This document shows, one piece after another, positions 1 to 64,000 of a DNA stretch of 64,000 bases (positions within the stretch are counted from its first letter, which is position 1; each line of letters opens with the position of its first letter). Both the position numbers and the translations under genes were made by a program. Origin of the DNA: a phage; assembly GCA_014685065.1 (NCBI GenBank), contig GCA_014685065.1_4092.2; one strand, 5' to 3'. The notes under the pieces were generated by a model. That model was not told the origin of the DNA and made no database searches. It worked only from the letters and a program-made list of their open reading frames with translations.

Positions 1-2
1 AA

Positions 3-764
3 CGGAATTCAAAATATTACCAACCATCAGAAATTGTGGATAACATTACTAAATCTGAGTTTGGACCGAACACACGCAAACTCATTCATGTAATGTCACG
101 TGATGGCTTTAAATGTGATTGTTGTGGTGAATCAAATGTAGTATTCACTTTACACAAGCACAGTACTAAAGAACGTTATAAATTCAGACCTTATGTACTT
201 AAAGGGAAACGCCTTGTACGCATGACGTTAGACCATAATGTACTGGACTGTCTTCAGGGCGGTAATGATAAAGAGAACATGACTGCATTGTGTGAAGATT
301 GTAACGCATTACGCCAGCATAAGTTTGCTGAGTACAGTGAGTTTAAACACTGGTATCATAACGCGGATCGTTCAATCGAGCCTGACGTTAACTACTGCTT
401 CATTGAGTACATTAAGAATGCCAAAGATACATACATTCTTAAATCAATGTCACCTATTACCGTGTTTCCTGAGAACCTATTCACTACATTAAAGAATAGT
501 TTTATTGTCGGTGATATTGATGCATTCAAGTATTTTGACAAAGGTGCAAAACATTTTGAAATTCAATGTCTTAGTACTGCACTATGTAAACTCATTAAAA
601 TTTACATAAAAGAGTATTTGGGTATTGACAATGTACGTGTACCAGAGTATACTTTTTCTATTGAATTCGATTGTGAATCAATTAAAGAGTTTGGAATTCT
701 TTTCAATAAACAAATAGAACTTGCAATTCAAAACGAAATCAAGTACTATACTACTAACATTTAA
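3..764 (+). CDS. HNH-family (homing-type) endonuclease; 5' end probably outside window
   Basis: ORF open to window start; motifs CDCCGES, LDHNVLD, GGNDKEN, CEDCNALRQ fit the HNH signature. Confidence 0.6.
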   Translation, partial: RNSKYYQPSEIVDNITKSEFGPNTRKLIHVMSRDGFKCDCCGESNVVFTLHKHSTKERYKFRPYVLKGKRLVRMTLDHNVLDCLQGGNDKENMTALCEDCNALRQHKFAEYSEFKHWYHNADRSIEPDVNYCFIEYIKNAKDTYILKSMSPITVFPENLFTTLKNSFIVGDIDAFKYFDKGAKHFEIQCLSTALCKLIKIYIKEYLGIDNVRVPEYTFSIEFDCESIKEFGILFNKQIELAIQNEIKYYTTNI

Positions 765-779
765 TCAGAGGAAATTATC

Positions 780-962
780 ATGCAAATTATCATTCTTATC
801 GTTGGCATCATGCTGGGTGTTTACGGTCACTCCTGGATGAACGAGAAGTTTCCTAATACGCGTCCTGAGTATTGCAGTACTAATGTATTCCAGAATGGTG
901 AGAAACCAAAGGAAAGTATTGGTAAAAAGCTGGACAAAGTACTTGATGTGATCAATGAATAA
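780..962 (+). CDS. small hypothetical protein, hydrophobic N-terminus
   Basis: RBS GAGG 8 nt upstream of ATG; packed head-to-tail with neighbours. Confidence 0.45.
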   Translation: MQIIILIVGIMLGVYGHSWMNEKFPNTRPEYCSTNVFQNGEKPKESIGKKLDKVLDVINE

Positions 963-1173
963 GGGCCATAAAATGTTTAAACCGAATTCCAATGTTGGAA
1001 AGAAAGTTCAATTACTTGAGGATGTATCCACTCTGAGTGGAATTTTCCCAAGAGGTCACATCATGACTATTATTGCCGAAACATCCCGTGGTTGGGACTT
1101 GGAAGATGCTGATGGTAATCGCATCCTTGAAGCTGGCTTCTATGGTCATCGTGAATATAAAATTATCGATTAA
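955..1173 (+). CDS. hypothetical protein (alternative start at 973)
   Basis: ORF overlapping upstream stop; start uncertain. Confidence 0.4.
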   Translation: MNKGHKMFKPNSNVGKKVQLLEDVSTLSGIFPRGHIMTIIAETSRGWDLEDADGNRILEAGFYGHREYKIID

Positions 1174-1270
1174 GGATATAAAATGATGTTAGAGGCTATC
1201 GTTGGTATTGTTAGTTTTAGTCATCTGTGTTGCTTGCTTTGGGTATATGATGATTTTTGGTGATTAATAC

Positions 1271-1298
1271 TTGACAGAAGATATCAGTACTGTATAAT
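1271..1298 (+). promoter_or_regulatory. sigma70-like promoter, TTGACA - 16 nt - TGTATAAT, with AGTACTG just upstream of -10
   Basis: TTGACA 1271-1276 and TATAAT 1293-1298 read directly. Confidence 0.6.
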
Positions 1299-1343
1299 GT
1301 TTATATCAAACGAAATCCACTTTAACAAATGATAGGAAATATT

Positions 1344-1622
1344 ATGTCTTTTTCTAAAGAAGAACGTGACCTTATTAAAAAAGCAATTTGGTTTTATGCT
1401 AATGAAGGGAAGTGCGATGAAGAAAAAGCACGTGAACTGTGTAATATCCTTGAGAAGAAACAAGAACTGAAAGTGTATCGTATCCGTGATTTGGATGAAG
1501 GGGATCGTATTGTCCTAGCTGAAACAAAAGAAGAAGCAGAACAAATCTTCACTGATAAAAACGAAAATCCACATTGGATGGAAGAAGTCTGTGATGTTAA
1601 AAAAGGTACTTATATCGATTGA
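1344..1622 (+). CDS. hypothetical protein
   Basis: RBS AGGAAA before ATG 1344; downstream of promoter at 1271. Confidence 0.55.
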   Translation: MSFSKEERDLIKKAIWFYANEGKCDEEKARELCNILEKKQELKVYRIRDLDEGDRIVLAETKEEAEQIFTDKNENPHWMEEVCDVKKGTYID

Positions 1623-1647
1623 CAGTACTGAATAATAGCAGTATAAT
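1619..1647 (+). promoter_or_regulatory. sigma70-like promoter, TTGACA - 17 nt - TATAAT
   Basis: TTGACA 1619-1624, TATAAT 1642-1647. Confidence 0.6.
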
Positions 1648-1661
1648 GTTTATATCAAAGG

Positions 1662-1715
1662 GAATGCAGTGAAAGGAAAGACAGCATAATCGTACTCGTC
1701 ACTGCGTTCCCGCCC
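1662..1715 (+). promoter_or_regulatory. 5' leader stem-loop (13-bp stem, one G-U pair, about 26-nt loop)
   Basis: GGGAATGCAGTGA ... TCACTGCGTTCCC inverted repeat between promoter and RBS of gene at 1741. Confidence 0.4.
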
Positions 1716-1740
1716 TTTTAAATTAAATGAGGAATTAACT

Positions 1741-2049
1741 ATGTTTCAAACTAACACTCAAGGTTTTGTAATCATCGATTTGAATCAAAACAGCGGTTAT
1801 TGGATGAAACCTACTGACGCATGTATGCAGTTTGATTTCTTAGGTTACAGAATTAGTGTAAGTACTGGTGCTTCTGTACTGAGAGGTGGTTGTATCGTTG
1901 AACATCTGGTAACTGATCCAGAAGGTCGTGAGTATGAAATCGCAGGTTCAGTACAAGATGCCATTATGTTTGTATGTCAGCGTGAAATGAATGGTTCGAA
2001 CTCAAATGCACTGACTCATGCTCTTTCTCAAGAAGTGGAGGTTCGTTAA
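1741..2049 (+). CDS. hypothetical protein
   Basis: RBS GAGG before ATG; stop overlaps next start. Confidence 0.55.
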   Translation: MFQTNTQGFVIIDLNQNSGYWMKPTDACMQFDFLGYRISVSTGASVLRGGCIVEHLVTDPEGREYEIAGSVQDAIMFVCQREMNGSNSNALTHALSQEVEVR

Positions 2050-2300
2050 TGAAATACATTGTAGCAGTACTCGTCGCATTTTTACTCACTGCATGTGATG
2101 CTTCAACCAAAGAACGCACAAGTGATTTTGAACTCCCTACTGAATTAAAAGAAGCAGGATGTAAGATTTATCGTATGCAACAGGAAGGTGCTGGTGCAAC
2201 GTTGTATACAGTTTATTGTCCTAATGCAAACACCAGTACTGGATACACTAGCGGAAAAACACGAATCAACACTTCAGTGATTAATGGAGTACAACAATGA
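2049..2300 (+). CDS. putative small lipoprotein
   Basis: N-terminal MKYIVAVLVAFLLTAC, signal peptide with lipobox-like LTAC. Confidence 0.55.
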   Translation: MKYIVAVLVAFLLTACDASTKERTSDFELPTELKEAGCKIYRMQQEGAGATLYTVYCPNANTSTGYTSGKTRINTSVINGVQQ

Positions 2301-2665
2301 GCCTTGATACAACCCGTGCAACAGATTTATTCACTCGTCTGAATGATGAAGAATATCTTGCTGAAATAAAGTACAAGCTTGAAAAACTGGCTCGAAGTGC
2401 TGAAGTAATTGAAGTTAAAGGTCATTTACCAATGGATCAATTCCATACGTTCAAAGAAGATATGGTTTATTATCCAAATGAAATTTGGATTGAGTGGGAA
2501 CATTGGACTAACAAAACTCTACGCATTGAAGGTTATTGTGTGAATTATGAATCTGAACCTGGTGATGTTACAAAAACTCTCTCCATTTGGTGTACAAAAA
2601 CACATGAACTAGTTGAGGTGAATTTGAATTATATGAAAGGTTTCCGTTGGGGTGATATTCAATGA
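2297..2665 (+). CDS. hypothetical protein
   Basis: ATGA start/stop overlap with neighbours. Confidence 0.55.
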   Translation: MSLDTTRATDLFTRLNDEEYLAEIKYKLEKLARSAEVIEVKGHLPMDQFHTFKEDMVYYPNEIWIEWEHWTNKTLRIEGYCVNYESEPGDVTKTLSIWCTKTHELVEVNLNYMKGFRWGDIQ

Positions 2666-2937
2666 TTAAAAAACTATTGACAGTTGTCTTTGTATTCTGT
2701 ACAATGTTTCTTACAGCATGTAATGATGACGGCAGGTTTAGTGCAAAAGACTTAGTTCGTCAGGATTGTACATTCACAGGCAAGTCTTTTATTAACGAGT
2801 ATGAAATATGTACACAATCAGGTCGTATCTGTGGTGGTTGGGAAAAACGTCAGGAGCGATTGTATGTATATGAATGCCCTGGACATCACAACAAAGTACT
2901 AAGCACACACAAACTTGTTTATGATAAGGTTGAATAA
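2662..2937 (+). CDS. putative small lipoprotein, Cys-rich
   Basis: N-terminal MIKKLLTVVFVFCTMFLTAC; translationally coupled. Confidence 0.55.
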   Translation: MIKKLLTVVFVFCTMFLTACNDDGRFSAKDLVRQDCTFTGKSFINEYEICTQSGRICGGWEKRQERLYVYECPGHHNKVLSTHKLVYDKVE

Positions 2938-3152
2938 TGACTACCAATGAAATGATGCAGGTTATTTGGGATAAAGGTTGTGATATTAAAATCACCAGTA
3001 CTGAAGTTCGTGTATTCAAAACAGAATATATGGAGTACTTGGACCTTGATACTTATAATAATATTGTATCAATTGAACACAAAGGTGCAGTACTGGAAAC
3101 GATTGATGTAGTTCTCAAGAAAGCTACCGACCTATTAGGAGTGGTAGTGTGA
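2937..3152 (+). CDS. hypothetical protein
   Basis: coupled ORF in operon-like run. Confidence 0.5.
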   Translation: MTTNEMMQVIWDKGCDIKITSTEVRVFKTEYMEYLDLDTYNNIVSIEHKGAVLETIDVVLKKATDLLGVVV

Positions 3153-3303
3153 ATAACAAAGAGTGGGAAGATTACCGCAAGAAGTGCCGAGAGTTTGATA
3201 AAGAACTCACAGGTGCAGTGAACGCGGTAATGTGGGTATCTGCAATTATTGCAGTACTTGGTTTGGGTGCTATTATTATTAATAAATTATTCTAAGGACT
3301 AAT

Positions 3304-3504
3304 ATGTTTACTTTATATCTTGCAGTAGTACTAACTAATGGTGAAATCACTCGCACCGTTGGTGAAGGTGTATATAAAACACCTGATCAGTGTTACTCTG
3401 CAACTCATTGGCCTCGTGATGCTGGTGATGAAACTCGCACTGAATACAAATGTATGAAGGTTAAAGGTGACTTTGTAAATCTAAAGGTTATTGAGACTAA
3501 GTAA
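3304..3504 (+). CDS. hypothetical protein
   Basis: RBS AGGA before ATG. Confidence 0.5.
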   Translation: MFTLYLAVVLTNGEITRTVGEGVYKTPDQCYSATHWPRDAGDETRTEYKCMKVKGDFVNLKVIETK

Positions 3505-4022
3505 TGGATATTAATGAGTTGTTGAAATTAGTGTTTAATCGTGAACGCCGCGATACAAGACCAATTGAATATCAAGATGTGATACGCATTGAAACTGATT
3601 TCTGTTATGGTAAAACAACTCATGATCTTTTGAATCTCTCTGGAAAACGCTATGCTGATGTTTGTTTTTCAGAGAGAAGTGATGGTTCAGAAATAACAAG
3701 TACTGATATTGTTTGTTACGCACGCAGTGCTGATAAATCTTATGAAATAGAACTTATATATTCCCCTAGTTCTAAAACAAATCATCACCGCCATATTTTA
3801 TATGATGTTTACACACCACCTGGTATTGCTGAATATTTTGTTATTGATTATAGTACTGAAGAAAATGTGTTTCAACAAAGTTTGATTCATAACTTTGAGG
3901 TGAATGATCCATTAGTACCAAAGTTGTTCAAACTACTTGACACCATCGATGTTGACTTTGAATTTGTTATGTGCATTAGAACTTCTTTATTCAATGAATT
4001 CATGGAACTTTTTAATATATGA
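3504..4022 (+). CDS. hypothetical protein
   Basis: 172-aa ORF, ATGA-type coupling to neighbours. Confidence 0.55.
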   Translation: MDINELLKLVFNRERRDTRPIEYQDVIRIETDFCYGKTTHDLLNLSGKRYADVCFSERSDGSEITSTDIVCYARSADKSYEIELIYSPSSKTNHHRHILYDVYTPPGIAEYFVIDYSTEENVFQQSLIHNFEVNDPLVPKLFKLLDTIDVDFEFVMCIRTSLFNEFMELFNI

Positions 4023-4240
4023 ATAGATACTATGTTGTGTATGAACACGTCTCTGAATTTAATAACATACGCGGGTTTTCCAGAGTAGTCACCAAGATGG
4101 ATGTATTCATTCGTGCTCTTAGTGAAGTAGATGCACTGTTTGAATTGTTTGATGAAATTACAAAGTATAACACACCCAAAACACACCGCTATGTGGAAAC
4201 TGTACATAGCATTATGCTAACTGAAAGTGATGAGGAATGA
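4019..4240 (+). CDS. hypothetical protein
   Basis: coupled ORF. Confidence 0.5.
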   Translation: MNRYYVVYEHVSEFNNIRGFSRVVTKMDVFIRALSEVDALFELFDEITKYNTPKTHRYVETVHSIMLTESDEE

Positions 4241-4243
4241 TAA

Positions 4244-4462
4244 ATGAATTTATATCTAGTTGAAGGTTTAGTACAAGTCTATAAACCAGAAGGTGAAGGT
4301 CAACGTTTTTCACACGTAGAAGAATTTAAGTACGTTGTACAGGCTGATGGTCAGTACGATGCGGAAATTCAAGTAGATGAATCATTCCGTAAGAAAAATG
4401 AAATTGGTAAATTTCAATACCAGAACTTACAATACAAAGTATGGCCTAGCATAAATGACTAA
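4244..4462 (+). CDS. hypothetical protein
   Basis: ORF with upstream GAGG-like RBS. Confidence 0.5.
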   Translation: MNLYLVEGLVQVYKPEGEGQRFSHVEEFKYVVQADGQYDAEIQVDESFRKKNEIGKFQYQNLQYKVWPSIND

Positions 4463-4670
4463 GATGTGGTGGTGTCATGGTGTATATAACGTGTATGTAA
4501 ATGGTAGATATAAAATGTCTAGTACCTATGCAAGACGTGTTAATGCGAACAACCAAGTTGATGCTGCCTGTGAGATCATTGAGTGGTATGCTGAGTTCAA
4601 TGCACCTGACTATATGTACGAAATAGTTACAATAAATGTTGTACAAATAGATACATCTTTGATACAATAA
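4455..4670 (+). CDS. hypothetical protein
   Basis: ORF overlapping previous stop. Confidence 0.45.
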   Translation: MTKMWWCHGVYNVYVNGRYKMSSTYARRVNANNQVDAACEIIEWYAEFNAPDYMYEIVTINVVQIDTSLIQ

Positions 4671-4701
4671 CCACATCAAAAAATTGCATCTGAGGATACT
4701 T

Positions 4702-5364
4702 ATGTTAGTTAATCTTAATTTCATCACTTCACCTGACTGGGCATTACGTGGGGTTTCTTTAAACTTCAAGGAAACTATGTTTGATTACATTGGTGAGTGT
4801 ACATTGGTAAATGCAACTTTTGACCCAAATCATCCGTTCTGGGCTGAAATTCATGATCCAACTGTAAACAACAATACATCTGTTATGACTATTGTCCAGA
4901 CTAAACATGCAGGTATCCTTGCAGGTTATCGACCTGGACATGCAATTGAACACTTCACTGATTACGATGTAGTGGATGAATACCCAATGATCCATGAAGA
5001 TGGAAGTCTATACACATCTGAAGACTTCCGTGCTATCTTTAATAGTACTGATGATATTCTACCAAGTGGACGTCCACGTCCTGAGTCTTATCTTATGCAT
5101 CCATCTTATGGTGTAGCAGATACGCTTGAACAGATTATGAATAAGTACAAGAACCTAATTGAAGGTCCAGAAGAAATTGTCCTGTGCTATCACCCAGTAC
5201 TTAAGTCTGAACAACCAAAGGATGGTGGATGGCGTTGGCATAAGAATGGTGAGTATATCGGTACTAAACGAAGTAAAGAACGTTTTGAGTACTTGTATGA
5301 TGAACCAGATGTTGATGTGGTTTTGTGTTATAATTTTATTAAGGTGAAAAAGAAATGTATCTAG
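4702..5364 (+). CDS. hypothetical protein
   Basis: start moved to ATG 4702, which follows RBS GAGG; track start 4684 is TTG. Confidence 0.55.
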   Translation: MLVNLNFITSPDWALRGVSLNFKETMFDYIGECTLVNATFDPNHPFWAEIHDPTVNNNTSVMTIVQTKHAGILAGYRPGHAIEHFTDYDVVDEYPMIHEDGSLYTSEDFRAIFNSTDDILPSGRPRPESYLMHPSYGVADTLEQIMNKYKNLIEGPEEIVLCYHPVLKSEQPKDGGWRWHKNGEYIGTKRSKERFEYLYDEPDVDVVLCYNFIKVKKKCI

Positions 5365-5597
5365 TACTAAGTTTTGTTGTTGCACTATTGTTTATGTTCT
5401 ATCCTACACTAGTGGCATTAGCCACTAGACGAACGATGGTAGATCTCACTACTGTATTCTTGCTAAACGTGGCATTAGTACTGGTGTCTATTATCATTCC
5501 AGTGAGCTTTACAGTTATTGATATTATTTCGGTATTACTCTTCGTGTTAAGTTATCTTATGCTTATTGAAGAAACAAATGTTGACAAACGTTCGTAG
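5355..5597 (+). CDS. small membrane protein
   Basis: mostly hydrophobic 80-aa ORF. Confidence 0.5.
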   Translation: MYLVLSFVVALLFMFYPTLVALATRRTMVDLTTVFLLNVALVLVSIIIPVSFTVIDIISVLLFVLSYLMLIEETNVDKRS

Positions 5598-5608
5598 TAC
5601 TGTATAAT
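5581..5608 (+). promoter_or_regulatory. sigma70-like promoter, TTGACA ... AGTACTGTATAAT, overlapping 3' end of previous gene
   Basis: TTGACA 5581-5586, TATAAT 5603-5608. Confidence 0.55.
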
Positions 5609-5654
5609 GGTTCCTGTAGTCTGAAACTTAACACTTAAACTTGAGGTAAAAAAT

Positions 5655-5981
5655 ATGCTATCAGTACTAATTTCAATTCCGTCTTTAATTCTGATTTGGC
5701 TTCTGGTTTACGAATGCTTTATTACTGATGATAATGATAAAAAAGAGTTCTCTGAGTTGTTTATGCTTGATTCACCGATTGTGCGTATTTTCTATACAGT
5801 CGTTGTGGTTTCAGTAATTGTATGGGTTTTGAGTTTTATCTTCCCACTCGGTGCAGTAGTTAAAACTTTGGATTTAGTTGAGAACTTTGTTGCAATTATG
5901 TGGCTAATCAAAGCACTATTTGCAGGAAATGTTAAAATTTGGATTGATATTATCAAATTCAAGTTCACGAATAAGATGTAA
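5655..5981 (+). CDS. small membrane protein
   Basis: RBS GAGG; several hydrophobic segments. Confidence 0.5.
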   Translation: MLSVLISIPSLILIWLLVYECFITDDNDKKEFSELFMLDSPIVRIFYTVVVVSVIVWVLSFIFPLGAVVKTLDLVENFVAIMWLIKALFAGNVKIWIDIIKFKFTNKM

Positions 5982-6006
5982 CAGTGAAAATATCTCTATA
6001 GTATTA

Positions 6007-6040
6007 AATACTTCTGTACATATATATAGTACAGAAGTAT
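6007..6040 (+). terminator. perfect 13-bp inverted repeat around an AT loop, followed by T-rich tract
   Basis: AATACTTCTGTAC-atatatat-GTACAGAAGTATT then TTCTCGTT. Confidence 0.45.
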
Positions 6041-6059
6041 TTCTCGTTAGAGGTTTGTT

Positions 6060-6419
6060 ATGAAGAGTTATATAAAATTAATAGCACTTGTGTGTGCATT
6101 ATTTTCATGTTTTAGTTATGGTGCAGCAGCAGAAACATATTGTCGTAGTACTAAGGGAACGTGGCATGTATTGACTAACGACCCTAGAAATGGTAAAAAT
6201 ATAGTTGTTGATGGTGTGATTTATCGTTTTAAAGTAGAAAGTATTATCGGTAATAAAAAAATCTCGACTTATAGAGATGATTCTGGTACATTAGCAAACG
6301 TAATATTAATTGTAGACCCAAGAACTGGTAATGGTGATATCTATATAGTAATTTACTTGGACTCATCGGTACGCCGTGACCTAGATATAGATAAATTGAA
6401 CTTACACTGTGAAATATAG
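6060..6419 (+). CDS. secreted/periplasmic hypothetical protein
   Basis: signal-peptide-like N-terminus ending YGAAAE. Confidence 0.55.
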   Translation: MKSYIKLIALVCALFSCFSYGAAAETYCRSTKGTWHVLTNDPRNGKNIVVDGVIYRFKVESIIGNKKISTYRDDSGTLANVILIVDPRTGNGDIYIVIYLDSSVRRDLDIDKLNLHCEI

Positions 6420-6430
6420 GACTTAAAAAA

Positions 6431-6808
6431 ATGGTAAACACTATTTTACTTTTGTTGTTGAATATTCCAATTATTCTGTCTTTTTTAATTTCTATTTTTA
6501 TGGCAGGATATTGTTTAGTTGCAGTAATTCATTTCATTTTAACAAACAAATATGTCCTAATTTCTAAGCTTGATTCTATTTTTGCTTGCGATTCGATTGC
6601 TTATAACTTGTGGTTAATTTGTTCTTGCATTATGGGAGTAACTTTCCTTCTGTATGTATTTGATGTCCTTGACCAAAAGTTCGTATATATCAGTACTGGA
6701 TTGGCTCTTTATCCTGCTACGTGGTACTTGATTTACGTTGGTGATATATGGTATAGTACTTATAAAGAATATCAGTACAAGAAATCACTTAACGTTGGAG
6801 GAAAATAA
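6431..6808 (+). CDS. membrane protein
   Basis: multiple hydrophobic helices. Confidence 0.5.
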   Translation: MVNTILLLLLNIPIILSFLISIFMAGYCLVAVIHFILTNKYVLISKLDSIFACDSIAYNLWLICSCIMGVTFLLYVFDVLDQKFVYISTGLALYPATWYLIYVGDIWYSTYKEYQYKKSLNVGGK

Positions 6809-6810
6809 TC

Positions 6811-7161
6811 ATGAAAATTATTTTATTTTTTGTATGTATGTTAATGTGTGGATTGTCATATGCTGAACCATTGGAAGGTTTAGTTTGTACAGATGGTAAT
6901 ATTAAACATATCTATCAAGGTGATAGTGACGATCGAGATATTGTATATATTGATGGACAATCATATACGTTTGTTAAAGAGCATACAGTAGGCGACATTA
7001 GCTTCACTGAGTTTTCTAACGACACAGACCCTAACTTCTTAGCGTTTATTGAAGTAGATGTATATGAAGATAGTAATGGTACACAATATGCTAAATTAGT
7101 TATGATGCGTCGTGGTGCTAAAGAAACTAGTTTTGGTGGCTTGTGTAAATATAAGGATTGA
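6811..7161 (+). CDS. secreted hypothetical protein
   Basis: signal peptide MKIILFFVCMLMCGLSYA; RBS GGAGG. Confidence 0.55.
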   Translation: MKIILFFVCMLMCGLSYAEPLEGLVCTDGNIKHIYQGDSDDRDIVYIDGQSYTFVKEHTVGDISFTEFSNDTDPNFLAFIEVDVYEDSNGTQYAKLVMMRRGAKETSFGGLCKYKD

Positions 7162-7165
7162 TATT

Positions 7166-7357
7166 ATGTTGATTTATCAAGGTGATAATATTCGTGTTAT
7201 GCAGCATCCCTACTTACAAATCTTTGATGTGCAGCAGTATATGGAAGGTGATGACCCAAGAACCTATGGTCGTAAGTATGATTACTTCACTGTAAAGCAG
7301 TGTAACAATATTAACGAAGTACGACAATTAGTTAAAGAACTTCAAAACAAAGGTTGA
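7166..7357 (+). CDS. hypothetical protein
   Basis: ATG 7166 just after previous stop; track ORF 7112 overlaps in another frame. Confidence 0.45.
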   Translation: MLIYQGDNIRVMQHPYLQIFDVQQYMEGDDPRTYGRKYDYFTVKQCNNINEVRQLVKELQNKG

Positions 7358-7383
7358 CTTCGGTCAGCCTTTTTTGTTATAAT
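7351..7383 (+). terminator. bifunctional module: terminator hairpin AGGTTGAC-TTCG-GTCAGCCT + T-run, with -35 TTGACT in the stem and -10 TATAAT downstream
   Basis: hairpin 7351-7370, T-run 7371-7375, TATAAT 7378-7383. Confidence 0.65.
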
Positions 7384-7411
7384 TCTCTTAATAAATTAGA
7401 GGATTTTAATT

Positions 7412-7852
7412 ATGTATGTATATCGTTTTGAACTTAAATTTAGTTACATTGAACCTAACTTAGATCCTGCACGAACTGTAGGTCCGTTTGCACGGTATTC
7501 AACCAGATACAGTACTAAAAATGGATTTGACCGTTTGCTCATGACTACACCTTCTCAATTCCAACCTGAACCAACTGAGGATGGGATCTATTCAATCAAA
7601 AGTGGATGGGTATTTGGCTGTCAAAGTTTGAAAGATTTGTTCAGATTCTTCACTATGGACTTAGGTAAATTGCATCGTGCTGGGTTTGCTATATCTGTAT
7701 ATGAAGTTCCAGACCACCATGTAGACATTGGTCGTAATCAGGTTCAGTACTATTGCGGTAGTGCTAAATTAGTTCGTATCATGTCAGTTAAGGAAGCAAA
7801 GGATGAGTTCCGACAAAGTAAAAGAGAAACACATGAGGTAATATATGGATAA
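7412..7852 (+). CDS. hypothetical protein
   Basis: RBS GAGG; downstream of module. Confidence 0.55.
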   Translation: MYVYRFELKFSYIEPNLDPARTVGPFARYSTRYSTKNGFDRLLMTTPSQFQPEPTEDGIYSIKSGWVFGCQSLKDLFRFFTMDLGKLHRAGFAISVYEVPDHHVDIGRNQVQYYCGSAKLVRIMSVKEAKDEFRQSKRETHEVIYG

Positions 7853-8189
7853 AACTCAAATAGAATTAAAGAAATTTGTTTCATTCTATCTTCCTGATGA
7901 CCCACGTAATTCACAAAAAGATATTGAATATTATAATATCCTATCTAAACAGTTAATGAGAAAGTTTCAACAGTGTTTAACTATATTCAATACAGATGGA
8001 AGACGTAGATACCGAATCGTTTCAATGAATGATGAAAACGCAAATTTCTTTGATTACGATGTGGTTTTTAGAGCATATAATGATGATCGTATAAAATTAA
8101 ATTATGATCAAATTATACTTGACCTGAATGTTATATGTGTTATAATCACTCACGTAGCCGAACTTAATGGTTTTAAAGAATGGTATTGA
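7845..8189 (+). CDS. hypothetical protein
   Basis: overlapping coupled ORF. Confidence 0.5.
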   Translation: MDKTQIELKKFVSFYLPDDPRNSQKDIEYYNILSKQLMRKFQQCLTIFNTDGRRRYRIVSMNDENANFFDYDVVFRAYNDDRIKLNYDQIILDLNVICVIITHVAELNGFKEWY

Positions 8190-8203
8190 ATAAAGGATAA
8201 CAT

Positions 8204-8470
8204 ATGAAGCTTAAATTACAATATAATGGATTTACTTTACGTAATGATACTGAATTTATTAATCGTTCTCCTGGTGCTGAACTGTTTTTACGAGAGATGA
8301 ACATTCCTTTCATCATTACTACAGTGGGCGACCGTGAAGTTCTACAATACGCAGAGCATCCGATCATTGATGTTCCTTGGTACTCTGAGCATATGTACAT
8401 GGATATGGCACGTCGCTACAACTGTAAGTTCGTAGTTGAAGGTGATAAAATTACAGTCGAATTTAAATAA
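8204..8470 (+). CDS. hypothetical protein
   Basis: RBS AGGA before ATG. Confidence 0.5.
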   Translation: MKLKLQYNGFTLRNDTEFINRSPGAELFLREMNIPFIITTVGDREVLQYAEHPIIDVPWYSEHMYMDMARRYNCKFVVEGDKITVEFK

Positions 8471-8481
8471 GGTAAATTAAA

Positions 8482-8775
8482 ATGATCAGTACTTCAGTTA
8501 ATGAAAGCATCGTCGCTGACGTAGAAATGGTTAAAGAATGTGCAGATGAAACTCTTCGTGATATGTACATTAATGATTTAATTACTGAATACGGTAGTCG
8601 TGGTGTACACGAATTTATTCGTTTAAGTGGAGAGTTGATGAAAAATCGAATTCGTATGAAGCTTAACGTACATCCAAAAGCATGGGCATTTACATTAAAA
8701 TACGCAGAAGATATTGTGAATTTGCGTCGAACTGAAGTATATGAACGTTTACACAATGGTATGTTAGATAAATGA
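8482..8775 (+). CDS. hypothetical protein
   Basis: ORF with upstream AAGG RBS. Confidence 0.5.
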   Translation: MISTSVNESIVADVEMVKECADETLRDMYINDLITEYGSRGVHEFIRLSGELMKNRIRMKLNVHPKAWAFTLKYAEDIVNLRRTEVYERLHNGMLDK

Positions 8776-8827
8776 TTGTAAAATAGGAATTCTTAAATGA
8801 ATTCCTTTTTGTTTATAAGGTATAGTA

Positions 8828-9049
8828 ATGAAATATATAGTACTTGTACTGATATTATTCAGTACTGTTGTAAGTGCTAAACAAAAAGAATATGTTAAAT
8901 GTATAAATTACGAAGAGAAATATGTTGAAACATATAAAAAAAGTATAATTAAAAACGTTTCTATTACTGACCGAGGAACAATCATTGTACTTAAAAATGG
9001 GTTAATTATGTTATATAAACCACACGTTAAATGTGAAATTATTAATTGA
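8828..9049 (+). CDS. secreted hypothetical protein
   Basis: signal peptide MKYIVLVLILFSTVVSA. Confidence 0.5.
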   Translation: MKYIVLVLILFSTVVSAKQKEYVKCINYEEKYVETYKKSIIKNVSITDRGTIIVLKNGLIMLYKPHVKCEIIN

Positions 9050-9056
9050 GGAAAAT

Positions 9057-9629
9057 ATGAATCGTAAAGGTCGTTTTAAAGTATCAAAGAAAAATAAGAG
9101 TTCTAGGTTTAAACCTATAGTATTAACAGGTAAATCTAATAAAGAATTGACTGCACTTAGTAAAAAAATAATTTCATCTAAGATTGAAGTATCATACGTA
9201 AATTCATTAAAATATATGAATGTAAAACCACTAGACAAACTCATTTCACTTATATTTCAGCGTAATGATTTTGAGATATCAGTAGATGATTATAGAGCCT
9301 ATAATACTGGTTTCATTAATGTTACTTGTAGTAAAGAACTAACTGAGTTGGAAAACTTGTCATGTATAGTAAATCTAGATAAAGGTGTAGTGAAATACAA
9401 TTTTGTACATTTTACTAATATTAATAATGGCATGGGTGTACAATCCAGACCTATAGTACCTACATGTGATGTTACTAAATTAGCAAAGCTCAATGATGAA
9501 GAATATTTTCAAGAAAGTATTGTGACTGAGCATTTAGATGATATAATAGCTACTTACAAAGAGTGCATATGGGTGTTGAATGCTATAAAGCCTAAATTGT
9601 GTTTAATGAATATTGTTCGTGATTTATGA
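9057..9629 (+). CDS. hypothetical protein
   Basis: ATG 9057 after RBS GAGGAAAAT; track GTG start 9033 overlaps previous gene. Confidence 0.55.
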   Translation: MNRKGRFKVSKKNKSSRFKPIVLTGKSNKELTALSKKIISSKIEVSYVNSLKYMNVKPLDKLISLIFQRNDFEISVDDYRAYNTGFINVTCSKELTELENLSCIVNLDKGVVKYNFVHFTNINNGMGVQSRPIVPTCDVTKLAKLNDEEYFQESIVTEHLDDIIATYKECIWVLNAIKPKLCLMNIVRDL

Positions 9630-9642
9630 ATGGGGAATCGTA

Positions 9643-10086
9643 ATGAGTTGGGTAAATGTTAATAGTATTGAACTTAACGAACAAGATATTTTTGCATTTG
9701 TAAATTTAACCAATAATACAGTACTAAAAGGGCGTTTGTTCAGTGCGAGTGATGGATATAAATGGATCTCTTTGATGGATGATAGTGGTGTGATTTATAA
9801 TGTAATGCAATTACCCCAATGGGTATATAGTAACACTGCTGACGATGTTCTTGCCGCAGTTATGCGTGAGTTTGAAAAACTCCCAGGTGGTGATATCAAA
9901 AACAAAGTTTTTAATGCAGAACGTAAAAATTATACAGCACAGCAGTTGGAATCCCTTGCCATTGCTGCTTATCAAGCTGCTATTAAGAAGCCAGAGTGCG
10001 TTATTCTTAAGTACGTACCAGACTTAAAACTTACGTTGGAAGACATGGATGCATTCATTTTTACATCTGAACTTGATCAGTACTAA
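9643..10086 (+). CDS. hypothetical protein
   Basis: ATG 9643 after RBS GGGGA. Confidence 0.55.
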   Translation: MSWVNVNSIELNEQDIFAFVNLTNNTVLKGRLFSASDGYKWISLMDDSGVIYNVMQLPQWVYSNTADDVLAAVMREFEKLPGGDIKNKVFNAERKNYTAQQLESLAIAAYQAAIKKPECVILKYVPDLKLTLEDMDAFIFTSELDQY

Positions 10087-10201
10087 TTTAACTTTGGGAC
10101 AACCATTCTTATTATGATATAATGTTTTATGTCATTCGATATAAATGACAACGGAACTATAAATATTATAGTAAAATTTATCTCTTATAGGAGTTATAAA
10201 A

Positions 10202-10585
10202 ATGGTTGATAAATGGAATAAGAAAGATCCATCACATGATGTTGATATTTCTGGTCTAGACAATGCACATAAGCACAAGTATCTAGATTCACTAGGTCTT
10301 CTAAAACCAGACCAAAGTCTTGCACATGATCGTCCATCCCGTGAAAAAGCATTTAGCCTAGAATCACTAGGTCATGAGCTTAATCGTGTGTTTGAGGATC
10401 ACCCAATCTATGTACGTGATATTATCGAGAAACTTAAAGTAACTCCTAAAGAGCACTTTAAAGCAACTGTACACTCTGCATTCCGTGCATTGCATGATTC
10501 TCTCAAGAAAACTCACAATCTTCGTAAAATTCATGATGAAATCGTGAATGCAATCGAAAGTGAAAAACATAAGTTCAAGAAGTAA
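10202..10585 (+). CDS. hypothetical protein sharing motifs with large protein at 10831
   Basis: RBS AGGAG; LDSLGLL and I..KL..PKE motifs recur in next large ORF. Confidence 0.55.
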   Translation: MVDKWNKKDPSHDVDISGLDNAHKHKYLDSLGLLKPDQSLAHDRPSREKAFSLESLGHELNRVFEDHPIYVRDIIEKLKVTPKEHFKATVHSAFRALHDSLKKTHNLRKIHDEIVNAIESEKHKFKK

Positions 10586-10592
10586 TAAAAAT

Positions 10593-10626
10593 GGGTTGAC
10601 TAAGGTCAGCCCTTTGTTGTATCATA
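10593..10626 (+). terminator. variant terminator module (GGGTTGAC-TAAG-GTCAGCCC)
   Basis: hairpin 10593-10613; weaker T tract. Confidence 0.5.
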
Positions 10627-10654
10627 ACTTCTCAATATAACTGAGGTATCATAT

Positions 10655-10768
10655 ATGCAAGGTTTGAAATTTGTAGTTGCTGCACTCATCGCCGCAGTTC
10701 TGGTTGGTGGTGTATTCTATGTAGTGGATCAAAAAGTAAATCCACCTGCACAAGAACAATCTAAGTAA
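10655..10768 (+). CDS. 37-aa hydrophobic peptide, single-gene cassette between two terminator modules
   Basis: RBS CTGAGG, ATG 10655; hydrophobic core VVAALIAAVLVGGVFYVV. Confidence 0.35.
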   Translation: MQGLKFVVAALIAAVLVGGVFYVVDQKVNPPAQEQSK

Positions 10769-10776
10769 CAAAATAA

Positions 10777-10813
10777 GGTTGACTTCGGTCAGCCTTTTCT
10801 TTATACTATAAAT
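10777..10813 (+). terminator. bifunctional terminator/promoter module
   Basis: AGGTTGACTTCGGTCAGCCT + TTTTCTTT, then TATACT/TATAAAT. Confidence 0.6.
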
Positions 10814-10830
10814 ATAGACATAGAGAAAAA

Positions 10831-12375
10831 ATGAAATCTATGGAGAGAAATCAAATGCCAAGTAATTTTACTGATAAAAATGGTGGTAACATGGCTGGTC
10901 ACTCGGATAAATGGAGTGAACGCAACCGCCGACCAAATAGTTATCAAGCAGGTCAAGGTTCACGTGGATCACGTAACCAAGGAACTGGTCTAGCTGGTAA
11001 AGCAAACGCAGAAGCAGGTGAAGTTAAGAGTACTGAGAACATGACTGAGCTAGAAAAGCTACGTTATGTTAATTCATTGGGACTTCTTAATGCTACACAA
11101 AAACAACGTCTAGCTGATATGGAACGTGAAGAAAAAGAAAAGTCTGCTCCTGCGAAAGAAGAACCAAAACAAGAAGCACCAAAGGCGGTTAACCCTGTCA
11201 AAGAACTGTCTGATAAGTTAGGTAAGATTTTTGCTAATAAACCACAACTTATCCAAGGTATTGTGAAAGAATTGCAATCTGTACCTAAAGAAGAATTAAA
11301 AGTCAAAGCACAAGCTGTGCTTGATGCAATGAGTGGAAATACCAGTACTGAACCAACTGAAGTATTCAGTACTATAATGCGTGCACTTGAAGGTCAAGAA
11401 GAAGCGACTGCTGAAGAAGCAAGTCTTGAAAGCATCCTCCATACTGTTAACCGTATAGGTAAAGAAGACCGTGCTAACGCCCAGCAAGTTAAGAATGTTC
11501 TTGCTAAGTTAGAAAATCGTCTTGAAGGCAAAGATGATAAGATTCAATTAGTACATGATGCTATTAAAGCAGCATTAGATTCTTACTCACCAGGTGAGAA
11601 GTCTCGATTCATCACTGTTATGAATTCTGCATTCAATACTATGAAAAAGTATGAAGCTGAACATGGTGAGAAAGTATCAAAAGATGGTTACTTAGTTCGT
11701 GCAGATGAAGAAGGTGCAGTTGACCAGAAAGATGCTGAAACATCTCATGATGATTTACCTGATACTGTTGATATGGATGGTTACATTCATCGTCCAGAAA
11801 TGGGAGAGTTTGGTTCTGACAAAGAAGGATTTGAACATGCAATGGCAGTGTACAAAGCTCTCGTGGACAATCCAGATTATGCCAACCGATTTGTAGATGA
11901 GTTTGATAGTGCATGGAACAACTACAAAGACAAAGGTTATGACTTCCCTGCTGAGGCAGCATTCTTTGAACTTGGTAAACTATTAGCTAAACATGGAATT
12001 GATGTAGGTTCTAAAGATGGTACTGATACTGATGGCATGGAAGCAGAATTGGCTAAAGATCGTGAAATGAACGACAACTCCATTCATGAACTCCAAAAGC
12101 TAATGATGTGGATATCCGATATTGGTAAAAAAGCTGGTGCTGATAATAAGAGTATCAACAAAAACATTAGTTGGATTAAAAGTAATGTTGGTAAAAATGC
12201 TCGTAAACTACAAAAAGCATGGACTGATTTAGTAAATGGTGCTGATGATGTTGACATTGAATCACCTGAAGCATACGAATATGCATTAACTACTCTTGAT
12301 AATTCCTTTAAAGATTACGATAACGGTAACGTAACTCATTGGGAAAAGGACATCATGAGCAAATACGGTAAATGA
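10831..12375 (+). CDS. large acidic hypothetical protein (514 aa) with low-complexity Lys/Glu linker
   Basis: longest ORF in first block; alternative ATG at 10855 after GGAGAG. Confidence 0.65.
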   Translation: MKSMERNQMPSNFTDKNGGNMAGHSDKWSERNRRPNSYQAGQGSRGSRNQGTGLAGKANAEAGEVKSTENMTELEKLRYVNSLGLLNATQKQRLADMEREEKEKSAPAKEEPKQEAPKAVNPVKELSDKLGKIFANKPQLIQGIVKELQSVPKEELKVKAQAVLDAMSGNTSTEPTEVFSTIMRALEGQEEATAEEASLESILHTVNRIGKEDRANAQQVKNVLAKLENRLEGKDDKIQLVHDAIKAALDSYSPGEKSRFITVMNSAFNTMKKYEAEHGEKVSKDGYLVRADEEGAVDQKDAETSHDDLPDTVDMDGYIHRPEMGEFGSDKEGFEHAMAVYKALVDNPDYANRFVDEFDSAWNNYKDKGYDFPAEAAFFELGKLLAKHGIDVGSKDGTDTDGMEAELAKDREMNDNSIHELQKLMMWISDIGKKAGADNKSINKNISWIKSNVGKNARKLQKAWTDLVNGADDVDIESPEAYEYALTTLDNSFKDYDNGNVTHWEKDIMSKYGK

Positions 12376-12384
12376 TAAAACTAA

Positions 12385-12418
12385 AGGTTGACTTCGGTCA
12401 GCCTTTTTTTGTAAATAC
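12385..12418 (+). terminator. bifunctional terminator/promoter module
   Basis: AGGTTGACTTCGGTCAGCCT + T7 run. Confidence 0.65.
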
Positions 12419-12445
12419 AAAAGAGGAATTAAGAAGAGGATTACA

Positions 12446-12697
12446 ATGAAAAAATATATTATATTTGGAATTGTATTATTTTCCAGTACTGCTTATGGTG
12501 CAGATTATCATTGCTCCGTAGCAAGGCAGGATTTCAGAAATGGGGAGTTCTATACTACCTCATACACAAAAGGAATAATACACGACACCGACAGAACTAT
12601 TGGATTTAATGCGTTTGACAACAAAGATTCATATACTTCAGGTATACTATCTGAGCGTAAGACGGATGTACTCGGAATAGAAAAAGAGTTTCGGTGA
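12446..12697 (+). CDS. secreted hypothetical protein
   Basis: signal peptide MKKYIIFGIVLFSSTAYGA; RBS AGAGGA. Confidence 0.5.
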   Translation: MKKYIIFGIVLFSSTAYGADYHCSVARQDFRNGEFYTTSYTKGIIHDTDRTIGFNAFDNKDSYTSGILSERKTDVLGIEKEFR

Positions 12698-12707
12698 TTC
12701 CGTGGCA

Positions 12708-13025
12708 ATGTGTAATGACATTGAAAGTACTAAAAAAATTTATTATAATAATGAAATAAATTATCGTTTTCATAATTTAACCACAAATAAAAGTTTACTA
12801 TTTTACAATTGTAAAGAAGTAAAACTCCCACCAGACAATAGCTGTAACCCAACAAACCCATCACCAGCACAATGTAATACTCCAACTGAACCTGATACCA
12901 ATAAAAAAGACAAAGATAAAAAAGAAGACAAAAAACCATTAAAAGATAAAAGGAAAGATAAAAAACCTAATCCGTTTAAAAATAATAAACCAGCACAACC
13001 CGATATGACGTGTAAAATAAAATAA
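12708..13025 (+). CDS. Lys/Pro-rich hypothetical protein
   Basis: ORF with KDKDKKEDKK low-complexity tail; start uncertain (GTG 12702 or ATG 12708). Confidence 0.4.
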   Translation: MCNDIESTKKIYYNNEINYRFHNLTTNKSLLFYNCKEVKLPPDNSCNPTNPSPAQCNTPTEPDTNKKDKDKKEDKKPLKDKRKDKKPNPFKNNKPAQPDMTCKIK

Positions 13026-13034
13026 GGATATATA

Positions 13035-13454
13035 ATGAAAAAGATTTTTTTAAGTATTATTTTAGTACTTTTTAGTTTTAATGTATATGCAGCAGATGCT
13101 AAACAGGTTGCTAATACAGTAAAAGATGTTATAGTAGACAATGCTCCTACCTTAGAGGAAATTGGGGTAAAAACTTGTGATATAGTAATATATAATTTAG
13201 TTAATGATGAACGAGTTATGTTGAATACGTATGAACAAGTAGTCCCATTGGTTGAATCTGGTGATGCTTTTAGCTTTACATATAAAGTTAAATTAACAGG
13301 AGGGGTTGAAGTTAATCTTGACATTGATACCGCTTCAGTACTAAAAGATAAACTAGGATATGTGTTCAATCGTATTCGTGAAGAAGGTCATCTTAAGTAT
13401 GTTTATGAAAGTAAAATACTAAAACGTGCAATAGTTATAGAAAACTGTAAATGA
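13035..13454 (+). CDS. secreted hypothetical protein
   Basis: signal peptide MKKIFLSIILVLFSFNVYAA; RBS AAGGA. Confidence 0.55.
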   Translation: MKKIFLSIILVLFSFNVYAADAKQVANTVKDVIVDNAPTLEEIGVKTCDIVIYNLVNDERVMLNTYEQVVPLVESGDAFSFTYKVKLTGGVEVNLDIDTASVLKDKLGYVFNRIREEGHLKYVYESKILKRAIVIENCK

Positions 13455-13461
13455 TAATAAA

Positions 13462-13495
13462 AGGGTTGACTTCGGTCAGCCTTTTTTGTTATGAT
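13462..13495 (+). terminator. bifunctional terminator/promoter module
   Basis: AGGGTTGACTTCGGTCAGCC + T6, then TATGAT. Confidence 0.65.
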
Positions 13496-13523
13496 GTTGA
13501 TATTAACTACAGAGGATAAAGTA

Positions 13524-14165
13524 ATGACTAAGCAAGAAATATTCAAAACTTTAATTGACATTTTGCGTCCATCAAAAACTCGTTGTGCGATGGAGTTTGA
13601 TATTCCTTATGCTGAACGCGTAATCTTTCCACAAGTTAAAGCTGCTGGACTTACTTTGCTTGGAATGGGGATGTACTCTGTAGTAGTTGAACATAAAAAC
13701 TATCCTGGACGAGCATTTAAAGTAACCACTTCACGCTGGGATGGTTTTCGTGCTTATGCAAAGTACTGCATTGAAAACGCAGGAACCAAGTTTCTTCCAG
13801 TGATCTACAGTGCCAACGAACAAGGAAACTTTGGATGGTATGAGATGGACAAGTACTATCCTATAATTAAACAAAAAAATAATTATGATGACTTTGTTAG
13901 TACTAAAATTGGAGATTTGTATTCGTATGCACATGCTGGTCAGTACGCAACTTCAGTGAATGATATGCGTGGAAATTCTGAAGAGATTGCTATTGCAACG
14001 GTCGCTGCTAACATCATGAAAGAGTTTCACGGGCGTTTTGTACCAGACATTCATTCAAGTAATGTAATGATGGATAAAGATGGGAATGTATTCATTACTG
14101 ATCCTCTTTCGTGTGATGTGCGTAGAGAAATACCAATTACTGAAGAAGATCCAGTTTTTTATTGA
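13524..14165 (+). CDS. protein-kinase-like fold protein (atypical mini-kinase)
   Basis: Gly-loop-like LGMGMYSVVV, AFKV, catalytic-loop-like DIHSSNVMM, ITDP; start set to ATG 13524 after AGAGGA. Confidence 0.5.
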   Translation: MTKQEIFKTLIDILRPSKTRCAMEFDIPYAERVIFPQVKAAGLTLLGMGMYSVVVEHKNYPGRAFKVTTSRWDGFRAYAKYCIENAGTKFLPVIYSANEQGNFGWYEMDKYYPIIKQKNNYDDFVSTKIGDLYSYAHAGQYATSVNDMRGNSEEIAIATVAANIMKEFHGRFVPDIHSSNVMMDKDGNVFITDPLSCDVRREIPITEEDPVFY

Positions 14166-14226
14166 CAGAACTGATGTTCTGATGTATTCTTAATAAACCA
14201 TAAAAATTGCGGTAAAGGATAAAATC

Positions 14227-14508
14227 ATGCGTTCATTTGAAAACTTAATAGGTAAGCATCTTTTATCTGAAATTGATGCAGACGTTAAAGAATTATCCAA
14301 ATCAAAAAGTTACATTCATTTGGATGAACTGTTTGTTAAGTACGGTGAGATTGGTTTTAAATCATTATTTGTTTTTACTATGAAAGTACATAGTTTAAAG
14401 TACTTCGATTTGAGTGCTAAAGATGGTGAACCGAATCTATATTACATGTATTACCTTAAGAACAAAGATGAAGCTAATACATTACTCTCTGAATATATAT
14501 TGGGGTAA
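14227..14508 (+). CDS. hypothetical protein
   Basis: RBS AAGGA before ATG. Confidence 0.5.
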   Translation: MRSFENLIGKHLLSEIDADVKELSKSKSYIHLDELFVKYGEIGFKSLFVFTMKVHSLKYFDLSAKDGEPNLYYMYYLKNKDEANTLLSEYILG

Positions 14509-14510
14509 AA

Positions 14511-14849
14511 ATGGAACAATATTTTGAATTAATAAACAAAGTATCATTTTATGTAGTATCTTTGGTTTGGGTGTATTATATGTTTTGCTACATTATTGCA
14601 TTCTTCCGATACACTACTTTATATGAACGTATCTACTATGATGCCCCAATTTCATTCTTGATGTTTTGTGCATGTACGTGGGGAATATTAGAAGTACTGA
14701 TATGTGGGTATAGTACTGATGAATTAAATCTGGTATCGGTCTTGACTGGGTTTTCATTTGTTGTTATGATAGCTGCCGTTCCAGTATGGTTGTTCTTTGT
14801 ACTAGTTCATCGCATTGATATATGGCGTTCTAATATCCCTGAAAAGTAA
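14511..14849 (+). CDS. small membrane protein, paralog family T
   Basis: 2-3 TM helices; shared F(R/K)Y..L..R.Y motif and basic C-terminal tail NIPEK. Confidence 0.55.
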   Translation: MEQYFELINKVSFYVVSLVWVYYMFCYIIAFFRYTTLYERIYYDAPISFLMFCACTWGILEVLICGYSTDELNLVSVLTGFSFVVMIAAVPVWLFFVLVHRIDIWRSNIPEK

Positions 14850-14852
14850 GGA

Positions 14853-15200
14853 TTGGTAATGATTTATTACACTAACATGTTTGCCTATGCTGTTGCTTGC
14901 ATTTACATTGTTTACTTCTTATTCGGTGGAGTACTGTGCTTCTTTAAGTACAAAACATTGTTCAACCGAATGTACCCAAATCATCCAATTGTAGTTGTAC
15001 TTTTGATTCTTTCAGTTTCTCAAATAATCGTTGAAACTACAATGGGTATCAGTAGTGTACATTATAGTTTTGGCACTATAGTAATTATTACTATGCTTAT
15101 TGCATACATTTTAGTACTTGGATATGGTATCTTTGGTAATATTGGTATGAAAATGTATCATCGAATTAAAACATTACGTGATAATCTACCGGAGCGTTGA
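14853..15200 (+). CDS. small membrane protein, paralog family T
   Basis: same architecture; tail NLPER. Confidence 0.55.
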   Translation: MVMIYYTNMFAYAVACIYIVYFLFGGVLCFFKYKTLFNRMYPNHPIVVVLLILSVSQIIVETTMGISSVHYSFGTIVIITMLIAYILVLGYGIFGNIGMKMYHRIKTLRDNLPER

Positions 15201-15201
15201 T

Positions 15202-15546
15202 ATGTATAATTTGAACCTAATCTCATATATTATAACAACACTGTTTACATTCTATGCCTTTGTTGGTATAATCCTACTGTACTTTAAATTTTATAAAGTG
15301 TTTAACCGTTTCTATCCTTCAATGGAGAATGAGTTTTTCTTTGTGTTGTACGTATGTTACACATTAATGGCTACATGTTTCACTGTAGCCGATGGTGTCA
15401 TCGGCATTAAAACTGCTTCCCCAAATGGTAGTACGCTGGTTGCATTTATTCTTACTGGATTCCTTGCAACTTATATTGCCTTCATTACAACATGGTCAGT
15501 GGTTGAATTTCTCTTGCGACTACGAAAGAATATGCCGAATCGATAG
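15202..15546 (+). CDS. small membrane protein, paralog family T
   Basis: ATG 15202 after GGAG; tail NMPNR. Confidence 0.55.
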   Translation: MYNLNLISYIITTLFTFYAFVGIILLYFKFYKVFNRFYPSMENEFFFVLYVCYTLMATCFTVADGVIGIKTASPNGSTLVAFILTGFLATYIAFITTWSVVEFLLRLRKNMPNR

Positions 15547-15555
15547 GAGACATAT

Positions 15556-15810
15556 ATGTTTGCGTTGCGTAATAAAAACACTAAAGAATTATTATGTATT
15601 GATACCGTATGGGATTGTGCGGGATCAACTACAGTTCTTGAAGAAGGAACTGGATATTGCGTGTTTGTTGTACATGATAGGAATGAACTCGAATTATTAC
15701 TTGCTGAGTTCAATGCTGGTGGTAATCCTAACTGTACTGAATACCCTGAGATTATCAATCCAGCACCACCAGGCTCTTATGAAATTCTACAACTGTGGGA
15801 GTTGAAGTAA
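15556..15810 (+). CDS. hypothetical protein
   Basis: RBS GGAGA before ATG. Confidence 0.5.
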   Translation: MFALRNKNTKELLCIDTVWDCAGSTTVLEEGTGYCVFVVHDRNELELLLAEFNAGGNPNCTEYPEIINPAPPGSYEILQLWELK

Positions 15811-16190
15811 TGCGTCAAATGCACAAAGTAACCGAGCTAAACAAGCGTCTGGTTAAACAATCAATGTTCGAGGATAAAGAGTCTTATTATAACTTTAAAC
15901 GTGCAGTAGAGGCTGCTATCCACATTCAGAAGCTTAAAGAACGTGGTTGTATTATTCTGGAAAATGGTTCGGAAGTTGTAACGGATGACTTTAGTGTAGC
16001 GTTTGATGTTTCACCTGACGGGACGCTATCAATGCCCCGCTTAGGAACTGGAAACATGACTGTTTGGGTTGGCTTCACTATGGGGAATGTACCTGGTACT
16101 GTGTACGTAGATGATGCAGAATTGAAAGACAGTTTCAAAAACTTATCTTATCTTGAACCACAATACGCACATGAAATGAATTTATTTTGA
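15810..16190 (+). CDS. hypothetical protein
   Basis: ATG 15810 overlapping previous stop (TAATG). Confidence 0.5.
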   Translation: MRQMHKVTELNKRLVKQSMFEDKESYYNFKRAVEAAIHIQKLKERGCIILENGSEVVTDDFSVAFDVSPDGTLSMPRLGTGNMTVWVGFTMGNVPGTVYVDDAELKDSFKNLSYLEPQYAHEMNLF

Positions 16191-16191
16191 G

Positions 16192-16249
16192 TTGACAAAC
16201 ACATTCAGTACTGTATAATGCTTATCAAGGGGATGAACTTCTCATCCCT
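16192..16249 (+). promoter_or_regulatory. promoter (TTGACA-16-TGTATAAT) plus 5' stem-loop GGGATGA-ACTTC-TCATCCC
   Basis: TTGACA 16192-16197, TATAAT 16214-16219, hairpin about 16228-16249. Confidence 0.6.
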
Positions 16250-16266
16250 ACAATCGAGGAACTACC

Positions 16267-16821
16267 ATGATTACTTTTAAGAAAACTGCTAACCACATCC
16301 ATGAAATCTACATTAACGGTCACAAAGCTGGCCTTCTTCGTTTACTCGCCCATCACCCTGATGCTACCGTATCTGATAATGAACCTAAAGATTGGCGTGT
16401 CTTTTTCTTTGGAAAGTACAGTGATTTTCAAGTATCAAACCTGAAGAACATTCGTTCAGTATGCACGTTAACTGAAATTAAAGAAAAGTTAGCACAAGCA
16501 TTGAAAACTAATCCAGATGGTGTTCTTCCACCTGATAACTTTGTAGAGAAAGGTTATGCCTTAGCTCATTTCAAAGATGGTACTATTCAATCTATCAGTA
16601 CTGAATATGAATATCATTGGACTGAGTACTTCACTTATGGTTCGAGTAATACATTGATGGATTCACGTAGTAAATTGGAAGAAGTACTGACTCGTATGAA
16701 TGAACGCGAGCGTCAGTTATATGACAAACCAGAAATGTGGAGTTCAACTTACATTGACCGTATTGACTATGTTATTATGACTCCAATCTTTGACACTGCT
16801 TACTATGATTCTTTGAAATAA
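16267..16821 (+). CDS. hypothetical protein
   Basis: RBS GAGGA; 184-aa ORF. Confidence 0.55.
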   Translation: MITFKKTANHIHEIYINGHKAGLLRLLAHHPDATVSDNEPKDWRVFFFGKYSDFQVSNLKNIRSVCTLTEIKEKLAQALKTNPDGVLPPDNFVEKGYALAHFKDGTIQSISTEYEYHWTEYFTYGSSNTLMDSRSKLEEVLTRMNERERQLYDKPEMWSSTYIDRIDYVIMTPIFDTAYYDSLK

Positions 16822-16832
16822 GGATAACTTAT

Positions 16833-17009
16833 ATGAAACTACGTACTCGTAATCGACTGATGGATGCACTGTACAATGAACAGCTTTCACTGAATGAAGT
16901 GAAGCGTCAGTTAATGTACACATATCAGTTTCCCGCTCGCATTGCAAAACAACGTGCTAAAGAATTGCTGAAAGAAGCAATCGAGTACTGGGAATCTGAT
17001 TCGTACTAA
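16833..17009 (+). CDS. small basic hypothetical protein (58 aa)
   Basis: RBS AAGGA, ATG 16833; followed by ACGTGA-tatg-TCACGT hairpin. Confidence 0.35.
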   Translation: MKLRTRNRLMDALYNEQLSLNEVKRQLMYTYQFPARIAKQRAKELLKEAIEYWESDSY

Positions 17010-17048
17010 TATTACGTGATATGTCACGTTAATTAAGTGAGGCGATAA

Positions 17049-17300
17049 ATGAAAATATTATTAGTTCTAATACTACTAATAGTTTTACCATTTACTTTAG
17101 TATCCCCTGGACTTGCATGGAATGTATTTGTGTACTTAGTATGTACTATTGTAGTAAATGGTATCTTGTTCTTAGTTCTATTCATAAATGGAATAGGACA
17201 CGGTGGAGGATGGACCAGTACTGCTGATATTGTACATAAAACCACTATGTCTTTATTTGTAATGTGGAATTTATTCTGGACTTGGTTTGTGTTCTTCTAA
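17049..17300 (+). CDS. small membrane protein
   Basis: RBS GAGG; hydrophobic throughout. Confidence 0.45.
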   Translation: MKILLVLILLIVLPFTLVSPGLAWNVFVYLVCTIVVNGILFLVLFINGIGHGGGWTSTADIVHKTTMSLFVMWNLFWTWFVFF

Positions 17301-17308
17301 TTAAAAAT

Positions 17309-17680
17309 ATGAATATAGATTTGAAAGGTGCAACACGAACTGTTATCCTCATTGGGGAATATGCTATCAAGATTCCAACCTTTAAAAGTTGGAAGCTATT
17401 CTTAACAGGGATGATAGCTAACCTCAATGAACGTTCGTGGATGCAGTACTCCAATCGTAGTGATAGTAGTATCTGTCCTACGTTGTGGTCATCATGTACT
17501 GGACTAGTAACTGTACAGAAACGTTGTAAGCCAGTTCAACATAGGGGTTTATTTTGGGTGGAGTTGTGTGCTTTAGCATTGAATTCAGAGTTAAGTACTG
17601 ACTTCTTCTATTCAGATGCGAAGCCAGAAAACTTTGGGTATCTGGGTGGTAAGTTAGTTAAACTTGATTATGGAGATTAA
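17309..17680 (+). CDS. minimal protein-kinase-like protein
   Basis: GEYAIKIP (VAIK-like), SDAKPENFGY (catalytic-loop-like), KLDYGD (DFG-like) at C-terminus. Confidence 0.5.
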   Translation: MNIDLKGATRTVILIGEYAIKIPTFKSWKLFLTGMIANLNERSWMQYSNRSDSSICPTLWSSCTGLVTVQKRCKPVQHRGLFWVELCALALNSELSTDFFYSDAKPENFGYLGGKLVKLDYGD

Positions 17681-17681
17681 T

Positions 17682-17951
17682 ATGTACGCACTGTATAATA
17701 AAGAAAAGAAACGATTTGCTAAGGTTGAAATTTCGATTGATACATTTGATATGTTGGAGTACTGTATTGTAACTGACCTATATGCTAACTTGTATTACGT
17801 TCTTGATGACGTATCAGTACTGCAACGATTGCTTGAGAATTCCAAAAGTCAATGCCAGGGCATCCATGATGGTTCATCTTATGAAACACCTGAGTGTTCC
17901 TACGGCTATCTGGACGGGTATGAGATTGTGAAGTTGGGGATCATTGAATAA
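17682..17951 (+). CDS. hypothetical protein
   Basis: ATG 17682 after GGAG. Confidence 0.45.
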   Translation: MYALYNKEKKRFAKVEISIDTFDMLEYCIVTDLYANLYYVLDDVSVLQRLLENSKSQCQGIHDGSSYETPECSYGYLDGYEIVKLGIIE

Positions 17952-17954
17952 AGA

Positions 17955-17990
17955 AAAGGGTTGACTTCGGTCAGCCCTTTTTGCTATAAT
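17955..17990 (+). terminator. bifunctional terminator/promoter module, long form
   Basis: AAAGGGTTGACTTCGGTCAGCCCTTTTTGCTATAAT; TTGACT 17961-17966, TATAAT 17985-17990. Confidence 0.7.
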
Positions 17991-18018
17991 TATTTCATCA
18001 AGACGAGAGGATGAATAC

Positions 18019-18534
18019 ATGACACGCATTAACTTAGTACACGTTAAAGAACTTGCTGACCAACATCTGATGGCTGAATATCGTGAACTCCCACGTGTAT
18101 TTGGTGCTGTACAAAAACACGTTCAAGCACGTAAGCGTGTACGTGATTTCAAAATTAACAGTACTTATCTGTTAGGTTCAGGTCATGTGACATTCTTTTA
18201 CGACAAGTTGCTGTACTTACAGAAGCGTCATATCGATATTGTTAACGAATGTTTGCGTCGTGGTATGAAGATTCAAAACACTGAAGTAAACGACATTAGC
18301 GGCTTCCCTGCTGAGTTTTGTAATGACTACGTACCAACGGAGTCAGAGATTAAAATGTCTCGTGATCGTTTGATTGAGAAGCTCCAGATGAAGCCTACGT
18401 GGTATAAGTTTACTGATGTTGAATGTCCACAGTACGTTAAAGATATGCAGAACGTAAGTAGTAAGAACGAATCTAGTACTGATATGTTCGACGAAATTGA
18501 AGAACAAATCAAAGATGAAATGAATAATTATTAA
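18019..18534 (+). CDS. denV: endonuclease V (pyrimidine-dimer DNA glycosylase), T4 DenV homologue
   Basis: N-terminus [39 protein letters not shown]...[10 protein letters not shown] is near-identical to T4 endonuclease V as recalled from memory. Confidence 0.85.
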
Positions 18535-18539
18535 AGGAA

Positions 18540-18556
18540 AGGGTTGACTTCGGTTA
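18540..18556 (+). repeat. truncated copy of the terminator module (left arm only)
   Basis: GGGTTGACTTCGGTTACAC lacks the complementary arm and T-run. Confidence 0.5.
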
Positions 18557-18572
18557 CACAAAGGAACATAAC

Positions 18573-18767
18573 ATGTTATTAGTATATTCAAAGCGTTTCT
18601 GGATTTCTTTTATTGTACTATCGCTAATCGGCTTCGGTTTGAGTATACTCTTTTCGTGGGATGAATTGGGTACATGGTATTATGAAGTCCCGTGGTACAT
18701 GAAGATAGCTCCTTGTTATGCGGCATTGTTCGTGTCATTCCTTATTGTTGTCTTCAGCGAGGATTAG
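18573..18767 (+). CDS. small membrane protein
   Basis: RBS AAGGAA; hydrophobic 64-aa ORF. Confidence 0.4.
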   Translation: MLLVYSKRFWISFIVLSLIGFGLSILFSWDELGTWYYEVPWYMKIAPCYAALFVSFLIVVFSED

Positions 18768-18873
18768 TTGATGTAGTATGTGCTACACCAAAGTATTTGG
18801 ATATTTTAGATATAAACATTGACACCTGTTCTATCTTTCTGTATTATGTACATCACCAAATGAGGAATACAAC

Positions 18874-19233
18874 ATGGCATCTTTAAGTGAAATCGCAGAA
18901 TACAACCCACTAACAATCTCAACAATTCAACGTACAAAAACTTTTTATTTCCGTCCTGCTGATGGATGGAAACGTGGAATGAATGGTGACTATCGAGTAC
19001 TGGAAGATTCACTAATCGAGCGTATCAACTCTGAACTACAGAAGTATGAAGGTGTTAAAGTTGTGCGTTCAACTTCTCGTTATTTTGAGTACTACATTGA
19101 GTCTTCAACTGTAAATGAAAACTCATCATTCTCGGTGGACAACACTGATATTCTTCGTAATGCTGTTGGTCTTTTATGCAGGATTGCAGAAGAAATTGGA
19201 TTAACTATCACCACAATGAGTGAGTTAGAATAA
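18874..19233 (+). CDS. hypothetical protein
   Basis: RBS GAGGAA before ATG. Confidence 0.5.
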   Translation: MASLSEIAEYNPLTISTIQRTKTFYFRPADGWKRGMNGDYRVLEDSLIERINSELQKYEGVKVVRSTSRYFEYYIESSTVNENSSFSVDNTDILRNAVGLLCRIAEEIGLTITTMSELE

Positions 19234-19236
19234 CAT

Positions 19237-19272
19237 AAAGGGTTGACTTCGGTCAGCCCTTTTTGCTATAAT
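19237..19272 (+). terminator. bifunctional terminator/promoter module, long form
   Basis: same 55-bp unit as at 17955 and 20651; TATAAT 19267-19272. Confidence 0.7.
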
Positions 19273-19298
19273 TATTTCATCAACACAAGAGGTAACAA

Positions 19299-29013: not shown

Positions 29014-30189
29014 CTATTCTGGTAAAATCATTTTCTTCATTTTAACTTGTTGTGTACCTGGACTCTGTTCCTGAAACATAGACCCGTTACCACACCAGTA
29101 CACCTCATTAGTCCCTACTAACGCGTATAACACACCAGAACCACCTTGTACTGAAAATGCATTAACATCTGGTGCAACATCCATATCCTCATATTGTACC
29201 TGGTGGTAATAAGATCTTTCTGATGCAGTAGTAACAGGCCAACCAAGAGGAACACCACTACCACATGTATAAAGTTTACCATTCTGTGTCATTGCCATTA
29301 TAAAATAATTCAAACTGTGATTGTTCATCGACCCAGCATCTGGTATAATACCACTAATTGCAGGAGTGGTACTAAATGGACTCATGATAATAGTAGTGTC
29401 GCCATACCCTATTCCTAAACAATAATCAGTGTTTTTTCCAGCAGTATATACATTAATCTTATTTCTATTGGATGTAAGTACTGAAGTGGTTTCAGGAGTA
29501 CATGAAATACCAATAACTGTTCCAGATATATCAGTACTTACTGTAAATGTGGATAGTTTAGATGAACTTGAACCTAGGTTATAACTTGCATTATTACCAC
29601 ATCTGTAATATTGTCCATTTTTTACAAAATGGAAAGCACCACCCGACTGTGTTCCTGCGATTAAAGTAACACCCGTGTTAATCAAAATAGGTGTTGATTT
29701 TATTCCAGTAACACCCAATTCACCCCCAGCATTACGGCCTATCCCATATAAGTTACCATCACTTAACAGAATTAACAAAGAACCATTGGATGCGGTAGTT
29801 TCGGTAGAAGCTATATCTTGAACTGTAGTAAGGCTTGGAATTGTAGACAATATAGATGTAATATTAGTCCATCCGGGAACAGGTGATGCAGATACACCGA
29901 CATAGTTCATTTGCCCTGCTAAGTAAAATTCTCCGTCAGTCGTAAGTATAATTGTCCCTGCGAATAAACACCAAACATTAGAAACTTTATATGGACACTG
30001 TACCCACCCATTTTGTACATACTCCGTACTATTATTTCCTAGCCTATAATGTGCACCACTTCCACGTAGATATAAGTTACCACTATCAAATAACATACCC
30101 ATATGTGATGACGATGTACTAATCTTTAATACACCAGAAGGTGCAGGTTTAATATTTCCATACTTAACCATTCTTGCAAAAGGTAACAT
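29014..30189 (-). CDS. RCC1-like beta-propeller protein with MLPF leader
   Basis: start set at MLPFARMVKYGNI preceded by AAGGAGG; track N-terminal extension rejected. Confidence 0.7.
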   Translation of the reverse strand: MLPFARMVKYGNIKPAPSGVLKISTSSSHMGMLFDSGNLYLRGSGAHYRLGNNSTEYVQNGWVQCPYKVSNVWCLFAGTIILTTDGEFYLAGQMNYVGVSASPVPGWTNITSILSTIPSLTTVQDIASTETTASNGSLLILLSDGNLYGIGRNAGGELGVTGIKSTPILINTGVTLIAGTQSGGAFHFVKNGQYYRCGNNASYNLGSSSSKLSTFTVSTDISGTVIGISCTPETTSVLTSNRNKINVYTAGKNTDYCLGIGYGDTTIIMSPFSTTPAISGIIPDAGSMNNHSLNYFIMAMTQNGKLYTCGSGVPLGWPVTTASERSYYHQVQYEDMDVAPDVNAFSVQGGSGVLYALVGTNEVYWCGNGSMFQEQSPGTQQVKMKKMILPE

Positions 30190-30259
30190 ATTTCCTCCTT
30201 TATTCATTATACTATATTTAATCAAAAAGAAAAGCCAGTACTCTGTACTGGCCTATATT
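30190..30259 (-). promoter_or_regulatory. cassette intergenic module
   Basis: GCCAGTACTCTGTACTGGC hairpin + T-run, TATAAT, AAGGAGG, ATG. Confidence 0.65.
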
Positions 30260-30997
30260 TTATACTGAATTGTTAGGATAATATCTCCCATTTCCCCATA
30301 TTATTCGCACAGCACCACCACCAGCAGCCGTATAAGAAGAATTATCCCATATACTACCACCACCACCATACATCTTACCAGCACCACCACTACCAGCACC
30401 ACCATTATATGAACCACCGTAGCTACCACCAATACCATTAGCACCTTGAACAATGATACCAGTACCACCACCCGTACCAATGAACGAGGTATTATAGAAT
30501 GTACCACCGCCCCCGCCGCCGCCAGCACCATTTTCACCAGTGATTGCATCTCCGTTACCACCTTTACCTGTGTAGCCACCAGCACCACCACCAATGACTG
30601 CACCACCACTTACACCAGTATTGCCACCATTACCACCACCATCATTAATAGCGTTAGCAGCTTTTCCACCTAGTCCACCAACCGTATATGCACCAGTGAA
30701 GCTAACACATAGTTTTTCAGTTCCACGATATAAACCGTTTTCAACTGGTGTAGTAGTGTTGGTATGCGTAAGAGAAACACTTAAGTACTCACCACTAGTA
30801 ACCGGAATATTATTACGCCACGATAAGCCGCCGCCAGCACCACGTTGACCACCCGGCGAAATAACACATACTGATATTTCGGTAACGCCAGCAGGAACTG
30901 TAAATTGTGTTGTTCCTATTGTCGTGATTAATTGTTCACCATGTGGCTTATATTCAATTTCATTCCCGTACTTAATCATTCTTCCAAAAGGTAACAT
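30260..30997 (-). CDS. glycine-rich protein carrying the same MLPF leader (not a propeller)
   Basis: MLPFGRMIKYGN then long GGxGG tracts. Confidence 0.65.
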   Translation of the reverse strand: MLPFGRMIKYGNEIEYKPHGEQLITTIGTTQFTVPAGVTEISVCVISPGGQRGAGGGLSWRNNIPVTSGEYLSVSLTHTNTTTPVENGLYRGTEKLCVSFTGAYTVGGLGGKAANAINDGGGNGGNTGVSGGAVIGGGAGGYTGKGGNGDAITGENGAGGGGGGGTFYNTSFIGTGGGTGIIVQGANGIGGSYGGSYNGGAGSGGAGKMYGGGGSIWDNSSYTAAGGGAVRIIWGNGRYYPNNSV

Positions 30998-31069
30998 AAT
31001 TCCCTCCTTTATTCATTATAATATATTTAATACAAAAAGAAAAGCCAGTACTGAGTACTGGCTATTATA
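30998..31069 (-). promoter_or_regulatory. cassette intergenic module
   Basis: hairpin GCCAGTACTGAGTACTGGC 31044-31062 + T-run, TATAAT, AAGGAGG. Confidence 0.65.
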
Positions 31070-32257
31070 TTATAATTGTCGGGGTGTATCTAGTACATAT
31101 CTAGTTGTACTAGGACCACCATCATCATAAGTTCCGGTTGAATATATATTTTTCATATCAGTTAGAAATGTACGATATGAACCTCTATATATTTTTATTT
31201 TATCATACATAGAATATGTTATTTGTGTAGGCATTGGACATGCAGTAAACTTACCAACAGTTGCACTAGTACCAATACCCAATGAACCAGCATAACTACT
31301 GGCATTTAAACCAGTTGCATATACACCAGTACTCGTAATTAGTATACTAGATTGTGGTGGGTATCCAGTATGAATTGAATACAAAGTACCGGGTGGTAAC
31401 GTCGTACTGTTATTTCCTAAAACTCCATTAACAGAGCTAGATGTAGTGTTATTTCCCCATGCCCCATTATTAGCTAACCCACCGACAAGGAACTGACGTG
31501 CTCCTGTATTTGGATTTTCAACTAAAGCACTTACTGCACCAGTTGAGCATCCTGTGTATTGTAACGTTTTTGTGTATGTTGTATTTGGTTGATATAAAGT
31601 ATATTCATTATATGAAGTCCATGTAGTCGCGGAACTTATACCGGATGTAACACCACCAATATATAAATTATTTTGTTTATCAAACAACAATACACAGTTA
31701 TTTGTTGACTGTATTTGTGCAATATCAACATTAGGTGTGACCGCTTTTACAAATGAACCATCGGTTATTTCATAAGTAGTTCCTGTACCATCTGCGAATT
31801 GTCTAGCACTGTTCCACCCTGTACTCCATATTGTATTATTATCCATTAACACAGTAAACCACGTAGTACCTCCATACATCTGTTTAATTGAAGTACTTGA
31901 ACTTTGTGTGTACAAATTTTGAATATATTGGTTATAACTTAAAAACGTAGTAGTACTAGTTGATAAACCAATATGACTACCATATCCACAGTAATAATAA
32001 TTTGAGTCATTGTCTTTTACTAATAAAGTTCCTTGTGTAAGCCAGCAATCGTTAACGTTTTCTCTAATTAATGTCCATGATTTTAATGCAGTGTTGTTTC
32101 CTCTACCGAATTTCCCAAAACTATTATTCCCACGTGCATATAGTTGACCATCCGTATACAGAACCACAACATCTAAATCAGTTGGGATTATTTTCTTAAT
32201 TTGAAGTGGTACTGGGGCAATATTCCCATAATTCATCATTCTTGCAAAAGGTAACAT
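31070..32257 (-). CDS. RCC1-like beta-propeller protein with MLPF leader
   Basis: MLPFARMMNYGNI; blades such as LYARGNNSFGKFGRGN. Confidence 0.7.
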   Translation of the reverse strand: MLPFARMMNYGNIAPVPLQIKKIIPTDLDVVVLYTDGQLYARGNNSFGKFGRGNNTALKSWTLIRENVNDCWLTQGTLLVKDNDSNYYYCGYGSHIGLSTSTTTFLSYNQYIQNLYTQSSSTSIKQMYGGTTWFTVLMDNNTIWSTGWNSARQFADGTGTTYEITDGSFVKAVTPNVDIAQIQSTNNCVLLFDKQNNLYIGGVTSGISSATTWTSYNEYTLYQPNTTYTKTLQYTGCSTGAVSALVENPNTGARQFLVGGLANNGAWGNNTTSSSVNGVLGNNSTTLPPGTLYSIHTGYPPQSSILITSTGVYATGLNASSYAGSLGIGTSATVGKFTACPMPTQITYSMYDKIKIYRGSYRTFLTDMKNIYSTGTYDDGGPSTTRYVLDTPRQL

Positions 32258-32328
32258 AAATTCCTCCTTTATTCATTATACTATATTTAATACAAATAAG
32301 AAAGCCAGTACAGAGTACTGGCATTAAA
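32258..32328 (-). promoter_or_regulatory. cassette intergenic module
   Basis: hairpin 32304-32322 + T-run, TATAAT, AAGGAGG. Confidence 0.65.
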
Positions 32329-33477
32329 TCATTGTATAAATGACATATCAACTTCTGTATAACTAAGAATGTTTTGTCCAGCAATTCCCCCCATTACTAC
32401 CATAGCATACCCACAATAATATAATTGCTCAGTGTCCGTAAGTATAAGTGAACCAGATGGAGTGCGTACCAAATTACACGAACTATTAAACGAAGTATAC
32501 GAAGGAGTATATGAGTACTGATTAATATTATTACCAACACCTAATTGACCAAATCCATTCGACCCAGATGCGTATAGAACTTCATCACCTTTAGCTATAT
32601 GTGATGCCATGTTACTAACACACGTATATAGAGTATAAACTCCTGAACTCAATAATGTCGGAGTTTTGTATTGTATATCGGTAGATGAAGAAGTACCACC
32701 TGTGCCAAATTCGTTCCCGTATTGTGCACCGAACTGTTTACCACAAGCGTACAAATTATTATCCGATTTAATAAAAAATGTACTCTGATAACTTACATCA
32801 AAATCTATAACATCTGAAGCAATCATCGTCACCCCAGTAATAGAAGTTTGATTACCTGTACCTAACTGATAGTAATAGTTAAAACCACAACCCCATAAAG
32901 TATTATCTTCTTTTAGGTATATGTTACCAACTGCCTTTTTAACCGAAGTTATAGTATCTACCCTTTTGAATGTGTTAAAAGAATTAATGTTTGTACCATC
33001 ACCAAATGATGATAGGTTCGAGTTATTGTTAACTCCACAACAATACAACGTACCATCGTTTGTTATCAAATTCACCTTCATATCATTAAAACTACTCATG
33101 TATTTTATATCAGAAACATTAATACCACCTGATGTTATCCACGTAGTACAGTCCGTCCACAAAGTTTTTGTATCAGTTACACCAGTGAATGCCTTCGTGT
33201 TACCAGTGATAAAAACTTTTCCAGTACCTTTCTCTTCATACAATTGACAACTACTACTGTTATCTTCCAATAGAACTCGTTTAACATTCTCTGCACAAAG
33301 AATAAATTTACTCGATGCTACACCTGTTCCAGTACCCCAATTCGTCGCAGAAGATGCATACAACTTATTAGTATAAGTATCATGAAGATACATAGAATCA
33401 CTTGAATATATTTTAAAACGCCTATCCTTACCAGGGGCAATATTCCCATAATTCATCATTCTTGCAAAAGGTAACAT
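32329..33477 (-). CDS. RCC1-like beta-propeller protein with MLPF leader
   Basis: MLPFARMMNYGNI; LYASGSNGFGQLGVGN. Confidence 0.7.
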   Translation of the reverse strand: MLPFARMMNYGNIAPGKDRRFKIYSSDSMYLHDTYTNKLYASSATNWGTGTGVASSKFILCAENVKRVLLEDNSSSCQLYEEKGTGKVFITGNTKAFTGVTDTKTLWTDCTTWITSGGINVSDIKYMSSFNDMKVNLITNDGTLYCCGVNNNSNLSSFGDGTNINSFNTFKRVDTITSVKKAVGNIYLKEDNTLWGCGFNYYYQLGTGNQTSITGVTMIASDVIDFDVSYQSTFFIKSDNNLYACGKQFGAQYGNEFGTGGTSSSTDIQYKTPTLLSSGVYTLYTCVSNMASHIAKGDEVLYASGSNGFGQLGVGNNINQYSYTPSYTSFNSSCNLVRTPSGSLILTDTEQLYYCGYAMVVMGGIAGQNILSYTEVDMSFIQ

Positions 33478-33548
33478 ATTTCCCTCCTTTATTCATTATA
33501 CTATATTTAATACAAATAAGAAAGCCAGTACAGTGTACTGGCATTATA
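33478..33548 (-). promoter_or_regulatory. cassette intergenic module
   Basis: hairpin 33524-33542 + T-run, TATAAT, AAGGAGGG. Confidence 0.65.
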
Positions 33549-34688
33549 TTATTTCCACGGTAGAAGTGAATCAGGAACCCTTGTTGGTACAGTAGTTGAA
33601 GACATTCCAGTAAGATTGGGTACACCACATGTGTATAAATTATTATATTCGTCAACTAACATCGTATAAGAATAGCTCTTACAAAAACTACTAAGATTAC
33701 TACCTTCTAATGCAGTAAGATCCATTTCAGCGAATGATGTTATATACATATCAGTTGTACCAATACCACATTGACCATTTGAATTAAGGCCACATGAAAA
33801 TAACTTATTATTATTATTAATTATACAGGATGGTCCGGTAAGGTTTGTCCCAAGCTCACCCACCAACTCCACTTCTCCTTGGAATGATAAATTTGGAATT
33901 AATGTACTCATTGGGGCTACTGACCTATTTCCTGTACCTGCTTGTCCATAGTCGTTAATAGATGCAACTTTAACATTACCATCATTAAGAAATATATAAG
34001 AAGTTTCATTTGTATTGACTGCTTTAATTGCATTACTAATCGAAGTATCTTGTGTAAATGTGAGCAAGTTTTGTGTCGTCGTTCCTGATACAAACGTTCT
34101 ACCTGCATACCAATATGAACCATCATTTAGTACTAATCCAGTACTATATATTGCACAACCAGCACTGATAACATTTTCTATTGTACTATAGGTGAATCGT
34201 GAAACGCTTGAAGTTGATCCATTCCCAAAAACACCACCAGTACCAGCACCACAGTAGAACCACTTTCCATTTTTTAAAAATACACGCATACACGAAGATA
34301 TCACAACACTATCAATATCATCTGCACTGACACCGAAATCAGTAAAGTTCTGTGTTATATCAACCCAAACGCCGTTAGTGTTTGAAGATAGTATTGGAAT
34401 AACAGTACGTCTACCAGTGTACCAAATAGTACCATCTTTCTTTATAGCAATTGTTCCTTGTACCCCACCCCAATATCGTGTAACATTTGAGTTGACAAGA
34501 GTCCATTCAGTTGAAGAGTCCAATGAACCATTACCACTTTGTCCATATGCTGAAGAACCAAACCAATATAGATTGCCATTTGTGTGTAAATAAAATTTGG
34601 CATCAGCAGAACATTGTAACCTGTTTTTAGGTAGAATCAGTTCAGGTGCGATATTCCCGTACTTAACCATTCTTGCAAAAGGTAACAT
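33549..34688 (-). CDS. RCC1-like beta-propeller protein with MLPF leader
   Basis: start set at MLPFARMVKYGNI; LFSCGLNSNGQCGIGT, YWFGSSAYGQSGNGS. Confidence 0.7.
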   Translation of the reverse strand: MLPFARMVKYGNIAPELILPKNRLQCSADAKFYLHTNGNLYWFGSSAYGQSGNGSLDSSTEWTLVNSNVTRYWGGVQGTIAIKKDGTIWYTGRRTVIPILSSNTNGVWVDITQNFTDFGVSADDIDSVVISSCMRVFLKNGKWFYCGAGTGGVFGNGSTSSVSRFTYSTIENVISAGCAIYSTGLVLNDGSYWYAGRTFVSGTTTQNLLTFTQDTSISNAIKAVNTNETSYIFLNDGNVKVASINDYGQAGTGNRSVAPMSTLIPNLSFQGEVELVGELGTNLTGPSCIINNNNKLFSCGLNSNGQCGIGTTDMYITSFAEMDLTALEGSNLSSFCKSYSYTMLVDEYNNLYTCGVPNLTGMSSTTVPTRVPDSLLPWK

Positions 34689-34758
34689 ATTCCCTCCTTT
34701 ATTTGTTATACTATATTTAATACAAATAAGAAAGCCAGTACAGTGTACTGGCATTATG
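34689..34758 (-). promoter_or_regulatory. cassette intergenic module
   Basis: hairpin 34734-34752 + T-run, TATAAC, AAGGAGGG. Confidence 0.65.
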
Positions 34759-35868
34759 TTATTTTGGTAAATCAATTTTAGTAAAGACTGCAACATCCTC
34801 GATTGCACCTGGAATGGCGTAATACGATCCAGTACTATACACATCTCCATTTTTGGTTAATATCGATGTCAAACCATCACTAAAAAGAACATCCCTAATC
34901 TCACTAACTTCAACGGGTAATTGTAAATTGGTAGCACTATATATAGCACCAGTTTGAGAATTGTTTAATCCCAAACCACGGTTCGCCCCAACACCCTTCT
35001 GATATGTACTAGTAATTACCATTTGTGTAGCAGTATTTAAGGCAGGTGAATTCGTCATAAACAATGGAGAACTATTAGGCAAAGTACTTACAGGAACTGC
35101 ACGGAATGTAGTCGTACCTGAACTAAGAAAGTTTGGAGTTTGACCACATACGAAATATGATGTACCATTATAGTAATTTAATGCATTACCACCAATGGCT
35201 GCATCGATTACACCAGAACTACGCAATCCCCAAGTGTTAATTTGTGTTTGGTTCCCCGTACCATGCTGCCCACTACTATTCCATCCAGAACTATATAGCT
35301 TATTATCTAATGTAAGATACATACTATCATTCGCATTGGTCATTACTTTACGAACGTTCGTAGCACATTGAGTTAATGTGTAAATTGATGAGGAACCAAT
35401 ACCCAAAGAACCACGATATCCATTATCTCCTGCACCATAGAGTACTGAATTAGTGCTAAGTACAAATATTAAACCATTTGTACATACAATATTAGCAATT
35501 TCACTTACTGGTATAGCATTGGTAAACCAATTAGTTCTTTCAACTAATACAGTACTGTAAGAAGTAGTTGTAGAAGATGAGAACCAGTACGTTTGACCTG
35601 ATGTCCATATCGTATTATCATTTTTAATAATAACAAGTGTACGATCACCCACGAAAAAATTAGAAACATCTGCACTTACTAATGTCCACGAAGACACCGT
35701 GTTGGTATTACCATTTCCAGATTCACCACCTTGATTTCTACCTATGTAATATAAATCATGTGAATCAGTCAATAAGAATTGGCCTTGGGTAGAAGCACCA
35801 ACTTTAATTATTTTTTTAGGACCAGGGACAATATTTCCATACCTAATCATTCTTCCAAAAGGTAACAT
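34759..35868 (-). CDS. RCC1-like beta-propeller protein with MLPF leader
   Basis: start set at MLPFGRMIRYGNI (RBS AGGAGGG); tightly coupled to upstream gene. Confidence 0.7.
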   Translation of the reverse strand: MLPFGRMIRYGNIVPGPKKIIKVGASTQGQFLLTDSHDLYYIGRNQGGESGNGNTNTVSSWTLVSADVSNFFVGDRTLVIIKNDNTIWTSGQTYWFSSSTTTSYSTVLVERTNWFTNAIPVSEIANIVCTNGLIFVLSTNSVLYGAGDNGYRGSLGIGSSSIYTLTQCATNVRKVMTNANDSMYLTLDNKLYSSGWNSSGQHGTGNQTQINTWGLRSSGVIDAAIGGNALNYYNGTSYFVCGQTPNFLSSGTTTFRAVPVSTLPNSSPLFMTNSPALNTATQMVITSTYQKGVGANRGLGLNNSQTGAIYSATNLQLPVEVSEIRDVLFSDGLTSILTKNGDVYSTGSYYAIPGAIEDVAVFTKIDLPK

Positions 35869-35876
35869 ATTCCCTC

Positions 35877-37079
35877 CTATTGTTGCCATAACTGCGTTGG
35901 CATTAATGTTAGTGTAGTAATACTATAAGTACCATTAGGTAATCTACCACCATTTCCATTCCAGCCACCACATGCATATAATTTATAATCTTTAGTAATT
36001 ATTATGGTTCTGCTCCAATCTTTAGATGCCATAAGAACATTGTCATAACCACCACTTATTGCACTAAGATTAAAAATATTCCAAGTTCTAACTAATGTAT
36101 TAGTTCCATTACCTTCTTGACCATATGAGTTAGCACCACTACTTCTAACATATGGTGCGTATTGTGCCATAGGTGCACCAATTGATGCATTTCCCATATT
36201 ACTTGGACAAATAAAAGTACTGTACTTACTTACATCAACCGTGACCGATGTGTTCCTAATTGGTGTTAGCTGATTTACCGATGTAGTCGTACCATTACCA
36301 GCTTGTCCAGTACTGTTAGCCCCGCTATAATATACAGACCCACCAGTAGTAAACCACCAAGTAACATCGTATGTAGTACTAATATGTTCTACATTACTAA
36401 TCACGAATTTGTTCAAATATACAACAGAACTACCACCACATCCACTTTCACCAAAGTTATCCTTACCACAAAACCATGCATCTTTATTTGATTTGATATA
36501 GTGCGTTCCTTGTAATGAACATGCCATATGTGTAACTTCACCCATATTAGTCATAACTGTGAGTGTAGGGATGGAATTTTTATTACCAGAGCCACATTCA
36601 CCATTGGTATTTCTTCCACACGCAATTACTCTACCATCGGTTAATAATATTCTAGTACTTTCACCTATATATACACTCTTGATCATATTAGCCATAACAC
36701 CTATTTTATTAAATGCAACAGTAACATCAGTCCATGTTGTCAAATAACCATTAACAGGTGTTGCATCTCCATAATCAGAAAATGCACCAACCGACCCAGT
36801 GTAGTATATTTTATTATCCAAATCAATCATCAATGAACCTTGAACACCAAGCCAAAAGGCTGCACAGTTCCTTGCAAGTACTGTAAATGACGAAACTGCT
36901 GCTGAATTCCCAAGACCAAATTGATAAAAGTTATTACTACCATAACCATATAAAGTATTAGTTGGGTTATGGAGATACATACAGTTTGTATAATGTTGTT
37001 GTAAAACATCTGAGAACTCTACAGGTTCTGGACCTGGTGCAATATTTGCGTACTTAACCATTCTTCCAAAAGGTAACAT
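35877..37079 (-). CDS. RCC1-like beta-propeller protein with MLPF leader, first gene of cassette
   Basis: MLPFGRMVKYANI; RBS AAGGAGGGAAA. Confidence 0.7.
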   Translation of the reverse strand: MLPFGRMVKYANIAPGPEPVEFSDVLQQHYTNCMYLHNPTNTLYGYGSNNFYQFGLGNSAAVSSFTVLARNCAAFWLGVQGSLMIDLDNKIYYTGSVGAFSDYGDATPVNGYLTTWTDVTVAFNKIGVMANMIKSVYIGESTRILLTDGRVIACGRNTNGECGSGNKNSIPTLTVMTNMGEVTHMACSLQGTHYIKSNKDAWFCGKDNFGESGCGGSSVVYLNKFVISNVEHISTTYDVTWWFTTGGSVYYSGANSTGQAGNGTTTSVNQLTPIRNTSVTVDVSKYSTFICPSNMGNASIGAPMAQYAPYVRSSGANSYGQEGNGTNTLVRTWNIFNLSAISGGYDNVLMASKDWSRTIIITKDYKLYACGGWNGNGGRLPNGTYSITTLTLMPTQLWQQ

Positions 37080-37128
37080 ATTTCCCTCCTTTATTTGTTA
37101 TATCATATTTACCACAAAAAGAAAACCC

Positions 37129-37157
37129 TTGACATCCTTTCTGGACTCATTTATAAT
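37129..37157 (+). promoter_or_regulatory. consensus sigma70 promoter TTGACA - 17 nt - TATAAT for tandem array A; divergent from cassette
   Basis: TTGACA 37129-37134, TATAAT 37152-37157; RBS AAGGAG before ATG 37181. Confidence 0.75.
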
Positions 37158-37180
37158 AGAAAAAATATAAGGAGAAATTC

Positions 37181-37426
37181 ATGAACAATGTAATAGATCA
37201 CTACCAAGCACTTAGCCAAAGTACTAAGAACTATATGAGCTACATGAACGCAGAAGATTTCGCATTCTTCCTCTCAAAATTCTGTGCAATCAATACCCTC
37301 AAAAAAAGTACTACCCCAACAAGTGCACTTATGTTGAATTGCTTTATAGAGGACATCTTTGAGGGACTACAAAACCCTGACGAAAGTAAACGATTCATTA
37401 ACCTTTTAGTACTGGCATCTATATGA
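37181..37426 (+). CDS. array A paralog (divergent, 81 aa)
   Basis: first gene after promoter; C-terminal LLVLASI resembles member at 38468. Confidence 0.55.
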   Translation: MNNVIDHYQALSQSTKNYMSYMNAEDFAFFLSKFCAINTLKKSTTPTSALMLNCFIEDIFEGLQNPDESKRFINLLVLASI

Positions 37427-37632
37427 CCCAAGAACAAATTATGCAGTACTACCTATGTGCTCTGTCAAAAGGTGAACAGAATAGCATAGAGCATCAACAA
37501 ATTATACTTGCAAATGCAAAACGTTCGGCACTTCTGCTTAACTCAGTCAGAAATAACCTCATAAGGAATTTCCTTGAAGGTAACGAGTCTATGCAGTACT
37601 ATTTCATCTTAACACTATTAATCGAGTACTAA
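37423..37632 (+). CDS. array A paralog
   Basis: ATGA overlap; ends ...FILTLLIEY. Confidence 0.55.
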   Translation: MTQEQIMQYYLCALSKGEQNSIEHQQIILANAKRSALLLNSVRNNLIRNFLEGNESMQYYFILTLLIEY

Positions 37633-37633
37633 T

Positions 37634-37843
37634 ATGAATACTGAACATAAAGAATTCTACACCAAATACCTTAGCAACGAAGAACAATTGTTTCTAAGGA
37701 GTGTATCACCTTTAAGTATAGATACACCACACGCCAGAGATTGCTTTAATAATTGTATACGTAGTACTATAGAAGCAATCGAATGTAATAACAAAAATAT
37801 TATGTACTCAGGTTTAATAGGACTAATATATTTCTATGAATAA
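37634..37843 (+). CDS. array A paralog
   Basis: MNTEHKEFYTKYL ... LIGLIYFYE. Confidence 0.55.
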   Translation: MNTEHKEFYTKYLSNEEQLFLRSVSPLSIDTPHARDCFNNCIRSTIEAIECNNKNIMYSGLIGLIYFYE

Positions 37844-38030
37844 TCATAAAGATTTCTATTGTAGTAAACTACCCAAACAAGAACAGCTATCATTCTCTTT
37901 AGCACCACCTATGAGAAAGGATAATCTGTATTATAATTACGATTTCAGGATGGTGACACGTTATGCAATAGAACATACGTTCCCTGCAACTAAGTACCGC
38001 TCTATCCTGAACCTCATCTTTAAGTTCTAA
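37836..38030 (+). CDS. array A paralog
   Basis: MNNHKDFYCSKLP ... LNLIFKF. Confidence 0.55.
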   Translation: MNNHKDFYCSKLPKQEQLSFSLAPPMRKDNLYYNYDFRMVTRYAIEHTFPATKYRSILNLIFKF

Positions 38031-38082
38031 AAGGTACACCAAGGACCGAGTACTTTAATATAGTAAGGCTAATTACATTATA

Positions 38083-38268
38083 ATGAATCATATAAGCTAC
38101 TACTACCAACAACTATCCGACAGAGACAAGTACAGTCACAACTCCCATGTGTGGTACTACAAACGCGGCAGTATAAGAGACAAACAACATTACTTCTGTA
38201 TTTCTATTAAAGAAGCACTAACAACTAAGTACACGTACCGAGCAGTACTTAAACTTATTGAAATGTAA
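38083..38268 (+). CDS. array A paralog
   Basis: MNHISYYYQQL ... VLKLIEM. Confidence 0.5.
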   Translation: MNHISYYYQQLSDRDKYSHNSHVWYYKRGSIRDKQHYFCISIKEALTTKYTYRAVLKLIEM

Positions 38269-38276
38269 GGAAGAAA

Positions 38277-38459
38277 ATGAATATAGAATTCTATTTAACT
38301 AAACTACAACACGCCGAAAGATTCAATTTCAATAAGTTCAGTATTTTCTACAATTGCGGGAACAAAAAAGATAAACACACCTTCCTATATGTCGTCACAA
38401 GAGATGCACAAAACGAAAAGTACACATACAGAGAAGTAATGAAACTAATCGCTATTTAA
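38277..38459 (+). CDS. array A paralog
   Basis: RBS AAGGAAGAAA; ends ...VMKLIAI. Confidence 0.5.
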   Translation: MNIEFYLTKLQHAERFNFNKFSIFYNCGNKKDKHTFLYVVTRDAQNEKYTYREVMKLIAI

Positions 38460-38467
38460 GGAATACT

Positions 38468-38647
38468 ATGCAACAATTCTATATAGAACGTATAACCATA
38501 AAAGACCGTTTCATGTACGACACCTTCGTTGATTACTACAACCTAGGAACAAAAAGTACTAAAAATATTAATCTCAATAGCTGCATTTATGCTGTACTAA
38601 CACAAGATAATCCCTACAGGGAAATCCTCGCCTTGGCATCTATATAA
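38468..38647 (+). CDS. array A paralog (59 aa, below track cutoff)
   Basis: hand-translated MQQFYIERITIKDRFMYD...REILALASI; RBS AAGGAA. Confidence 0.45.
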   Translation: MQQFYIERITIKDRFMYDTFVDYYNLGTKSTKNINLNSCIYAVLTQDNPYREILALASI

Positions 38648-38657
38648 AGGAAACCAA

Positions 38658-39329
38658 ATGAAACTTAATGCACACAGCAAACAATACCTTAAGCACTTTA
38701 AGTACCTCAATAGTATTCAGGCAGAATCAGTTACATCTGCATATACGTATCACCCGAATGTACTAAAGAAACGAAATAAAAAGGAAAAAACCAGTACAAA
38801 TGGAGTTAACGTATCAAAGAACCTTGAATTGTACATGAAGAAAAATAATATAGCTGTTCATTATATGAATATCTATAATACTGATTTAAAAGTATTGAGT
38901 ACTAATACGAGCATGAAGGTACTAAAGAACGCATCCTTCATCATCCATATGCAGTTGGATAATACCCCGTGCACTTTAATGCTATACTTCGGGAATACAT
39001 ACTTCTTCGGGAATTGTAACACCTCCCACGATGTCAATACAGCACAATTCCAAATGGGTGGCATATACAATATGGGTTCAAAAAAAGTACACGAGAATAT
39101 GCACTTCTGGCAAGCACAACGTACAGAAGAAACTAAATCAATTGTAGATTTCCTCAAAGAACTAGAACACAAAGAACTACAGGAAGAAGAACTATTCATG
39201 TACAGTACTGTAATCGATAATCCAGTACTCTATAAAAACGCGTACAATCTGACAAAACATGTACAGGAAATTATCAGTACTAATAAGAAAATGCATCACC
39301 TCATTACGTATATTACAAACTATGTATAA
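38658..39329 (+). CDS. hypothetical protein (223 aa) embedded in array A
   Basis: RBS AAGGAAA; unrelated to the 60-aa paralogs. Confidence 0.55.
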   Translation: MKLNAHSKQYLKHFKYLNSIQAESVTSAYTYHPNVLKKRNKKEKTSTNGVNVSKNLELYMKKNNIAVHYMNIYNTDLKVLSTNTSMKVLKNASFIIHMQLDNTPCTLMLYFGNTYFFGNCNTSHDVNTAQFQMGGIYNMGSKKVHENMHFWQAQRTEETKSIVDFLKELEHKELQEEELFMYSTVIDNPVLYKNAYNLTKHVQEIISTNKKMHHLITYITNYV

Positions 39330-39504
39330 AGAATACTATATCTCTAAACTACCCGTGCAGCAAAAATACTTTGCTGCATACAAAGTTCTTCTCATAACTC
39401 GTGCCGCTCGATCTAACTACATGAATAGCGTAAAACGTGCTATAGAAAATGATGACGCAATGAACCAGTACTATAACATTTTACTACTAATATATAAGTA
39501 CTAA
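39322..39504 (+). CDS. array A paralog
   Basis: MYKEYYISKLP ... YNILLLIYKY; overlaps previous stop. Confidence 0.55.
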   Translation: MYKEYYISKLPVQQKYFAAYKVLLITRAARSNYMNSVKRAIENDDAMNQYYNILLLIYKY

Positions 39505-39514
39505 AGAGAACAAC

Positions 39515-39697
39515 ATGCACAAAGAATACTACAGGGATAAAATACCTATGCATCTCCAGCACCATATACCAACAGAACCAATAGGAATAAAAGATCACGC
39601 AAAGATAATGTTCCAACAATGTACTAAGTACACGCTCATATACGATGATAATCCATATATGCTGTACTACGTAGTAATGCTAACATTCAGGTACTAA
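39515..39697 (+). CDS. array A paralog
   Basis: MHKEYYRDKIP ... VVMLTFRY. Confidence 0.55.
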   Translation: MHKEYYRDKIPMHLQHHIPTEPIGIKDHAKIMFQQCTKYTLIYDDNPYMLYYVVMLTFRY

Positions 39698-39698
39698 T

Positions 39699-39890
39699 AT
39701 GAATAACCACAAAGAATACTACATAGAGAAACTCCCAATGTATCTCCAACACCTTGTACCAACAGAACCATTGGGTATAGAAAAAAACTACGAAAAAGAC
39801 TACTTCATTCAGTGCACTAAATCCTCGATATATATTGAAGACTATAATCGAGTACTGTATCACATCCTTTTACTAATATATAAGTACTAA
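39699..39890 (+). CDS. array A paralog
   Basis: MNNHKEYYIEKLP ... ILLLIYKY. Confidence 0.55.
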   Translation: MNNHKEYYIEKLPMYLQHLVPTEPLGIEKNYEKDYFIQCTKSSIYIEDYNRVLYHILLLIYKY

Positions 39891-39891
39891 T

Positions 39892-40074
39892 ATGCACAAA
39901 GAATACTACACACAATTTCTCCCCAGCATTTTTGAACACTACGCCAGATATAAAGTCCCTCTGGATAACGATTTGGCAGTACTGGGATTCAATAACTGCA
40001 TAGAACGAAGTATAGAAAATAGTAGTAGTTATGACCAGCTATATAACACTATCCTACTTATATTCAGGTACTAA
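39892..40074 (+). CDS. array A paralog
   Basis: MHKEYYTQFLP ... TILLIFRY. Confidence 0.55.
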   Translation: MHKEYYTQFLPSIFEHYARYKVPLDNDLAVLGFNNCIERSIENSSSYDQLYNTILLIFRY

Positions 40075-40075
40075 C

Positions 40076-40264
40076 ATGCATAAAGAATACTACACAAAAT
40101 ATTTCCCAATGTACCTCAGAACTAATCTATTAGATAAACCTCGCGGTATCAATGCACAAAATGATAAAGTGTATTTTACTATGTGCACTAAAGCATGTAT
40201 ACTAGATTTTGACAGCTACCATCGAGTACTGTATCATACCCTGTACCTAGCTTTCGTATTCTAA
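40076..40264 (+). CDS. array A paralog
   Basis: start set to MHKEYYTKYFP (ATG 40076) ... LYLAFVF. Confidence 0.55.
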   Translation: MHKEYYTKYFPMYLRTNLLDKPRGINAQNDKVYFTMCTKACILDFDSYHRVLYHTLYLAFVF

Positions 40265-40273
40265 GAGAACAAT

Positions 40274-40459
40274 ATGCATAAAGAATTCTACTTAAGCCAT
40301 CTGGATCTAAACTCCCAAATGCTTATACCACTAATCCCAATAGATATCAAGGATAAGAAAAATACCGAACAATTCATTTACCATACACAGTGTGCGATCA
40401 CCCCAAATTACATTCCATATGAATTGTACTACATTCTCGCCCTAATATATAGGTACTAA
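40274..40459 (+). CDS. array A paralog
   Basis: MHKEFYLSHL ... ILALIYRY. Confidence 0.55.
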   Translation: MHKEFYLSHLDLNSQMLIPLIPIDIKDKKNTEQFIYHTQCAITPNYIPYELYYILALIYRY

Positions 40460-40460
40460 T

Positions 40461-40646
40461 ATGCATAGAGAATACTACACACAATTTGTTAAAGGGAACT
40501 ACAAACATGCCGTACCCAGAACCCCTTTAAATTCTCATGACCCAAGTACTATATTCTTGTTTAATGACGCAATACGTACAGTACTCAATACTAAAGATGA
40601 AGATGTGCAGTACGTATTCTTACTATTACTTATATACAGACACTAA
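40461..40646 (+). CDS. array A paralog
   Basis: MHREYYTQFV ... LLLLIYRH. Confidence 0.55.
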   Translation: MHREYYTQFVKGNYKHAVPRTPLNSHDPSTIFLFNDAIRTVLNTKDEDVQYVFLLLLIYRH

Positions 40647-40651
40647 CTAAT

Positions 40652-40834
40652 ATGAATAAAGAACATAAAGAATTCTATATAAGAAAACTAACATTCGTCC
40701 CCGTAAGAATATATAAAGAATGCGACCCAAGATTATACCTATGGCACTTCAATGAGTGCATAAAAGATTCTATATACCCTAAGAACTATAAAGAACAATT
40801 GTGCTCAGTACTAACACTAGTACTATCATATTAA
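40652..40834 (+). CDS. array A paralog
   Basis: MNKEHKEFYIRKL ... LTLVLSY. Confidence 0.55.
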   Translation: MNKEHKEFYIRKLTFVPVRIYKECDPRLYLWHFNECIKDSIYPKNYKEQLCSVLTLVLSY

Positions 40835-40849
40835 TTAATAGAGAATACT

Positions 40850-41041
40850 ATGTATAAAAACTTCTATATAAGTAAACTAAAAGAAAATGAACAAGTATGG
40901 ATTAGATCTATAATTCCACTGGCATTTAATAGATATGCATTTAACAGATGTACCGAGATTGCTATAGACCCTTATAATATTAAAGAGAATGTACAGTATA
41001 ATCAGTACTACTATATCTTAATGCTTATATATAGGAAGTAA
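40850..41041 (+). CDS. array A paralog (last member)
   Basis: MYKNFYISKL ... YILMLIYRK. Confidence 0.55.
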   Translation: MYKNFYISKLKENEQVWIRSIIPLAFNRYAFNRCTEIAIDPYNIKENVQYNQYYYILMLIYRK

Positions 41042-41149
41042 TTAAACACAAGTAGACAGGGGAAGCTCCTAGTGAACAACCTTTATGTACAGGCGAATTG
41101 TTAAAATTCAGCCTGGACAAATGCGATCACTAGGATTCTCCCCAGGCTA

Positions 41150-41250
41150 AACCCCGTAATCATAGGTAGTCATAAGTAATCATATATAAACATTTAAGTA
41201 ATCATTTATAATCACTGTAGTGATCAGTAGTGATCAGTAGTGAGTACTAG
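41150..41250. repeat. direct repeats: GTAATCA copies and tandem GTAGTGATCA x3
   Basis: taagtaatcat ... taagtaatcattta ... agtgatcagtagtgatcagtagtgagtact. Confidence 0.6.
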
Positions 41251-41379
41251 AGTACAGGAATGTTCACGTTTAATCAAGAACGTAGCAGTACTGATATGCC
41301 ACTAAGTAGGCAGAGGAAGTCTGCCGTACTTTGTAGTTTCCAAGCTCCTTTTCCATTTTGCAAATTACATCAAATGTAA

Positions 41380-41420
41380 TCAAAAGTAATCAAAAGTAAT
41401 CACGCAATGATTAGTACTGA
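41380..41420. repeat. AAAGTAATCA x3 at 10-bp spacing, plus inverted copy
   Basis: aaatgtaatcaaaagtaatcaaaagtaatcacgcaatgattag; helical-turn periodicity. Confidence 0.6.
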
Positions 41421-41446
41421 ATTATTACTTTCACCTTAATTTCAAT

Positions 41447-41485
41447 TACCCCTTTACCCTTCGGGGTAAAATTCAATTACCCCTT
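41447..41485 (+). repeat. TTCAATTACCCCT direct repeat flanking hairpin TTTACCC-ttcg-GGGTAAA
   Basis: read directly. Confidence 0.5.
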
Positions 41486-41678
41486 GAGGCTCCAGCAAAA
41501 AGTTGGTTAGTACTCCATCCTAAATCTCGATCCTAAAAATTTTGGAGTACCTATGAAATAAAAGTTGGATCTTCGAAAGTTGAAATTTACGTTGGGACAT
41601 ATAGGATTTGTGGGATATAATGAGTTTTGTAGCGATACAGATTATACGATTTCAGTACTGAATAATGAAAGAAAGCTA

Positions 41679-41706
41679 TTGACATTATGATTCAGTACTG
41701 TATAAT
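41679..41706 (+). promoter_or_regulatory. sigma70-like promoter (TTGACA-16-TGTATAAT) inside ORF-free region
   Basis: TTGACA 41679-41684, AGTACTGTATAAT to 41706; no ORF over about 20 codons downstream. Confidence 0.55.
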
Positions 41707-41711
41707 GTTCT

Positions 41712-41820
41712 ACATAGAGAGATGAGTTGCTGCGAACAATTCATTTACTCTACCTCCTGTCGTGAGACAGTACAGAAAAGATAGTTCCTCCTGTGGTGGT
41801 ACATCTTTTTGAACCTCATA
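41712..41820 (+). ncRNA. candidate small non-coding transcript (or 18-codon peptide)
   Basis: starts after promoter at 41679; runs to T-tract CATCTTTTTG about 41803-41812; only ORF is 18 codons. Confidence 0.25.
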
Positions 41821-41890
41821 TGAAAATCGTAATAACAGTACTGATATTAACAGAATGGTGTCAGTACTGATTTTAATCTAAAGCATTATG

Positions 41891-41910
41891 CCACCAGCTT
41901 GTGCTGGTGG
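41891..41910 (+). promoter_or_regulatory. strong stem-loop CCACCAGC-ttgt-GCTGGTGG
   Basis: perfect 8-9 bp GC-rich stem; no T-run. Confidence 0.4.
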
Positions 41911-42075
41911 ATTCCCTCTAACAGTATTCAGTACTACATGATAGTCTTCATCCTCCTACAGTAACAGTGAGGGCTATTGTGGCAGTACTGAATACTCCCT
42001 TTCAAAAGATAGATCTATGGTATAGTACTGACGGATTTTGGGCGTAGTAACCCTAGGTTGAATTTAGACGTAGAG

Positions 42076-42215
42076 ATGTCTAGACCTCCAGATGGCTGGA
42101 AGTAAAGATGGCTATCCCTCTAGGCGGCTGGATGGCTAGATTTCTAGATGGCTGTACTGCTAGACGTTTGGACGGCTAAACGGCTAGATGGTTACACGTC
42201 TGGATGTATAGACGG
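42076..42215. repeat. iteron-like cluster of (A/G)GATGG(C/T)T and GACGGCTAA direct repeats
   Basis: at least 8 copies in about 140 bp with 15-25 bp spacing. Confidence 0.65.
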
Positions 42216-42382
42216 CTAAATCAAAATTTTTATTTTATTTTTTCCAATAGTTCCCCTACCGCGTGGGGATGGTTTCCCCGCAGTATCTGGAGTTAGATTT
42301 TTCTGAATCTGGAATCATTATCCCCGTTTTCGCCTGGTATGTCAACCGTCTGGATGAATAATTTTAAAAAATAATCTAGTAC

Positions 42383-42435
42383 TGAATTTTGGGCGTAACT
42401 ATGCACCCGGTGGGCTTGAGTCTTTCTCGACTTGA
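42383..42435 (+). repeat. repeated element ACTGAATTTTGGGCGTAA...GCACCC...TTTCTCG, copy 1
   Basis: second copy at 42596-42650; shorter third copy near 42028. Confidence 0.55.
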
Positions 42436-42595
42436 TGAAACTATTATACAGTACTGAAAAAATAAAGCAATACCCTAAACGCAAAAAGTTTTAATTAATT
42501 TGCTTGCCATCCTGGGGCGTACTATGGTACTATATTTCAGTACTGAGAAAGTGCTATGACCTGCTAAGGTGCGGGAGTGTATCCTTTTTAAATTT

Positions 42596-42650
42596 ACTGA
42601 ATTTTGGGCGTAATTCCGCACCCCCAGGGGTATCCGCTTTCTCGCGTCTA
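42596..42650 (+). repeat. repeated element, copy 2
   Basis: actgaattttgggcgtaattccgcacccccaggggtatccgctttctcgcg. Confidence 0.55.
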
Positions 42651-42899
42651 TGTAGTAATTATACGCTTTTTCGGTGCTGAGTCAATAGCTAAAAACAAAA
42701 TAATTGAAAATAATTTAACGCGTTTAAACGGCCCGTAAAGCCCTGGTTAGCTGGTGGCGGTGCAAATGTATAGCTTAGGTGTATTAATGCGTTAGAAAGC
42801 GGCTGAGGCCGTTTTATGGTGTATAGTACTGATTCAGTACTGAAAGATAGTTCCCCTATATAGAAAGAAAACTATTTTAAAAGTATTTGTAGAAAGTAC

Positions 42900-42960
42900 T
42901 TGCAAAGTATTGGGAAAGGTGTAGAATGTTTTACATCGAGACGGGGGATACGCTCCCGAC
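42900..42960 (+). promoter_or_regulatory. PeSL-like module: promoter (TTGCAA ... TAGAAT) + leader stem-loop
   Basis: agtacttgcaaagta ... gtagaatgttttacatcgagacgggggatacgctcccg. Confidence 0.55.
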
Positions 42961-42984
42961 TCACTTTTAAAAGAGATTAAAACG

Positions 42985-43347
42985 ATGGCGACTCAAATCA
43001 ATACTATCATGCTTAACCTGGTTTCTTTCCGTGAAGAGATGAAAGATCTTCCCGCTGAGACTGTACGGATTCACATTGCAGCTTATCGGGAATTGATTGC
43101 AATGCTGCCGCTTAAGCGTGAACAGTACGCCGCTACTGCAATGCTGGACGCAATGATACATAAGATGATCCAGACTGATTTAACGATGGCTTATCAGTAC
43201 ATGGGCGAAATGTTTGCAGTGTATAGCAAGCCAGTACCAGGAATGGAAAGTACAGAAGTATTGCACGGCTTAAACTTAAAACAAGATGCATGGGATAATA
43301 TGCCTCGTTTCCTGGTATGGGCTGACAGCGGCAAGATTTACGAATAA
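42985..43347 (+). CDS. hypothetical protein
   Basis: first gene of GC-richer block; RBS AAGAG. Confidence 0.55.
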   Translation: MATQINTIMLNLVSFREEMKDLPAETVRIHIAAYRELIAMLPLKREQYAATAMLDAMIHKMIQTDLTMAYQYMGEMFAVYSKPVPGMESTEVLHGLNLKQDAWDNMPRFLVWADSGKIYE

Positions 43348-43361
43348 GTTTAATAAAGTAC

Positions 43362-43420
43362 TTGCAAACTAAGTTTAAAAGCGTATAATGTTTTACATCA
43401 GGTGGGGAATAGTTCCCCAC
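43362..43420 (+). promoter_or_regulatory. PeSL-like module: TTGCAA-16-TATAAT + stem-loop GTGGGGAATAGTTCCCCAC
   Basis: TTGCAA 43362-43367, TATAAT 43384-43389, hairpin 43402-43420. Confidence 0.65.
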
Positions 43421-43440
43421 TATATAAGAGGATTAAAAAA

Positions 43441-43680
43441 ATGGCTAAATCAAAAATGTTCTTAGGTCACAAAAACAAAACTCAATGGAATGTAAGCCTT
43501 TGGATTAATAACGACGAATCATTATACCGGTTGGCCCAGGACTTTATTGCCGCTAACACTAATCGTAATGATGCGGCCCGTCATATGATGCTATTTTTAG
43601 AACAGACTGGACAAGATAAAACACCGGACGGCTTTAAGTATAGCACTACTGCGATCCGTGCGGCGATGGTTGGAATGTAA
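43441..43680 (+). CDS. hypothetical protein
   Basis: ATG 43441 after GAGGA; track start upstream lies in the hairpin. Confidence 0.55.
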   Translation: MAKSKMFLGHKNKTQWNVSLWINNDESLYRLAQDFIAANTNRNDAARHMMLFLEQTGQDKTPDGFKYSTTAIRAAMVGM

Positions 43681-43762
43681 GAGAATAGATTAAAAGTACT
43701 ATTGCACGGTGATAGTACTTTATAATAGATTTCTTTTATACAACAACGATAGGGGTAACAGC

Positions 43763-44029
43763 ATGAATATTATATACTTTGCAACGCGTGAACTTGCTCG
43801 GATTGCCGCACGCCAGGACGGGGCGACGTTTAAAGATATGGGCGTACAATCTGAACGTGGTAAACGTTGGGCCGTAGTAAAGCAAAGTACAGCCCGATCA
43901 ATTCAGTACTGGCTATCTGCTTTAAAGCGTCCTGATAGTGTATCGCGTCGCGTGGTAGAAATAAAGCACGACCGCAAGGGCAACCGCGTTACTGTGTACA
44001 GTACTAAAAAGATTGCAGTACTTGAATAA
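43763..44029 (+). CDS. hypothetical protein, paralog of 55734 gene
   Basis: FATRELARIAARQDGATFKDMG ... HDRKGNRVTVYS shared with 55734..56129. Confidence 0.55.
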   Translation: MNIIYFATRELARIAARQDGATFKDMGVQSERGKRWAVVKQSTARSIQYWLSALKRPDSVSRRVVEIKHDRKGNRVTVYSTKKIAVLE

Positions 44030-44151
44030 AAGTACTTGACAGTTATCCGGCTTAGTGAGATAATACTTACAAGCCGGACACAAGGCGATAGCCCATAGGG
44101 TGCGGGAGTGTATCTATAGGAAAGTACTAAAAACTATTTTCAAAAAAGTAC

Positions 44152-44179
44152 TTGCAAACTATGTTTAAAGGCGTATAAT
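44152..44179 (+). promoter_or_regulatory. promoter TTGCAA ... TATAAT, upstream of structured element
   Basis: agtacttgcaaactatgtttaaaggcgtataatg. Confidence 0.55.
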
Positions 44180-44180
44180 G

Positions 44181-44262
44181 TTTTACATCAGGACGGGGAA
44201 TGAAATAAGTAACTCCCTGTTAAGTAGTCCAGGAGTAAGACTTACGAAAAACTCCCCTGATA
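44181..44262 (+). ncRNA. structured RNA element, copy A (nested hairpins) between two promoters
   Basis: about 93 percent identical to 54513-54592; stem ACGGGGA/TCCCTGT has G-U where copy B has G-C. Confidence 0.35.
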
Positions 44263-44269
44263 AAATAGT

Positions 44270-44297
44270 TTGACAAAGATTTATAAAAGCGTATAAT
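44270..44297 (+). promoter_or_regulatory. promoter TTGACA-16-TATAAT
   Basis: tttgacaaagatttataaaagcgtataat. Confidence 0.55.
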
Positions 44298-44329
44298 ACT
44301 TACATCAACTAATGAATGAGGGTTACAAA

Positions 44330-44941
44330 ATGAAAACTATCACTACTACTACTTTTGTTATGGCTTTTTCTGAACTGAACGCAGAACAACAAACGGCGGC
44401 TATCGAACTGGTTCGGGATCGGGAACGTGCAAGTGAGGATAATTTCTTTGCTGAGTCAGTACTGGAATACTATAAAGAAACAGTACTGCCAGAATACGGC
44501 ATAGATGAAGCTGAATTGCAATACAGTGGTTTTTGGTCGCAAGGTGACGGTGCATCAATCAGTACTGACCACGTTGACGCTGAGAAGTTTTTACGCAAGG
44601 TTAAGGCGTTAACTAAGTATCGCACTATCCGTCACCTGTTGAACGAAGATGATTTAGAAATGAGTGTAGAACGTTCCCAATCGCGTTATGCACACGAAAA
44701 CACGGTAGGCGGTTGCGTTGATACTCGCTACACTGATTTAACTGTAAAACAGGCTGCATTAGCTGAGGATCTGGAAAACTTACTGACTGATACTATCCGA
44801 GAATTATCTTGTAAGCTGTACCGTGATTTAGAAAATGCTTATGAAGACCAGTTTACTACTGAAAACATTGTAGCACTGATTGAGGGTAACGAATATCAAT
44901 TTAATGTTATCGATGGTGTAGTAGAATCTATCGCATATTAA
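44330..44941 (+). CDS. hypothetical protein
   Basis: ATG 44330 after GAGGG. Confidence 0.55.
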   Translation: MKTITTTTFVMAFSELNAEQQTAAIELVRDRERASEDNFFAESVLEYYKETVLPEYGIDEAELQYSGFWSQGDGASISTDHVDAEKFLRKVKALTKYRTIRHLLNEDDLEMSVERSQSRYAHENTVGGCVDTRYTDLTVKQAALAEDLENLLTDTIRELSCKLYRDLENAYEDQFTTENIVALIEGNEYQFNVIDGVVESIAY

Positions 44942-44999
44942 TTCAGTACTGAATCACTGGCGGGGAATGGTTCCCGCCTATATCCCAGGAGTAAGAGAA

Positions 45000-45236
45000 A
45001 TGATCGAACAAATCAAAACTACAACGCCAAACGTAACGGGTACAGTATCACACTTCATTGGTGACGATTCGCGGGGCGTTCCTTATTGTGCAGTACATGT
45101 AAACCAAAATGGCGACTACTGGCTAACGGTTTACGGTTCTTATTCTTTCGGGCGTAGTGCACACCAAAAGATCCTGGATAAAGTACAGCCAACGGGTAAA
45201 AATATCACCGCTGAGATGTTTTATAAAAAGCACTAA
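45000..45236 (+). CDS. hypothetical protein
   Basis: ATG 45000 after AGGAG; preceded by hairpin GGCGGGGAATGGTTCCCGCC. Confidence 0.5.
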   Translation: MIEQIKTTTPNVTGTVSHFIGDDSRGVPYCAVHVNQNGDYWLTVYGSYSFGRSAHQKILDKVQPTGKNITAEMFYKKH

Positions 45237-45243
45237 AAAGTAC

Positions 45244-45302
45244 TTGCAAAGTAATTAGATTAACGTATAATACTTTATATCGAGAGCGGGAATAGTTCCC
45301 GC
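45244..45302 (+). promoter_or_regulatory. PeSL-like module
   Basis: TTGCAA 45244-45249, TATAAT 45266-45271, hairpin GCGGGAATAGTTCCCGC 45286-45302. Confidence 0.65.
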
Positions 45303-45321
45303 CTTTAATGAGGATTATCTA

Positions 45322-45606
45322 ATGAGCAAAGTAATTAATAGTAAAGTACTAACTAAAACTTTATCTATAACTGAGTGCACCGATGGTTTTTGGCTGTACG
45401 ATGAAACGCGTGGCATGAATTTAGCTATGCAGGAGAAAACTGCTGATGCGGCATATCTTAAAGCACTGGAATACTACCAGAAGCGTTTAAAGGAAGTAGA
45501 AAACGATTATAATAACCTGAAAGCGAAAGTAGATCATTTTGTCGGTCAATTCGTTGACGATGACGAGGACGGGCACTACTGCGACCGTTGCGGATCTTAC
45601 AATTGA
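45322..45606 (+). CDS. hypothetical protein
   Basis: RBS GAGGA; 94 aa. Confidence 0.55.
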   Translation: MSKVINSKVLTKTLSITECTDGFWLYDETRGMNLAMQEKTADAAYLKALEYYQKRLKEVENDYNNLKAKVDHFVGQFVDDDEDGHYCDRCGSYN

Positions 45607-45623
45607 GTACTGAGGATTATCTA

Positions 45624-45827
45624 ATGAGTGATTTAATTGAACGTATCAAAGAGCTTGAAGAAAAAGAATTGCAGTTGATCGGGTTACGGAATAAAGTATT
45701 CCATGATTTAGGTGGCTTCATTAATGCCTGGGATAGTGGCGATCCTGATGCGTTACCTGCTAACCGCCAGGCGATGATCAATGATGTGCGTGGTGTCTTT
45801 GATTATGTTTTAAAGCAATTAAATTAA
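45624..45827 (+). CDS. hypothetical protein
   Basis: ATG 45624 after GAGGA; leader duplicated from upstream gene. Confidence 0.5.
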   Translation: MSDLIERIKELEEKELQLIGLRNKVFHDLGGFINAWDSGDPDALPANRQAMINDVRGVFDYVLKQLN

Positions 45828-45834
45828 AAAAGTA

Positions 45835-45895
45835 CTTGCAATTAGTTTTTAGTACTGTATAATAGTTTACATCAAGGGGGGAAATGGTTCTCCCC
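45835..45895 (+). promoter_or_regulatory. PeSL-like module
   Basis: TTGCAA 45835-45840, TGTATAAT, hairpin GGGGGGAAATGGTTCTCCCC. Confidence 0.65.
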
Positions 45896-45914
45896 ACTAA
45901 TAAGGAGTTTTACA

Positions 45915-46136
45915 ATGGCTAATATCACTACTCTTTCCCAGCTTGAAGCACTGGTTAAATCTATGCGGGCACATGTTGACAGTATCGGCGTAGAAGATCC
46001 GGCTGTATGTTTTTGTGACGAAATAAATGATGATACGCTCGTCATTGCAGAAGTACAAGACGTTTCTAACTATTCATCGCGTTACACTTGCGGAGTATCA
46101 AAGAAAGGTGATTTCTGTTTATATCTTACTAAGTAA
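45915..46136 (+). CDS. hypothetical protein
   Basis: RBS AAGGAG. Confidence 0.55.
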   Translation: MANITTLSQLEALVKSMRAHVDSIGVEDPAVCFCDEINDDTLVIAEVQDVSNYSSRYTCGVSKKGDFCLYLTK

Positions 46137-46304
46137 TACAGAGGGGATCAATTGATCCCCTTTATATTTTTTGTACTGAATCATTTAATAGACGGATCTA
46201 TGCACCCTGTGGGTTAGTGACTATCTCGTCTTTATGTAAGTATTATGCCAGTACTGGATGCAGTTGTCAAGACTTTTTTTTCAAATACTTTTATATCAAA
46301 GTAC

Positions 46305-46360
46305 TTGATAATAGTTTTTAAATGCGTATAATGTTTTACATCTAATCGGGAATACTCCCT
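46305..46360 (+). promoter_or_regulatory. PeSL-like module (TTGATA ... TATAAT, weak hairpin)
   Basis: agtacttgataatagtttttaaatgcgtataatg. Confidence 0.5.
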
Positions 46361-46382
46361 AGTACTAACAAAGGATATACAA

Positions 46383-46682
46383 ATGAAAACTGCAATCATC
46401 GCCCTGGCTTTATCTGTTTCCTCTTTCGCTGTTAACGCTTCCGTTGATGTACCGAAAGAAAAATTCATTCAGTGCACTGTTGCAATGACTAACGAGGAAA
46501 CGGCTGAGATCGTTACCAAATCCCTGGAACTGGCCCCTGCAATGTTTGCTAATGGCCCGTACCATGAAGAAGATGATCAGGGTAGCACGACCATCTATTA
46601 CGATGCAAAAAGTAAACGCGGTTCTGTCACTGTAATGGATACAGAGAAAGTTACATTCACTGGCGTAATTAATTGTTTATAA
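46383..46682 (+). CDS. secreted hypothetical protein
   Basis: signal peptide MKTAIIALALSVSSFAVNA. Confidence 0.55.
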   Translation: MKTAIIALALSVSSFAVNASVDVPKEKFIQCTVAMTNEETAEIVTKSLELAPAMFANGPYHEEDDQGSTTIYYDAKSKRGSVTVMDTEKVTFTGVINCL

Positions 46683-46695
46683 TATAGTACTGAAT

Positions 46696-46728
46696 CACTA
46701 GCCCACTATAAGCAGTGGGCTTTTTTGT
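46696..46728 (+). terminator. intrinsic terminator
   Basis: AGCCCACT-ataagc-AGTGGGCT + T6. Confidence 0.7.
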
Positions 46729-46780
46729 TTTTGTAGTATTGTAGTACTGGTATACTTTGAAAATAGTTTTAAAAAAGTAG

Positions 46781-46808
46781 TTGACATTACCAGGGAAAAG
46801 CGTAGAAT
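46781..46808 (+). promoter_or_regulatory. promoter TTGACA ... TAGAAT
   Basis: agttgacattaccagggaaaagcgtagaatg. Confidence 0.5.
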
Positions 46809-46922
46809 GTATTACATCAAGACGGGGAACATTAAGTAGACCGCCAGTAAGTCGAATGAAAAACTGGACACGTCAATAAAACTTTGATAAACTAACTTAA
46901 ACTTTAATTGAGGATTTATAAA

Positions 46923-47405
46923 ATGGCTAATGTAAAATCATTTCTGAAAGCACTGATTTCTAACGATACTGTTATTGCTGCTGAATTGCTGGCTGACCTG
47001 GATAATGATACCATGAAAGCAGTACGCAACAATTTTAACATTGCTTACAGTGAAGCGAAAGAACTACAAGCCAAAAAGGTAGCAGAACTGGAAGAACAGA
47101 AAAAAGCCCGTGAAGCAGAACTGCAAGCAACAATAGAAAGTATTCAGGCGGCGGTGTCTGGTTTAGATCTGGAAGTGGTTATTGAAATGGCACATAAAGC
47201 CCTGGCGGTTAAGTACGGTGAAGATAAGCCGGAATCTAAGCCTAAAAAATGGATTCAAGAACGTGTTACGGTTGTCCTTGATAACGGGGAAGAACATTTG
47301 ATTCCTGTACGCGGTAACTGCATTGCGGTAGTACTAGATGCAATCAAAGAAAGCGGTATGACTCGCGAGGAATGGATCGAAGCTCACCGCAAAGTTGAAG
47401 CATAA
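46923..47405 (+). CDS. hypothetical protein with coiled-coil-like acidic/basic stretch
   Basis: ATG 46923 after GAGGA. Confidence 0.55.
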   Translation: MANVKSFLKALISNDTVIAAELLADLDNDTMKAVRNNFNIAYSEAKELQAKKVAELEEQKKAREAELQATIESIQAAVSGLDLEVVIEMAHKALAVKYGEDKPESKPKKWIQERVTVVLDNGEEHLIPVRGNCIAVVLDAIKESGMTREEWIEAHRKVEA

Positions 47406-47424
47406 CAATTAAAGTACTGAATCA

Positions 47425-47452
47425 CTAGCCCACTTATACAGTGGGCTTTTTT
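47425..47452 (+). terminator. intrinsic terminator
   Basis: AGCCCACT-tatac-AGTGGGCT + T6. Confidence 0.7.
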
Positions 47453-47606
47453 GTGTCTATAGTATTCCATGCCGTCAGCACCTCATAGAATCGATTCTAA
47501 CGCATTAAACTGATTATCTGATGCATCGCCCTAGCTGGTGGAGTTAAGGCCGTTAGAATGCGATTGAGAGTGTTAAAAGTATTTTACAAAAAGTAATAAA
47601 AAGTAC

Positions 47607-47634
47607 TTGCACGATTCAGAGATTAGCGTATAAT
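47607..47634 (+). promoter_or_regulatory. promoter TTGCAC ... TATAAT
   Basis: agtacttgcacgattcagagattagcgtataatg. Confidence 0.5.
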
Positions 47635-47679
47635 GTTTTACATCAAGGCGAAACACCTTAACTAACTGAGGATATAAAG

Positions 47680-47832
47680 ATGAATACTTATGAACTGGAT
47701 TGTTTCACTATGCAAGTAATGTTAGTATGCAGTAAAAAAGAATGGTCATCAAAGGAATTTAAAGCAGTTATTGCATGTTCAAAAAAAGGTAAGTCTATTA
47801 TTGAAACGGCAGCTATCGTAGATAGTCTTTAA
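47680..47832 (+). CDS. small hypothetical protein (50 aa)
   Basis: hand-called: RBS GAGGA, ATG 47680, stop 47830. Confidence 0.35.
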   Translation: MNTYELDCFTMQVMLVCSKKEWSSKEFKAVIACSKKGKSIIETAAIVDSL

Positions 47833-47840
47833 AAAATAGT

Positions 47841-47868
47841 TTGACAATAGTTTTAAGTACTGACATAA
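47841..47868 (+). promoter_or_regulatory. promoter TTGACA ... CATAAT
   Basis: tttgacaatagttttaagtactgacataat. Confidence 0.5.
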
Positions 47869-47902
47869 TACATACATCAACTACTGAATAGGAATCAAAA
47901 CA

Positions 47903-48130
47903 ATGGCTATCGTAATCACTCGCGTATCTGGTACTACTGGCAATTCTTCTACTGTTGCTGTAATTACTAATAAGAAAGGTGCGGAATTACATTTTGCAAT
48001 GAATACCTGGGCGGTGAATGAGTTCGGTCAGTGGGCTAGTGTAGAATACATTGAAACCTATCAAGTGCCAACCATTAGCTTAACGGATCTCGGCGTAGAT
48101 CGTATCTTATGCCTGGATGAATTAAACTAA
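47903..48130 (+). CDS. hypothetical protein
   Basis: RBS AGGAA. Confidence 0.5.
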   Translation: MAIVITRVSGTTGNSSTVAVITNKKGAELHFAMNTWAVNEFGQWASVEYIETYQVPTISLTDLGVDRILCLDELN

Positions 48131-48137
48131 AAAGTAC

Positions 48138-48197
48138 TTGCAAAGTAAATCGGATAAAGTATAATACATTACATCAAGGGGAGAAATGATTCTCCCC
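48138..48197 (+). promoter_or_regulatory. PeSL-like module
   Basis: TTGCAA 48138-48143, TATAAT 48160-48165, hairpin GGGGAGAAATGATTCTCCCC 48178-48197. Confidence 0.65.
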
Positions 48198-48215
48198 ACT
48201 AAGAGGAAACTAAAA

Positions 48216-48359
48216 ATGAAAACTTGTCAATGTGGTAAAAAATCTATCACTGGTTTGAAACGGGGCGTTGCTCTTTGTCAGTATCACTATAACGCTCAAG
48301 TATGGGGTAAAGAGTGGGCCGACCAGGTGGAAGCAATAAAGAAAGCAAAAAGTAAGTAA
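48216..48359 (+). CDS. small Cys-containing protein (47 aa), possible zinc ribbon
   Basis: hand-called: RBS AGAGGA, ATG 48216; CQCG ... C..H pattern. Confidence 0.35.
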   Translation: MKTCQCGKKSITGLKRGVALCQYHYNAQVWGKEWADQVEAIKKAKSK

Positions 48360-48443
48360 AATTATTATCACAGTACTATTGACATAGATTGATAGTACTG
48401 GCATAATAGATTTTATCAAGACAACTAAGAGGAAACAAAAATG
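48349..48443 (+). repeat. about 95-bp direct repeat, copy 1 (gene end + promoter + leader)
   Basis: near-identical to 48649-48737, including AGTACTATTGACATAG(A/T)TTGATAGTACTGGCATAAT. Confidence 0.6.
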
Positions 48444-48653
48444 GCTATCATTACAAAAATCAAAGTAAACAATTCACTGGTTAAACTGGAACAAGTGAAA
48501 GCGGGTTATAAAGTATCATGGTGCGGAATGTATCGGATGTTCGCAGATATTGACGATGCAATCAAATATTATACTGATACGGTTGCTAACTTTGTTCGTG
48601 CTGATGTAGTGATGGCAGTTGCACAACATAAAGCATCAAAGCAAAGTAAGTAA
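48441..48653 (+). CDS. hypothetical protein
   Basis: RBS AGAGGAAA. Confidence 0.55.
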   Translation: MAIITKIKVNNSLVKLEQVKAGYKVSWCGMYRMFADIDDAIKYYTDTVANFVRADVVMAVAQHKASKQSK

Positions 48654-48737
48654 AATTATTATCACAGTACTATTGACATAGTTTGATAGTACTGGCATAA
48701 TAGATTTTATCAAGACAACTAAGAGGAAATTAAAATG
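48649..48737 (+). repeat. about 95-bp direct repeat, copy 2
   Basis: see copy 1. Confidence 0.6.
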
Positions 48738-49079
48738 GCTAACATCAACACTATCTCAGCACAAAATATCAACCTGTCTTCTGTTGAAGTTGTACATATT
48801 GCCGCTCGGCGTTGGTTCCAGGCTTCATATGGTAACACTTATTTCTCTTTAAGTGTAGACGTAGAAATTGATGGTAATTTTATTGAAGTAGTAAACGTGC
48901 CGTTCCAATATGGATACGGGGATCACTTTGACACTGTAGCAATGGAAGAATTTAGCAAGGTTATTAATATGGAAGATAAAGAGTTTTTACGCGGTTCTTA
49001 TCTTTCCCGTTTTTGCCGTGACAATAATATCACTGTTTACAGTTCGGTAACTGATGTTAAACGCAAAAAAGATCTTTAA
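48735..49079 (+). CDS. hypothetical protein, paralog of 55311 gene
   Basis: shares GNTY(F/H)S ... YGYG ... VKRKKD(L/M) with 55311..55634. Confidence 0.55.
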   Translation: MANINTISAQNINLSSVEVVHIAARRWFQASYGNTYFSLSVDVEIDGNFIEVVNVPFQYGYGDHFDTVAMEEFSKVINMEDKEFLRGSYLSRFCRDNNITVYSSVTDVKRKKDL

Positions 49080-49159
49080 TTAGCTTTACTTTATGCAGAT
49101 ACTTTGATATAGTGTCTGCATAGGGGAAAGAAATTAAATCAAATTAAGAGGATAGTAAA

Positions 49160-49429
49160 ATGAAAAATATCAGTACTTTAATCGATGCAGGTACTCATGT
49201 TCGTCGGTCAATGGTTGCAACCAGTACTACAAAACAAGTAGCAAGCGGTTATCTTGTATTTGTACACGAAGGAAAGCTATTGGAACGTTCAATCAATTTT
49301 GATGTTAAAAACAATTGCCGTTTTATTATTTTTAAGCGTGAACAATATAAAATTGATTTGCCAGCAAAGCCCATTAGCGGGGCGTACAACGTGCAATCAT
49401 TGTTTGAGCGTCAACCATACACCTATTAA
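49160..49429 (+). CDS. hypothetical protein
   Basis: RBS AGAGGA. Confidence 0.5.
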   Translation: MKNISTLIDAGTHVRRSMVATSTTKQVASGYLVFVHEGKLLERSINFDVKNNCRFIIFKREQYKIDLPAKPISGAYNVQSLFERQPYTY

Positions 49430-49480
49430 TCAAAACATCGTTAGCGGTCGATTTAGGCCGCTTATATTGGGGATTATACC

Positions 49481-49651
49481 ATGAACGTTAATCAAGTACT
49501 GAATGAAGTTGAAAGCATCATTAAACCAATGAAACGTATTGATGCTGTTCCTACACCGGAAGAATGCCGCCTTTATGAGCGTTACAGTGTGGAACAAGCC
49601 CAGGAAATGGCCCGTATCCGTCCGGTTGCCAGTACTGATAAGGCGGCGTAA
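49481..49651 (+). CDS. small hypothetical protein (56 aa)
   Basis: hand-called: RBS GGGGA, ATG 49481; replaces N-terminal part of track ORF 49539. Confidence 0.4.
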   Translation: MNVNQVLNEVESIIKPMKRIDAVPTPEECRLYERYSVEQAQEMARIRPVASTDKAA

Positions 49652-49652
49652 T

Positions 49653-49859
49653 ATGCTTACTGTACAGGATAAGATCGACATCTTAAAGGTTAATATGTAT
49701 GTGATTGATGCAGATCCTGAAAAAGTATTTGCATACGATGATTCTAATCGTAGTCCTTTTTATTGTAGTCATGTAGTTGGATACGTGCCGTTAGCGTATG
49801 TTATCGAAAGAGTGGTTGATTCAGCTTATAAACATTACTTAGAAAGTACTTGCAATTAG
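49653..49859 (+). CDS. hypothetical protein
   Basis: ATG 49653 right after previous stop; 3' end overlaps next promoter. Confidence 0.45.
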   Translation: MLTVQDKIDILKVNMYVIDADPEKVFAYDDSNRSPFYCSHVVGYVPLAYVIERVVDSAYKHYLESTCN

Positions 49860-49910
49860 TTTTCAGTACTGTATAATTGTTTACATAGAGGGGGGGAATG
49901 GTTCTCCCCG
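49850..49910 (+). promoter_or_regulatory. PeSL-like module
   Basis: TTGCAA 49850-49855, TGTATAAT 49870-49877, hairpin GGGGGGGAATGGTTCTCCCC. Confidence 0.65.
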
Positions 49911-49927
49911 ATACTAGGAGAAACAAA

Positions 49928-50080
49928 ATGAAACAATATAACGCTCGGTTTGATGTTACTATCGGTAACGGGAAAGGTCAGTACTCTTTCAGTACTCGTA
50001 AAAGTTATACAGAAAACTTCCTGCGTAATTGTGCACTGACCGCCGCACAAATTAAACATTACTTTCAGGCTAAAAAATGA
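49928..50080 (+). CDS. small hypothetical protein (50 aa)
   Basis: ATG 49928 after AGGAGA. Confidence 0.5.
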   Translation: MKQYNARFDVTIGNGKGQYSFSTRKSYTENFLRNCALTAAQIKHYFQAKK

Positions 50081-50166
50081 AATCATTAGCTTACTATAGT
50101 TCGGCCCTGGTCGGTGCAGTACTGGCGGCATTGTTAGTAACCTATCTATTCTTTATGGTGATTTAA
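50077..50166 (+). CDS. 29-aa hydrophobic peptide
   Basis: ATGA overlap; single TM-like segment. Confidence 0.3.
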   Translation: MKSLAYYSSALVGAVLAALLVTYLFFMVI

Positions 50167-50304
50167 ATGAATCCAAATAATATTATCTATCCTAACGCTA
50201 AAACGAAAGCAGATAAGGTAAACGCAAAAAAAGCGAAAGTAAAGCAGTACATCAAGCAAGGCATGACACGCAAAGCGGCATTGCTTAAAGCTAAAAATAA
50301 ATGA
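50167..50304 (+). CDS. 45-aa Lys-rich peptide
   Basis: ATG directly after previous stop; followed by terminator module. Confidence 0.3.
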   Translation: MNPNNIIYPNAKTKADKVNAKKAKVKQYIKQGMTRKAALLKAKNK

Positions 50305-50310
50305 AAAAAG

Positions 50311-50342
50311 TGGTTGACTTCGGTCAGCCATTTTGCTATTAT
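50311..50342 (+). terminator. bifunctional terminator/promoter module
   Basis: TGGTTGACTTCGGTCAGCCA + TTTTGCTATTAT. Confidence 0.65.
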
Positions 50343-50366
50343 ATATTCATTGAGAGATAGCTCACT

Positions 50367-50392
50367 AGCCCACAGGGTGCAGGAATGTATCT
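50367..50392 (+). repeat. conserved element AGCCCACAGGGTGCAGGAATGTATCT
   Basis: same element near 44093, 52048, 54401, 57711, 59965 and inverted near 46197. Confidence 0.5.
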
Positions 50393-50446
50393 ATTGTATA
50401 ATGATTGAGTACTGAAAACTATTTTAAAGTATTTGATAAAAAGTAC

Positions 50447-50506
50447 TTGCAAACTATCTCAATAAGCGTATAATGTTTTACATCGCAAGGGGAAACGGTT
50501 TCCCCT
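50447..50506 (+). promoter_or_regulatory. PeSL-like module
   Basis: TTGCAA, TATAAT 50469-50474, hairpin AGGGGAAACGGTTTCCCCT. Confidence 0.65.
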
Positions 50507-50525
50507 GGTAATAAGGAAACGAATC

Positions 50526-50867
50526 ATGACTATTGCAATTGCTCAATCTAACTTTGAAAACGAAATCATCGCTCAGGCACTGCGTTTAAATGATGGTCGG
50601 GCCGAAATCAATTACGGTTTCAATAGTGGTGGATGTGAAAAATATCAGTACTTTGTAACGGCTGATGGCTGTGTCCTGGGTATCAATACAGTTATTGTAA
50701 ACATTCAGAAAATTAATTTCAATGATCCAGACGATAGCCAGTTTTACATCACGGGCGTAGACGTGAACTACGAAGATGATTCCTTAACTGATGATTACAC
50801 TGGCGAGAAGTTAGAAAGTGCATACGGTGAGGATGATTATCAGTCCGGTCCAGAAGATTTTGAATAA
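50526..50867 (+). CDS. acidic hypothetical protein
   Basis: RBS AAGGAAA. Confidence 0.55.
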   Translation: MTIAIAQSNFENEIIAQALRLNDGRAEINYGFNSGGCEKYQYFVTADGCVLGINTVIVNIQKINFNDPDDSQFYITGVDVNYEDDSLTDDYTGEKLESAYGEDDYQSGPEDFE

Positions 50868-50881
50868 TATTAAAAAATAGT

Positions 50882-50940
50882 TTGACAATAGTTTCCAGTA
50901 CTGTATAATTAATTACATCAAGGGGAGAATAGTTCTCCCC
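50882..50940 (+). promoter_or_regulatory. PeSL-like module (near-identical to 51154-51212)
   Basis: TTGACA 50882-50887, TATAAT 50904-50909, hairpin GGGGAGAATAGTTCTCCCC 50922-50940. Confidence 0.7.
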
Positions 50941-50962
50941 ACTAACAGAGAGAGAAAACAAA

Positions 50963-51145
50963 ATGGCTGAATTAATCGCTCGGAATACAATTGCAGGCGT
51001 TGAAGATGTAACATTATCATATGATTCAGATAAACAAGTTTACGTCATTCGTTATGGTCTGATTGGTGTTAACGTTGATTCAATTGACGAAGCCTTTGAA
51101 AAATACTTTGAATTTATCAACCTGGCTTATGATGATTATCGTTAA
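50963..51145 (+). CDS. hypothetical protein
   Basis: RBS AGAGAGA; flanked by duplicate PeSL modules. Confidence 0.55.
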   Translation: MAELIARNTIAGVEDVTLSYDSDKQVYVIRYGLIGVNVDSIDEAFEKYFEFINLAYDDYR

Positions 51146-51153
51146 AAAATAGT

Positions 51154-51212
51154 TTGACAATAGTTTTAAGTACTGTATAATTAATTACATCAAGGGGAGA
51201 ATAGTTCTCCCC
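51154..51212 (+). promoter_or_regulatory. PeSL-like module (duplicate of 50882-50940)
   Basis: TTGACA 51154-51159, TATAAT 51176-51181, hairpin 51194-51212. Confidence 0.7.
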
Positions 51213-51229
51213 ACTAAGAGGAAAACAAA

Positions 51230-51448
51230 ATGGCTAATATCCGCACTGTACTGAAAAATGCAAAACAAGTTTTATTTTCTGACGATGAATATTTTAATCG
51301 CAATATCAAAGGCGTTCGGAACATTGAGGATGTAAAGGAATTATTTGGAATCAAAGGTAACGTATATCGTAAAGGATTGCACGGTAATCATTTTGAATAT
51401 AAGTTAGCTGATAGTGATTATAACTTTACACTGACTATCATTAACTAA
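51230..51448 (+). CDS. hypothetical protein
   Basis: RBS AGAGGAAA. Confidence 0.55.
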   Translation: MANIRTVLKNAKQVLFSDDEYFNRNIKGVRNIEDVKELFGIKGNVYRKGLHGNHFEYKLADSDYNFTLTIIN

Positions 51449-51540
51449 AAATATTATCACAGTACTATTGACAACTGCCGATAGTACTGGCATAATAACT
51501 TTTATCAACAGTAGTTAACTTAACCTAAGAGAGAAACATC

Positions 51541-51684
51541 ATGACAGCATTAGATTCATTCATCGACGCAGTACTGGCAAAAACTGGCGAGGATCTGACC
51601 GCAGAACAATACGCGATGATCGAGCAATGCCAGCAAAACGGTAAATCGGTGAAAGATACTGTTAAGATTATCCGCAAGATGTAA
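51541..51684 (+). CDS. small hypothetical protein (47 aa)
   Basis: hand-called: RBS AGAGAGA, ATG 51541; followed by terminator-like hairpin. Confidence 0.35.
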   Translation: MTALDSFIDAVLAKTGEDLTAEQYAMIEQCQQNGKSVKDTVKIIRKM

Positions 51685-51789
51685 GAATATAGCCCACTGG
51701 TTAACGCTGGTGGGCTTTAATCATTTACCCTATACAATGCCAGTACTAAACCGTTTATCTCGTTAGAATGCGTTACAGGACGTTTAACA

Positions 51790-51987
51790 ATGATTAGCAT
51801 GAAATCAGTACAAAAACAAATTGATACATTATCAAAAATTAAACGTAAACAGTACTCCTTAGAATATACAATCAATGGTAACTATCATCTAATGAAAGAA
51901 AATAATTTTATAGTCATTGATGAATCATTGCAAATCATTAGTATAGTACTGAAAGCATTAATCAATGACAGAAAAAAGTTAAAATAA
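51790..51987 (+). CDS. hypothetical protein
   Basis: RBS AGGA. Confidence 0.45.
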   Translation: MISMKSVQKQIDTLSKIKRKQYSLEYTINGNYHLMKENNFIVIDESLQIISIVLKALINDRKKLK

Positions 51988-51991
51988 TCTA

Positions 51992-52020
51992 TTGACAATA
52001 TTATCCAGTACTGGCATAAT
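51992..52020 (+). promoter_or_regulatory. promoter TTGACA ... GCATAAT
   Basis: attgacaatattatccagtactggcataat. Confidence 0.5.
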
Positions 52021-52079
52021 ACTTACATCAAGACGAGAACGTCACTAACCCATAGGGTGCACAAATGTAACTGTATAAT

Positions 52080-52120
52080 ATTGATCAAAAAATGATCTGA
52101 TCAATACTTGATCAATTTGC
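52080..52120 (+). promoter_or_regulatory. cluster of three TTGATCA half-palindromes, candidate operator
   Basis: ttgatcaaaaaatgatctgatcaatacttgatcaatttg. Confidence 0.4.
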
Positions 52121-52318
52121 GTAAAGTAGTATAATTCTATGCAGTTGGTTAGACGAAAGGTTATGATTAGTAGTGGAAGTGTATAAAAATTTTCATGGTG
52201 TGGTGATCCGCACATATGGGGATGAATATGTCGTGTCGTATGGATTGGAAAAAGTAAGAACAAGTAATATACTTGTCGCGTTACAGTACTATAGTAATTT
52301 TATAATGAGGTTAAAATA

Positions 52319-52576
52319 ATGGCTGTAGGATTCACGAAAGATGGGGCCGAGCAAGACGAGATTAACGCAGTGATTCAGGCCGCTGTTAACCACGCTAGAA
52401 CGCAAATTAACGCACAAATAGAATCACTGATACATTGCCTCGACTGCGGCGATAAAATCCCTGAGAATCGCCGCCAGGCAGTTAAGGGGTGTAAGTACTG
52501 CATCACTTGCCAGGCTGATCATGATAGCATATTCAAACGCAATCCCCGTAATTGTTGGCATAGATCTATGAGATAA
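52319..52576 (+). CDS. TraR/DksA-family C4 zinc-finger protein
   Basis: CLDCGDKIPENRRQAVKGCKYCITCQ matches the CxxC-(17)-CxxC TraR/DksA pattern. Confidence 0.65.
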   Translation: MAVGFTKDGAEQDEINAVIQAAVNHARTQINAQIESLIHCLDCGDKIPENRRQAVKGCKYCITCQADHDSIFKRNPRNCWHRSMR

Positions 52577-52581
52577 AAAGT

Positions 52582-52610
52582 ATTGACAGTGCTGTTAGTT
52601 AGTGTATAAT
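52582..52610 (+). promoter_or_regulatory. promoter TTGACA-17-TATAAT
   Basis: TTGACA 52582-52587, TATAAT 52605-52610. Confidence 0.55.
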
Positions 52611-52639
52611 ATTTTATATCTTAACTGAGGATTGAAATC

Positions 52640-52996
52640 ATGGGTATACAACATATCACGCGTACTACAGACAATGGTGAGATCACTGGCTATCAAGTAC
52701 AAGGCAAAGTAGCACAATTGCAGTACTGGTTTGTTAAACGTGGCATTGTTGCACCAGATCTTGATTATAATCGTGTAGCGTTTATTGATTCTCTTTATGT
52801 TGATCCCGATAATCGCGGTAACGGTGAAGGTACTGAATTAATGAATGCCTTTATTGATGCCGCCGATGATTCAGATTGTATCATCTTAGAATGCGATACG
52901 GGAGAAGATAACGCATTTAATCTTAAAGAATGGTATGAAAGTTTTGGTTTTGAAGTGCTGATGGACTGCGAATATCCTATAATGATTTTATCCTAG
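52640..52996 (+). CDS. putative small GNAT-like acetyltransferase
   Basis: motif-A-like DNRGNGEGTELM, then WYESFGF. Confidence 0.4.
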   Translation: MGIQHITRTTDNGEITGYQVQGKVAQLQYWFVKRGIVAPDLDYNRVAFIDSLYVDPDNRGNGEGTELMNAFIDAADDSDCIILECDTGEDNAFNLKEWYESFGFEVLMDCEYPIMILS

Positions 52997-52999
52997 TAC

Positions 53000-53058
53000 T
53001 TGCAATTAGTTTTAAGTACTGTATAATAGTTTACATGAAGGGGAGAATAGTTCTCCCC
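53000..53058 (+). promoter_or_regulatory. PeSL-like module
   Basis: TTGCAA 53000-53005, TATAAT 53022-53027, hairpin 53040-53058. Confidence 0.65.
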
Positions 53059-53075
53059 ACTACAAGGAAAGACAA

Positions 53076-53264
53076 ATGCAAAACTTATCAAGTATTTTAG
53101 TACAAGATGATTTCGGTAATCCTGGAAGTGCTATCATTGTTCGGGGTAATAAAGCAACATTTGTTATTGCTGGTGGACCTGTACAGCGTAGCATTAAAAA
53201 CAATGCAGTTACAATCAATAATGTTCGCTATCGCTTGGATAAAGAATTGATTCATAAACTGTAA
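53076..53264 (+). CDS. hypothetical protein
   Basis: RBS AAGGAAA. Confidence 0.5.
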   Translation: MQNLSSILVQDDFGNPGSAIIVRGNKATFVIAGGPVQRSIKNNAVTINNVRYRLDKELIHKL

Positions 53265-53291
53265 TATTAATTTAATAGAGGATAAAAATAA

Positions 53292-53615
53292 ATGTATATT
53301 CATACTACTATCACAAAAGAAGTTCGTTGTCAATTCGAAAGTATCCCTGGTGTATGTTTCATTACAGGCACTTTCTCACCTGGTGACCGTGATAATCCAG
53401 TACTGTTACAGTTACGCCATCCATTATGGGATAAAGCATTTGATCTGCCGTTGAATGAATTCGCAACCACTGCTGATAAGTACATTAAAAATATTCGCGA
53501 GAATGATTGCCTATTCATTAATGCTTTTAGTGATGCCGCGTTAAGTGAGATCCATGCTGTATTGGTTGCAATCATGGAATCAATGGAGAAAACTATATTC
53601 AAACAAGGTGAATAA
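53292..53615 (+). CDS. hypothetical protein
   Basis: RBS AGAGGA. Confidence 0.55.
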   Translation: MYIHTTITKEVRCQFESIPGVCFITGTFSPGDRDNPVLLQLRHPLWDKAFDLPLNEFATTADKYIKNIRENDCLFINAFSDAALSEIHAVLVAIMESMEKTIFKQGE

Positions 53616-53621
53616 AAACTA

Positions 53622-53680
53622 TTGACAATGTAATCTAGTACTGTATAATAGTTTACATGAAGGGGAGAAATGATTCTCCC
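53622..53680 (+). promoter_or_regulatory. PeSL-like module
   Basis: TTGACA 53622-53627, TATAAT 53645-53650, hairpin GGGGAGAAATGATTCTCCCC. Confidence 0.65.
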
Positions 53681-53698
53681 CACTAAGAGGAAAGAAAC

Positions 53699-53911
53699 AT
53701 GCAAGGTCAACTAATCGTTCGTAAATGGTCTGATACTAACGAAAAACCGTGGGATGTTCAATATATCGGACCGGACGGTGTTTCACGTTATCAACCTGGC
53801 GTAACGCATAGTACTGAGCAATATGCCGCCGCTCACCGTGAACGCCTGTTAGAATCTATGAAACAGGGATTCTGTGAAAAATTCATTCAAGATCATTGGC
53901 TGAAAGATTAA
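53699..53911 (+). CDS. hypothetical protein
   Basis: RBS AGAGGAAA. Confidence 0.55.
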   Translation: MQGQLIVRKWSDTNEKPWDVQYIGPDGVSRYQPGVTHSTEQYAAAHRERLLESMKQGFCEKFIQDHWLKD

Positions 53912-53928
53912 TAGAAGGAGTACAGCTT

Positions 53929-54021
53929 ATGCAAATGAATCCGATGATTGTTGTGTTAGCTGTACTTATGGTCATTCATGCCATCGTAGAAGTACTAACA
54001 CAATCAGGAGTAATACAATGA
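53929..54021 (+). CDS. 30-aa hydrophobic peptide
   Basis: hand-called: RBS AGGAG, ATG 53929. Confidence 0.3.
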   Translation: MQMNPMIVVLAVLMVIHAIVEVLTQSGVIQ

Positions 54022-54188
54022 TCCAGGTGGAATTATCAGTACTGAAAGATCTGTTTTATCGGTTAGGCACTACTGGCGAATACCCTAAAGGGGATACTGC
54101 TAAACTATACATTGCATTGGATGTATGGCAACGTAATGAACTGGCTAACGCCTGGCGTAAAGGTAAATCAGAGGGGATTGCAGCATGA
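54018..54188 (+). CDS. small hypothetical protein (56 aa)
   Basis: hand-called: ATGA overlap. Confidence 0.35.
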   Translation: MIQVELSVLKDLFYRLGTTGEYPKGDTAKLYIALDVWQRNELANAWRKGKSEGIAA

Positions 54189-54334
54189 AAGAATTCTTAT
54201 TCGAAGTAGTGTTCCAGGGCGTAGGAAGTAACCAACTGATTCGATCAAGTGGTTACAATGTTAACCAGGCATGGAATAACATTAAACAAATGTACCCGAA
54301 CGCTATCACATATCGCAACCCAAAACAAGTTTAA
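54185..54334 (+). CDS. small hypothetical protein (49 aa)
   Basis: hand-called: ATGA overlap; followed by terminator module. Confidence 0.35.
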   Translation: MKEFLFEVVFQGVGSNQLIRSSGYNVNQAWNNIKQMYPNAITYRNPKQV

Positions 54335-54348
54335 AAAGAATTAAAAAA

Positions 54349-54381
54349 GGGATTGACTCCGGTCAGTCCCTTTGCTATTAT
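54349..54381 (+). terminator. bifunctional terminator/promoter module (GGGATTGACTCCGGTCAGTCCC variant)
   Basis: hairpin 54349-54370 + TTTGCTATTAT. Confidence 0.65.
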
Positions 54382-54481
54382 ATACGCATAGAAACAAATC
54401 AGCCCACAGGGTGCATAAATGTATCTATTATATGCTGGTGGCTAGTACTATCAAGTACTGAAAACTATTTTTAAAAAGTAC

Positions 54482-54509
54482 TTGCAAAGTATCACGATAA
54501 GCGTATAAT
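54482..54509 (+). promoter_or_regulatory. promoter TTGCAA-16-TATAAT upstream of structured element copy B
   Basis: TTGCAA 54482-54487, TATAAT 54504-54509. Confidence 0.55.
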
Positions 54510-54512
54510 GTT

Positions 54513-54592
54513 TTACATCAGGACGGGGAACGAAACAAGTAACTCCCCGTTAAGTAGTCCAGGAGTAAGACATACGAAAACCTCCCCTGATA
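54513..54592 (+). ncRNA. structured RNA element, copy B
   Basis: perfect ACGGGGA/TCCCCGT stem plus second GGAG/CTCC hairpin; see copy A at 44181. Confidence 0.35.
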
Positions 54593-54599
54593 AAATAGT

Positions 54600-54628
54600 T
54601 TGACAATACCAAGTAAACGAGTATAATA
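54600..54628 (+). promoter_or_regulatory. promoter TTGACA-17-TATAAT
   Basis: TTGACA 54600-54605, TATAAT 54623-54628. Confidence 0.55.
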
Positions 54629-54657
54629 CTTACATCAACCACAAAGAGGAATACAAA

Positions 54658-54858
54658 ATGAAACATTTTACTTTCGGTGTAGTAGGCTTTACAGTATCCA
54701 GCGGCGTTTATAAATCAGAACGCGGTGCTAAAAATGCAGCAAGTCGGGCGTATGGTTCACAGCGTGACTTACAGGTCGGTTATATTAGTAACATTAATAA
54801 CATGTTTATTCCTGTTTCACAGCGTAAAGCGGGTAACATGAAATGGGAAACAATTTGA
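54658..54858 (+). CDS. hypothetical protein
   Basis: RBS AGAGGAA. Confidence 0.5.
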   Translation: MKHFTFGVVGFTVSSGVYKSERGAKNAASRAYGSQRDLQVGYISNINNMFIPVSQRKAGNMKWETI

Positions 54859-54867
54859 TAAAATAGT

Positions 54868-54926
54868 TTGACAATAGTTTTTAGTACTGTATAATAGTTT
54901 ACATCAAGTGGGGAATAGTTCCCCAC
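54868..54926 (+). promoter_or_regulatory. PeSL-like module
   Basis: TTGACA 54868-54873, TATAAT 54890-54895, hairpin GTGGGGAATAGTTCCCCAC. Confidence 0.65.
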
Positions 54927-54947
54927 CTAACAAAGAGAGAAATTAAA

Positions 54948-55223
54948 ATGCGGATTCTACTGACAGCTAACGAAATCGAGCAAGTACTGACTACTAACCT
55001 GGAAGACTGGAAACGTGATGCAGATATCCAGGCGGTGCAATGGCTCAATGATAAGTTAACGCCGGATGATTTAAGTAAGATTGTAGATCCACAATTCTAT
55101 GAAGATATTCACGACACGGCTTTAAGCGTCGAGGATGTACTTGATAAGCACTACATTGATATTGATTTGCAGGTTTACGGTCGTAAAAACTTTATCACTA
55201 TTCACGACATTTATAATAATTAA
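54948..55223 (+). CDS. acidic hypothetical protein
   Basis: RBS AGAGAGA. Confidence 0.55.
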   Translation: MRILLTANEIEQVLTTNLEDWKRDADIQAVQWLNDKLTPDDLSKIVDPQFYEDIHDTALSVEDVLDKHYIDIDLQVYGRKNFITIHDIYNN

Positions 55224-55226
55224 GTA

Positions 55227-55286
55227 TTGACAAAGTATCTTAGTACTGTATAATAGTTTACATCAAGGCAGGGGAATGGTTCCCCT
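55227..55286 (+). promoter_or_regulatory. PeSL-like module
   Basis: TTGACA 55227-55232, TATAAT 55249-55254, hairpin AGGGGAATGGTTCCCCT. Confidence 0.65.
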
Positions 55287-55310
55287 CCTAACTAAAAGAG
55301 AGAAATTAAA

Positions 55311-55634
55311 ATGACTATGATCCTTACCCAGAAAGTAGAAATGAAAATTGTAACTTCCTTTGACATTAAAGTTAATCGGTGGACTGATAGCCACGGCAAT
55401 ACTTACCACTCATGCTACGTGTCTGCATTGATTGGTGACCGCTGGGAAGACCTGGGACATGAAACCTTTACTTACGGTTACGGTACACAAGGCGAATACA
55501 CGGGCTTGGAGATCATTAAAGAAACTGTAATAGGTTTCAACCCGAAAGAGAAAGTACTACACAGAATTGAGGATGAGATCAACAAAGAAATTACAGTTCG
55601 TTACTACGATGTAAAACGTAAGAAAGACATGTAA
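55311..55634 (+). CDS. hypothetical protein, paralog of 48735 gene
   Basis: GNTYHS ... YGYG ... VKRKKDM. Confidence 0.55.
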   Translation: MTMILTQKVEMKIVTSFDIKVNRWTDSHGNTYHSCYVSALIGDRWEDLGHETFTYGYGTQGEYTGLEIIKETVIGFNPKEKVLHRIEDEINKEITVRYYDVKRKKDM

Positions 55635-55656
55635 TAGAATCCATTTAAAGTACTAT

Positions 55657-55685
55657 TTGACATTGCCCAGATAGTACTTTATAAT
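55657..55685 (+). promoter_or_regulatory. promoter TTGACA-17-TATAAT flanked by AGTACT
   Basis: agtactatttgacattgcccagatagtactttataat. Confidence 0.55.
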
Positions 55686-55733
55686 AGACTCTAACTTGTA
55701 GTACTAATTAACTTAACTAATAGGATGTACACC

Positions 55734-56129
55734 ATGATTACTAAATTCTTCGCTACCCGTGAACAAGCTCGCATCGTTGCTCGTGAAGAAGGTGAAACAT
55801 TTAAAGACATGGGCAAAGATGCACCGAAAGGACAACGCTGGGCGGTACAGTTCAAAGAGATCTCTGATATTGTGAATTCACCTGAGCCTGTACTTACTGA
55901 AGCAGAACTGAAGAAAGCTCAAGAACTGGCTGAAGTACTGAACGCTCAAGATGACTTCTTGGAAGGTTCTGATATTGAAGTTACAGTTAACGCAAATGCA
56001 TGGACTCACGCGGATCACCTGGCAAACCTTAAGCGTCCAAGTGAACTGATTCGTAACCAGAAAGAGATCCGTCATGACCGTAAAGGAAACCGTGTAACAG
56101 TATACAGTAAACGCCGCCAGGTTATCTAA
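55734..56129 (+). CDS. hypothetical protein, paralog of 43763 gene with insertion
   Basis: FATREQARIVAREEGETFKDMG ... RHDRKGNRVTVYS. Confidence 0.55.
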   Translation: MITKFFATREQARIVAREEGETFKDMGKDAPKGQRWAVQFKEISDIVNSPEPVLTEAELKKAQELAEVLNAQDDFLEGSDIEVTVNANAWTHADHLANLKRPSELIRNQKEIRHDRKGNRVTVYSKRRQVI

Positions 56130-56150
56130 TAACTTTGCAGTACTAACAAC

Positions 56151-56176
56151 ACGGCGGGAATAGTTCCCGCCTTTTT
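56151..56176 (+). terminator. intrinsic terminator
   Basis: GGCGGGAATAGTTCCCGCC + T6. Confidence 0.7.
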
Positions 56177-56192
56177 TATAGGATAAACTAAA

Positions 56193-56447
56193 ATGATGAA
56201 GGTACAACTATCTAAAGATAATATCTTGCGGGTACACTATAAAGCACCACAGAGAATCATCACAAAGGCCGTACAGCTTGCTAATGAGTTTATTAATGGT
56301 AGTCTATTACCCAGGAAGTTAAGCAACGGGAAACTACGTGTTATCGATGTAGACACTAACAATAGAATAGTAATTGAGAGTACTGGAAAAATTAATCTAT
56401 ATGAACACCAACAATACAATAAAAAAATAAAACTAATATCACGTTGA
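56193..56447 (+). CDS. hypothetical protein
   Basis: RBS AGGA. Confidence 0.5.
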   Translation: MMKVQLSKDNILRVHYKAPQRIITKAVQLANEFINGSLLPRKLSNGKLRVIDVDTNNRIVIESTGKINLYEHQQYNKKIKLISR

Positions 56448-56471
56448 CAGTACTCAATTGTTTTAGTATTA
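56444..56471 (+). promoter_or_regulatory. promoter TTGACAGTACTCAA ... TATTAT (homologous to 56722)
   Basis: two genes with unrelated products share this promoter/leader. Confidence 0.5.
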
Positions 56472-56503
56472 TGTATCTATACCAACACAGAGAGAGAAAC
56501 AAA

Positions 56504-56722
56504 ATGAAATTATCTAAAATCGAAAAGAAAACTATTGATGAAGCAGTGAAGCACGGTTATACCTTTCGTAATGATTCACACTTCACCAGTTTTCAACAGG
56601 GAAACCGTACCATCAAAAAACTCATTGATAAAGGTTTACTCACTAAGGTTGATAACGGGAACGGTGTAGAATATCAACCGACAGAAGACGCATTATCACT
56701 AAAGAAATATTCTATTATCTAA
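56504..56722 (+). CDS. hypothetical protein
   Basis: ATG 56504 after AGAGAGA; track N-terminus is a leader read-through. Confidence 0.5.
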   Translation: MKLSKIEKKTIDEAVKHGYTFRNDSHFTSFQQGNRTIKKLIDKGLLTKVDNGNGVEYQPTEDALSLKKYSII

Positions 56723-56750
56723 TTGACAGTACTCAAATGTTTTAGTACTA
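56722..56750 (+). promoter_or_regulatory. promoter TTGACAGTACTCAA ... TACTAT
   Basis: homologous to 56444. Confidence 0.5.
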
Positions 56751-56779
56751 TGTACGCATACCAACACGGGGAAAACAAA

Positions 56780-57022
56780 ATGATTACTTTAGAAAAACGT
56801 ATCAAAGAGACTACAACGCTGGTGGAACTGTTAACCGTTCTTAAATGCCGGGTAACTCCATTCAGTACACCGGACTTTATCAACATGGTGGACGTTAACG
56901 GTCGCTATCGTATTGCGGTCGAACAAGGTACGGCAAAAGTATTCAGTACTAAAAATACGCGTGAAGTATTCCACGCAGTAAGTACGAAAAAAGTAGTTGC
57001 CATTGATAGTAAAGTACTGTAA
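56780..57022 (+). CDS. hypothetical protein
   Basis: ATG 56780 after GGGGAAAA. Confidence 0.5.
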   Translation: MITLEKRIKETTTLVELLTVLKCRVTPFSTPDFINMVDVNGRYRIAVEQGTAKVFSTKNTREVFHAVSTKKVVAIDSKVL

Positions 57023-57053
57023 TATAGTTTCATTAACTCAAGGAGTCAACACA

Positions 57054-57638
57054 ATGCGTAACTATACTAAATTCATCCGTTCACTTCATGCAATGGAAAC
57101 CAACAAAGAGATCCTTTCAGCTTGTCGGTTAGCTGGACTGGAGATCGTCGGTGCGGGTTCTTCCCGTATTGTATTCGCTTTAAATGATCGGTTAGTGATT
57201 AAGGTCGCGAATTGTGATGCGGGTGTAGAACAAAATGAAACTGAATGTAAGGTATGGAATTTTTTAGATTATGACCGTCCGCACCTTAAACAGTTCTTTG
57301 CCAAGGTGCATATGCATTTATGCGATCCTGATAATCTGTTTATTGTTATGGATCGTTTGAGTACTGCAAGCAAAGGCAGTGTAAAGCACGTAACCGCATG
57401 TAATGAGTTAAAGTACAATATTAAACGTAACACTATTGAACGCCATCACCATTTCGCTGATGCTCTCAATCACGTTGATGATACATTATCCACACTAACG
57501 ATAAGAGATATCAGAAAACAGAATATCGGCCAGGATCGCAACGGCTTGATTAAAGTACTTGATTACGGTTTAACCCGCAATATCTGGAATCAGTACTATA
57601 AAAAACGTGATGTTAACGCGATAACTATAACACGATAA
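57054..57638 (+). CDS. protein-kinase-like protein (atypical Ser/Thr-kinase fold)
   Basis: Gly-loop VGAGSSRIVF, VIKVA, catalytic-loop-like IRDIRKQNIG, DFG-like VLDYG; ATG 57054 after AAGGAG. Confidence 0.55.
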   Translation: MRNYTKFIRSLHAMETNKEILSACRLAGLEIVGAGSSRIVFALNDRLVIKVANCDAGVEQNETECKVWNFLDYDRPHLKQFFAKVHMHLCDPDNLFIVMDRLSTASKGSVKHVTACNELKYNIKRNTIERHHHFADALNHVDDTLSTLTIRDIRKQNIGQDRNGLIKVLDYGLTRNIWNQYYKKRDVNAITITR

Positions 57639-57652
57639 AAAAGATTAAAAAA

Positions 57653-57685
57653 GGGATTGACTCCAGTCAGTCCCTTTGCTATTAT
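57653..57685 (+). terminator. bifunctional terminator/promoter module
   Basis: GGGATTGACTCCAGTCAGTCCC + TTTGCTATTAT. Confidence 0.65.
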
Positions 57686-57779
57686 ATATTCATTGAGAGA
57701 TAACTCACTGACCCATAGGGTGCGGAAGTGTATCTATTATATAAGTATTCAGTACTGAAAACTATTTGATAAAAAGTAC

Positions 57780-57840
57780 TTGCAAACTATCTTAATGAGC
57801 GTATAATGTTTTATATCGAGAGGGGGAAATGGTTCTCCCT
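57780..57840 (+). promoter_or_regulatory. PeSL-like module
   Basis: TTGCAA 57780-57785, TATAAT 57802-57807, hairpin AGGGGGAAATGGTTCTCCCT. Confidence 0.65.
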
Positions 57841-57862
57841 GGTACTAAAAGGAATCAAAACG

Positions 57863-58084
57863 ATGGCTACTATGACCTGCGTTCACGCTTCAAATCTTCT
57901 GAATGATGCAGCATTTAAAGCAGGTGAAGAATATCAATGCTATCGGGATGAAAATAAAAAAGTTTTCGTCGTTGATGCTAACGGTTTCCATATTGAATTG
58001 CAATCCGGCTTCACTGGTTTAAATGGTAAATCAGTATGGGGCGTTAATGATGATAATGGTCTTTATCACTTTATCCGTAATTAA
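57863..58084 (+). CDS. hypothetical protein
   Basis: ATG 57863 after AAGGAA. Confidence 0.5.
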   Translation: MATMTCVHASNLLNDAAFKAGEEYQCYRDENKKVFVVDANGFHIELQSGFTGLNGKSVWGVNDDNGLYHFIRN

Positions 58085-58087
58085 GTA

Positions 58088-58146
58088 TTGACAAAGTATA
58101 TCAGTACTGTATAATAGTTTACATCAAGGGGAGAATAGTTCTCCCC
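58088..58146 (+). promoter_or_regulatory. PeSL-like module
   Basis: TTGACA 58088-58093, TATAAT 58110-58115, hairpin GGGGAGAATAGTTCTCCCC. Confidence 0.65.
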
Positions 58147-58168
58147 ACCAATAAAAGGAAACAAAATT

Positions 58169-58441
58169 ATGTCTAGCTACTCCGCTACTATGATCATTAA
58201 AGATATGAACGGTAATCCTACTTCTGCTGGTGGATCATTTGGAAACATTAACTTAGATGGTCGGTTATCAATTGAATCAGCCATCAATGCAGCGAAAGAA
58301 GTTTTTAAGAATGAATGCACTGTAAGTAAGCTGGATTATATGGGATTCGCTATCGAGAAAACTAATCGTTTTGTGAACTACAAAAATCCACTGATGATTG
58401 ATACTAACCTGAAAGCTAACGAAGTGGAATACTTATTATGA
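58169..58441 (+). CDS. hypothetical protein
   Basis: RBS AAAGGAAA. Confidence 0.55.
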   Translation: MSSYSATMIIKDMNGNPTSAGGSFGNINLDGRLSIESAINAAKEVFKNECTVSKLDYMGFAIEKTNRFVNYKNPLMIDTNLKANEVEYLL

Positions 58442-58629
58442 CAGTTGAAGAAGTTAAAAAAGTACTGGCAGTACTACGCTATCATAATCATTGTAAGGTG
58501 AAGAATGATCCTGATTATGTTGATTCATCCCTGGAGGAAGACACCTTAAACGCGATAAGCTATATGCAAACATTAGCAAAGCGTATGACCGAAAAGAATA
58601 GGCCGGACTATATCGGAAATAAAATTTAA
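58438..58629 (+). CDS. hypothetical protein
   Basis: ATGA overlap with upstream gene. Confidence 0.5.
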   Translation: MTVEEVKKVLAVLRYHNHCKVKNDPDYVDSSLEEDTLNAISYMQTLAKRMTEKNRPDYIGNKI

Positions 58630-58635
58630 AAAGTA

Positions 58636-58698
58636 CTTGCATTGTAGTTAGATTAACGTATAATGTTTTATATCGAGAGGGGGAAATGGTTTCCCCTC
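58636..58698 (+). promoter_or_regulatory. PeSL-like module
   Basis: TTGCAT, TATAAT 58659-58664, hairpin GAGGGGGAAATGGTTTCCCCTC. Confidence 0.65.
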
Positions 58699-58716
58699 AA
58701 GTCCAGGAGATACACC

Positions 58717-58980
58717 ATGAACACTATCGAAATCACTATCAATGCACACGTATACGACAACGTAGTACTGCAAACTACTATGACCGCTAATGATACCAGT
58801 ACTTTGCGGAATATCGTTATTAGTTCAGTATGTGCCGCTATCGGTGATGTTGCCCTTGAAAATGCAAAACACGTCAACGATGCCTTTACGATGTGCAAAC
58901 GTGATAACTCAAAACATATCATCTGCGAAGGTTACGGCGGTGTAGAATACAATGTTTATATGAAAAAAGTACTTGCATAA
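58717..58980 (+). CDS. hypothetical protein
   Basis: ATG 58717 after AGGAG; last codons overlap next promoter. Confidence 0.5.
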   Translation: MNTIEITINAHVYDNVVLQTTMTANDTSTLRNIVISSVCAAIGDVALENAKHVNDAFTMCKRDNSKHIICEGYGGVEYNVYMKKVLA

Positions 58981-59029
58981 TAACTAAAACAAAGTATAAT
59001 GTTTTGCATAGGGGGAGATATCCTCCCCC
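58973..59029 (+). promoter_or_regulatory. PeSL-like module
   Basis: TTGCAT 58973-58978, TATAAT 58995-59000, hairpin GGGGGAGATATCCTCCCCC. Confidence 0.65.
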
Positions 59030-59048
59030 ACTAATAAGGAGTACTAAA

Positions 59049-59273
59049 ATGGCTAACTTTGATGAACTGATGCGGGAAGTAGCTACCCTGGCAGAAGAGA
59101 AGAAATCATTCGATTCTATATATAACACCGCTTACAGTGATTCAGTACTGGCATGTACTCAGGATCAAAAAGATGAACTGATCGCCACCTATCATGAAGC
59201 ATGGAAGTATTACCGCCAATGGGAGAAAGAAGAAAGCGAGTCTACCATCAACGGCATCAATAATCTAATCTAA
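59049..59273 (+). CDS. hypothetical protein
   Basis: ATG 59049 after AAGGAG. Confidence 0.5.
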   Translation: MANFDELMREVATLAEEKKSFDSIYNTAYSDSVLACTQDQKDELIATYHEAWKYYRQWEKEESESTINGINNLI

Positions 59274-59291
59274 AGTTTTATTTCAGTACTA

Positions 59292-59320
59292 TTGACAATG
59301 CGTGATAGTACTGATGTGAT
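59292..59320 (+). promoter_or_regulatory. promoter-like TTGACA flanked by AGTACT
   Basis: agtactattgacaatgcgtgatagtactgatgtgataac. Confidence 0.4.
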
Positions 59321-59347
59321 AACTTTACTAACTAAAGGGGAAACATA

Positions 59348-59605
59348 ATGGAACAGTTCACACAATATCGGGTAAATCCTCAAGCTATGGCCTACGTAGA
59401 AGACCATAAAACGTTACCAGTACTAACACCAATTAAAGGCCATATCTATCGTGCTATGCAGTGGAATAACGCCTATAATGGCTATAAAGCGGTATCCGCT
59501 GCAATGTACTTAGGGGATGGCGAATGGTTTGATCCAAATAATCCTGGTGCACTCGATAGTACTGAAAAAATGACATGGGCCGACTATATCGAAGATATCT
59601 CATAA
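59348..59605 (+). CDS. hypothetical protein
   Basis: RBS AAGGGGAAA. Confidence 0.5.
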   Translation: MEQFTQYRVNPQAMAYVEDHKTLPVLTPIKGHIYRAMQWNNAYNGYKAVSAAMYLGDGEWFDPNNPGALDSTEKMTWADYIEDIS

Positions 59606-59612
59606 AAACTAT

Positions 59613-59673
59613 TTGACAGTACTACAAGATAATGTATAATGTTTTACATAGAGCGGGGGAATAGTTCTCCCGC
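59613..59673 (+). promoter_or_regulatory. PeSL-like module
   Basis: TTGACA 59613-59618, TATAAT 59635-59640, hairpin GCGGGGGAATAGTTCTCCCGC. Confidence 0.65.
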
Positions 59674-59693
59674 ACCTTTAGGAGTAAAACATT

Positions 59694-59894
59694 ATGTCAA
59701 TCGCTAACGAATTGGTTGCAGTACTGAATGAAGCAAAAGCCAACTGCATCGATGTACAGATAAAAGAGCTTGGCAATGGCTTGATCGGCTGTACTTGTTC
59801 CGTGCAAACGGCTACCGATTATCGGGAAGTGGAATCACTCGAATCACTGGTACGGTATATTAAAATCCTGGTAGAAGATTGGAGAATCATCTAA
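59694..59894 (+). CDS. hypothetical protein
   Basis: RBS AGGAG. Confidence 0.5.
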   Translation: MSIANELVAVLNEAKANCIDVQIKELGNGLIGCTCSVQTATDYREVESLESLVRYIKILVEDWRII

Positions 59895-59913
59895 CAAAAA
59901 AGAATAAAAAAAA

Positions 59914-59946
59914 GGGATTGACTCCGGTCAGTCCCTTTGCTATTAT
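59914..59946 (+). terminator. bifunctional terminator/promoter module
   Basis: AAAGGGATTGACTCCGGTCAGTCCCTTTGCTATTAT. Confidence 0.65.
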
Positions 59947-60069
59947 ATACGCATAGACAAAAACTAGCCCACAGGGTGCAGAGAAGTATCTGTAAGATAG
60001 TTAATAACGGTGAGTAACTATCTGCTGGTGGATGTAATTCCAGTACTCAAAACTATTTCAAAAAAAGTA

Positions 60070-60099
60070 TTGACAAAGTATATCAGTACTGCGATAATG
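60070..60099 (+). promoter_or_regulatory. promoter TTGACA ... GCGATAAT
   Basis: tattgacaaagtatatcagtactgcgataat. Confidence 0.5.
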
Positions 60100-60151
60100 T
60101 ATCTCGTAGGGCGGCGATGGTGCGACGGCCCACAAAGTTAGGAGATTCAAA

Positions 60152-60478
60152 ATGAGTACTTCAATCGCTATCGTTAAAGCTTTCATCCGTACCAATTTCG
60201 ACCGCATTACTGTTGATGGTAATGATCGGGAAGTAGAATACTCTTTCATTGTTGCACAAACCGCAAACGGTGCACGCTATATCTTAAACGATAGTGAAGC
60301 TAACCACTACTTCTATAATAAAGGATTACACTACATCCCTAGCGAAGTAGTCTACAGTAAGATGAATAAGCTGGTAGACAAGATTAACGCAAAGGGTACT
60401 ATAGATTTACAGTACTGGACCGAAACAGATCCAGAATACGGCTCGTATCGTTACCTGAATCCAGGAATTAAAATGTAA
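60152..60478 (+). CDS. hypothetical protein
   Basis: RBS AGGAGA. Confidence 0.55.
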   Translation: MSTSIAIVKAFIRTNFDRITVDGNDREVEYSFIVAQTANGARYILNDSEANHYFYNKGLHYIPSEVVYSKMNKLVDKINAKGTIDLQYWTETDPEYGSYRYLNPGIKM

Positions 60479-60484
60479 AAAGTA

Positions 60485-60546
60485 CTTGCATAGTACTTAG
60501 AATCAAGTATAATGTTTTACATAGAGAGGGGGAAATGGTTCTCCCT
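60485..60546 (+). promoter_or_regulatory. PeSL-like module
   Basis: TTGCAT 60485-60490, TATAAT 60508-60513, hairpin GAGGGGGAAATGGTTCTCCCTC. Confidence 0.65.
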
Positions 60547-60567
60547 CCTACATTAAGGAGTTTTATC

Positions 60568-60969
60568 ATGACTTTCTCAATCACTTCCTTTGCTGACGTT
60601 TTAGTACTGGCTCGGACTTTTGGTAAAGATGCACTGGAGTACGCTGTAAGTAATGGCACTCTCCAACCGGAACAATGCCGCATCATTGGAAACTGTAAAC
60701 GTTGGGCGGTATCCAATACTATTGCACTAGAAAACTTCAACGATGGTAACAATGAGTATTCAGTTGATGCAGTATTCGAAGCCGTTGATCTTGGCGGTAT
60801 CTATAACACTAACCTAAATGATGTGCGTATCGTTCGCACGGGGTTCGGTGCTTATGATGTATCTATCCGTGAAGCTATGAACACCGGATACATTAGTAAG
60901 GACTTACTTGCTCACATCATGCAGCTATGGACGGAACGTAACGAAGCACGCACTATCTTAGGACTATAA
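60568..60969 (+). CDS. hypothetical protein
   Basis: ATG 60568 after AAGGAG. Confidence 0.55.
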   Translation: MTFSITSFADVLVLARTFGKDALEYAVSNGTLQPEQCRIIGNCKRWAVSNTIALENFNDGNNEYSVDAVFEAVDLGGIYNTNLNDVRIVRTGFGAYDVSIREAMNTGYISKDLLAHIMQLWTERNEARTILGL

Positions 60970-60993
60970 GCATTACACATCACCAAACATCAT

Positions 60994-61013
60994 AGGCCGC
61001 TCTCTAGCGGCCT
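60994..61013 (+). terminator. terminator-like hairpin AGGCCGCT-ctct-AGCGGCCT
   Basis: 8-bp GC-rich stem; weak T tract. Confidence 0.4.
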
Positions 61014-61037
61014 TAACTATATCAGGAGGGCATACAT

Positions 61038-61247
61038 ATGTTCTATACAGTATACAGCGTTCTAGGTACTATTGCTGGCGTACATGATAACGTCAGTGAT
61101 GCTATGCGTACAGTACTGCAACAGGTTCCACTAAAGCCTAAGACTGTTAAGCAGATGACAGCACGACTAACCAGGGCGACGGATGGCGTGGAAGTATGGC
61201 AGGACTACGGGGATACACAGATAATCGTTAGCGTAACGAAGGATTAA
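61038..61247 (+). CDS. hypothetical protein
   Basis: RBS AGGAGGG. Confidence 0.5.
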   Translation: MFYTVYSVLGTIAGVHDNVSDAMRTVLQQVPLKPKTVKQMTARLTRATDGVEVWQDYGDTQIIVSVTKD

Positions 61248-61280
61248 TGCGTAAAGGGATCTAGTACTGATTCAGAAAAA

Positions 61281-61343
61281 AGTCAAGGCGTTTTTAAAAT
61301 TATGCGTTAAAAAAATGCATAGGTAATCCCTTGACTTTTTTGA
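61281..61343. repeat. 13-bp inverted repeat AAAAAAGTCAAGG ... CCTTGACTTTTTT at block boundary
   Basis: arms about 61281-61293 and 61330-61343. Confidence 0.45.
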
Positions 61344-61437
61344 AATAAAAGGGATTGGACTATGGCAAAATGCGTAGGGGGCTAAAGGGCGGGTAACCTT
61401 AGCGACTTCGATAAAGGGGTATTACGAATAAAATGTT

Positions 61438-61466
61438 ATTGACTTTTTATACAAATCGTATAAAAT
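61438..61466 (+). promoter_or_regulatory. promoter for tandem array B (TTGACT ... TATAAA)
   Basis: ttattgactttttatacaaatcgtataaaat upstream of first array gene. Confidence 0.45.
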
Positions 61467-61496
61467 ATGATTGATATTAATTTTAAGGGAGTCCCT

Positions 61497-61694
61497 ATGC
61501 GTATTTTAACTCAAGCAGAACACCACGAAAGACTTATCAATAACATGGCTATGATAATGTATAAGTCACATGAACGTGGTATTGCCTATAAGCGTGAATT
61601 AATTATGGCACTATTCATTGGAACTAACTTTCAGGAAAGGTATGTCAAGGATTGGATTTGGTATTTAATTGAAGATGTAACGAGTAAACTATGA
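61497..61694 (+). CDS. array B paralog
   Basis: ATG 61497 after AAGGGA; ...FIGTNFQERYVKDWIWYLIEDVTSKL. Confidence 0.55.
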   Translation: MRILTQAEHHERLINNMAMIMYKSHERGIAYKRELIMALFIGTNFQERYVKDWIWYLIEDVTSKL

Positions 61695-61891
61695 AAATGC
61701 GTAAATTAACCGAAAAAGAATATCAAGCACTGTTACGTAAAAACTTCACAAAGATTTATAATACAGACTCACACGTAGAACGAATGGAGTTATACCTTTT
61801 GATTACATTGGGAACTAACTATCAGGATGCATGGGTAACGAAATATGTGGATACATTGAAAAATAAAACATTGTCCACGAGGAAACAATGA
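61691..61891 (+). CDS. array B paralog
   Basis: ATGA overlap; LGTNYQDAW. Confidence 0.55.
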   Translation: MKMRKLTEKEYQALLRKNFTKIYNTDSHVERMELYLLITLGTNYQDAWVTKYVDTLKNKTLSTRKQ

Positions 61892-62103
61892 AAACTATAA
61901 CACGAACCCAATCATTCGGACTTATCTTGAAATACATGGACTTAATGGTGGATATCAGCAAAGACCTTAGTAAAACTGAAATTGAAGTTGCAATTGCAAG
62001 AGCAGAGTTCCGCATGTTGGCTGTACTGAACACAAACCATCAGGAAGATTATGTTGAAGAATGGATTCATTTTTTAATAGAAGATATAAAGAGTAAATTA
62101 TGA
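61888..62103 (+). CDS. array B paralog
   Basis: ATGA overlap; LNTNHQEDYVEEWIHFLIEDIKSKL. Confidence 0.55.
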   Translation: MKTITRTQSFGLILKYMDLMVDISKDLSKTEIEVAIARAEFRMLAVLNTNHQEDYVEEWIHFLIEDIKSKL

Positions 62104-62315
62104 TTATTATAGAAAACTCATATCAATATACTGAACGCATCGCTGCCAGACAACTTGAAATCCTCATAATATACGAAGAGACTTCTGATTTAAACTTAGC
62201 CGAGGTATTGGAAAATGATATACTATTGGGTGCATTCTTAGGAACAGACTATCAGAAGTATTATGAGGAAAAGTATTTGTCATCTCTTGAGAAATACATC
62301 AGGAGTAAACTATGA
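62100..62315 (+). CDS. array B paralog
   Basis: ATGA overlap; LGTDYQKYY...IRSKL. Confidence 0.55.
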   Translation: MIIIENSYQYTERIAARQLEILIIYEETSDLNLAEVLENDILLGAFLGTDYQKYYEEKYLSSLEKYIRSKL

Positions 62316-62524
62316 TTTTTTTAACACCAGAAGAATATAAGAAACGTTTCAAATCCGCACAGGGTGAAATCTTACTTATATACCTTTCAAATGCAGACCT
62401 TGACTTATCAAGGGTATTAGAAAAAGATTTACTTATGGGTGCATTTTTGGATACAGACTTTCAGGAGTATTATGTAGGGGAATACTTAATTGCACTCCAG
62501 AAATACATCAGGAGTAAACTATGA
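62312..62524 (+). CDS. array B paralog
   Basis: ATGA overlap; LDTDFQEYY...IRSKL. Confidence 0.55.
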   Translation: MIFLTPEEYKKRFKSAQGEILLIYLSNADLDLSRVLEKDLLMGAFLDTDFQEYYVGEYLIALQKYIRSKL

Positions 62525-62739
62525 AACATTTAAGTATCACCGAGAAGAATAAAATTGTCATTGCTGCAATAAACAAATATTTTACACTTCCTCACAAAGA
62601 AGGTTTATGTGTAAGGGAACACAGGATAAACACCACCGATATACGCATGATGGCTGTACTGGGGACGAACTTTCAGGAAGAGTATGTTGTTGCACACATA
62701 GTTGCCCTCACAAATCTAATAAGGGATAAATGTAAATGA
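62521..62739 (+). CDS. array B paralog
   Basis: ATGA overlap; LGTNFQEEY. Confidence 0.55.
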   Translation: MKHLSITEKNKIVIAAINKYFTLPHKEGLCVREHRINTTDIRMMAVLGTNFQEEYVVAHIVALTNLIRDKCK

Positions 62740-62993
62740 AATACTTAACTTCTGACGAATATTCACTTAGAATTCGTAAACTCACCCCAGAAGCAAGAGT
62801 AATCTACGATGACGATGCACTTTCATGGGTCGAGATGAAAGTTAAAGTTCATGAGCTATGGTTGCTGTACTTTGTGGGAACCCAATATCAAGAGAAATAT
62901 TGTACCGATTATCTTGAACAACTAATGGATCTTATACAGGAAAAACTAAATGATCGAATTGTGGAAAAATATGAAAACTTTATCAAGCACTGA
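62736..62993 (+). CDS. array B paralog with C-terminal read-through
   Basis: canonical ...QEKL end is followed by NDRIVEKYENFIKH because the usual ATGA stop is lost. Confidence 0.5.
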   Translation: MKYLTSDEYSLRIRKLTPEARVIYDDDALSWVEMKVKVHELWLLYFVGTQYQEKYCTDYLEQLMDLIQEKLNDRIVEKYENFIKH

Positions 62994-63222
62994 GTATCAA
63001 ACTGCCCTCTTCTCCCTTCTAAACACCCTCCGCACGAACAATAAACTTTATAATTCCCGTGAAGCTGATATCATCAATGCTGAGGTATATCTTAATAAAT
63101 TCATAGGGACAAACTATCAAGAAATGTTCACTCAACGATATATCTCTGCACTGAGAAACGCAATATGTGATAAAACCCGCCAAGCCCAAAGAGAATGGAA
63201 TAAACAATGCGACAAAGACTAA
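62950..63222 (+). CDS. array B paralog
   Basis: ATG 62950 at the position where the previous stop would normally be; IGTNYQEMF. Confidence 0.5.
   Translation: MIELWKNMKTLSSTEYQTALFSLLNTLRTNNKLYNSREADIINAEVYLNKFIGTNYQEMFTQRYISALRNAICDKTRQAQREWNKQCDKD

Positions 63223-64000: not shown

Follow-up and report, generated by a model that had tools for sequence, protein, structure and literature searches.

The window analysed here, a stretch of 64,000 nucleotides, comes from a 121Q-like Asteriusvirus jumbo phage, and the region under study, 41042–42984, is 96% identical to 121Q. The whole of this stretch is kept in 35 relatives. It was originally predicted to hold no plausible ORF, and this is borne out; the longest frames encode 63 aa (from a TTG) and 58 aa. 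In E9.1 and BAU, a 99-aa ORF is annotated on the minus strand across a duplicated element described below. It is rejected as a gene because a stop and a 1-nt indel interrupt it in the window, and because it lacks codon-position bias. Its variable sites are distributed 21/17/19 over codon positions 1, 2 and 3, with no third-position excess.

The region spans the boundary between unique DNA and a long direct terminal repeat (DTR). This follows from position 41305, which matches the first base of the database records of six relatives, and from a conserved cut motif at the same place. The motif, CAGTACTGATATGCCACTA^AGTAGGCAGAGGAAGTC (41286–41321, + strand), would be cut by the terminase between 41304 and 41305. 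Its general form, CAGTACTG-N4-11-CCRCTA^N11-RAAGTC, is common to four genera, encompassing Asteriusvirus, Alcyoneusvirus, GAP32 and Kaldavass. A mirrored GCTA^AG is found at the right DTR boundary in four lineages (the window, CBB, Muenster and Kae01), and an RCTA^ motif lies just outside each boundary, with the orientations inverted. The right end of the DTR was mapped to 61399, making the repeat 20,095 bp here (41305–61399, + strand). Its genes and near-consensus sigma-70 promoters are all rightward, including 11 perfect-consensus promoters on the + strand facing away from the left end. DTRs of ~20–21 kb are reported for these phages (PMC13070987, PMC6563267, PMC5259590), having been confirmed in fEgEco12 by PhageTerm and restriction digests (PMC13070987) and supported in G17 by coverage (PMC6563267) and in CBB by coverage and PFGE (PMC5259590). 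Between the two copies in G17 there is no mismatch in 20,668 bp, and a DTR is annotated at 1..21525 in the relative vB_Ec-M-J. With the end position transferred from these relatives, the cut site within the region almost certainly lies at 41304|41305. Thus, the packaging site entertained in the original prediction is supported in the form of the left DTR boundary, a physical genome end with a motif shared by four genera. The terminus was absent from the features listed at that time. A headful pac site was also considered; it does not fit the ends, which are fixed and identical to the base across six relatives and also in other genera. Four nt inside the terminus, there is a hairpin, GGCAGA-GGAAG-TCTGCC (41309–41325, + strand), that includes the conserved GAAGTC. 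It is one of several GC-rich hairpins in the region, which were correctly predicted; the others are at 41892–41911, 42263–42281 and 42942–42958.

The flank on the unique side of the boundary (41042–41304) contains an inverted repeat (41053–41075 with 41127–41149) and GTRATCA-type 10-bp repeats (41156–41243). Only its final 19 nt are common to G17 and Alcyoneusvirus, and the unique-side 200 bp varies among close relatives. A tandem repeat, GTAGTGATCA, is present as predicted in 2.7 copies, with its coordinates corrected from 41218–41248 to 41217–41243. Inside the DTR, 72–98 bp from the end, are three GTAATCA copies at exact 10-bp spacing (41369–41402, + strand), with 2–3 copies in relatives. 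These were also noticed originally, but they are at 41376, 41386 and 41396 rather than within 41385–41410. Helically phased copies therefore occur on either side of the cut (about −150 to −60 and +72 to +98), and the outer set has no conserved counterpart even in G17. Eight same-strand copies of GTRATCA fall in 41156–41402, while the window total is 28 against a chance expectation of 24. The clustering is real, and the word itself is not over-represented in the window. For the hexamer AGTACT, the count of 17 sites in the region is as originally given, but AGTACT is among the most over-represented hexamers throughout the window, with 264 observed versus 21.6 expected. Over the 64 kb, coding DNA has 3.1 sites per kb and non-coding DNA 8.8. 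Therefore, the regional count is not specific to this locus and does not serve as a local marker. Most of the sites were thought to have the extended form CAGTACTGA; that form is indeed concentrated here (8 of the 20 copies in the window), although it accounts for only about half of the sites.

To the right of the cut is a non-coding leader of 1.68 kb. Its architecture and the order of its modules recur in five other Rak2-like lineages (BF, CBB, XbC2, Muenster and Kae01), and the architecture is also found in GAP32, Kaldavass, RaK2 and Munch. The order is kept across lineages that have little other non-coding sequence in common. The leader holds a conserved block, GTACTCCATCCTAAATCTCGATCCTAAAAATTTTGGAGTACC ... 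GATCTTCGAAAG (41510–41582, + strand), recognizable by eye in the BF, CBB, XbC2 and Kae01 leaders at 100–280 nt from their ends.

The next module is a perfect sigma-70 promoter, TTGACA-16-TATAAT, matching the consensus at 12 of 12 positions (P1, 41679–41706, + strand). P1 is the first promoter past the genome end and has no ORF downstream. Its hexamers are invariant in 8 Asteriusvirus genomes, and a comparable rightward promoter is located at +260–400 in five other lineages. The predicted non-coding transcript (41713–41911, + strand) would have a 5′ stem-loop, two CCUCC tracts and two hairpins: a terminator-like one (41836–41869) followed by a U-rich tail and the GC hairpin at 41892–41911. The stretch after P1 has a fold z-score of −4.95, and none of 200 shuffles folds as well. 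It is near-invariant in the 8 genomes, against 85–91% identity for the region overall, and among them the loop of a hairpin is inverted (TTGT versus ACAA) with the stem intact. No known family was recognized; Rfam 15, applied at gathering scores to the whole window and at relaxed E-values to the region, gave only two chance-level matches (E-values 3 and 3.8), and ARAGORN found no credible tRNA. In PA5oct, a member of the Rak2 clade, the DTR genes are strongly transcribed early, and two abundant ncRNAs come from the DTR (PMC7318152). We consider it likely, judging from promoter and fold, that the leader is transcribed into a non-coding RNA, and the ncRNA locus of the original prediction is plausible.

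Further along the leader is an array of 19 in-register 8-bp units, AGAYGKCT, resembling the met box bound by MetJ (42066–42217). What was originally reported as an iteron-like cluster is real, and is larger and more regular than described, but its exact 8-bp period is not in helical phase. The array was found by register scoring and was not reported by TRF because the units are too degenerate. The best 16-unit score in the window is 92, at the array, against 51 at the next best place, and shuffled 64-kb sequence gives comparable runs of at most 4–7 units. Within the genus, the number of units ranges from 17 to 19, always in 8-bp steps. By the weight matrix of Augustus and Spicer (2011), a MetJ operator consists of at least 2 adjacent in-register 8-bp boxes, each with no less than a quarter of the consensus score and with a total no lower than the consensus score itself, 12.58 bits. 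In the array, 16 of the 19 units reach 3.15 bits and form sub-operators of 4, 4 and 7 boxes with 25.7, 25.9 and 55.8 bits. The 4-box metB operator of E. coli scores 31.3 bits in the same way, and shuffled sequence yields at most 3 boxes and 16.4 bits. Judged by these published sequence criteria, the array thus qualifies as MetJ operator sequence, and it contains the only qualifying sites in the 64-kb window. It shares with the E. coli operators the 8-bp unit and the tandem register giving CTAG junctions. Both per box and in total, it scores within the range of the metB and metF operators or higher, and its units average 5.8 of 8 matches to AGACGTCT, compared to 5.6 for metB. It differs from them in being viral, in not lying over the promoter of a methionine gene and in having 19 units versus 4–5 in the two natural operators examined. 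It also differs in the frequency of G at box position 6, found in about half of the units versus ~10% of natural met boxes.

Met-box-like arrays of 16–17 units are also present in BF, CBB, XbC2, GAP32 and Kaldavass. Outside the jumbo phages, they occur in T5-like phages of Aeromonas and Vibrio, AhSzq-1 (29 units) and Pontus (17 units), and in the autographivirid PGT2 (10 units at 38–117). MetJ is restricted to five gammaproteobacterial orders (PMC3228920). The relatives of the window phage infect E. coli and Salmonella, metJ is present in E. coli K-12, and the named hosts of the array-bearing phages belong to MetJ-carrying orders, except for one record labelled Xanthomonas, which is without MetJ. 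The leader of that Xanthomonas-labelled phage closely resembles an Erwinia phage leader. In RaK2, Muenster, phiKp21, Kae01 and Munch, the same slot is occupied by Fur-box-like arrays matching 14–17 of 19 consensus positions, and a Fur-box-like array is also found in the T5 iss region. We had considered phiKp_21 to be an unrelated 52 kb phage carrying the element; it is actually a partial contig of Alcyoneusvirus. In every jumbo lineage compared, the array is ~0.65–0.9 kb from the genome end with the same conserved flanks.

On the left, directly upstream of the array, is a GATTTTGGGCGTA box (42034–42046, + strand), of which two further copies occur at 42384 and 42599 inside the inverted-repeat elements. 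On the right, the array is followed by an AT-rich tract, AAATCAAAATTTTTATTTTATTTT (42218–42241), that is T-rich in all lineages compared, and then by a conserved box, TTCCAATAGTTCCCCTACCGC(G) (42242–42262, + strand), compared over 14 genomes. The box sits downstream of the array in each lineage, whether the array is met-box-like or Fur-box-like. Next is a 7-bp hairpin, GTGGGGA-TGGTT-TCCCCGC (42263–42281, + strand), with compensatory changes. Five of its 7 pairs change on both sides, and 89.6% of cells are paired, versus 29–47% when the partner columns are slid. The observed score was reached by 0 of 500 shuffles. A U-G wobble pair in it indicates that folding of the + strand is favoured. Facing the hairpin, the AT tract and the array is a leftward sigma-70-like promoter, TTGACA-17-GATAAT, with 11 of 12 matches (42317–42345, − strand).

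The remainder of the leader contains a duplicated element, which was noted originally and is confirmed as 70 nt at 42380–42449 and 42595–42664 that are 71% identical. The first copy (42380–42470) consists of the right half only, together with a leftward promoter-like TTGCTT-16-TATAAT (42470 to 42443) read directly from the sequence. The second (42504–42685) has a rightward promoter-like site at 42504–42533, inverted-repeat arms (42560–42577 and 42614–42630) around a GAATTTTGGGCGTA box, followed by the conserved stretch TCCGCTTTCTCGCGTCTATGTAGTAATTATAC and then by a promoter facing left (42685 to 42658). The element therefore lies among facing promoter-like sites. Its arms, GGGTGCGG and CCGCACCC, are conserved as sequence. 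We also considered RNA structure in it, and found one compensatory column in two sequences and fold z-scores of about −1.9 to −2.0; with a single such column and weak z-scores, RNA structure is not demonstrated. The leader ends with a promoter, AAAGTACTTGCAA-16-TAGAAT, and a 5′ leader hairpin (42900–42984, + strand) belonging to the first DTR gene (42985–43347).

Taken together, these features suggest that the region is probably a cis-acting terminal control region that combines packaging cleavage, immediate-early transcription and a host-repressor-loaded array resembling the iss of T5. The terminase would recognize the CCACTA^...GAAGTC site and make the left-end cut. On infection, host RNA polymerase would fire from P1 and the DTR promoters, with P1 producing the structured non-coding RNA. 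Host MetJ with its corepressor S-adenosylmethionine would coat the array cooperatively, as would Fur with iron in the sister lineages. The coated array would then be a long nucleoprotein block ~0.8 kb from the genome end, which, by analogy with T5 Repeat Region 3, may act in cis on DNA traffic at that end. It may halt or anchor DNA entry such that the DTR is expressed first, or it may be a roadblock insulating the DTR from transcription across the concatemer junction. From the match of its units to known operators, we lean slightly towards MetJ being what binds the array. As to the role of the array, we tentatively prefer entry control or insulation over replication or repressor titration, with the analogy to T5 as our guide.

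Since G is frequent at box position 6, a protein other than MetJ could be the ligand. Under this alternative, a phage-encoded protein, for example, an Arc/MetJ-class ribbon-helix-helix protein or a packaging factor, would bind the array, and the likeness to met boxes would be coincidental. The G departs from the palindromic met-box consensus in many units, and genome ends of the T7 type classically have short repeats in tandem nearby, with no known function. We think a phage ligand unlikely, since no RHH, MetJ or Arc domain was seen among the 50 DTR ORFs scanned and since the exchange for Fur-type boxes favours host factors. In addition, the array is carried by jumbo myoviruses, T5-like siphoviruses and an autographivirid, three unrelated groups that would hardly be expected to share a specialised protein.

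A replication origin was also proposed originally. In such a scheme, the array would bind an initiator, the AT tract at 42218–42241 would unwind, and the conserved box and hairpin would load helicase/primase; priming might start at the leftward promoter at 42345–42317, as in T4 R-loop origins. The order of array, AT tract, conserved box and covarying hairpin is kept across lineages, the leftward promoter faces the tract and the array, and the cumulative GC skew has its minimum at ~41 kb. The replisome of these phages is T4-like according to the CBB paper (PMC5259590). As in lambda and plasmid iteron origins, a protein-binding type of repeat array adjoins an AT-rich tract. Against this, the skew switches where one block of genes gives way to another and where an atypical family of paralogous ORFs is located. 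The array's period is exactly 8 bp, out of helical phase, instead of the ~17–22 bp of iterons, and its unit matches the operator of a host repressor. Jumbo relatives differ in the type of array, and the sites of a dedicated initiator would not be expected to be replaced by Fur-type boxes in sister lineages. The nearby ORFs showed no initiator-like domain, and no adjacent initiator gene accompanies the array. A scan for the DnaA box TTWTNCACA, the feature stressed for the T5 iss by Davison (10.1101/866236), found none in the window leader or in 4 of 5 other leaders and one in that of CBB; the scanned T5 and AhSzq-1 stretches have one each. Scans for the IHF and Fur consensus gave no match in the window leader and one IHF-like match in BF. 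The T5-like phages carry these same array types, yet the T5 origins are reported to be near the genome centre (10.1101/866236). An origin at this position therefore seems rather improbable to us.

It is also conceivable that the arrays, present in two DTR copies per genome, act as a sponge that titrates MetJ or Fur and de-represses methionine/SAM synthesis or iron uptake. They score as MetJ operators and greatly exceed in length the two E. coli operators examined, and the boxes for which they are exchanged are likewise those of a metabolic repressor. A decoy, on the other hand, could sit anywhere, whereas the array keeps its distance from the end in all the jumbo lineages compared and is also found in the end-proximal repeat regions of T5-like phages and one T7-like phage. 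It is further coupled to the conserved box and hairpin, which indicates a role in cis. We regard titration as distinctly improbable. That the region is a dispensable, repeat-rich spacer left by recombination at the repeat boundary, the junk alternative named originally, would fit the variable unique-side 200 bp, but it is contradicted by the 35 relatives that keep the whole stretch with parts nearly invariant, by the conserved module order and by the compensatory changes in the hairpin at 42263–42281, and has almost no likelihood.

Returning to the reading as a terminal control region, the long terminal repeats of Asteriusvirus and relatives are already published. We found no description of the cut-site motif, the gene-free leader, the MetJ-type array or its swap for a Fur type in sister lineages and T5-like phages, so these are apparently undescribed; literature searches of incomplete coverage gave no relevant mention of MetJ, met boxes or Fur boxes in the terminal repeats of phages. 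The cut motif allows Rak2-like genomes to be oriented with base precision. Many of these genomes have an arbitrary start point in their deposited records, and small ORFs have been spuriously called in the leader. If host repressors coat the array, there would be a new coupling of genome entry, early transcription or end protection to the SAM or iron status of the host. A broader conjecture, for which we would not claim much probability, is that arrays of host-repressor operators (MetJ; Fur in the sister lineages and T5) are the cis signal that halts or anchors entering DNA in long-DTR phages. Rak2-like phages would then deliver the 20 kb repeat first, in a two-step transfer like that of T5, with a metabolic repressor of the host as the gate. 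If that is true, the arrays are a candidate molecular basis for the putative T5 injection stop signal, extended to jumbo phages.

Two known types of genome end bear comparison. As in T7-type ends, each boundary of the repeat has a fixed cut site, a strong host promoter is <400 bp from the end, and the genes all point inward. The T7-like autographivirid PGT2 even carries 10 8-bp units of identical type at its end. The difference is in the size of the repeat, which is 20 kb versus ~0.2 kb. The comparison with T5 goes further. Its untranslated Repeat Region 3, or iss, straddles the inner DTR boundary with an overrun of 270 bp (Davison preprint 10.1101/866236), versus 263 bp here. The jumbo leader differs in being without the DRD (GGATTTGCAC) repeats and in adding the predicted P1 RNA, the TTCCATTAG box and the duplicated inverted-repeat element. 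No homologues of T5 A1/A2, the proteins on which two-step DNA transfer depends there, were seen among the 50 DTR ORFs in a Pfam scan. What the two have in common is a gene-free stretch of ~1.2–1.9 kb that crosses a long DTR at its inner boundary and is crowded with palindromes and with direct and inverted repeats. The pre-early genes downstream of this stretch are driven by host promoters and directed away from it. In the equivalent place, T5-like phages have both types of array, Fur-box-like in T5 and met-box-like in AhSzq-1 and Pontus.

The 1,943-bp region at 41042-42984 is 96% identical to Escherichia phage 121Q, and at least 80% of it is kept in 35 relatives from Asteriusvirus and allied Salmonella phages with 310–385 kb genomes, where it is mostly unannotated or carries small hypothetical ORFs called by pipelines. 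Rfam and tRNA scans of it found nothing, and its longest ORFs were judged not to be genes, as originally predicted. All the features of the original prediction exist in the sequence, with four corrections. One concerns the GTAATCA triplet, which does have an exact 10-bp spacing but lies at 41376, 41386 and 41396.

Judging from its relatives, the region contains a physical end of the genome. Several relatives' records (366–384 kb) contain the region twice, and the opening 20,668 bp of G17 recur at the far end of its record with zero mismatches. The sequence AGTAGGCAGAGGAAGTCTGCC, which starts at 41305 in the window, opens the records of CRJP21, vB_Ec-M-J, BF17, E9.1 and BAU.Micro_ELP-22 and the reverse-complemented end of G17. 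The other end of the repeat maps to 61399, so that the direct terminal repeat (DTR) of the window would be 41305-61399; one is annotated at 1..21525 in the vB_Ec-M-J record. Published work puts the DTR length in this group at about 20–21 kb, backed by PhageTerm and restriction digests in fEgEco12 (PMC13070987), by coverage in G17 (PMC6563267), and by coverage and pulsed-field gels in CBB (PMC5259590). The base-level position, carried over to the window isolate from these relatives, is credible because the independently determined ends agree with a conserved motif.

That motif lies just outside the left cut, between 41304 and 41305. Its 19 nt, CAGTACTGATATGCCACTA, are identical in the Alcyoneusvirus phages RaK2 and phiKp_21, and the record of Muenster, in the same genus, begins at the very next base. 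In GAP32 and Kaldavass, TTCAGTACTG-N-CC(A/G)CTA directly precedes the base where the records of CBB, XbC2 and BF start. All compared lineages with the left cut motif also have (G/A)AAGTC at +12 to +17. The right boundary, between 61399 and 61400, reads GAAGTCGCTA^AGGTTACCC on the reverse strand, and the GCTA^AG found there in the window, CBB, Muenster and Kae01 mirrors the left motif. Thus, RCTA^ adjoins each end of the repeat from the outside, and the two copies are inverted relative to each other.

A DTR start of 1.3–1.8 kb with no credible genes is found also in BF (Eneladusvirus), CBB, XbC2 and GAP32 (Mimasvirus), Muenster and RaK2 (both Alcyoneusvirus), Kaldavass, Kae01 and Munch. In this leader, the modules occur in the same order across the compared lineages. 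The terminus is followed by a conserved AAATTTTGGAGTACC block, then by a strong rightward sigma-70 promoter (+260 to +400) and a TTTTGGG(C/T)GTA box. Next come a repeat array, a T-rich tract and the TTCCATTAG(C/T)TCCCCT(T/A)CCGCG box. After a hairpin, an inverted-repeat element is present in one to three copies, flanked on one or both sides by promoter-like sites, and the first early gene ends the series.

The array had been read as an iteron-like cluster of at least eight repeats. The repeats are there, but they are 19 units in tandem with a strict 8-bp period (42066-42217), in register as AGATGTCT, AGATGGCT, AGACGTTT, GGACGGCT, AAACGGCT, ACACGTCT, AGACGGCT and further units. By sequence, the array resembles an operator of MetJ, the host methionine repressor. 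The units match the met-box consensus AGACGTCT at a mean of 5.8 of 8 positions, and the natural E. coli metB operator (AGAAGTTT AGATGTCC AGATGTAT TGACGTCC) scores about the same. When scored with the half-box weight matrix and thresholds of Augustus and Spicer (PMC3228920), 16 of the 19 units qualify and form operators of 4, 4 and 7 boxes (25.7, 25.9 and 55.8 bits) in a single register, compared with 31.3 bits for the metB operator. These are the only qualifying MetJ-type sites in the 64-kb window, and shuffled sequence gave at most three qualifying boxes. Arrays across Asteriusvirus have 17–19 units and differ in length only by 8-bp steps.

Met-box-like arrays of 16–17 units occupy the same leader slot in BF, CBB, XbC2, GAP32 and Kaldavass; the leaders of Xanthomonas phage XbC2 and Erwinia phage Kaldavass are closely alike, each with a 16-unit array. 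Among T5-like phages, Aeromonas AhSzq-1 has 29 such units in an untranslated stretch near A2, and Vibrio Pontus has 17, placed between GGATTTGCAC repeats and three DnaA boxes. In the autographivirid PGT2, 10 units lie at 38-117, a match that occurs twice in its record. In RaK2, Muenster, phiKp_21, Kae01 and Munch, exactly this slot holds clusters of palindromes such as GAGAATGATAATGATTCTC, which match the Fur-box consensus at 14–17 of 19 positions, as do the DRC/palindrome E-I repeats of T5 Repeat Region 3 (AY587007 9468-9637). The two array types are therefore interchangeable between fixed flanks, and the swap is seen in two unrelated phage groups, both with long DTRs and host-promoter-driven early genes. 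Each type resembles, in its sequence, the operator of a host metabolic repressor that is abundant and binds cooperatively. Our literature search found no paper describing such interchangeable arrays, nor one calling the arrays of T5, RaK2, Muenster, phiKp_21, Kae01 or Munch Fur boxes. The named hosts of phages with met-box-like arrays fall within MetJ-containing orders save for one Xanthomonas label. Xanthomonas lies outside the orders reported to have MetJ (PMC3228920), and it may be worth rechecking how the host of XbC2 is labelled or how far its host range extends.

The first sigma-70 promoter of the leader, P1 (41679-41706), is a perfect TTGACA-16-TATAAT. Eight genomes, with leaders that elsewhere share 85–91% identity, hardly vary between its −35 hexamer and about 41950, the ~200 nt after P1 fold far better than shuffles (z = −4.95), and the few changes of E9.1 downstream of P1 would alter amino acids of the only short frame. 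Together, these fit either a non-coding RNA with a function or a DNA element under strong constraint. In PA5oct, of the Rak2-like clade, the DTR genes are early and two abundant non-coding RNAs map in the DTR (PMC7318152). The hairpin at 41892-41911 (CCACCAGC...GCTGGTGG) has the loop TTGT in the window, 121Q and G17 and ACAA in five other relatives, which looks like a loop inversion with the stem intact.

Right behind the conserved box, the stem at 42263-42281 differs in sequence from lineage to lineage but stays paired (GGGG/CCCC, CTAGT/ACTAG, CTGG/CCAG, AGGG/CCCT and CGGAATAT/ATATTCCG). Both sides change in five of seven pairs, 89.6% of cells are paired versus 29–47% with slid partners, and none of 500 shuffles reached the observed score. 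A conserved U-G pair suggests that it is the + strand that folds. The duplicated element (42380-42449 and 42595-42664) has in its second copy arms at 42560-42577 and 42614-42630 flanking a GAATTTTGGGCGTA box, replaced by a Fur-type box in the Fur lineages; this copy has a rightward promoter-like site on one side and a leftward TTGACT-16-TATAAT promoter on the other. Its arms are conserved in sequence with almost no covariation; the element may act as RNA, as a DNA cruciform or as a protein site. Two relatives' records annotate a 99-aa minus-strand hypothetical protein over this element (L008 1002-1301 and L009 1011-1310, corresponding to 42293-42621). The frame is broken in the window and is without third-position bias; we rejected it as a gene, and the annotation is probably an artefact.

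The rest of the DTR has the profile of an immediate-early host-takeover block. It has an unusually dense set of predicted full-consensus host promoters: between 42985 and 61399 there are eleven perfect TTGACA-16/17-TATAAT promoters, and the DTR has about 35 that match the consensus at 10 or more of 12 positions. All of these promoters are rightward on the + strand, alongside many terminator-like hairpins. Pfam matches among its small genes (52640-52996, 57054-57638 and small ORFs) include a GNAT acetyltransferase, a DksA/TraR zinc finger, a ParE-like toxin domain, DUF7247, DUF7249 and a weak protein-kinase-like match, for which host-takeover functions are plausible. The Pfam search of 50 DTR ORFs turned up neither an RHH, MetJ or Arc domain nor any T5-like match that was informative. 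A cassette of ~38 bp, AAAGGGATTGACTCCGGTCAGTCCCTTTGCTATTATAT, is repeated at 50307-50342, 54346-54381, 57650-57685 and 59911-59946; its terminator-like hairpin includes TTGACT, the −35 hexamer of the promoter that follows, so that terminator and promoter overlap.

The 17 AGTACT sites noted in the region exist but are no marker of the locus, since the site is frequent even within genes (3.1 per kb, versus 8.8 outside) and its 12-fold excess spans the whole 64 kb (264 sites versus 21.6 expected). It is among the window's most over-represented hexamers, with the overlapping forms GTACTG and CAGTACT. Phages usually avoid such palindromic sites; enrichment in coding DNA is the opposite. Only the longer form CAGTACTGA is concentrated in the region (8 of 20 window copies), and the form AAAGTACTTG(A/C), abutting a −35 hexamer, accounts for only 29 sites. 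Directly right of the repeat, 61400-64000 has no AGTACT versus 3–6 per kb elsewhere; a strong promoter-like site (61439-61466) precedes a run of tightly packed, seemingly paralogous ~65-aa ORFs there. At the left boundary, 37836-41041 holds about 16 tandem ~60-aa ORFs on the + strand, with a GC skew of −0.15 to −0.2 and a strongly positive AT skew, unlike other + strand genes; its right edge is the cumulative GC-skew minimum.

The prediction of an origin or packaging site was partly right, in that a genome end is present. An origin keeps some weight. In its favor are the GC-skew minimum at ~41 kb and the way the array, AT tract and hairpin are laid out, but the array period is 8 bp, its type is swapped between lineages, DnaA and IHF consensus sites are absent from the window's leader, and T5 origins are reported as central while T5's own array in the slot is Fur-type. 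A pure repressor sponge would suit the sequence class of the array but not its strict position. What the prediction pointed to is real, and of greater interest than the guess of a generic origin or pac site. The analysis shows the boundary with its motif, the promoter content, the sequence class of the array and its spread across phages, and the covariation of the hairpin. Beyond this, we propose that the terminase would cleave at the conserved motif, transcription from P1 would yield a non-coding RNA, MetJ with its corepressor SAM would coat the array, and the array would, by analogy with T5, act in cis on DNA entry or insulation.

What is new is the conserved cut-site motif and the putative MetJ-type super-operator alternating with Fur-type arrays. 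The region itself belongs to a familiar class: a long-DTR boundary with a putative untranslated control region, like the T5 region linked to the injection stop signal (iss). Set against the G17 orientation, the T5 left repeat is alike in its end, early genes transcribed toward that end, non-coding repeat region and inner DTR boundary, which T5 Repeat Region 3 overruns by 270 bp and the window region by 263 bp.

Follow-up and report, generated by a model that had tools for sequence, protein, structure and literature searches.

We characterized P+1, a promoter of a jumbo coliphage that lies near the left genome end and is directed into DNA devoid of genes. Judged from its sequence, P+1 is very probably a genuine early promoter for the host sigma-70 polymerase, and no strong promoter precedes it on the phage genome. 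The best explanation of the locus as a whole, to which we give a probability of roughly 0.4, is that P+1 directs a non-coding early transcript acting in cis in a control region at the genome end. The stretch of phage DNA analysed (the window) was 64,000 nt long, and the following elements were placed in and around the promoter.

41679-41706, + strand: promoter P+1, with -35 hexamer TTGACA (41679-41684), 16-nt spacer and -10 hexamer TATAAT (41701-41706); score 12/12.
41712-41714, + strand: predicted transcription start (A of ACAT), placed by the arrangement TATAAT-N5/6-ACAT(C/A)(A/G)AG, then hairpin, that the promoter family shares.
41592-41621, + strand: weaker upstream promoter P+0 (TTGGGA-18-TATAAT); score 10/12.
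41653-41660, no strand assigned: operator-like palindrome CAGTACTG upstream of the P+1 -35 hexamer; kept in 12 of 14 phages.

P+1 was the top-scoring sigma-70-like site between 40 and 43.5 kb. Scanned for promoters in general, this AT-rich region returned 17 sites where 13.9 were expected, a result that is uninformative when taken alone. The perfect arrangement TTGACA-N16-TATAAT, on the other hand, occurred 14 times in the window, always on the + strand, as compared with 0.07 expected from shuffled sequences, so that P+1 is no chance match. Conservation was assessed in an alignment of 14 phages, comprising the window sequence and 13 relatives, three of which are just 75–78% identical here. TTGAC (41679-41683) and TTCAGTACTGTATAATG (41691-41707) were invariant in all 14, the 16-bp spacing was kept, and the core also agreed in two metagenome contigs from close relatives. 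These observations confirm the claim of a first-pass annotation that a good promoter is present at this position, inside an ORF-free region; no ORF of at least 40 aa overlaps 41691-42292 on either strand. The -10 hexamer of P+0 was likewise kept in all 14 phages (as TATAGT in EJP2, where the -35 hexamer is TTGACG).

P+1 belongs to a family of promoters. In 10 of the 14 perfect promoters AGTACTG stands directly 5′ of TATAAT, giving the family pattern TTGACA-N9-AGTACTG-TATAAT, and the P+1 spacer holds CAGTACTG at 41693-41700. When looser -35 or -10 hexamers were admitted, the family had about 21 + strand members in the window. Its members share an A-rich upstream flank, a start region ACAT(C/A)(A/G)AG 5–6 nt past the -10 hexamer and a stem-loop with which the transcript begins, usually of the form GGGGAGAA-tag-TTCTCCCC. 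In almost every member a Shine-Dalgarno sequence and an ORF follow within about 20–57 nt. P+1 shows every family feature save this last one, there being no Shine-Dalgarno sequence with a start codon within about 60 nt. RpoD-like early promoters are concentrated in the region of the direct terminal repeat (DTR) of the related phage CBB (PMC5259590). No description of Asteriusvirus promoters or transcripts, or of the AGTACT motif, was found in the literature searched.

The source of the window is a jumbo coliphage of the 121Q type (Asteriusvirus). About 40 Asteriusvirus genomes besides that of 121Q matched the gap and the sequence on either side of it; 121Q itself was 96% identical over 2 kb and 100% identical within 41560-41960. 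In 121Q the gap falls between gp265 and gp266, amid small co-oriented genes without known function. In several records the homologous sequence stands at positions 246-655, and these records begin at the physical genome end, which could be placed in the window.

41305, no strand assigned: physical left end of the virion DNA, the first base of the DTR, given by the starts of the vB_Ec-M-J and fEgEco12 records.

Both of these records open with AGTAGGCAGAGGAAGTCTGCC (AGTAGGCAGAGG...), and the vB_Ec-M-J record annotates direct terminal repeats at 1..21525. The fEgEco12 termini were verified by PhageTerm and restriction digests (PMC13070987). The last 34 nt of the fEgEco12 DTR (20,993 bp) match window positions 61366-61399, placing the right DTR boundary at about 61399. 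With 41305 as the verified left end, P+1 lies about 375 bp inside the virion DNA and points inward, and because it is within a DTR of about 20 kb, it is present twice per virion, the second copy being in the right-hand repeat. The genes of the DTR all share one orientation. Downstream of P+1, the first + strand ORF to reach 40 aa, which is also the first gene annotated in homologues, starts at 42985, 1.27 kb from P+1, and has its own family-type promoter and leader hairpin at 42900-42958. Conservation of the ORF-free region equalled or exceeded that of the flanking genes. A search of seven flanking genes against Pfam and PHROGs for an initiator or DNA-binding protein returned genes of unknown function throughout, which accounts for the lack of an initiator candidate. 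GC skew changes sign at 41–42 kb and gene strand switches elsewhere, at about 37.4 kb; the skew switch could be just a module or DTR boundary.

The predicted P+1 transcript is significantly structured. The 213 nt from 41713 folded at -66.6 kcal/mol, as compared with -45.6 ± 4.2 kcal/mol for shuffled sequences (z = -4.95). For the first 100 nt, the + strand gave z = -3.36 and the antisense strand z = -1.93, while the minus-strand orphan units, when folded, gave no significant structure (z between -0.75 and -1.5). Five hairpins were distinguished.

41715-41752, + strand: H1, 5′-terminal stem-loop obtained by folding, with the ATG of a micro-ORF in its stem.
41757-41770, + strand: H2, CUGUC-GUGA-GACAG with a GNRA-type loop; GTCGTGAGACA is invariant in 14 phages.
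41775-41810, + strand: H3, imperfect hairpin ending in the T-run 41806-41810; -7.8 kcal/mol with an A/U extension, core -2.5 kcal/mol.
41836-41869, + strand: H4, 14-bp hairpin from two CAGTACTG palindromes, the CAGUACUG copies pairing; -17.8 kcal/mol; listed as terminator-like.
41891-41910, + strand: H5, Chi palindrome CCACCAGC-ttgt-GCTGGTGG (in RNA, CCACCAGC-uugu-GCUGGUGG); -16.3 kcal/mol, without a U-tract.

Compensatory changes were found in several of these stems. In H1, three pairs were changed on both sides and G·U alternated with A·U on the + strand; H1 is, however, a generic structure common to the early leaders of this phage, and is no mark of a special RNA. The closing pair of H2, which is preceded by CCUCCU at 41753-41758, changed from C:G to A:U in JNE01 and Turkey5. 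H3 includes a second CCUCCU (41787-41792), whose CC/GG pairs are invariant, and both H4 palindromes are invariant in the 14 phages. Covariation was scored in an alignment of 11 sequences, of which 10 are distinct, with 95% of the cells paired. Six pairs were changed on both sides, a number reached by 6 of 500 shuffles, and the covariation score was 0.137, as compared with 0.099 for shuffles (none of 500 reached it) and at most 0.060 for slid controls. At several pairs G·U is exchanged for A·U, a pattern that suits the + strand alone. Pattern scans for divergent homologues yielded 121Q alone from IMG/VR and two close relatives from the metagenomes, which limits the covariation analysis to the 10 distinct sequences, and with so few its support is modest.

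H5 bears on the extent of the transcript. Its loop is flipped (TTGT/ACAA) between phages, and in A4 and EJP2 it is replaced by non-Chi hairpins, which fold better on the + strand (-6.2 as against -2.0 and -10.2 as against -8.6 kcal/mol). The retention of a + strand hairpin despite replacement of the sequence suggests that the transcript reaches at least about 41910. The evidence for a structured + strand transcript extending at least that far is thus modest, though consistent.

The P+1 product is in all likelihood non-coding, as read from the sequence comparisons. The only candidate for a coding sequence in the first-pass annotation was an 18-codon ORF with a GAGAG ribosome-binding-like site; an ORF does exist there, but it is 20 codons long.

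41722-41784, + strand: micro-ORF of 20 codons (MSCCEQFIYSTSCRETVQKR), rejected as a gene, its ATG and frame not being conserved.

That this micro-ORF is translated into a micro-peptide is highly improbable. Its ATG stands 8–10 nt past the inferred start, and it is intact in the nine closest of the 13 aligned relatives, though these are near-identical in sequence there. Against this, the ATG is replaced by AGG or AGA in JNE01, Turkey5 and EJP2, and the frame is shifted in A4 and CMSTMSU. In UE-S1 all three substitutions in the micro-ORF are non-synonymous, yet they are neutral or favourable for the hairpin. GAGAG (41717-41721; GAGAG or GGGTG at that place among the aligned phages) abuts the ATG with zero spacing, whereas the real genes of this phage have AGGAG or GAGGA 6–9 nt upstream of the start, so the purine run does not qualify as a ribosome-binding site. 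The ATG is, moreover, paired within the H1 stem. The loss of the ATG, the frameshifts, the unspaced purine run and the pairing of the ATG together led us to reject a micro-peptide gene. Four further small ORFs overlap 41587-41958, counting either strand, and not one of them was conserved. As a matter of annotation, the small ORFs called in the gap by some submitters are not genes. Of the two products originally envisaged, a small RNA or a micro-peptide, what survives is a non-coding structured RNA.

A discrete RNA of about 100 nt ending at a T-tract near 41803-41812 had also been proposed. TTTTT is indeed present, at 41806-41810, but it is not conserved in divergent relatives and H3 is weak, so that the T-run is no convincing terminator. 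The real terminators of the phage are GC stems followed by U6-7. H4 has the tail AUUUUAAUCU (AUUUUAAU), whose U-tract is broken (AUAUUAAU) in A4, JNE01 and EJP2; it is a weak terminator candidate, which with its AUUUUAAU tail might end part of the transcripts. H5 was called a terminator by ARNOLD in the G17 record. With no canonical terminator at H3, H4 or H5, a discrete RNA of about 100 nt is unsupported, and the maintenance of H5, 200 nt downstream, as an RNA-type hairpin of the + strand points to a longer transcript. Some transcripts may end, or be processed, at H4 or H5. No C-rich, G-poor stretch resembling a Rho-utilization site was evident downstream of H5, C/G being at most 1.4. Searches with Rfam 15 gave no match over the whole window at the gathering threshold, and just two chance-level matches, elsewhere in the gap (E ~3–4), when E up to 5 was admitted over the gap. 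A scan for tRNA and tmRNA was negative, and no similarity between the transcript and 5,426 E. coli genomes was detected.

The DNA motifs that make up H4 and H5, CAGTACTG and Chi, probably also function in their own right at the DNA level. CAGTACTG occurred 55 times in the window, as compared with about one expected, and AGTACT was enriched 12-fold; 13 AGTACTG sites lie within 1.6 kb, from 41287 to 42836. A LexA-box reading of TACTGTATAAT... was rejected, since only the left half-site matched by eye. GTAATCA repeats in 10-bp phase flank the terminus on both sides, and a block AGTACTCCATCCTAAATC...TTTTGGAGTACC stands to the left of P+1 at 41509-41552. The same block is found 75–130 bp from the record start in Klebsiella phage fENko-Kae01, Salmonella phage Munch and Mimasvirus XbC2. 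No DnaA boxes or IHF sites were found in 41000-43000.

Downstream of the hairpins, a second set of elements occupies the non-coding region.

42075-42217, no strand assigned: degenerate iterons of 8-bp period (GGCTAGAY-like, with GAYGGCT six times), found by repeat search.
42220-42248, no strand assigned: AT-rich tract (aatcaaaatttttattttattttttcc) right after the iterons, read from the sequence; candidate unwinding element.
42443-42470, - strand: convergent orphan promoter P-1 (TTGCTT-16-TATAAT, with CAGTACTG in the spacer), carrying a 16-nt perfect inverted copy of TTCAGTACTGTATAAT.
42658-42685, - strand: convergent orphan promoter P-2 (TTGACT-16-TATAAT); score 11/12, -10 block 99% conserved.

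The iteron spacings, 16, 16, 24 and 40, are all multiples of 8, and the + strand is G-rich over them (C/G 0.5–0.68); the array was missed by Tandem Repeats Finder because it is too degenerate. P-1, whose block is 93–95% conserved, and P-2 belong to the same promoter family as P+1 and are without ORFs. The Chi sites were also oriented. CCACCAGC at 41891 faces the left end, while nine + strand copies face the right end, and Chi is the commonest GC-rich octamer on the DTR + strand. The sites are exact 5′-GCTGGTGG-3′ octamers in the orientation that RecBCD entering at the nearby end meets from the 3′ side. The orientation rule for Chi follows PMC12315714, in which terminal Chi clusters are described for P1 and for lambdoid phages.

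Two other genera show the arrangement too. The PhageTerm-defined left end of fENko-Kae01 has, in the same order, the terminal block, inward promoters, a predicted structured transcript (z = -3.3), a CAGTACT pair, the identical Chi palindrome at 484-503, then repeats and lastly a convergent promoter; P-2 and its leader are conserved there as TTGACG-17-TATAAT at 1145-1117. The start of the XbC2 record has the terminal block as well, with CCACCAGC at 216; it also has a promoter directed inward and, at 618-776, the same iteron array with its 8-bp period. The RNA sequence from H1 to H4 is conserved in neither phage, whereas the layout is conserved in both.

These results can be brought together in a model in which host sigma-70 polymerase would start at P+1, at about 41712-41714, and the non-coding RNA would fold into H1–H5. 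With no convincing intrinsic terminator at H3–H5, much of the transcription would run on rightward, and the read-through RNA would enter the G-rich iterons and the AT tract 360–540 nt downstream. The conserved convergent orphan promoters, facing this element from the other side, would supply the opposite strand, and the transcript may then activate or prime a replication origin, in the manner of T4 oriE or of the R-loop primer of T4 oriF/G. We infer the start site, the read-through and the origin or priming function. The conservation of layout across genera without conservation of RNA sequence, the lack of a good terminator and the cis-acting DNA type of the downstream elements favour a role in cis. 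That the transcript acts mainly in cis, in the genome-end region, stands at about even odds; that it serves specifically in origin activation or priming is a tentative proposal, drawn by analogy. P+1 is directed, as at an origin of this type, into a non-coding region containing iterons and an AT tract. Short tandem repeats also flank the T7 terminal repeat, and the 8-bp period of the array is not helical; the array may thus serve end processing or packaging rather than replication. The lack of DnaA and IHF sites in 41000-43000 and of an initiator candidate among the neighbouring genes likewise weighs against an origin.

A wider formulation, which we regard as speculative and rather doubtful, is that in Rak2-like jumbo phages, whose genomes are about 350 kb long, the first ~1.7 kb form a composite ‘telomere-origin’ module conserved across genera. 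Such a module would begin with terminase iterons on both sides of the cut site; host-type promoters in tandem, a structured RNA serving as primer and the Chi palindrome would come next, and then the G-rich 8-bp iterons with the AT tract, between convergent orphan promoters. The Chi palindrome would stop RecBCD about 0.6 kb from the left end, R-loops from both sides would prime bidirectional replication, with P+1 as the rightward primer promoter, and the oriented DTR Chi sites would channel ends into RecA-mediated circularization or concatemer formation.

Other readings of the locus have to be weighed against a non-coding transcript acting in cis. The transcript could instead be an early small RNA of about 160–200 nt, ended or processed at H4 or H5, that acts in trans, its CCUCCU motifs pairing with ribosome-binding sites of host or phage RNAs and modulating translation. 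The RNA is structured, covarying and + strand-specific, both CCUCCU copies are exposed and anti-Shine-Dalgarno-like, and each divergent relative retains at least two copies; H4 resembles a terminator and H5 was so called in G17, and the distant relative PA5oct has highly expressed ncRNAs within its DTR, as seen by RNA-seq (PMC7318152). We nevertheless consider a trans-acting RNA unlikely. The GC stem and U6-7 of the genuine phage terminators are absent, the layout but not the H1–H4 sequence is kept in fENko-Kae01 and XbC2, neither Rfam nor the E. coli genomes gave a match, and complementarity between CCUCC and Shine-Dalgarno sequences is too generic to name a target.

P+0 and P+1 could also be the promoters first exposed on entering DNA, like T7 A1–A3, with read-through of the 1.27-kb leader into the early DTR genes and possibly a contribution to DNA internalization. 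Two conserved promoters in tandem, 290–375 bp from the verified left end and directed inward, the co-orientation of the DTR genes and the absence of a strong terminator downstream would all suit such a role, as would the concentration of RpoD-like early promoters or early transcription in the DTR of CBB (PMC5259590) and PA5oct (PMC7318152). Its probability is nonetheless lower still than that of a small RNA, because the first gene is already served by a promoter of the family, with its leader hairpin, and several hairpins and a pair of conserved convergent promoters lie between; either end may enter first, and the DTR also places P+1 about 20 kb from the right end. Least probable of these, and in our view improbable, is a mainly DNA-level element with a functionless transcript, either a cluster of CAGTACTG/AGTACT sites for a binding protein (operators, or a sink for RNA polymerase) or a terminase or end-processing region. 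The density of AGTACTG sites, the presence of the palindrome both in the P+1 spacer and 40 bp upstream, and the proximity of the terminus, the GTAATCA iterons and the cross-genus terminal block would be explained in this way. Perfect conservation of the hexamers and their spacing, however, is not required by conservation of protein sites alone, and the changes in the downstream hairpins are compensatory, of G·U type and + strand-specific. A cis-acting early transcript of the genome-end control region accordingly stays the preferred reading.

The locus offers testable handles, namely an early promoter whose distance to a verified genome end is defined, an orphan transcript with predicted structure, and a Chi palindrome, iterons and convergent promoters that recur across genera. 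If priming or activation proved true, this would be the first origin defined in the clade, and the T4 R-loop/oriE paradigm would be extended to phages with long terminal repeats. The orphan promoter, the AGTACTG spacer motif, the left-end Chi palindrome and the conserved terminal module are not described in the literature searched.

The early promoters A1–A3 of T7 lie near the left end with a non-coding leader, and the T7 terminal repeat is 160 bp long. Like them, P+1 is a sigma-70 promoter of consensus strength that lies a few hundred bp inside the left end of a linear, terminally repeated genome, points inward and is separated from the first gene by non-coding DNA. Unlike the T7 leader, the 1.27-kb leader here contains convergent promoters, iterons and a Chi palindrome, and the first gene has a promoter of its own; the terminal repeat, at about 20 kb as against 160 bp, is long enough for the promoter to be duplicated.

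Among the T4 origins, oriE requires an early promoter and contains iterons; oriF and oriG combine a promoter with an AT-rich unwinding element, and an R-loop there supplies the primer (PMC3016281). The clade to which the present phage belongs has a T4-like replisome and late sigma factor (PMC5259590). As at oriE, oriF and oriG, a host-type promoter is directed into non-coding DNA, with a cluster of short, evenly spaced direct repeats and an AT tract downstream and a G-rich transcript over the repeats. There is no sequence similarity to the T4 origins, however, and the distance from promoter to element is 360–540 nt as compared with about 100 bp for minimal oriF/G, a difference that counts against an origin. 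The repeat unit is 8 bp here and 12 nt in T4, convergent promoters flank the element here, and the locus is at a terminal-repeat boundary, whereas T4 has no terminal repeat; the replication role here is predicted.

CBB (PMC5259590) and PA5oct (PMC7318152), of the same clade, also have sigma-70-type promoters with A-rich upstream flanks in the early or DTR region, and transcribed ORF-free DTR loci. Their promoters, in contrast to P+1, are described upstream of ORFs, and the PA5oct ncRNAs are away from the genome end and share no sequence with the P+1 transcript. Finally, as in P1 and the lambdoid LLS (PMC12315714), copies of the exact E. coli Chi octamer are concentrated near genome ends or terminal repeats, oriented so as to be active for RecBCD coming from the end. 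The phage studied here differs in being a virulent jumbo myovirus, for which RecBCD dependence is a prediction, and in that its sole inverted Chi copy, about 590 bp from the left end, pairs with a direct copy as a perfect hairpin in the predicted P+1 transcript.

The ~20 kb direct terminal repeat (DTR) is present in the window as one full collapsed copy. Position 41305 corresponds to the verified physical left end of the virion DNA in relatives, with the hairpin GGCAG-aggaagt-CTGCC directly 3' of it; the right boundary, at ~61399, falls in a short intergenic stretch. The terminus is bordered by short repeats and followed by an inverted-repeat block:

41149-41243, GTAATCA repeats in 10-bp phase, on one side of the genome terminus
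41369-41402, GTAATCA repeats in 10-bp phase, on the other side
41509-41552, block AGTACTCCATCCTAAATCTCGATCCTAAAAATTTTGGAGTACC, an 8-bp inverted repeat surrounding two ATCCTAAA copies

Two copies of GTGATCAGTA accompany the GTAATCA repeats, whose copy number to the right of the terminus differs among phages (three versus two). Both repeats are candidate terminase or end-recognition sites. The AGTACTCCATCCTAAATCTCGATCCTAAAAATTTTGGAGTACC block is 95-100% conserved within Asteriusvirus and was also found in Klebsiella, Salmonella and Mimasvirus jumbo phages, 75-130 bp from the start of the record.

Several GenBank records (loci L004, L008 and L012 in relatives, and the Salmonella phage SD records) annotate 'hypothetical protein' coding sequences inside the ORF-free gap at the left end, and in some records these calls reach 8-10. 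None of the small ORFs checked across 41587-41958 was conserved among relatives, indicating that the calls overlapping this interval are probably over-annotations. Non-coding DNA further into the gap, at 42380-42745, is nearly invariant in six phages, including EJP2, which is 74% identical overall, and its conservation exceeds that of the neighbouring genes. This stretch contains two paralogous 70-nt units; each is preceded by an early-family promoter on the minus strand and carries the leader with its ...GAGAAAG... hairpin. They are listed here together with two similar promoter-leader units with no following ORF (orphan units) that lie elsewhere in the window:

42380-42449, first 70-nt unit
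42595-42664, second 70-nt unit, paralogous to the first
46270, minus strand, orphan promoter-leader unit
51992, plus strand, orphan promoter-leader unit

A near-identical leader, ACATCAAGGGGAGAAtagTTCTCCCCAC, was seen at the start of predicted early transcripts between 45836 and 58115 (for example at 50882, 51154, 53622 and 58088), where it forms a 5'-terminal stem-loop upstream of the Shine-Dalgarno sequence. Common to a dozen genes, this leader may stabilise the mRNA or serve in regulation.

The most frequent hexamer of the whole window is the palindrome AGTACT. Its 264 copies represent a 12.2-fold excess over composition, as compared with 2.6-fold for the next palindromic hexamer. AGTACT occurs once per 325 bp, in all reading frames, and more densely between genes (once per 109 bp), being found in promoter spacers, -35 flanks, terminator stems and free TTCAGTACTGAA palindromes. 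The left ends of fENko-Kae01, XbC2 and GAP32 are likewise dense in AGTACT. In the whole-window count there was none in 61.3-64 kb, the hexamer stopping directly after the right boundary of the DTR. AGTACT may be where an abundant dimeric protein binds the DNA. On either side of the DTR lies a tandem array of paralogous genes encoding 60-90 aa:

37836-41041, plus strand, left array
61467-63872, right array

Although the left array is on the plus strand, its GC skew is negative and its AT skew strongly positive; members of the right array, in which AGTACT has zero copies, share a G-T-N-Y-Q-E motif.

The Escherichia coli Chi octamer, GCTGGTGG, is the top GC-rich octamer on the plus strand of the DTR, with nine copies, while permutations of the same composition average 0.27:

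41891-41910 (hairpin), 42750, 47534, 51706, 53169, 54434, 56818, 58226 and 60024, Chi positions in the DTR

Chi contexts are varied, both coding and intergenic, and the orientation of all nine plus-strand copies is the one predicted to halt RecBCD that has entered at the right end. The sole inverted copy in the DTR, at 41891, is the first to be encountered on entry from the left and pairs with the Chi at 41903 in a perfect hairpin. The 4-nt loop of this hairpin (41899-41902) comes in two versions, TTGT and the reverse complement ACAA, and which of them a phage carries does not follow overall relatedness; JNE01 and Turkey5, for example, differ. This alternation suggests that the Chi palindrome flips as a unit, through recombination or inversion at the hairpin. 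The same Chi palindrome is found in the Klebsiella phage fENko-Kae01, 484-503 bp from its left end.

Follow-up and report, generated by a model that had tools for sequence, protein, structure and literature searches.

The window, by which we mean the whole 64,000-nucleotide stretch of DNA that was analysed, comes from an Asteriusvirus (121Q/PBECO4-like) jumbo coliphage and not from a T4-type phage. An earlier note had treated its 43-61 kb block (42896-60546) as a unit. The block is real, but it sits within a larger direct terminal repeat (DTR), placed by alignment to the DTRs of relatives:

41305-61399, + strand, direct terminal repeat of 20,095 bp

This segment matches positions 1-20993 of fEgEco12 over its full length, and also positions 1-21525 of vB_Ec-M-J, annotated in that record as 'Direct Terminal Repeats'; in JP4, window position 61399 is joined straight onto 41305. 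A 20,993-bp DTR has been shown for Asteriusvirus fEgEco12 by PhageTerm and restriction digests (PMC13070987). The DTR holds about 50 tiny genes, many with their own near-consensus host promoter, and the cassette genes are mostly ORFans, one or a few per cassette, with a median of 74 aa. Chi sites form an oriented array in the DTR.

Intergenic + strand promoters were scanned for as TTG(A/C/T)(A/C/T)N, a 16-18 nt spacer and a TATAAT-like hexamer, which gave 44 units in 41305-61399, 42 of them in 42896-60546; a stricter scan of the remaining ~43 kb of the window gave about 14. Modules are far more abundant in the block than expected by chance: it has 15 copies of AGTACTTGCA, where the whole window would be expected to have 0.18. 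The promoter/stem-loop units reported earlier are thus real, the 42 being near-consensus sigma-70 units, while the claim of more than 25 on one plan is slightly too high for units with the full plan (20-23) and too low for promoters. The cassette begins with an A-rich stretch, usually containing the stop codon of the upstream gene, and an AGTACT box that directly adjoins a TTGCAA or TTGACA -35. After a 16-17 nt spacer, often with a second AGTACT touching the -10, come TATAAT and a predicted CA start region; about half of the units then have an 8-bp hairpin of G-run/C-run type starting roughly 5 nt into the predicted transcript, and an A-rich, unstructured Shine-Dalgarno (SD) region precedes the gene or genes. 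AGTACT is about 12-fold over-represented; it holds fixed module positions, yet it is also found throughout coding DNA genome-wide and not just at cassette borders.

The canonical hairpin followed by an RBS and a small gene is present in 20 of the 42 units, a weak version in one (46305), and a long-loop hairpin within a leader of ~150 nt in two (44152, 54482). Thirteen promoters lead directly to a gene with no hairpin, and six drive a non-coding CCCAYAGGGTGC unit. From -10 to ATG, units that have a hairpin measure 48-57 nt and hairpin-less ones 28-50 nt. No transcription studies on this phage group were found in the literature searched. We infer from sequence that these promoters are active, where their transcription starts and that they act early. 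The hairpin-bearing modules are:

42885-42984, +, promoter (TTGCAA-16-TAGAAT) and 5' hairpin (42938-42962); gene 42985-43347
43347-43440, +, promoter (TTGCAA-16-TATAAT) and 5' hairpin (43401-43421); gene 43441-43680
45229-45321, +, promoter and 5' hairpin (core about 45283-45303); gene 45322-45606
45821-45914, +, promoter and 5' hairpin (45876-45895); gene 45915-46136
46290-46382, +, promoter (TTGATA-16-TATAAT) with weak hairpin; signal-peptide gene 46383-46682
48123-48215, +, promoter and 5' hairpin (48178-48197); gene 48216-48359
49835-49927, +, promoter and 5' hairpin (49886-49913); -35 within the last codons of gene 49653-49859
50432-50525, +, promoter and 5' hairpin (50485-50509); gene 50526-50867
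50867-50962, +, promoter and 5' hairpin (50922-50940), left copy of a pair; gene 50963-51145
51139-51229, +, right copy, partner of 50867-50962, hairpin 51194-51212; gene 51230-51448
52985-53075, +, promoter and 5' hairpin (53040-53058); AGTACT box holds the stop of GNAT gene 52640-52996
53607-53698, +, promoter and 5' hairpin (53662-53681); gene 53699-53911
54853-54947, +, promoter and 5' hairpin (54908-54926); gene 54948-55223
55212-55310, +, promoter and 5' hairpin (55266-55289); gene 55311-55634
57765-57862, +, promoter and 5' hairpin (57821-57840); gene 57863-58084
58073-58168, +, promoter and 5' hairpin (58128-58146); genes 58169-58441 and 58438-58629
58622-58716, +, promoter and 5' hairpin (58677-58698); gene 58717-58980
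58958-59048, +, promoter and 5' hairpin (59011-59029); -35 is the last codons of gene 58717-58980
59598-59693, +, promoter and 5' hairpin (59653-59673); gene 59694-59894
60055-60151, +, promoter (TTGACA-17-GATAAT) with divergent hairpin (60106-60133); gene 60152-60478
60471-60567, +, promoter and 5' hairpin (60522-60550); gene 60568-60969

That the -35 supplies the end of the upstream gene, as had been proposed for 49859, 52996 and 58980, holds at the first and last of these and only approximately at 52996, where the stop lies 3 nt before the -35; gene 56193-56447 is a further ORF running into a -35, with its end at 56447. Double modules and modules without a hairpin are:

44137-44329, +, double unit: promoter 44152 with long-loop hairpin leader, promoter 44270, gene 44330-44941
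47592-47902, +, two hairpin-less promoter modules (47607, 47841); genes 47680-47832 and 47903-48130
48364-48440, +, extended -10 module (CAGTACTATTGACA-17-CATAAT), no hairpin, left copy of a pair; gene 48441-48653
48658-48734, +, promoter module, right copy, partner of 48364-48440; gene 48735-49079
51453-51540, +, extended -10 module, no hairpin; gene 51541-51684
52093-52639, +, promoters 52108 and 52583, no hairpin; genes 52173-52319 and 52319-52576, start of the GNAT gene
54467-54657, +, double unit: promoter 54482 with long-loop hairpin leader, promoter 54600, gene 54658-54858
55642-55733, +, promoter module (TTGACA-17-TATAAT, AGTACT boxes), no hairpin; gene 55734-56129
56429-56779, +, two homologous hairpin-less leaders (56444, 56723) on either side of gene 56504-56722

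The two double units are paralogues whose promoter modules (44152 and 54482) are 84% identical, and gene 52319-52576 encodes a DksA/TraR zinc finger. Near-identical copies do flank single genes as had been described, with 97% identity between 50882-50940 and 51154-51212 and 91% between 48349-48443 and 48649-48737 (91-96% for 48364-48440 against 48658-48734). Unrelated genes do share homologous leaders, those at 56444 and 56723 being 85% identical with no mutual blastp match between the genes. The non-coding units and terminators are:

44021-44109, +, promoter 44036 with non-coding CCCATAGGGTGC unit
46700-46727, +, canonical terminator AGCCCACTATAAGCAGTGGGCTTTTTTG; second copy at 47427-47453
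50299-50387, +, composite terminator/promoter, hairpin 50307-50334 enclosing -35 TTGACT, then TATTAT; non-coding CCCACAGGGTGC unit
51977-52065, +, promoter 51992 with non-coding CCCATAGGGTGC unit
54338-54426, +, composite terminator/promoter (hairpin 54346-54373) and non-coding unit
56153-56177, +, canonical intrinsic terminator, hairpin GGCGGGAATAGTTCCCGCC of the cassette-hairpin family, no promoter, TTTTTT after
57642-57730, +, composite terminator/promoter (hairpin 57650-57677) and non-coding unit
59903-59991, +, composite terminator/promoter (hairpin 59911-59938) and non-coding unit

In the four composite elements the hairpin overlaps the -35 and T-rich sequence follows; G17 homologues of elements such as 50299-50387 are annotated as ARNOLD terminators. 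The promoter-driven non-coding units are a repeat family. Chi sites at 54434 and 60024 each lie 3' of a composite element with its non-coding unit.

Synteny between the window DTR and eight related genomes was compared from BLAST HSPs, which gave 61 unique breakpoints. The earlier note had set breakpoints at modules as a test of its reading, and gene order does vary in the eight relatives with indel or replacement edges at modules. The modules are sites where the gene content of relatives differs: modules cover 22% of the sequence and contain 61% of the breakpoints, a share that none of 5000 random sets attains, and 74% of the breakpoints are <=10 bp from one; conserved modules attract HSP ends also where the neighbouring genes have only diverged, a bias that touches 'replacement' events and not the 15 overlap-type indels. 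At those 15 sites the HSPs overlap by 18-106 bp in the genome without the cassette, the signature of module-length direct repeats. Breakpoints occur at 28 of 33 module-bearing gene junctions and at 4 of 19 module-less ones (Fisher p = 1.2e-5), a test confounded by spacer length because module-bearing junctions are the long intergenic spacers (80-320 bp, against 0-30 bp or overlapping genes at module-less junctions).

Additional cassettes are held by vB_Ec-M-J at 43347-43440 (236 bp; HSP overlap 80 bp), seven relatives at 46290-46382 (~272 bp; 44-bp overlap), six at 49835-49927 (~170 bp; 60-bp), WPEC3 at 50432-50525 (455 bp; 95-bp), five relatives at 55212-55310 (167 bp; 103-bp), four at 58073-58168 (~395 bp; 99-bp), 121Q at 60055-60151 (255 bp; 62-bp) and, at 51453-51540, by relatives with 198-240 bp. 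Just 3' of 44021-44109 the window has 84 bp and all eight relatives ~530 bp, and 45823-45829, in module 45821-45914, is a recurrent breakpoint. Conversely, gene 48216-48359 is missing in JP4 and SD-15_S21 (18-bp overlap), gene 54658-54858 in four relatives (55-bp overlap, junction within the leader), gene 56504-56722 in SD-15_S21 (72-bp overlap), gene 47680-47832 in five relatives (with 29 bp in place of the window's 242 bp), and the GNAT gene, flanked by modules 52583 and 53000, in G17 and SD-15_S21. A single module is retained where phAPEC6 lacks gene 48441-48653 (106-bp overlap) and where six relatives lack gene 50963-51145, with the junction in AAAACAAAATGGCT. In 121Q, which lacks gene 58717-58980, the single module is chimeric and changes from left to right copy within the -35/spacer; further junctions are in the leader or at the shared RBS-ATGGCT, in register, so that crossovers map within modules or at their 3' edge.

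We think it probable that the Asteriusvirus DTR of ~20.1 kb is an assembly of self-contained expression cassettes in which modules act as portable homology and the hairpin as a 5' stabiliser/insulator. Host sigma-70 RNA polymerase would fire the block promoters right after DNA entry, giving an early programme of host-takeover type. The ~90-100-bp modules would serve general homologous recombination, cassettes being deleted or duplicated when neighbouring modules exchange unequally and inserted or swapped, each complete with promoter and RBS, when co-infecting phages exchange DNA. The block could instead be an ordinary dense early-promoter array, in which breakpoints coincide with modules through purifying selection and alignment bias and not through recombination within modules, the survivors being rearrangements in long spacers that leave every gene a promoter. 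Selection against breaks within genes or overlapping gene pairs would alone enrich breakpoints in long spacers, and many events replace genes, with conserved modules around diverged or unrelated ones. At 53264|53614 a clean indel lacks a module to its left, and module-poor regions are plastic too; since window 20000-37650, without such modules, is also mosaic, modules are not required for plasticity. Nevertheless we judge this account improbable, as module-length overlaps at the 15 indel sites, near-identical modules flanking single genes that relatives lack, and the chimeric and RBS-ATGGCT junctions count against it, and in-register joins are not predicted by illegitimate joining plus selection. 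It is very unlikely that a dedicated site-specific system of integron or homing type, with the hairpin or the AGTACT boxes as its target, moves the cassettes. Site-specific recombination was left as a possibility by Comeau et al. (PMC4122927), AGTACT shows the positional regularity and excess given above, and cassettes are common to different phage families; however, crossovers are scattered over -35/spacer, leader and RBS-ATG rather than at one site, AGTACT extends well beyond cassette borders, and the 10 largest block proteins showed no domain of an integrase, recombinase or endonuclease. Given this last result the cassettes seem to serve homologous recombination as passive substrates; of the 'PeSL-like mobile regulatory cassettes' proposed earlier the likeness is supported and the mobility putative.

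The hairpin was analysed in 96 unique leaders, where the stem is mostly 8 bp and begins 13-15 nt 3' of the -10. It is kept as an RNA-strand structure, as is evident from covariation and strand-specific G·U pairs. Stem pair types covary (GC/CG, and GC/AT/TA); inner pairing is 97% against 86% after swapping arms between leaders, outer pairing 80% against 65% (0 of 1000 swaps reach the observed value in either case), and positions 0-6 contain 36 G·T wobbles against 2 A·C. The leaders are predicted to fold into a single 5' hairpin that leaves SD and AUG open. An operator in double-stranded DNA, centred at about +17 and bound by a dimeric phage repressor of early promoters, would account for the placement just 3' of the start, typical of roadblock operators, and for the fairly conserved GGGAA...TTCCC core. 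It is nonetheless highly improbable, for stem sequences differ with pairing kept, the loop varies in length and sequence, and the near absence of the mirror A·C indicates + strand RNA and not a DNA palindrome. The hairpin may have a terminator or attenuator role, because a published PeSL stem-loop without a U-tract terminated efficiently in a reporter: that of phi1, polyG/polyC with no obvious U-tract, cut lacZ as strongly as rrnB T1 (PMC2839356). Blocking upstream read-through, as in canonical PeSLs, would restrict each gene to its own promoter; the JSE example described below and the same-family hairpin with TTTTTT at 56153 also favour this. We hold it to be possible but rather unlikely, since the hairpin, being part of the transcript that its cassette makes, would attenuate the very gene it precedes, a T-rich tail is seen in only 1 of 24 structured leaders, and separate canonical terminators exist alongside the four composites, which fit a terminator-then-promoter logic better. 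Its position in the cassette's own leader and the lack of a U-tract lead us to infer that it acts as a 5' stabiliser or insulator, and not as a terminator, the role proposed for the PeSLs of T4-type phages; it would mainly shield the mRNA 5' end and insulate the translation-initiation region from upstream sequence, with termination left to the U-tract hairpins and the four composite hairpin-embedded promoters.

Twelve DTR genes recur in the Vequintavirinae (rV5-like) phage W70, from an unrelated family, at 65-92% amino-acid identity, in a ~6.5-kb block with gene order shuffled relative to the DTR, and eight of the 12 are also detectable by nucleotide (69-90% identity). W70 carries Asteriusvirus-type AGTACT/TATAAT modules 5' of two shared genes and one unshared gene, as well as a double unit of the 44137-44329 type. 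Matches of 80-90% to module 58073-58168 occur in rV5-like phages. Both these and RB49-like phages carry homologues of gene 60568-60969, those in RB49-like phages adjoining canonical PeSLs.

PeSLs lie 5' of ORFans and combine a sigma-70 consensus promoter with an A-rich stretch containing the stop codon of the upstream gene, a polyG-then-polyC stem-loop, SD and start codon (PMC2839356). The block anatomy agrees with this published description, as the earlier note had held, and a PeSL-like reading is supported. The upstream/-35 part of a canonical PeSL in JSE (RB49-like) is near-identical to that of the block modules (AAAAAGTAGTTGACA). Unlike the five published PeSL layouts, the block hairpin lies 3' of the expected start, inside its own mRNA leader, which weakens the terminator reading. 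The putative early host-takeover programme of the DTR resembles the SPO1 terminal-redundancy module. Modular shuffling by promoter/stem-loop units, known from T4-type phages, is here seen in a new phage group.

Megablast of the block at 42896–60546 against the phage collection matched about 200 records, the best of which were Escherichia jumbo myoviruses of the genus Asteriusvirus. Phage JP4 covered 91% of the block at 88.6% identity, phage 121Q covered 53% at 95% identity and most other records covered 28–60%, giving an overall range among relatives of 28–91%. Colinear BLAST chains placed positions 1 and 20993 of phage fEgEco12 at window positions 41305 and 61399; in that phage a repeat of 20,993 bp was determined by PhageTerm, with restriction digests in agreement (PMC13070987). 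The stretch 1–21525 of vB_Ec-M-J, annotated 'Direct Terminal Repeats', had ends identical to 41305 and 61399 in the BLAST chains, and in the JP4 record 61399 abuts 41305 directly. These end matches in three phages therefore identify the block as the body of a direct terminal repeat (DTR) spanning window 41305–61399, the location known for early blocks of the SPO1 and T5 type; the earlier note had not recognised the repeat.

Part of the terminal repeat is present as a tandem duplicate in the middle of the JP4 record (PQ330092; 300–4000 and 20414–24112, 20,114 bp apart), and the JP4 entry as deposited therefore represents a permuted assembly that contains the repeat junction internally. Directly after the DTR the architecture of the window changes abruptly. 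The 2.6 kb at 61467–64000 hold a run of overlapping or abutting genes of about 70 aa with ATGA-type junctions, several of them mutual paralogues, and contain neither a promoter nor a copy of the palindrome AGTACT.

A regular-expression scan for promoter-like units in intergenic sequence of the + strand called 44 in the DTR, 42 of them within 42896–60546, and a stricter scan called about 14 in the remaining 43 kb or so of the window. The existence of repeated promoter and hairpin units in the block, as described in the earlier note, is confirmed. We refer to the intergenic promoter unit of about 90–100 bp with its RBS as a module, and to a module with its small gene or genes as a cassette. The 42 units comprise 20 with a canonical G-run/C-run hairpin followed by an RBS and a gene, 13 without a hairpin, six with a conserved non-coding unit, one with a weak hairpin and two with a long-loop variant in a leader of about 150 nt. 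As predicted sigma-70 promoters most of them score 10–12 out of 12 with a spacer of 16–17 nt, and both TTGACA and TATAAT are perfect in 11. The −35 is preceded by an A-rich stretch, TAAAAAGTAC or AAAATAGT. In most units the stop codon of the upstream gene precedes the −35 by 3–23 nt, and in three it falls inside the hexamer. The −35 had been said to supply the last codons of the upstream gene at three places; this holds for the genes ending at 49859 and 58980, and also at 56447, but at 52996 the stop lies in an AGTACT box, 3 nt before the −35. Each module ends in a Shine-Dalgarno sequence (SD) and start codon, and the distance from the −10 to the ATG is strikingly regular, at 48–57 nt in the hairpin class and 28–50 nt in the other units. 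The decamer AGTACTTGCA has 15 copies in the block against 0.18 expected over the whole window, and a strict IUPAC pattern combining promoter and start region gave five matches.

The copies earlier described as near-identical were indeed 97% (50882–50940 and 51154–51212) and 91% identical (48349–48443 and 48649–48737). The leaders at 56444 and 56723, likewise proposed to be homologous in front of unrelated genes, share 85% identity, and the genes behind them have no detectable similarity. The last codons of upstream genes can also lie inside the repeated module, for example AAAGTAAGTAA before 48379 and 48673. ATGGCT (Met-Ala) opens 11 of the 53 DTR genes, and such starts include 43441, 45915, 46923, 47903, 48441, 48735, 50963, 51230, 52319, 57863 and 59049. 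A double-promoter unit is duplicated at 44137–44329 and 54467–54657, 10 kb apart, and is also found in the rV5-like phage W70 (Vequintavirinae; record L009, 4860–5040). Its first promoter drives a leader of about 100 nt that carries a long-loop hairpin (GACGGGGAAC...CTCCCCGTT) as well as a second element, GGAG...CTCCCC; the second promoter and the gene come directly after.

ORFans cluster in this variable region, where the 53 genes of the block have a median of 74 aa. Many are small genes with predicted strong host-type promoters and strong RBSs, as in SPO1- and T5-type early blocks. Two of the 10 largest block proteins gave Pfam matches above the curated cut-off, a DksA/TraR zinc finger and a GNAT domain, and the best PHROG matches of all 10 were of 'unknown function'; a kinase-like Pfam match among the block proteins fell below the curated cut-off. 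These three matches are hints only that the block genes may act in host takeover. Rfam at gathering thresholds and ARAGORN gave no match in the whole window, and a literature search found no transcriptome of any Asteriusvirus.

Hairpin statistics were drawn from 96 distinct leaders of the window and eight relatives by a loop-centred pair count, which replaced a MAFFT alignment of 56 leaders that had lost the stem register. Stable stem-loops with a polyG-then-polyC plan (20 canonical and three variant) have dG values of −9.5 to −16 kcal/mol, and the 5' arm is always G-rich and the 3' arm always C-rich. The stem is typically 8 bp long and starts 13–15 nt past the −10 hexamer, which, given the usual 7–8-nt discriminator and a conserved CA, would place it about 5 nt into the transcript. 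Stem pairs covary, with GC 76 / CG 14 at one position, GC 62 / AT 17 / TA 6 at the next and GC 38 / AT 20 / CG 6 at the one after. Pairing reaches 97% at inner and 80% at outer positions; with arms exchanged between leaders it drops to 86% and 65%, and 0 of 1000 such exchanges reached the observed values. The stems contain 36 G·T pairs versus two of the mirror A·C pairs; this asymmetry marks the hairpin as a structure of the + strand RNA and not as a DNA palindrome. Ten leaders folded singly each formed one 5' hairpin (−12.8 to −15.7 kcal/mol) with the SD and AUG unpaired.

Termination is one function that such a hairpin might serve. A T-rich tail, as expected of a canonical intrinsic terminator (hairpin and U-tract), follows only one of 24 structured leaders, and the canonical promoter-early stem-loops (PeSLs) of T4-type phages likewise lack it, as in the example from the RB49-like phage JSE. 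Since the hairpin lies inside the leader of its own cassette, a pure role as terminator of upstream transcription would be self-defeating, and its predicted position within its own transcript argues against one. A 5' stabiliser or insulator would fit better, by analogy with ompA-type 5' stem-loops. Emory, Bouvet and Belasco reportedly showed in 1992 that 5'-terminal stem-loops stabilise E. coli mRNAs, ompA among them. Common to both is a stable hairpin only a few nt from the start of the mRNA, with the ribosome-binding region behind it left open; the leaders here differ in the approximately 5 unpaired nt predicted before the stem. In one of the compared records (L006, at about 17683) the leader orthologous to window 58128–58146 has an inverted loop, GGGGAGAA-CTA-TTCTCCCC versus GGGGAGAA-TAG-TTCTCCCC, which is the signature of a strand-switch or hairpin-mediated inversion in the DNA.

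Canonical terminators, composite elements and non-coding units were located as follows.

Terminators, composite elements and non-coding units (window coordinates)
46700, 47427, 56153: canonical terminators (hairpin and U-tract); 56153 is a member of the leader-hairpin family followed by TTTTTT
50307, 54346, 57650, 59911: composite elements, in which the hairpin holds the −35, and T-rich sequence and the −10 come next
44036–44115, 50307–50400, 51992–52075, 54346–54430, 57650–57740, 59911–59995, + strand: promoter-driven non-coding CCCAYAGGGTGC units
46286–46190, 42486–42395, − strand: promoter-driven non-coding CCCAYAGGGTGC units
42701–42600 (− strand), 42504–42600 (+ strand): diverged copies of CCCAYAGGGTGC units

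The four composite elements also possess the U-tract, and their homologues in G17 are annotated as ARNOLD terminators. With the hairpin over the −35, they conform to strict PeSL logic. The CCCAYAGGGTGC units have in common CAT(A/T)GAGA, a small covarying hairpin, the invariant CCCAYAGGGTGC and GTATCT. All eight strict copies are in the DTR, several of them near its left end, where the relatives have no annotated genes, and 49 distinct versions were collected from the window and eight relatives. The units have no Rfam match, and RNAalifold returned only a 4-pair CCC/GGG mini-hairpin without compensatory changes. An upstream hairpin (GAG/CTC, GACG/CGTC, AGTC/GACT, CGC/GCG or GCC/GGC) was recognized by eye only, and therefore we make no claim of an sRNA. 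The unit may be a site for protein binding or a small RNA, such as a promoter-proximal antitermination element.

The DTRs of eight relatives (JP4, 121Q, vB_Ec-M-J, G17, phAPEC6, fEgEco12, WPEC3 and Salmonella phage SD-15_S21) were compared through chained blastn HSPs. Among 61 unique breakpoints in the block, 61% fall in modules, which make up 22% of the sequence (0 of 5000 random sets reach this), and 74% lie no more than 10 bp from a module, bearing in mind that HSP ends are drawn toward conserved modules. Junctions with a module have breakpoints in at least one relative in 28 of 33 cases versus 4 of 19 for junctions without one (Fisher p = 1.2e-5), a test confounded by spacer length. More specific evidence comes from 15 distinct indel sites with a single module in one genome and module-gene-module in the other: the flanking alignments overlap by 18–106 bp in the genome without the cassette, and the other has 165–455 bp extra. 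Such module-bounded indels and replacements among close relatives are consistent with recombination between modules. The breakpoints and junctions therefore speak against the situation that would have told against the earlier note, namely an unchanged gene order with no breaks at the modules; the eight relatives display the opposite.

In the alignments the junctions are in register. At the site of gene 58717–58980, the single module of 121Q corresponds to the left copy through AAAAAGTACTTGCATTGTA and to the right copy after it, and is therefore a chimera. The junction at gene 50963–51145 falls within AAAACAAAATGGCT, and in 121Q exactly in the shared RBS-ATGGCT, so that module homology reaches the first codons. 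It falls in the leader at gene 54658–54858, and at gene 48441–48653 the copies are too similar for it to be placed. The clean indel 53264|53614 is missing a module on one side.

Other routes to this pattern were weighed against recombination between modules. An integron-like or site-specific system would bring a dedicated recombinase and a single crossover point; junctions are instead scattered along the module, and a domain search of the 10 largest block proteins gave no recombinase. The word 'mobile' in the earlier note is therefore better taken to mean portable homology for general recombination. Module similarity is flat with distance (Spearman about 0), and neighbouring modules resemble each other only slightly more than random pairs do (251 of 5000 permutations); therefore local gene conversion is not a general feature, and just two adjacent pairs are near-identical. 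The module-poor region 20000–37650 of the window, used as a control, is also mosaic and highly variable; in relatives it carries homing endonucleases and genes with RCC1 repeats ('chromosome condensation regulator'). For that reason no unique plasticity is claimed for the DTR.

Phages G17 and Sharanji are 99.6% identical to the window over 20000–34765 but only about 87–91% identical to it, with many indels, in the DTR. The DTR is closest to 121Q at 95–97%, and the genome of the window is a mosaic.

Over the window (1–64000) AGTACT is the most over-represented hexamer, with 264 occurrences against 22.4 ± 5.2 expected, or about 12-fold. Coding as well as non-coding sequence contains it, with a density of 6.2 per kb in the DTR and 3.2 per kb elsewhere in the window; CAGTACTG is the most frequent octamer, and a literature search for it returned nothing relevant. 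Two places in the promoters are fixed, one abutting the −35 (16 units) and one abutting the −10 (17 units), and the spacing has no helical periodicity beyond the 20–24-bp promoter pairs. The palindrome is possibly a protein-binding or modification site. Chi (GCTGGTGG) is present 14 times in the window against 0.63 expected, and ten of these sites are in the DTR.

Chi sites in the DTR (window coordinates)
41903, 42750, 47534, 51706, 53169, 54434, 56818, 58226, 60024, + strand: Chi
41891, − strand: Chi, approximately 590 bp from the left terminus

The strand bias recurs in all eight relatives, with 8–11 sites on the + strand versus 0–2 on the − strand. Under the orientation rule for Chi, sites oriented as in the DTR would engage RecBCD entering from either end of the genome. 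The oriented array is suggestive of end protection or of RecA-driven recombination from repeat to repeat.

Sharing of modules and genes extends beyond the genus. The module at 58060–58172 gave matches of 75–90% over 57–91 nt in rV5-like and in other Rak2-like jumbo phages. A block of about 6.5 kb in W70 contains homologues of 12 DTR genes in changed order, at 65–92% amino-acid identity; eight of the 12 are also detectable by nucleotide identity (69–90%). Asteriusvirus-type AGTACT/TATAAT modules stand before two shared genes and one unshared gene of W70, and its other cassettes have a related native module composed of AAAAAGTAGTTGACA, a TAAATT-like −10, CACATCAGG and a G/C hairpin. The adjacent 19 kb of W70 showed no more sharing except for the tail of one shared gene. 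AGTACT occurs eight times in the shared 10 kb of W70 and not at all in the adjacent 19.3 kb, a distribution that hints at an Asteriusvirus-like donor of the shared cassettes. RB49-like T4 phages encode homologues of gene 60568–60969 (36% identity), and the JSE homologue is preceded by a canonical PeSL, AAAAAGTAGTTGACA-N17-TAAGAT with GGGGGG...CCCCC over the −10. From W70 and JSE together it follows that the design of the module, and part of its sequence, is common to three coliphage lineages. Within IMG/VR the exact −10-plus-hairpin pattern was found in 121Q itself only. The looser promoter AAAGTACTTGCAW-N16-TATAAT is multi-copy in IMG/VR contigs (among L014–L068) whose lengths equal those of other Rak2-like jumbo phages, at 358,663 bp (GAP32-sized), 378,379 bp (CBB-sized) and 354,378 bp (fHe-Yen9-04-sized), and has seven copies in the uncultivated 108.9-kb contig IMGVR_UViG_3300007747_000009.

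Descriptions of PeSL-type cassettes have until now been limited to T4-type phages, and a literature search found no paper describing these cassettes in Asteriusvirus. The present data extend them in two ways, as the design structures an entire jumbo-phage terminal repeat of 20 kb and the cassette genes recur, reordered, in an rV5-like phage at 65–92% amino-acid identity. Both results suggest standardised regulatory modules as a general currency in the exchange of small early ('host-takeover', anti-defence-type) genes among virulent coliphages. Because of the cassette block, DTR divergence is large between otherwise close Asteriusvirus isolates, a variability relevant to phage-therapy candidates of the genus. 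As easily tested material the block also offers some 40 predicted sigma-70 promoters of high strength, together with about 20 natural leaders that carry a 5' hairpin. A more ambitious reading, which we consider rather unlikely, is that the Asteriusvirus DTR is a dedicated, recombinase-free gene-capture platform. ORFan cassettes from a pool common to unrelated coliphage families (Asteriusvirus, rV5-like Vequintavirinae and RB49-like T4) would dock through the universal homology of standard promoter-hairpin-RBS modules, two DTR copies per genome and nine oriented Chi sites would raise exchange, and AGTACT boxes would be a phage-specific layer of promoter recognition or regulation.

In the pre-early region of T5, small early genes with strong sigma-70 promoters lie in a direct terminal repeat of about 10 kb that enters the cell first. 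Small genes with strong sigma-70 promoters (predicted here) in a terminal repeat are thus shared with T5; its two-step DNA transfer is not part of the likeness. For SPO1, a terminal-repeat cluster of small genes with strong host-sigma promoters and RBSs and early expression is outlined in a 1998 paper, as cited in PMC6873191. On that outline, both have some 25–50 mostly small genes in the terminal repeat, with a strong host-sigma promoter (predicted here) and RBS per gene or short operon. SPO1 differs in its Bacillus host and its family, Herelleviridae, no homology to it was detected, a takeover function here is putative, and the SPO1 outline, as far as it goes, gives the promoters no role in shuffling. 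In the Rak2-like phage CBB, 18 RpoD-like promoters with UP-like elements were predicted genome-wide, three of them in a 22-kb terminal repeat (PMC5259590). CBB belongs to the same jumbo super-group and shares the A-rich element before sigma-70-type promoters concentrated in front of short hypothetical genes; a hairpin and a gene-shuffling role are not described for it (PMC5259590).

The closest likeness is to the PeSLs, which were defined by Arbiol et al. 2010 as sigma-70-like early promoters with AT-rich upstream sequence and a polyG/polyC stem-loop, after which come an SD and a start codon (PMC2839356). In hyperplastic regions they form clusters ahead of ORFans; most indels that separate phi1 from RB49 have them as borders, and they acted as terminators in a reporter and formed mini-circles (PMC2839356). 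Comeau et al. 2014 extended them to other T4-likes (PMC4122927), and the phages concerned are RB49/phi1, T4/PST and KVP40/nt-1 (PMC2839356; PMC4122927). The sequence-level and comparative features of PeSLs are all present here, in support of the earlier PeSL-like reading: an intergenic module of about 100 bp, an A-rich stretch with a stop codon, the sigma-70 consensus, a polyG-then-polyC stem-loop, SD and ATG, clustering before ORFans in variable regions, and module-bounded indels. Even the upstream/−35 sequence is nearly the same, AAAAAGTAGTTGACA in JSE and AAAAAGTACTTGCAA here, with AAAAAGTAGTTGACA itself at 46781. The main difference is that the hairpin here lies past the predicted transcription start, in the leader, whereas PeSL hairpins occupy the space between the −35 and −10, overlap these elements or come just ahead of the start; its position is unlike any of the five published layouts. 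The host genome is that of an Asteriusvirus jumbo phage rather than of one of the Straboviridae, the array fills a long DTR, AGTACT boxes flank the −35 and −10, about one third of the promoters lack a hairpin, and cassettes are shared across families with rV5-like phages. Taken on their sequence, the cassettes of the block are supported as PeSL-like, but with the hairpin placed differently and the array set in a terminal repeat.
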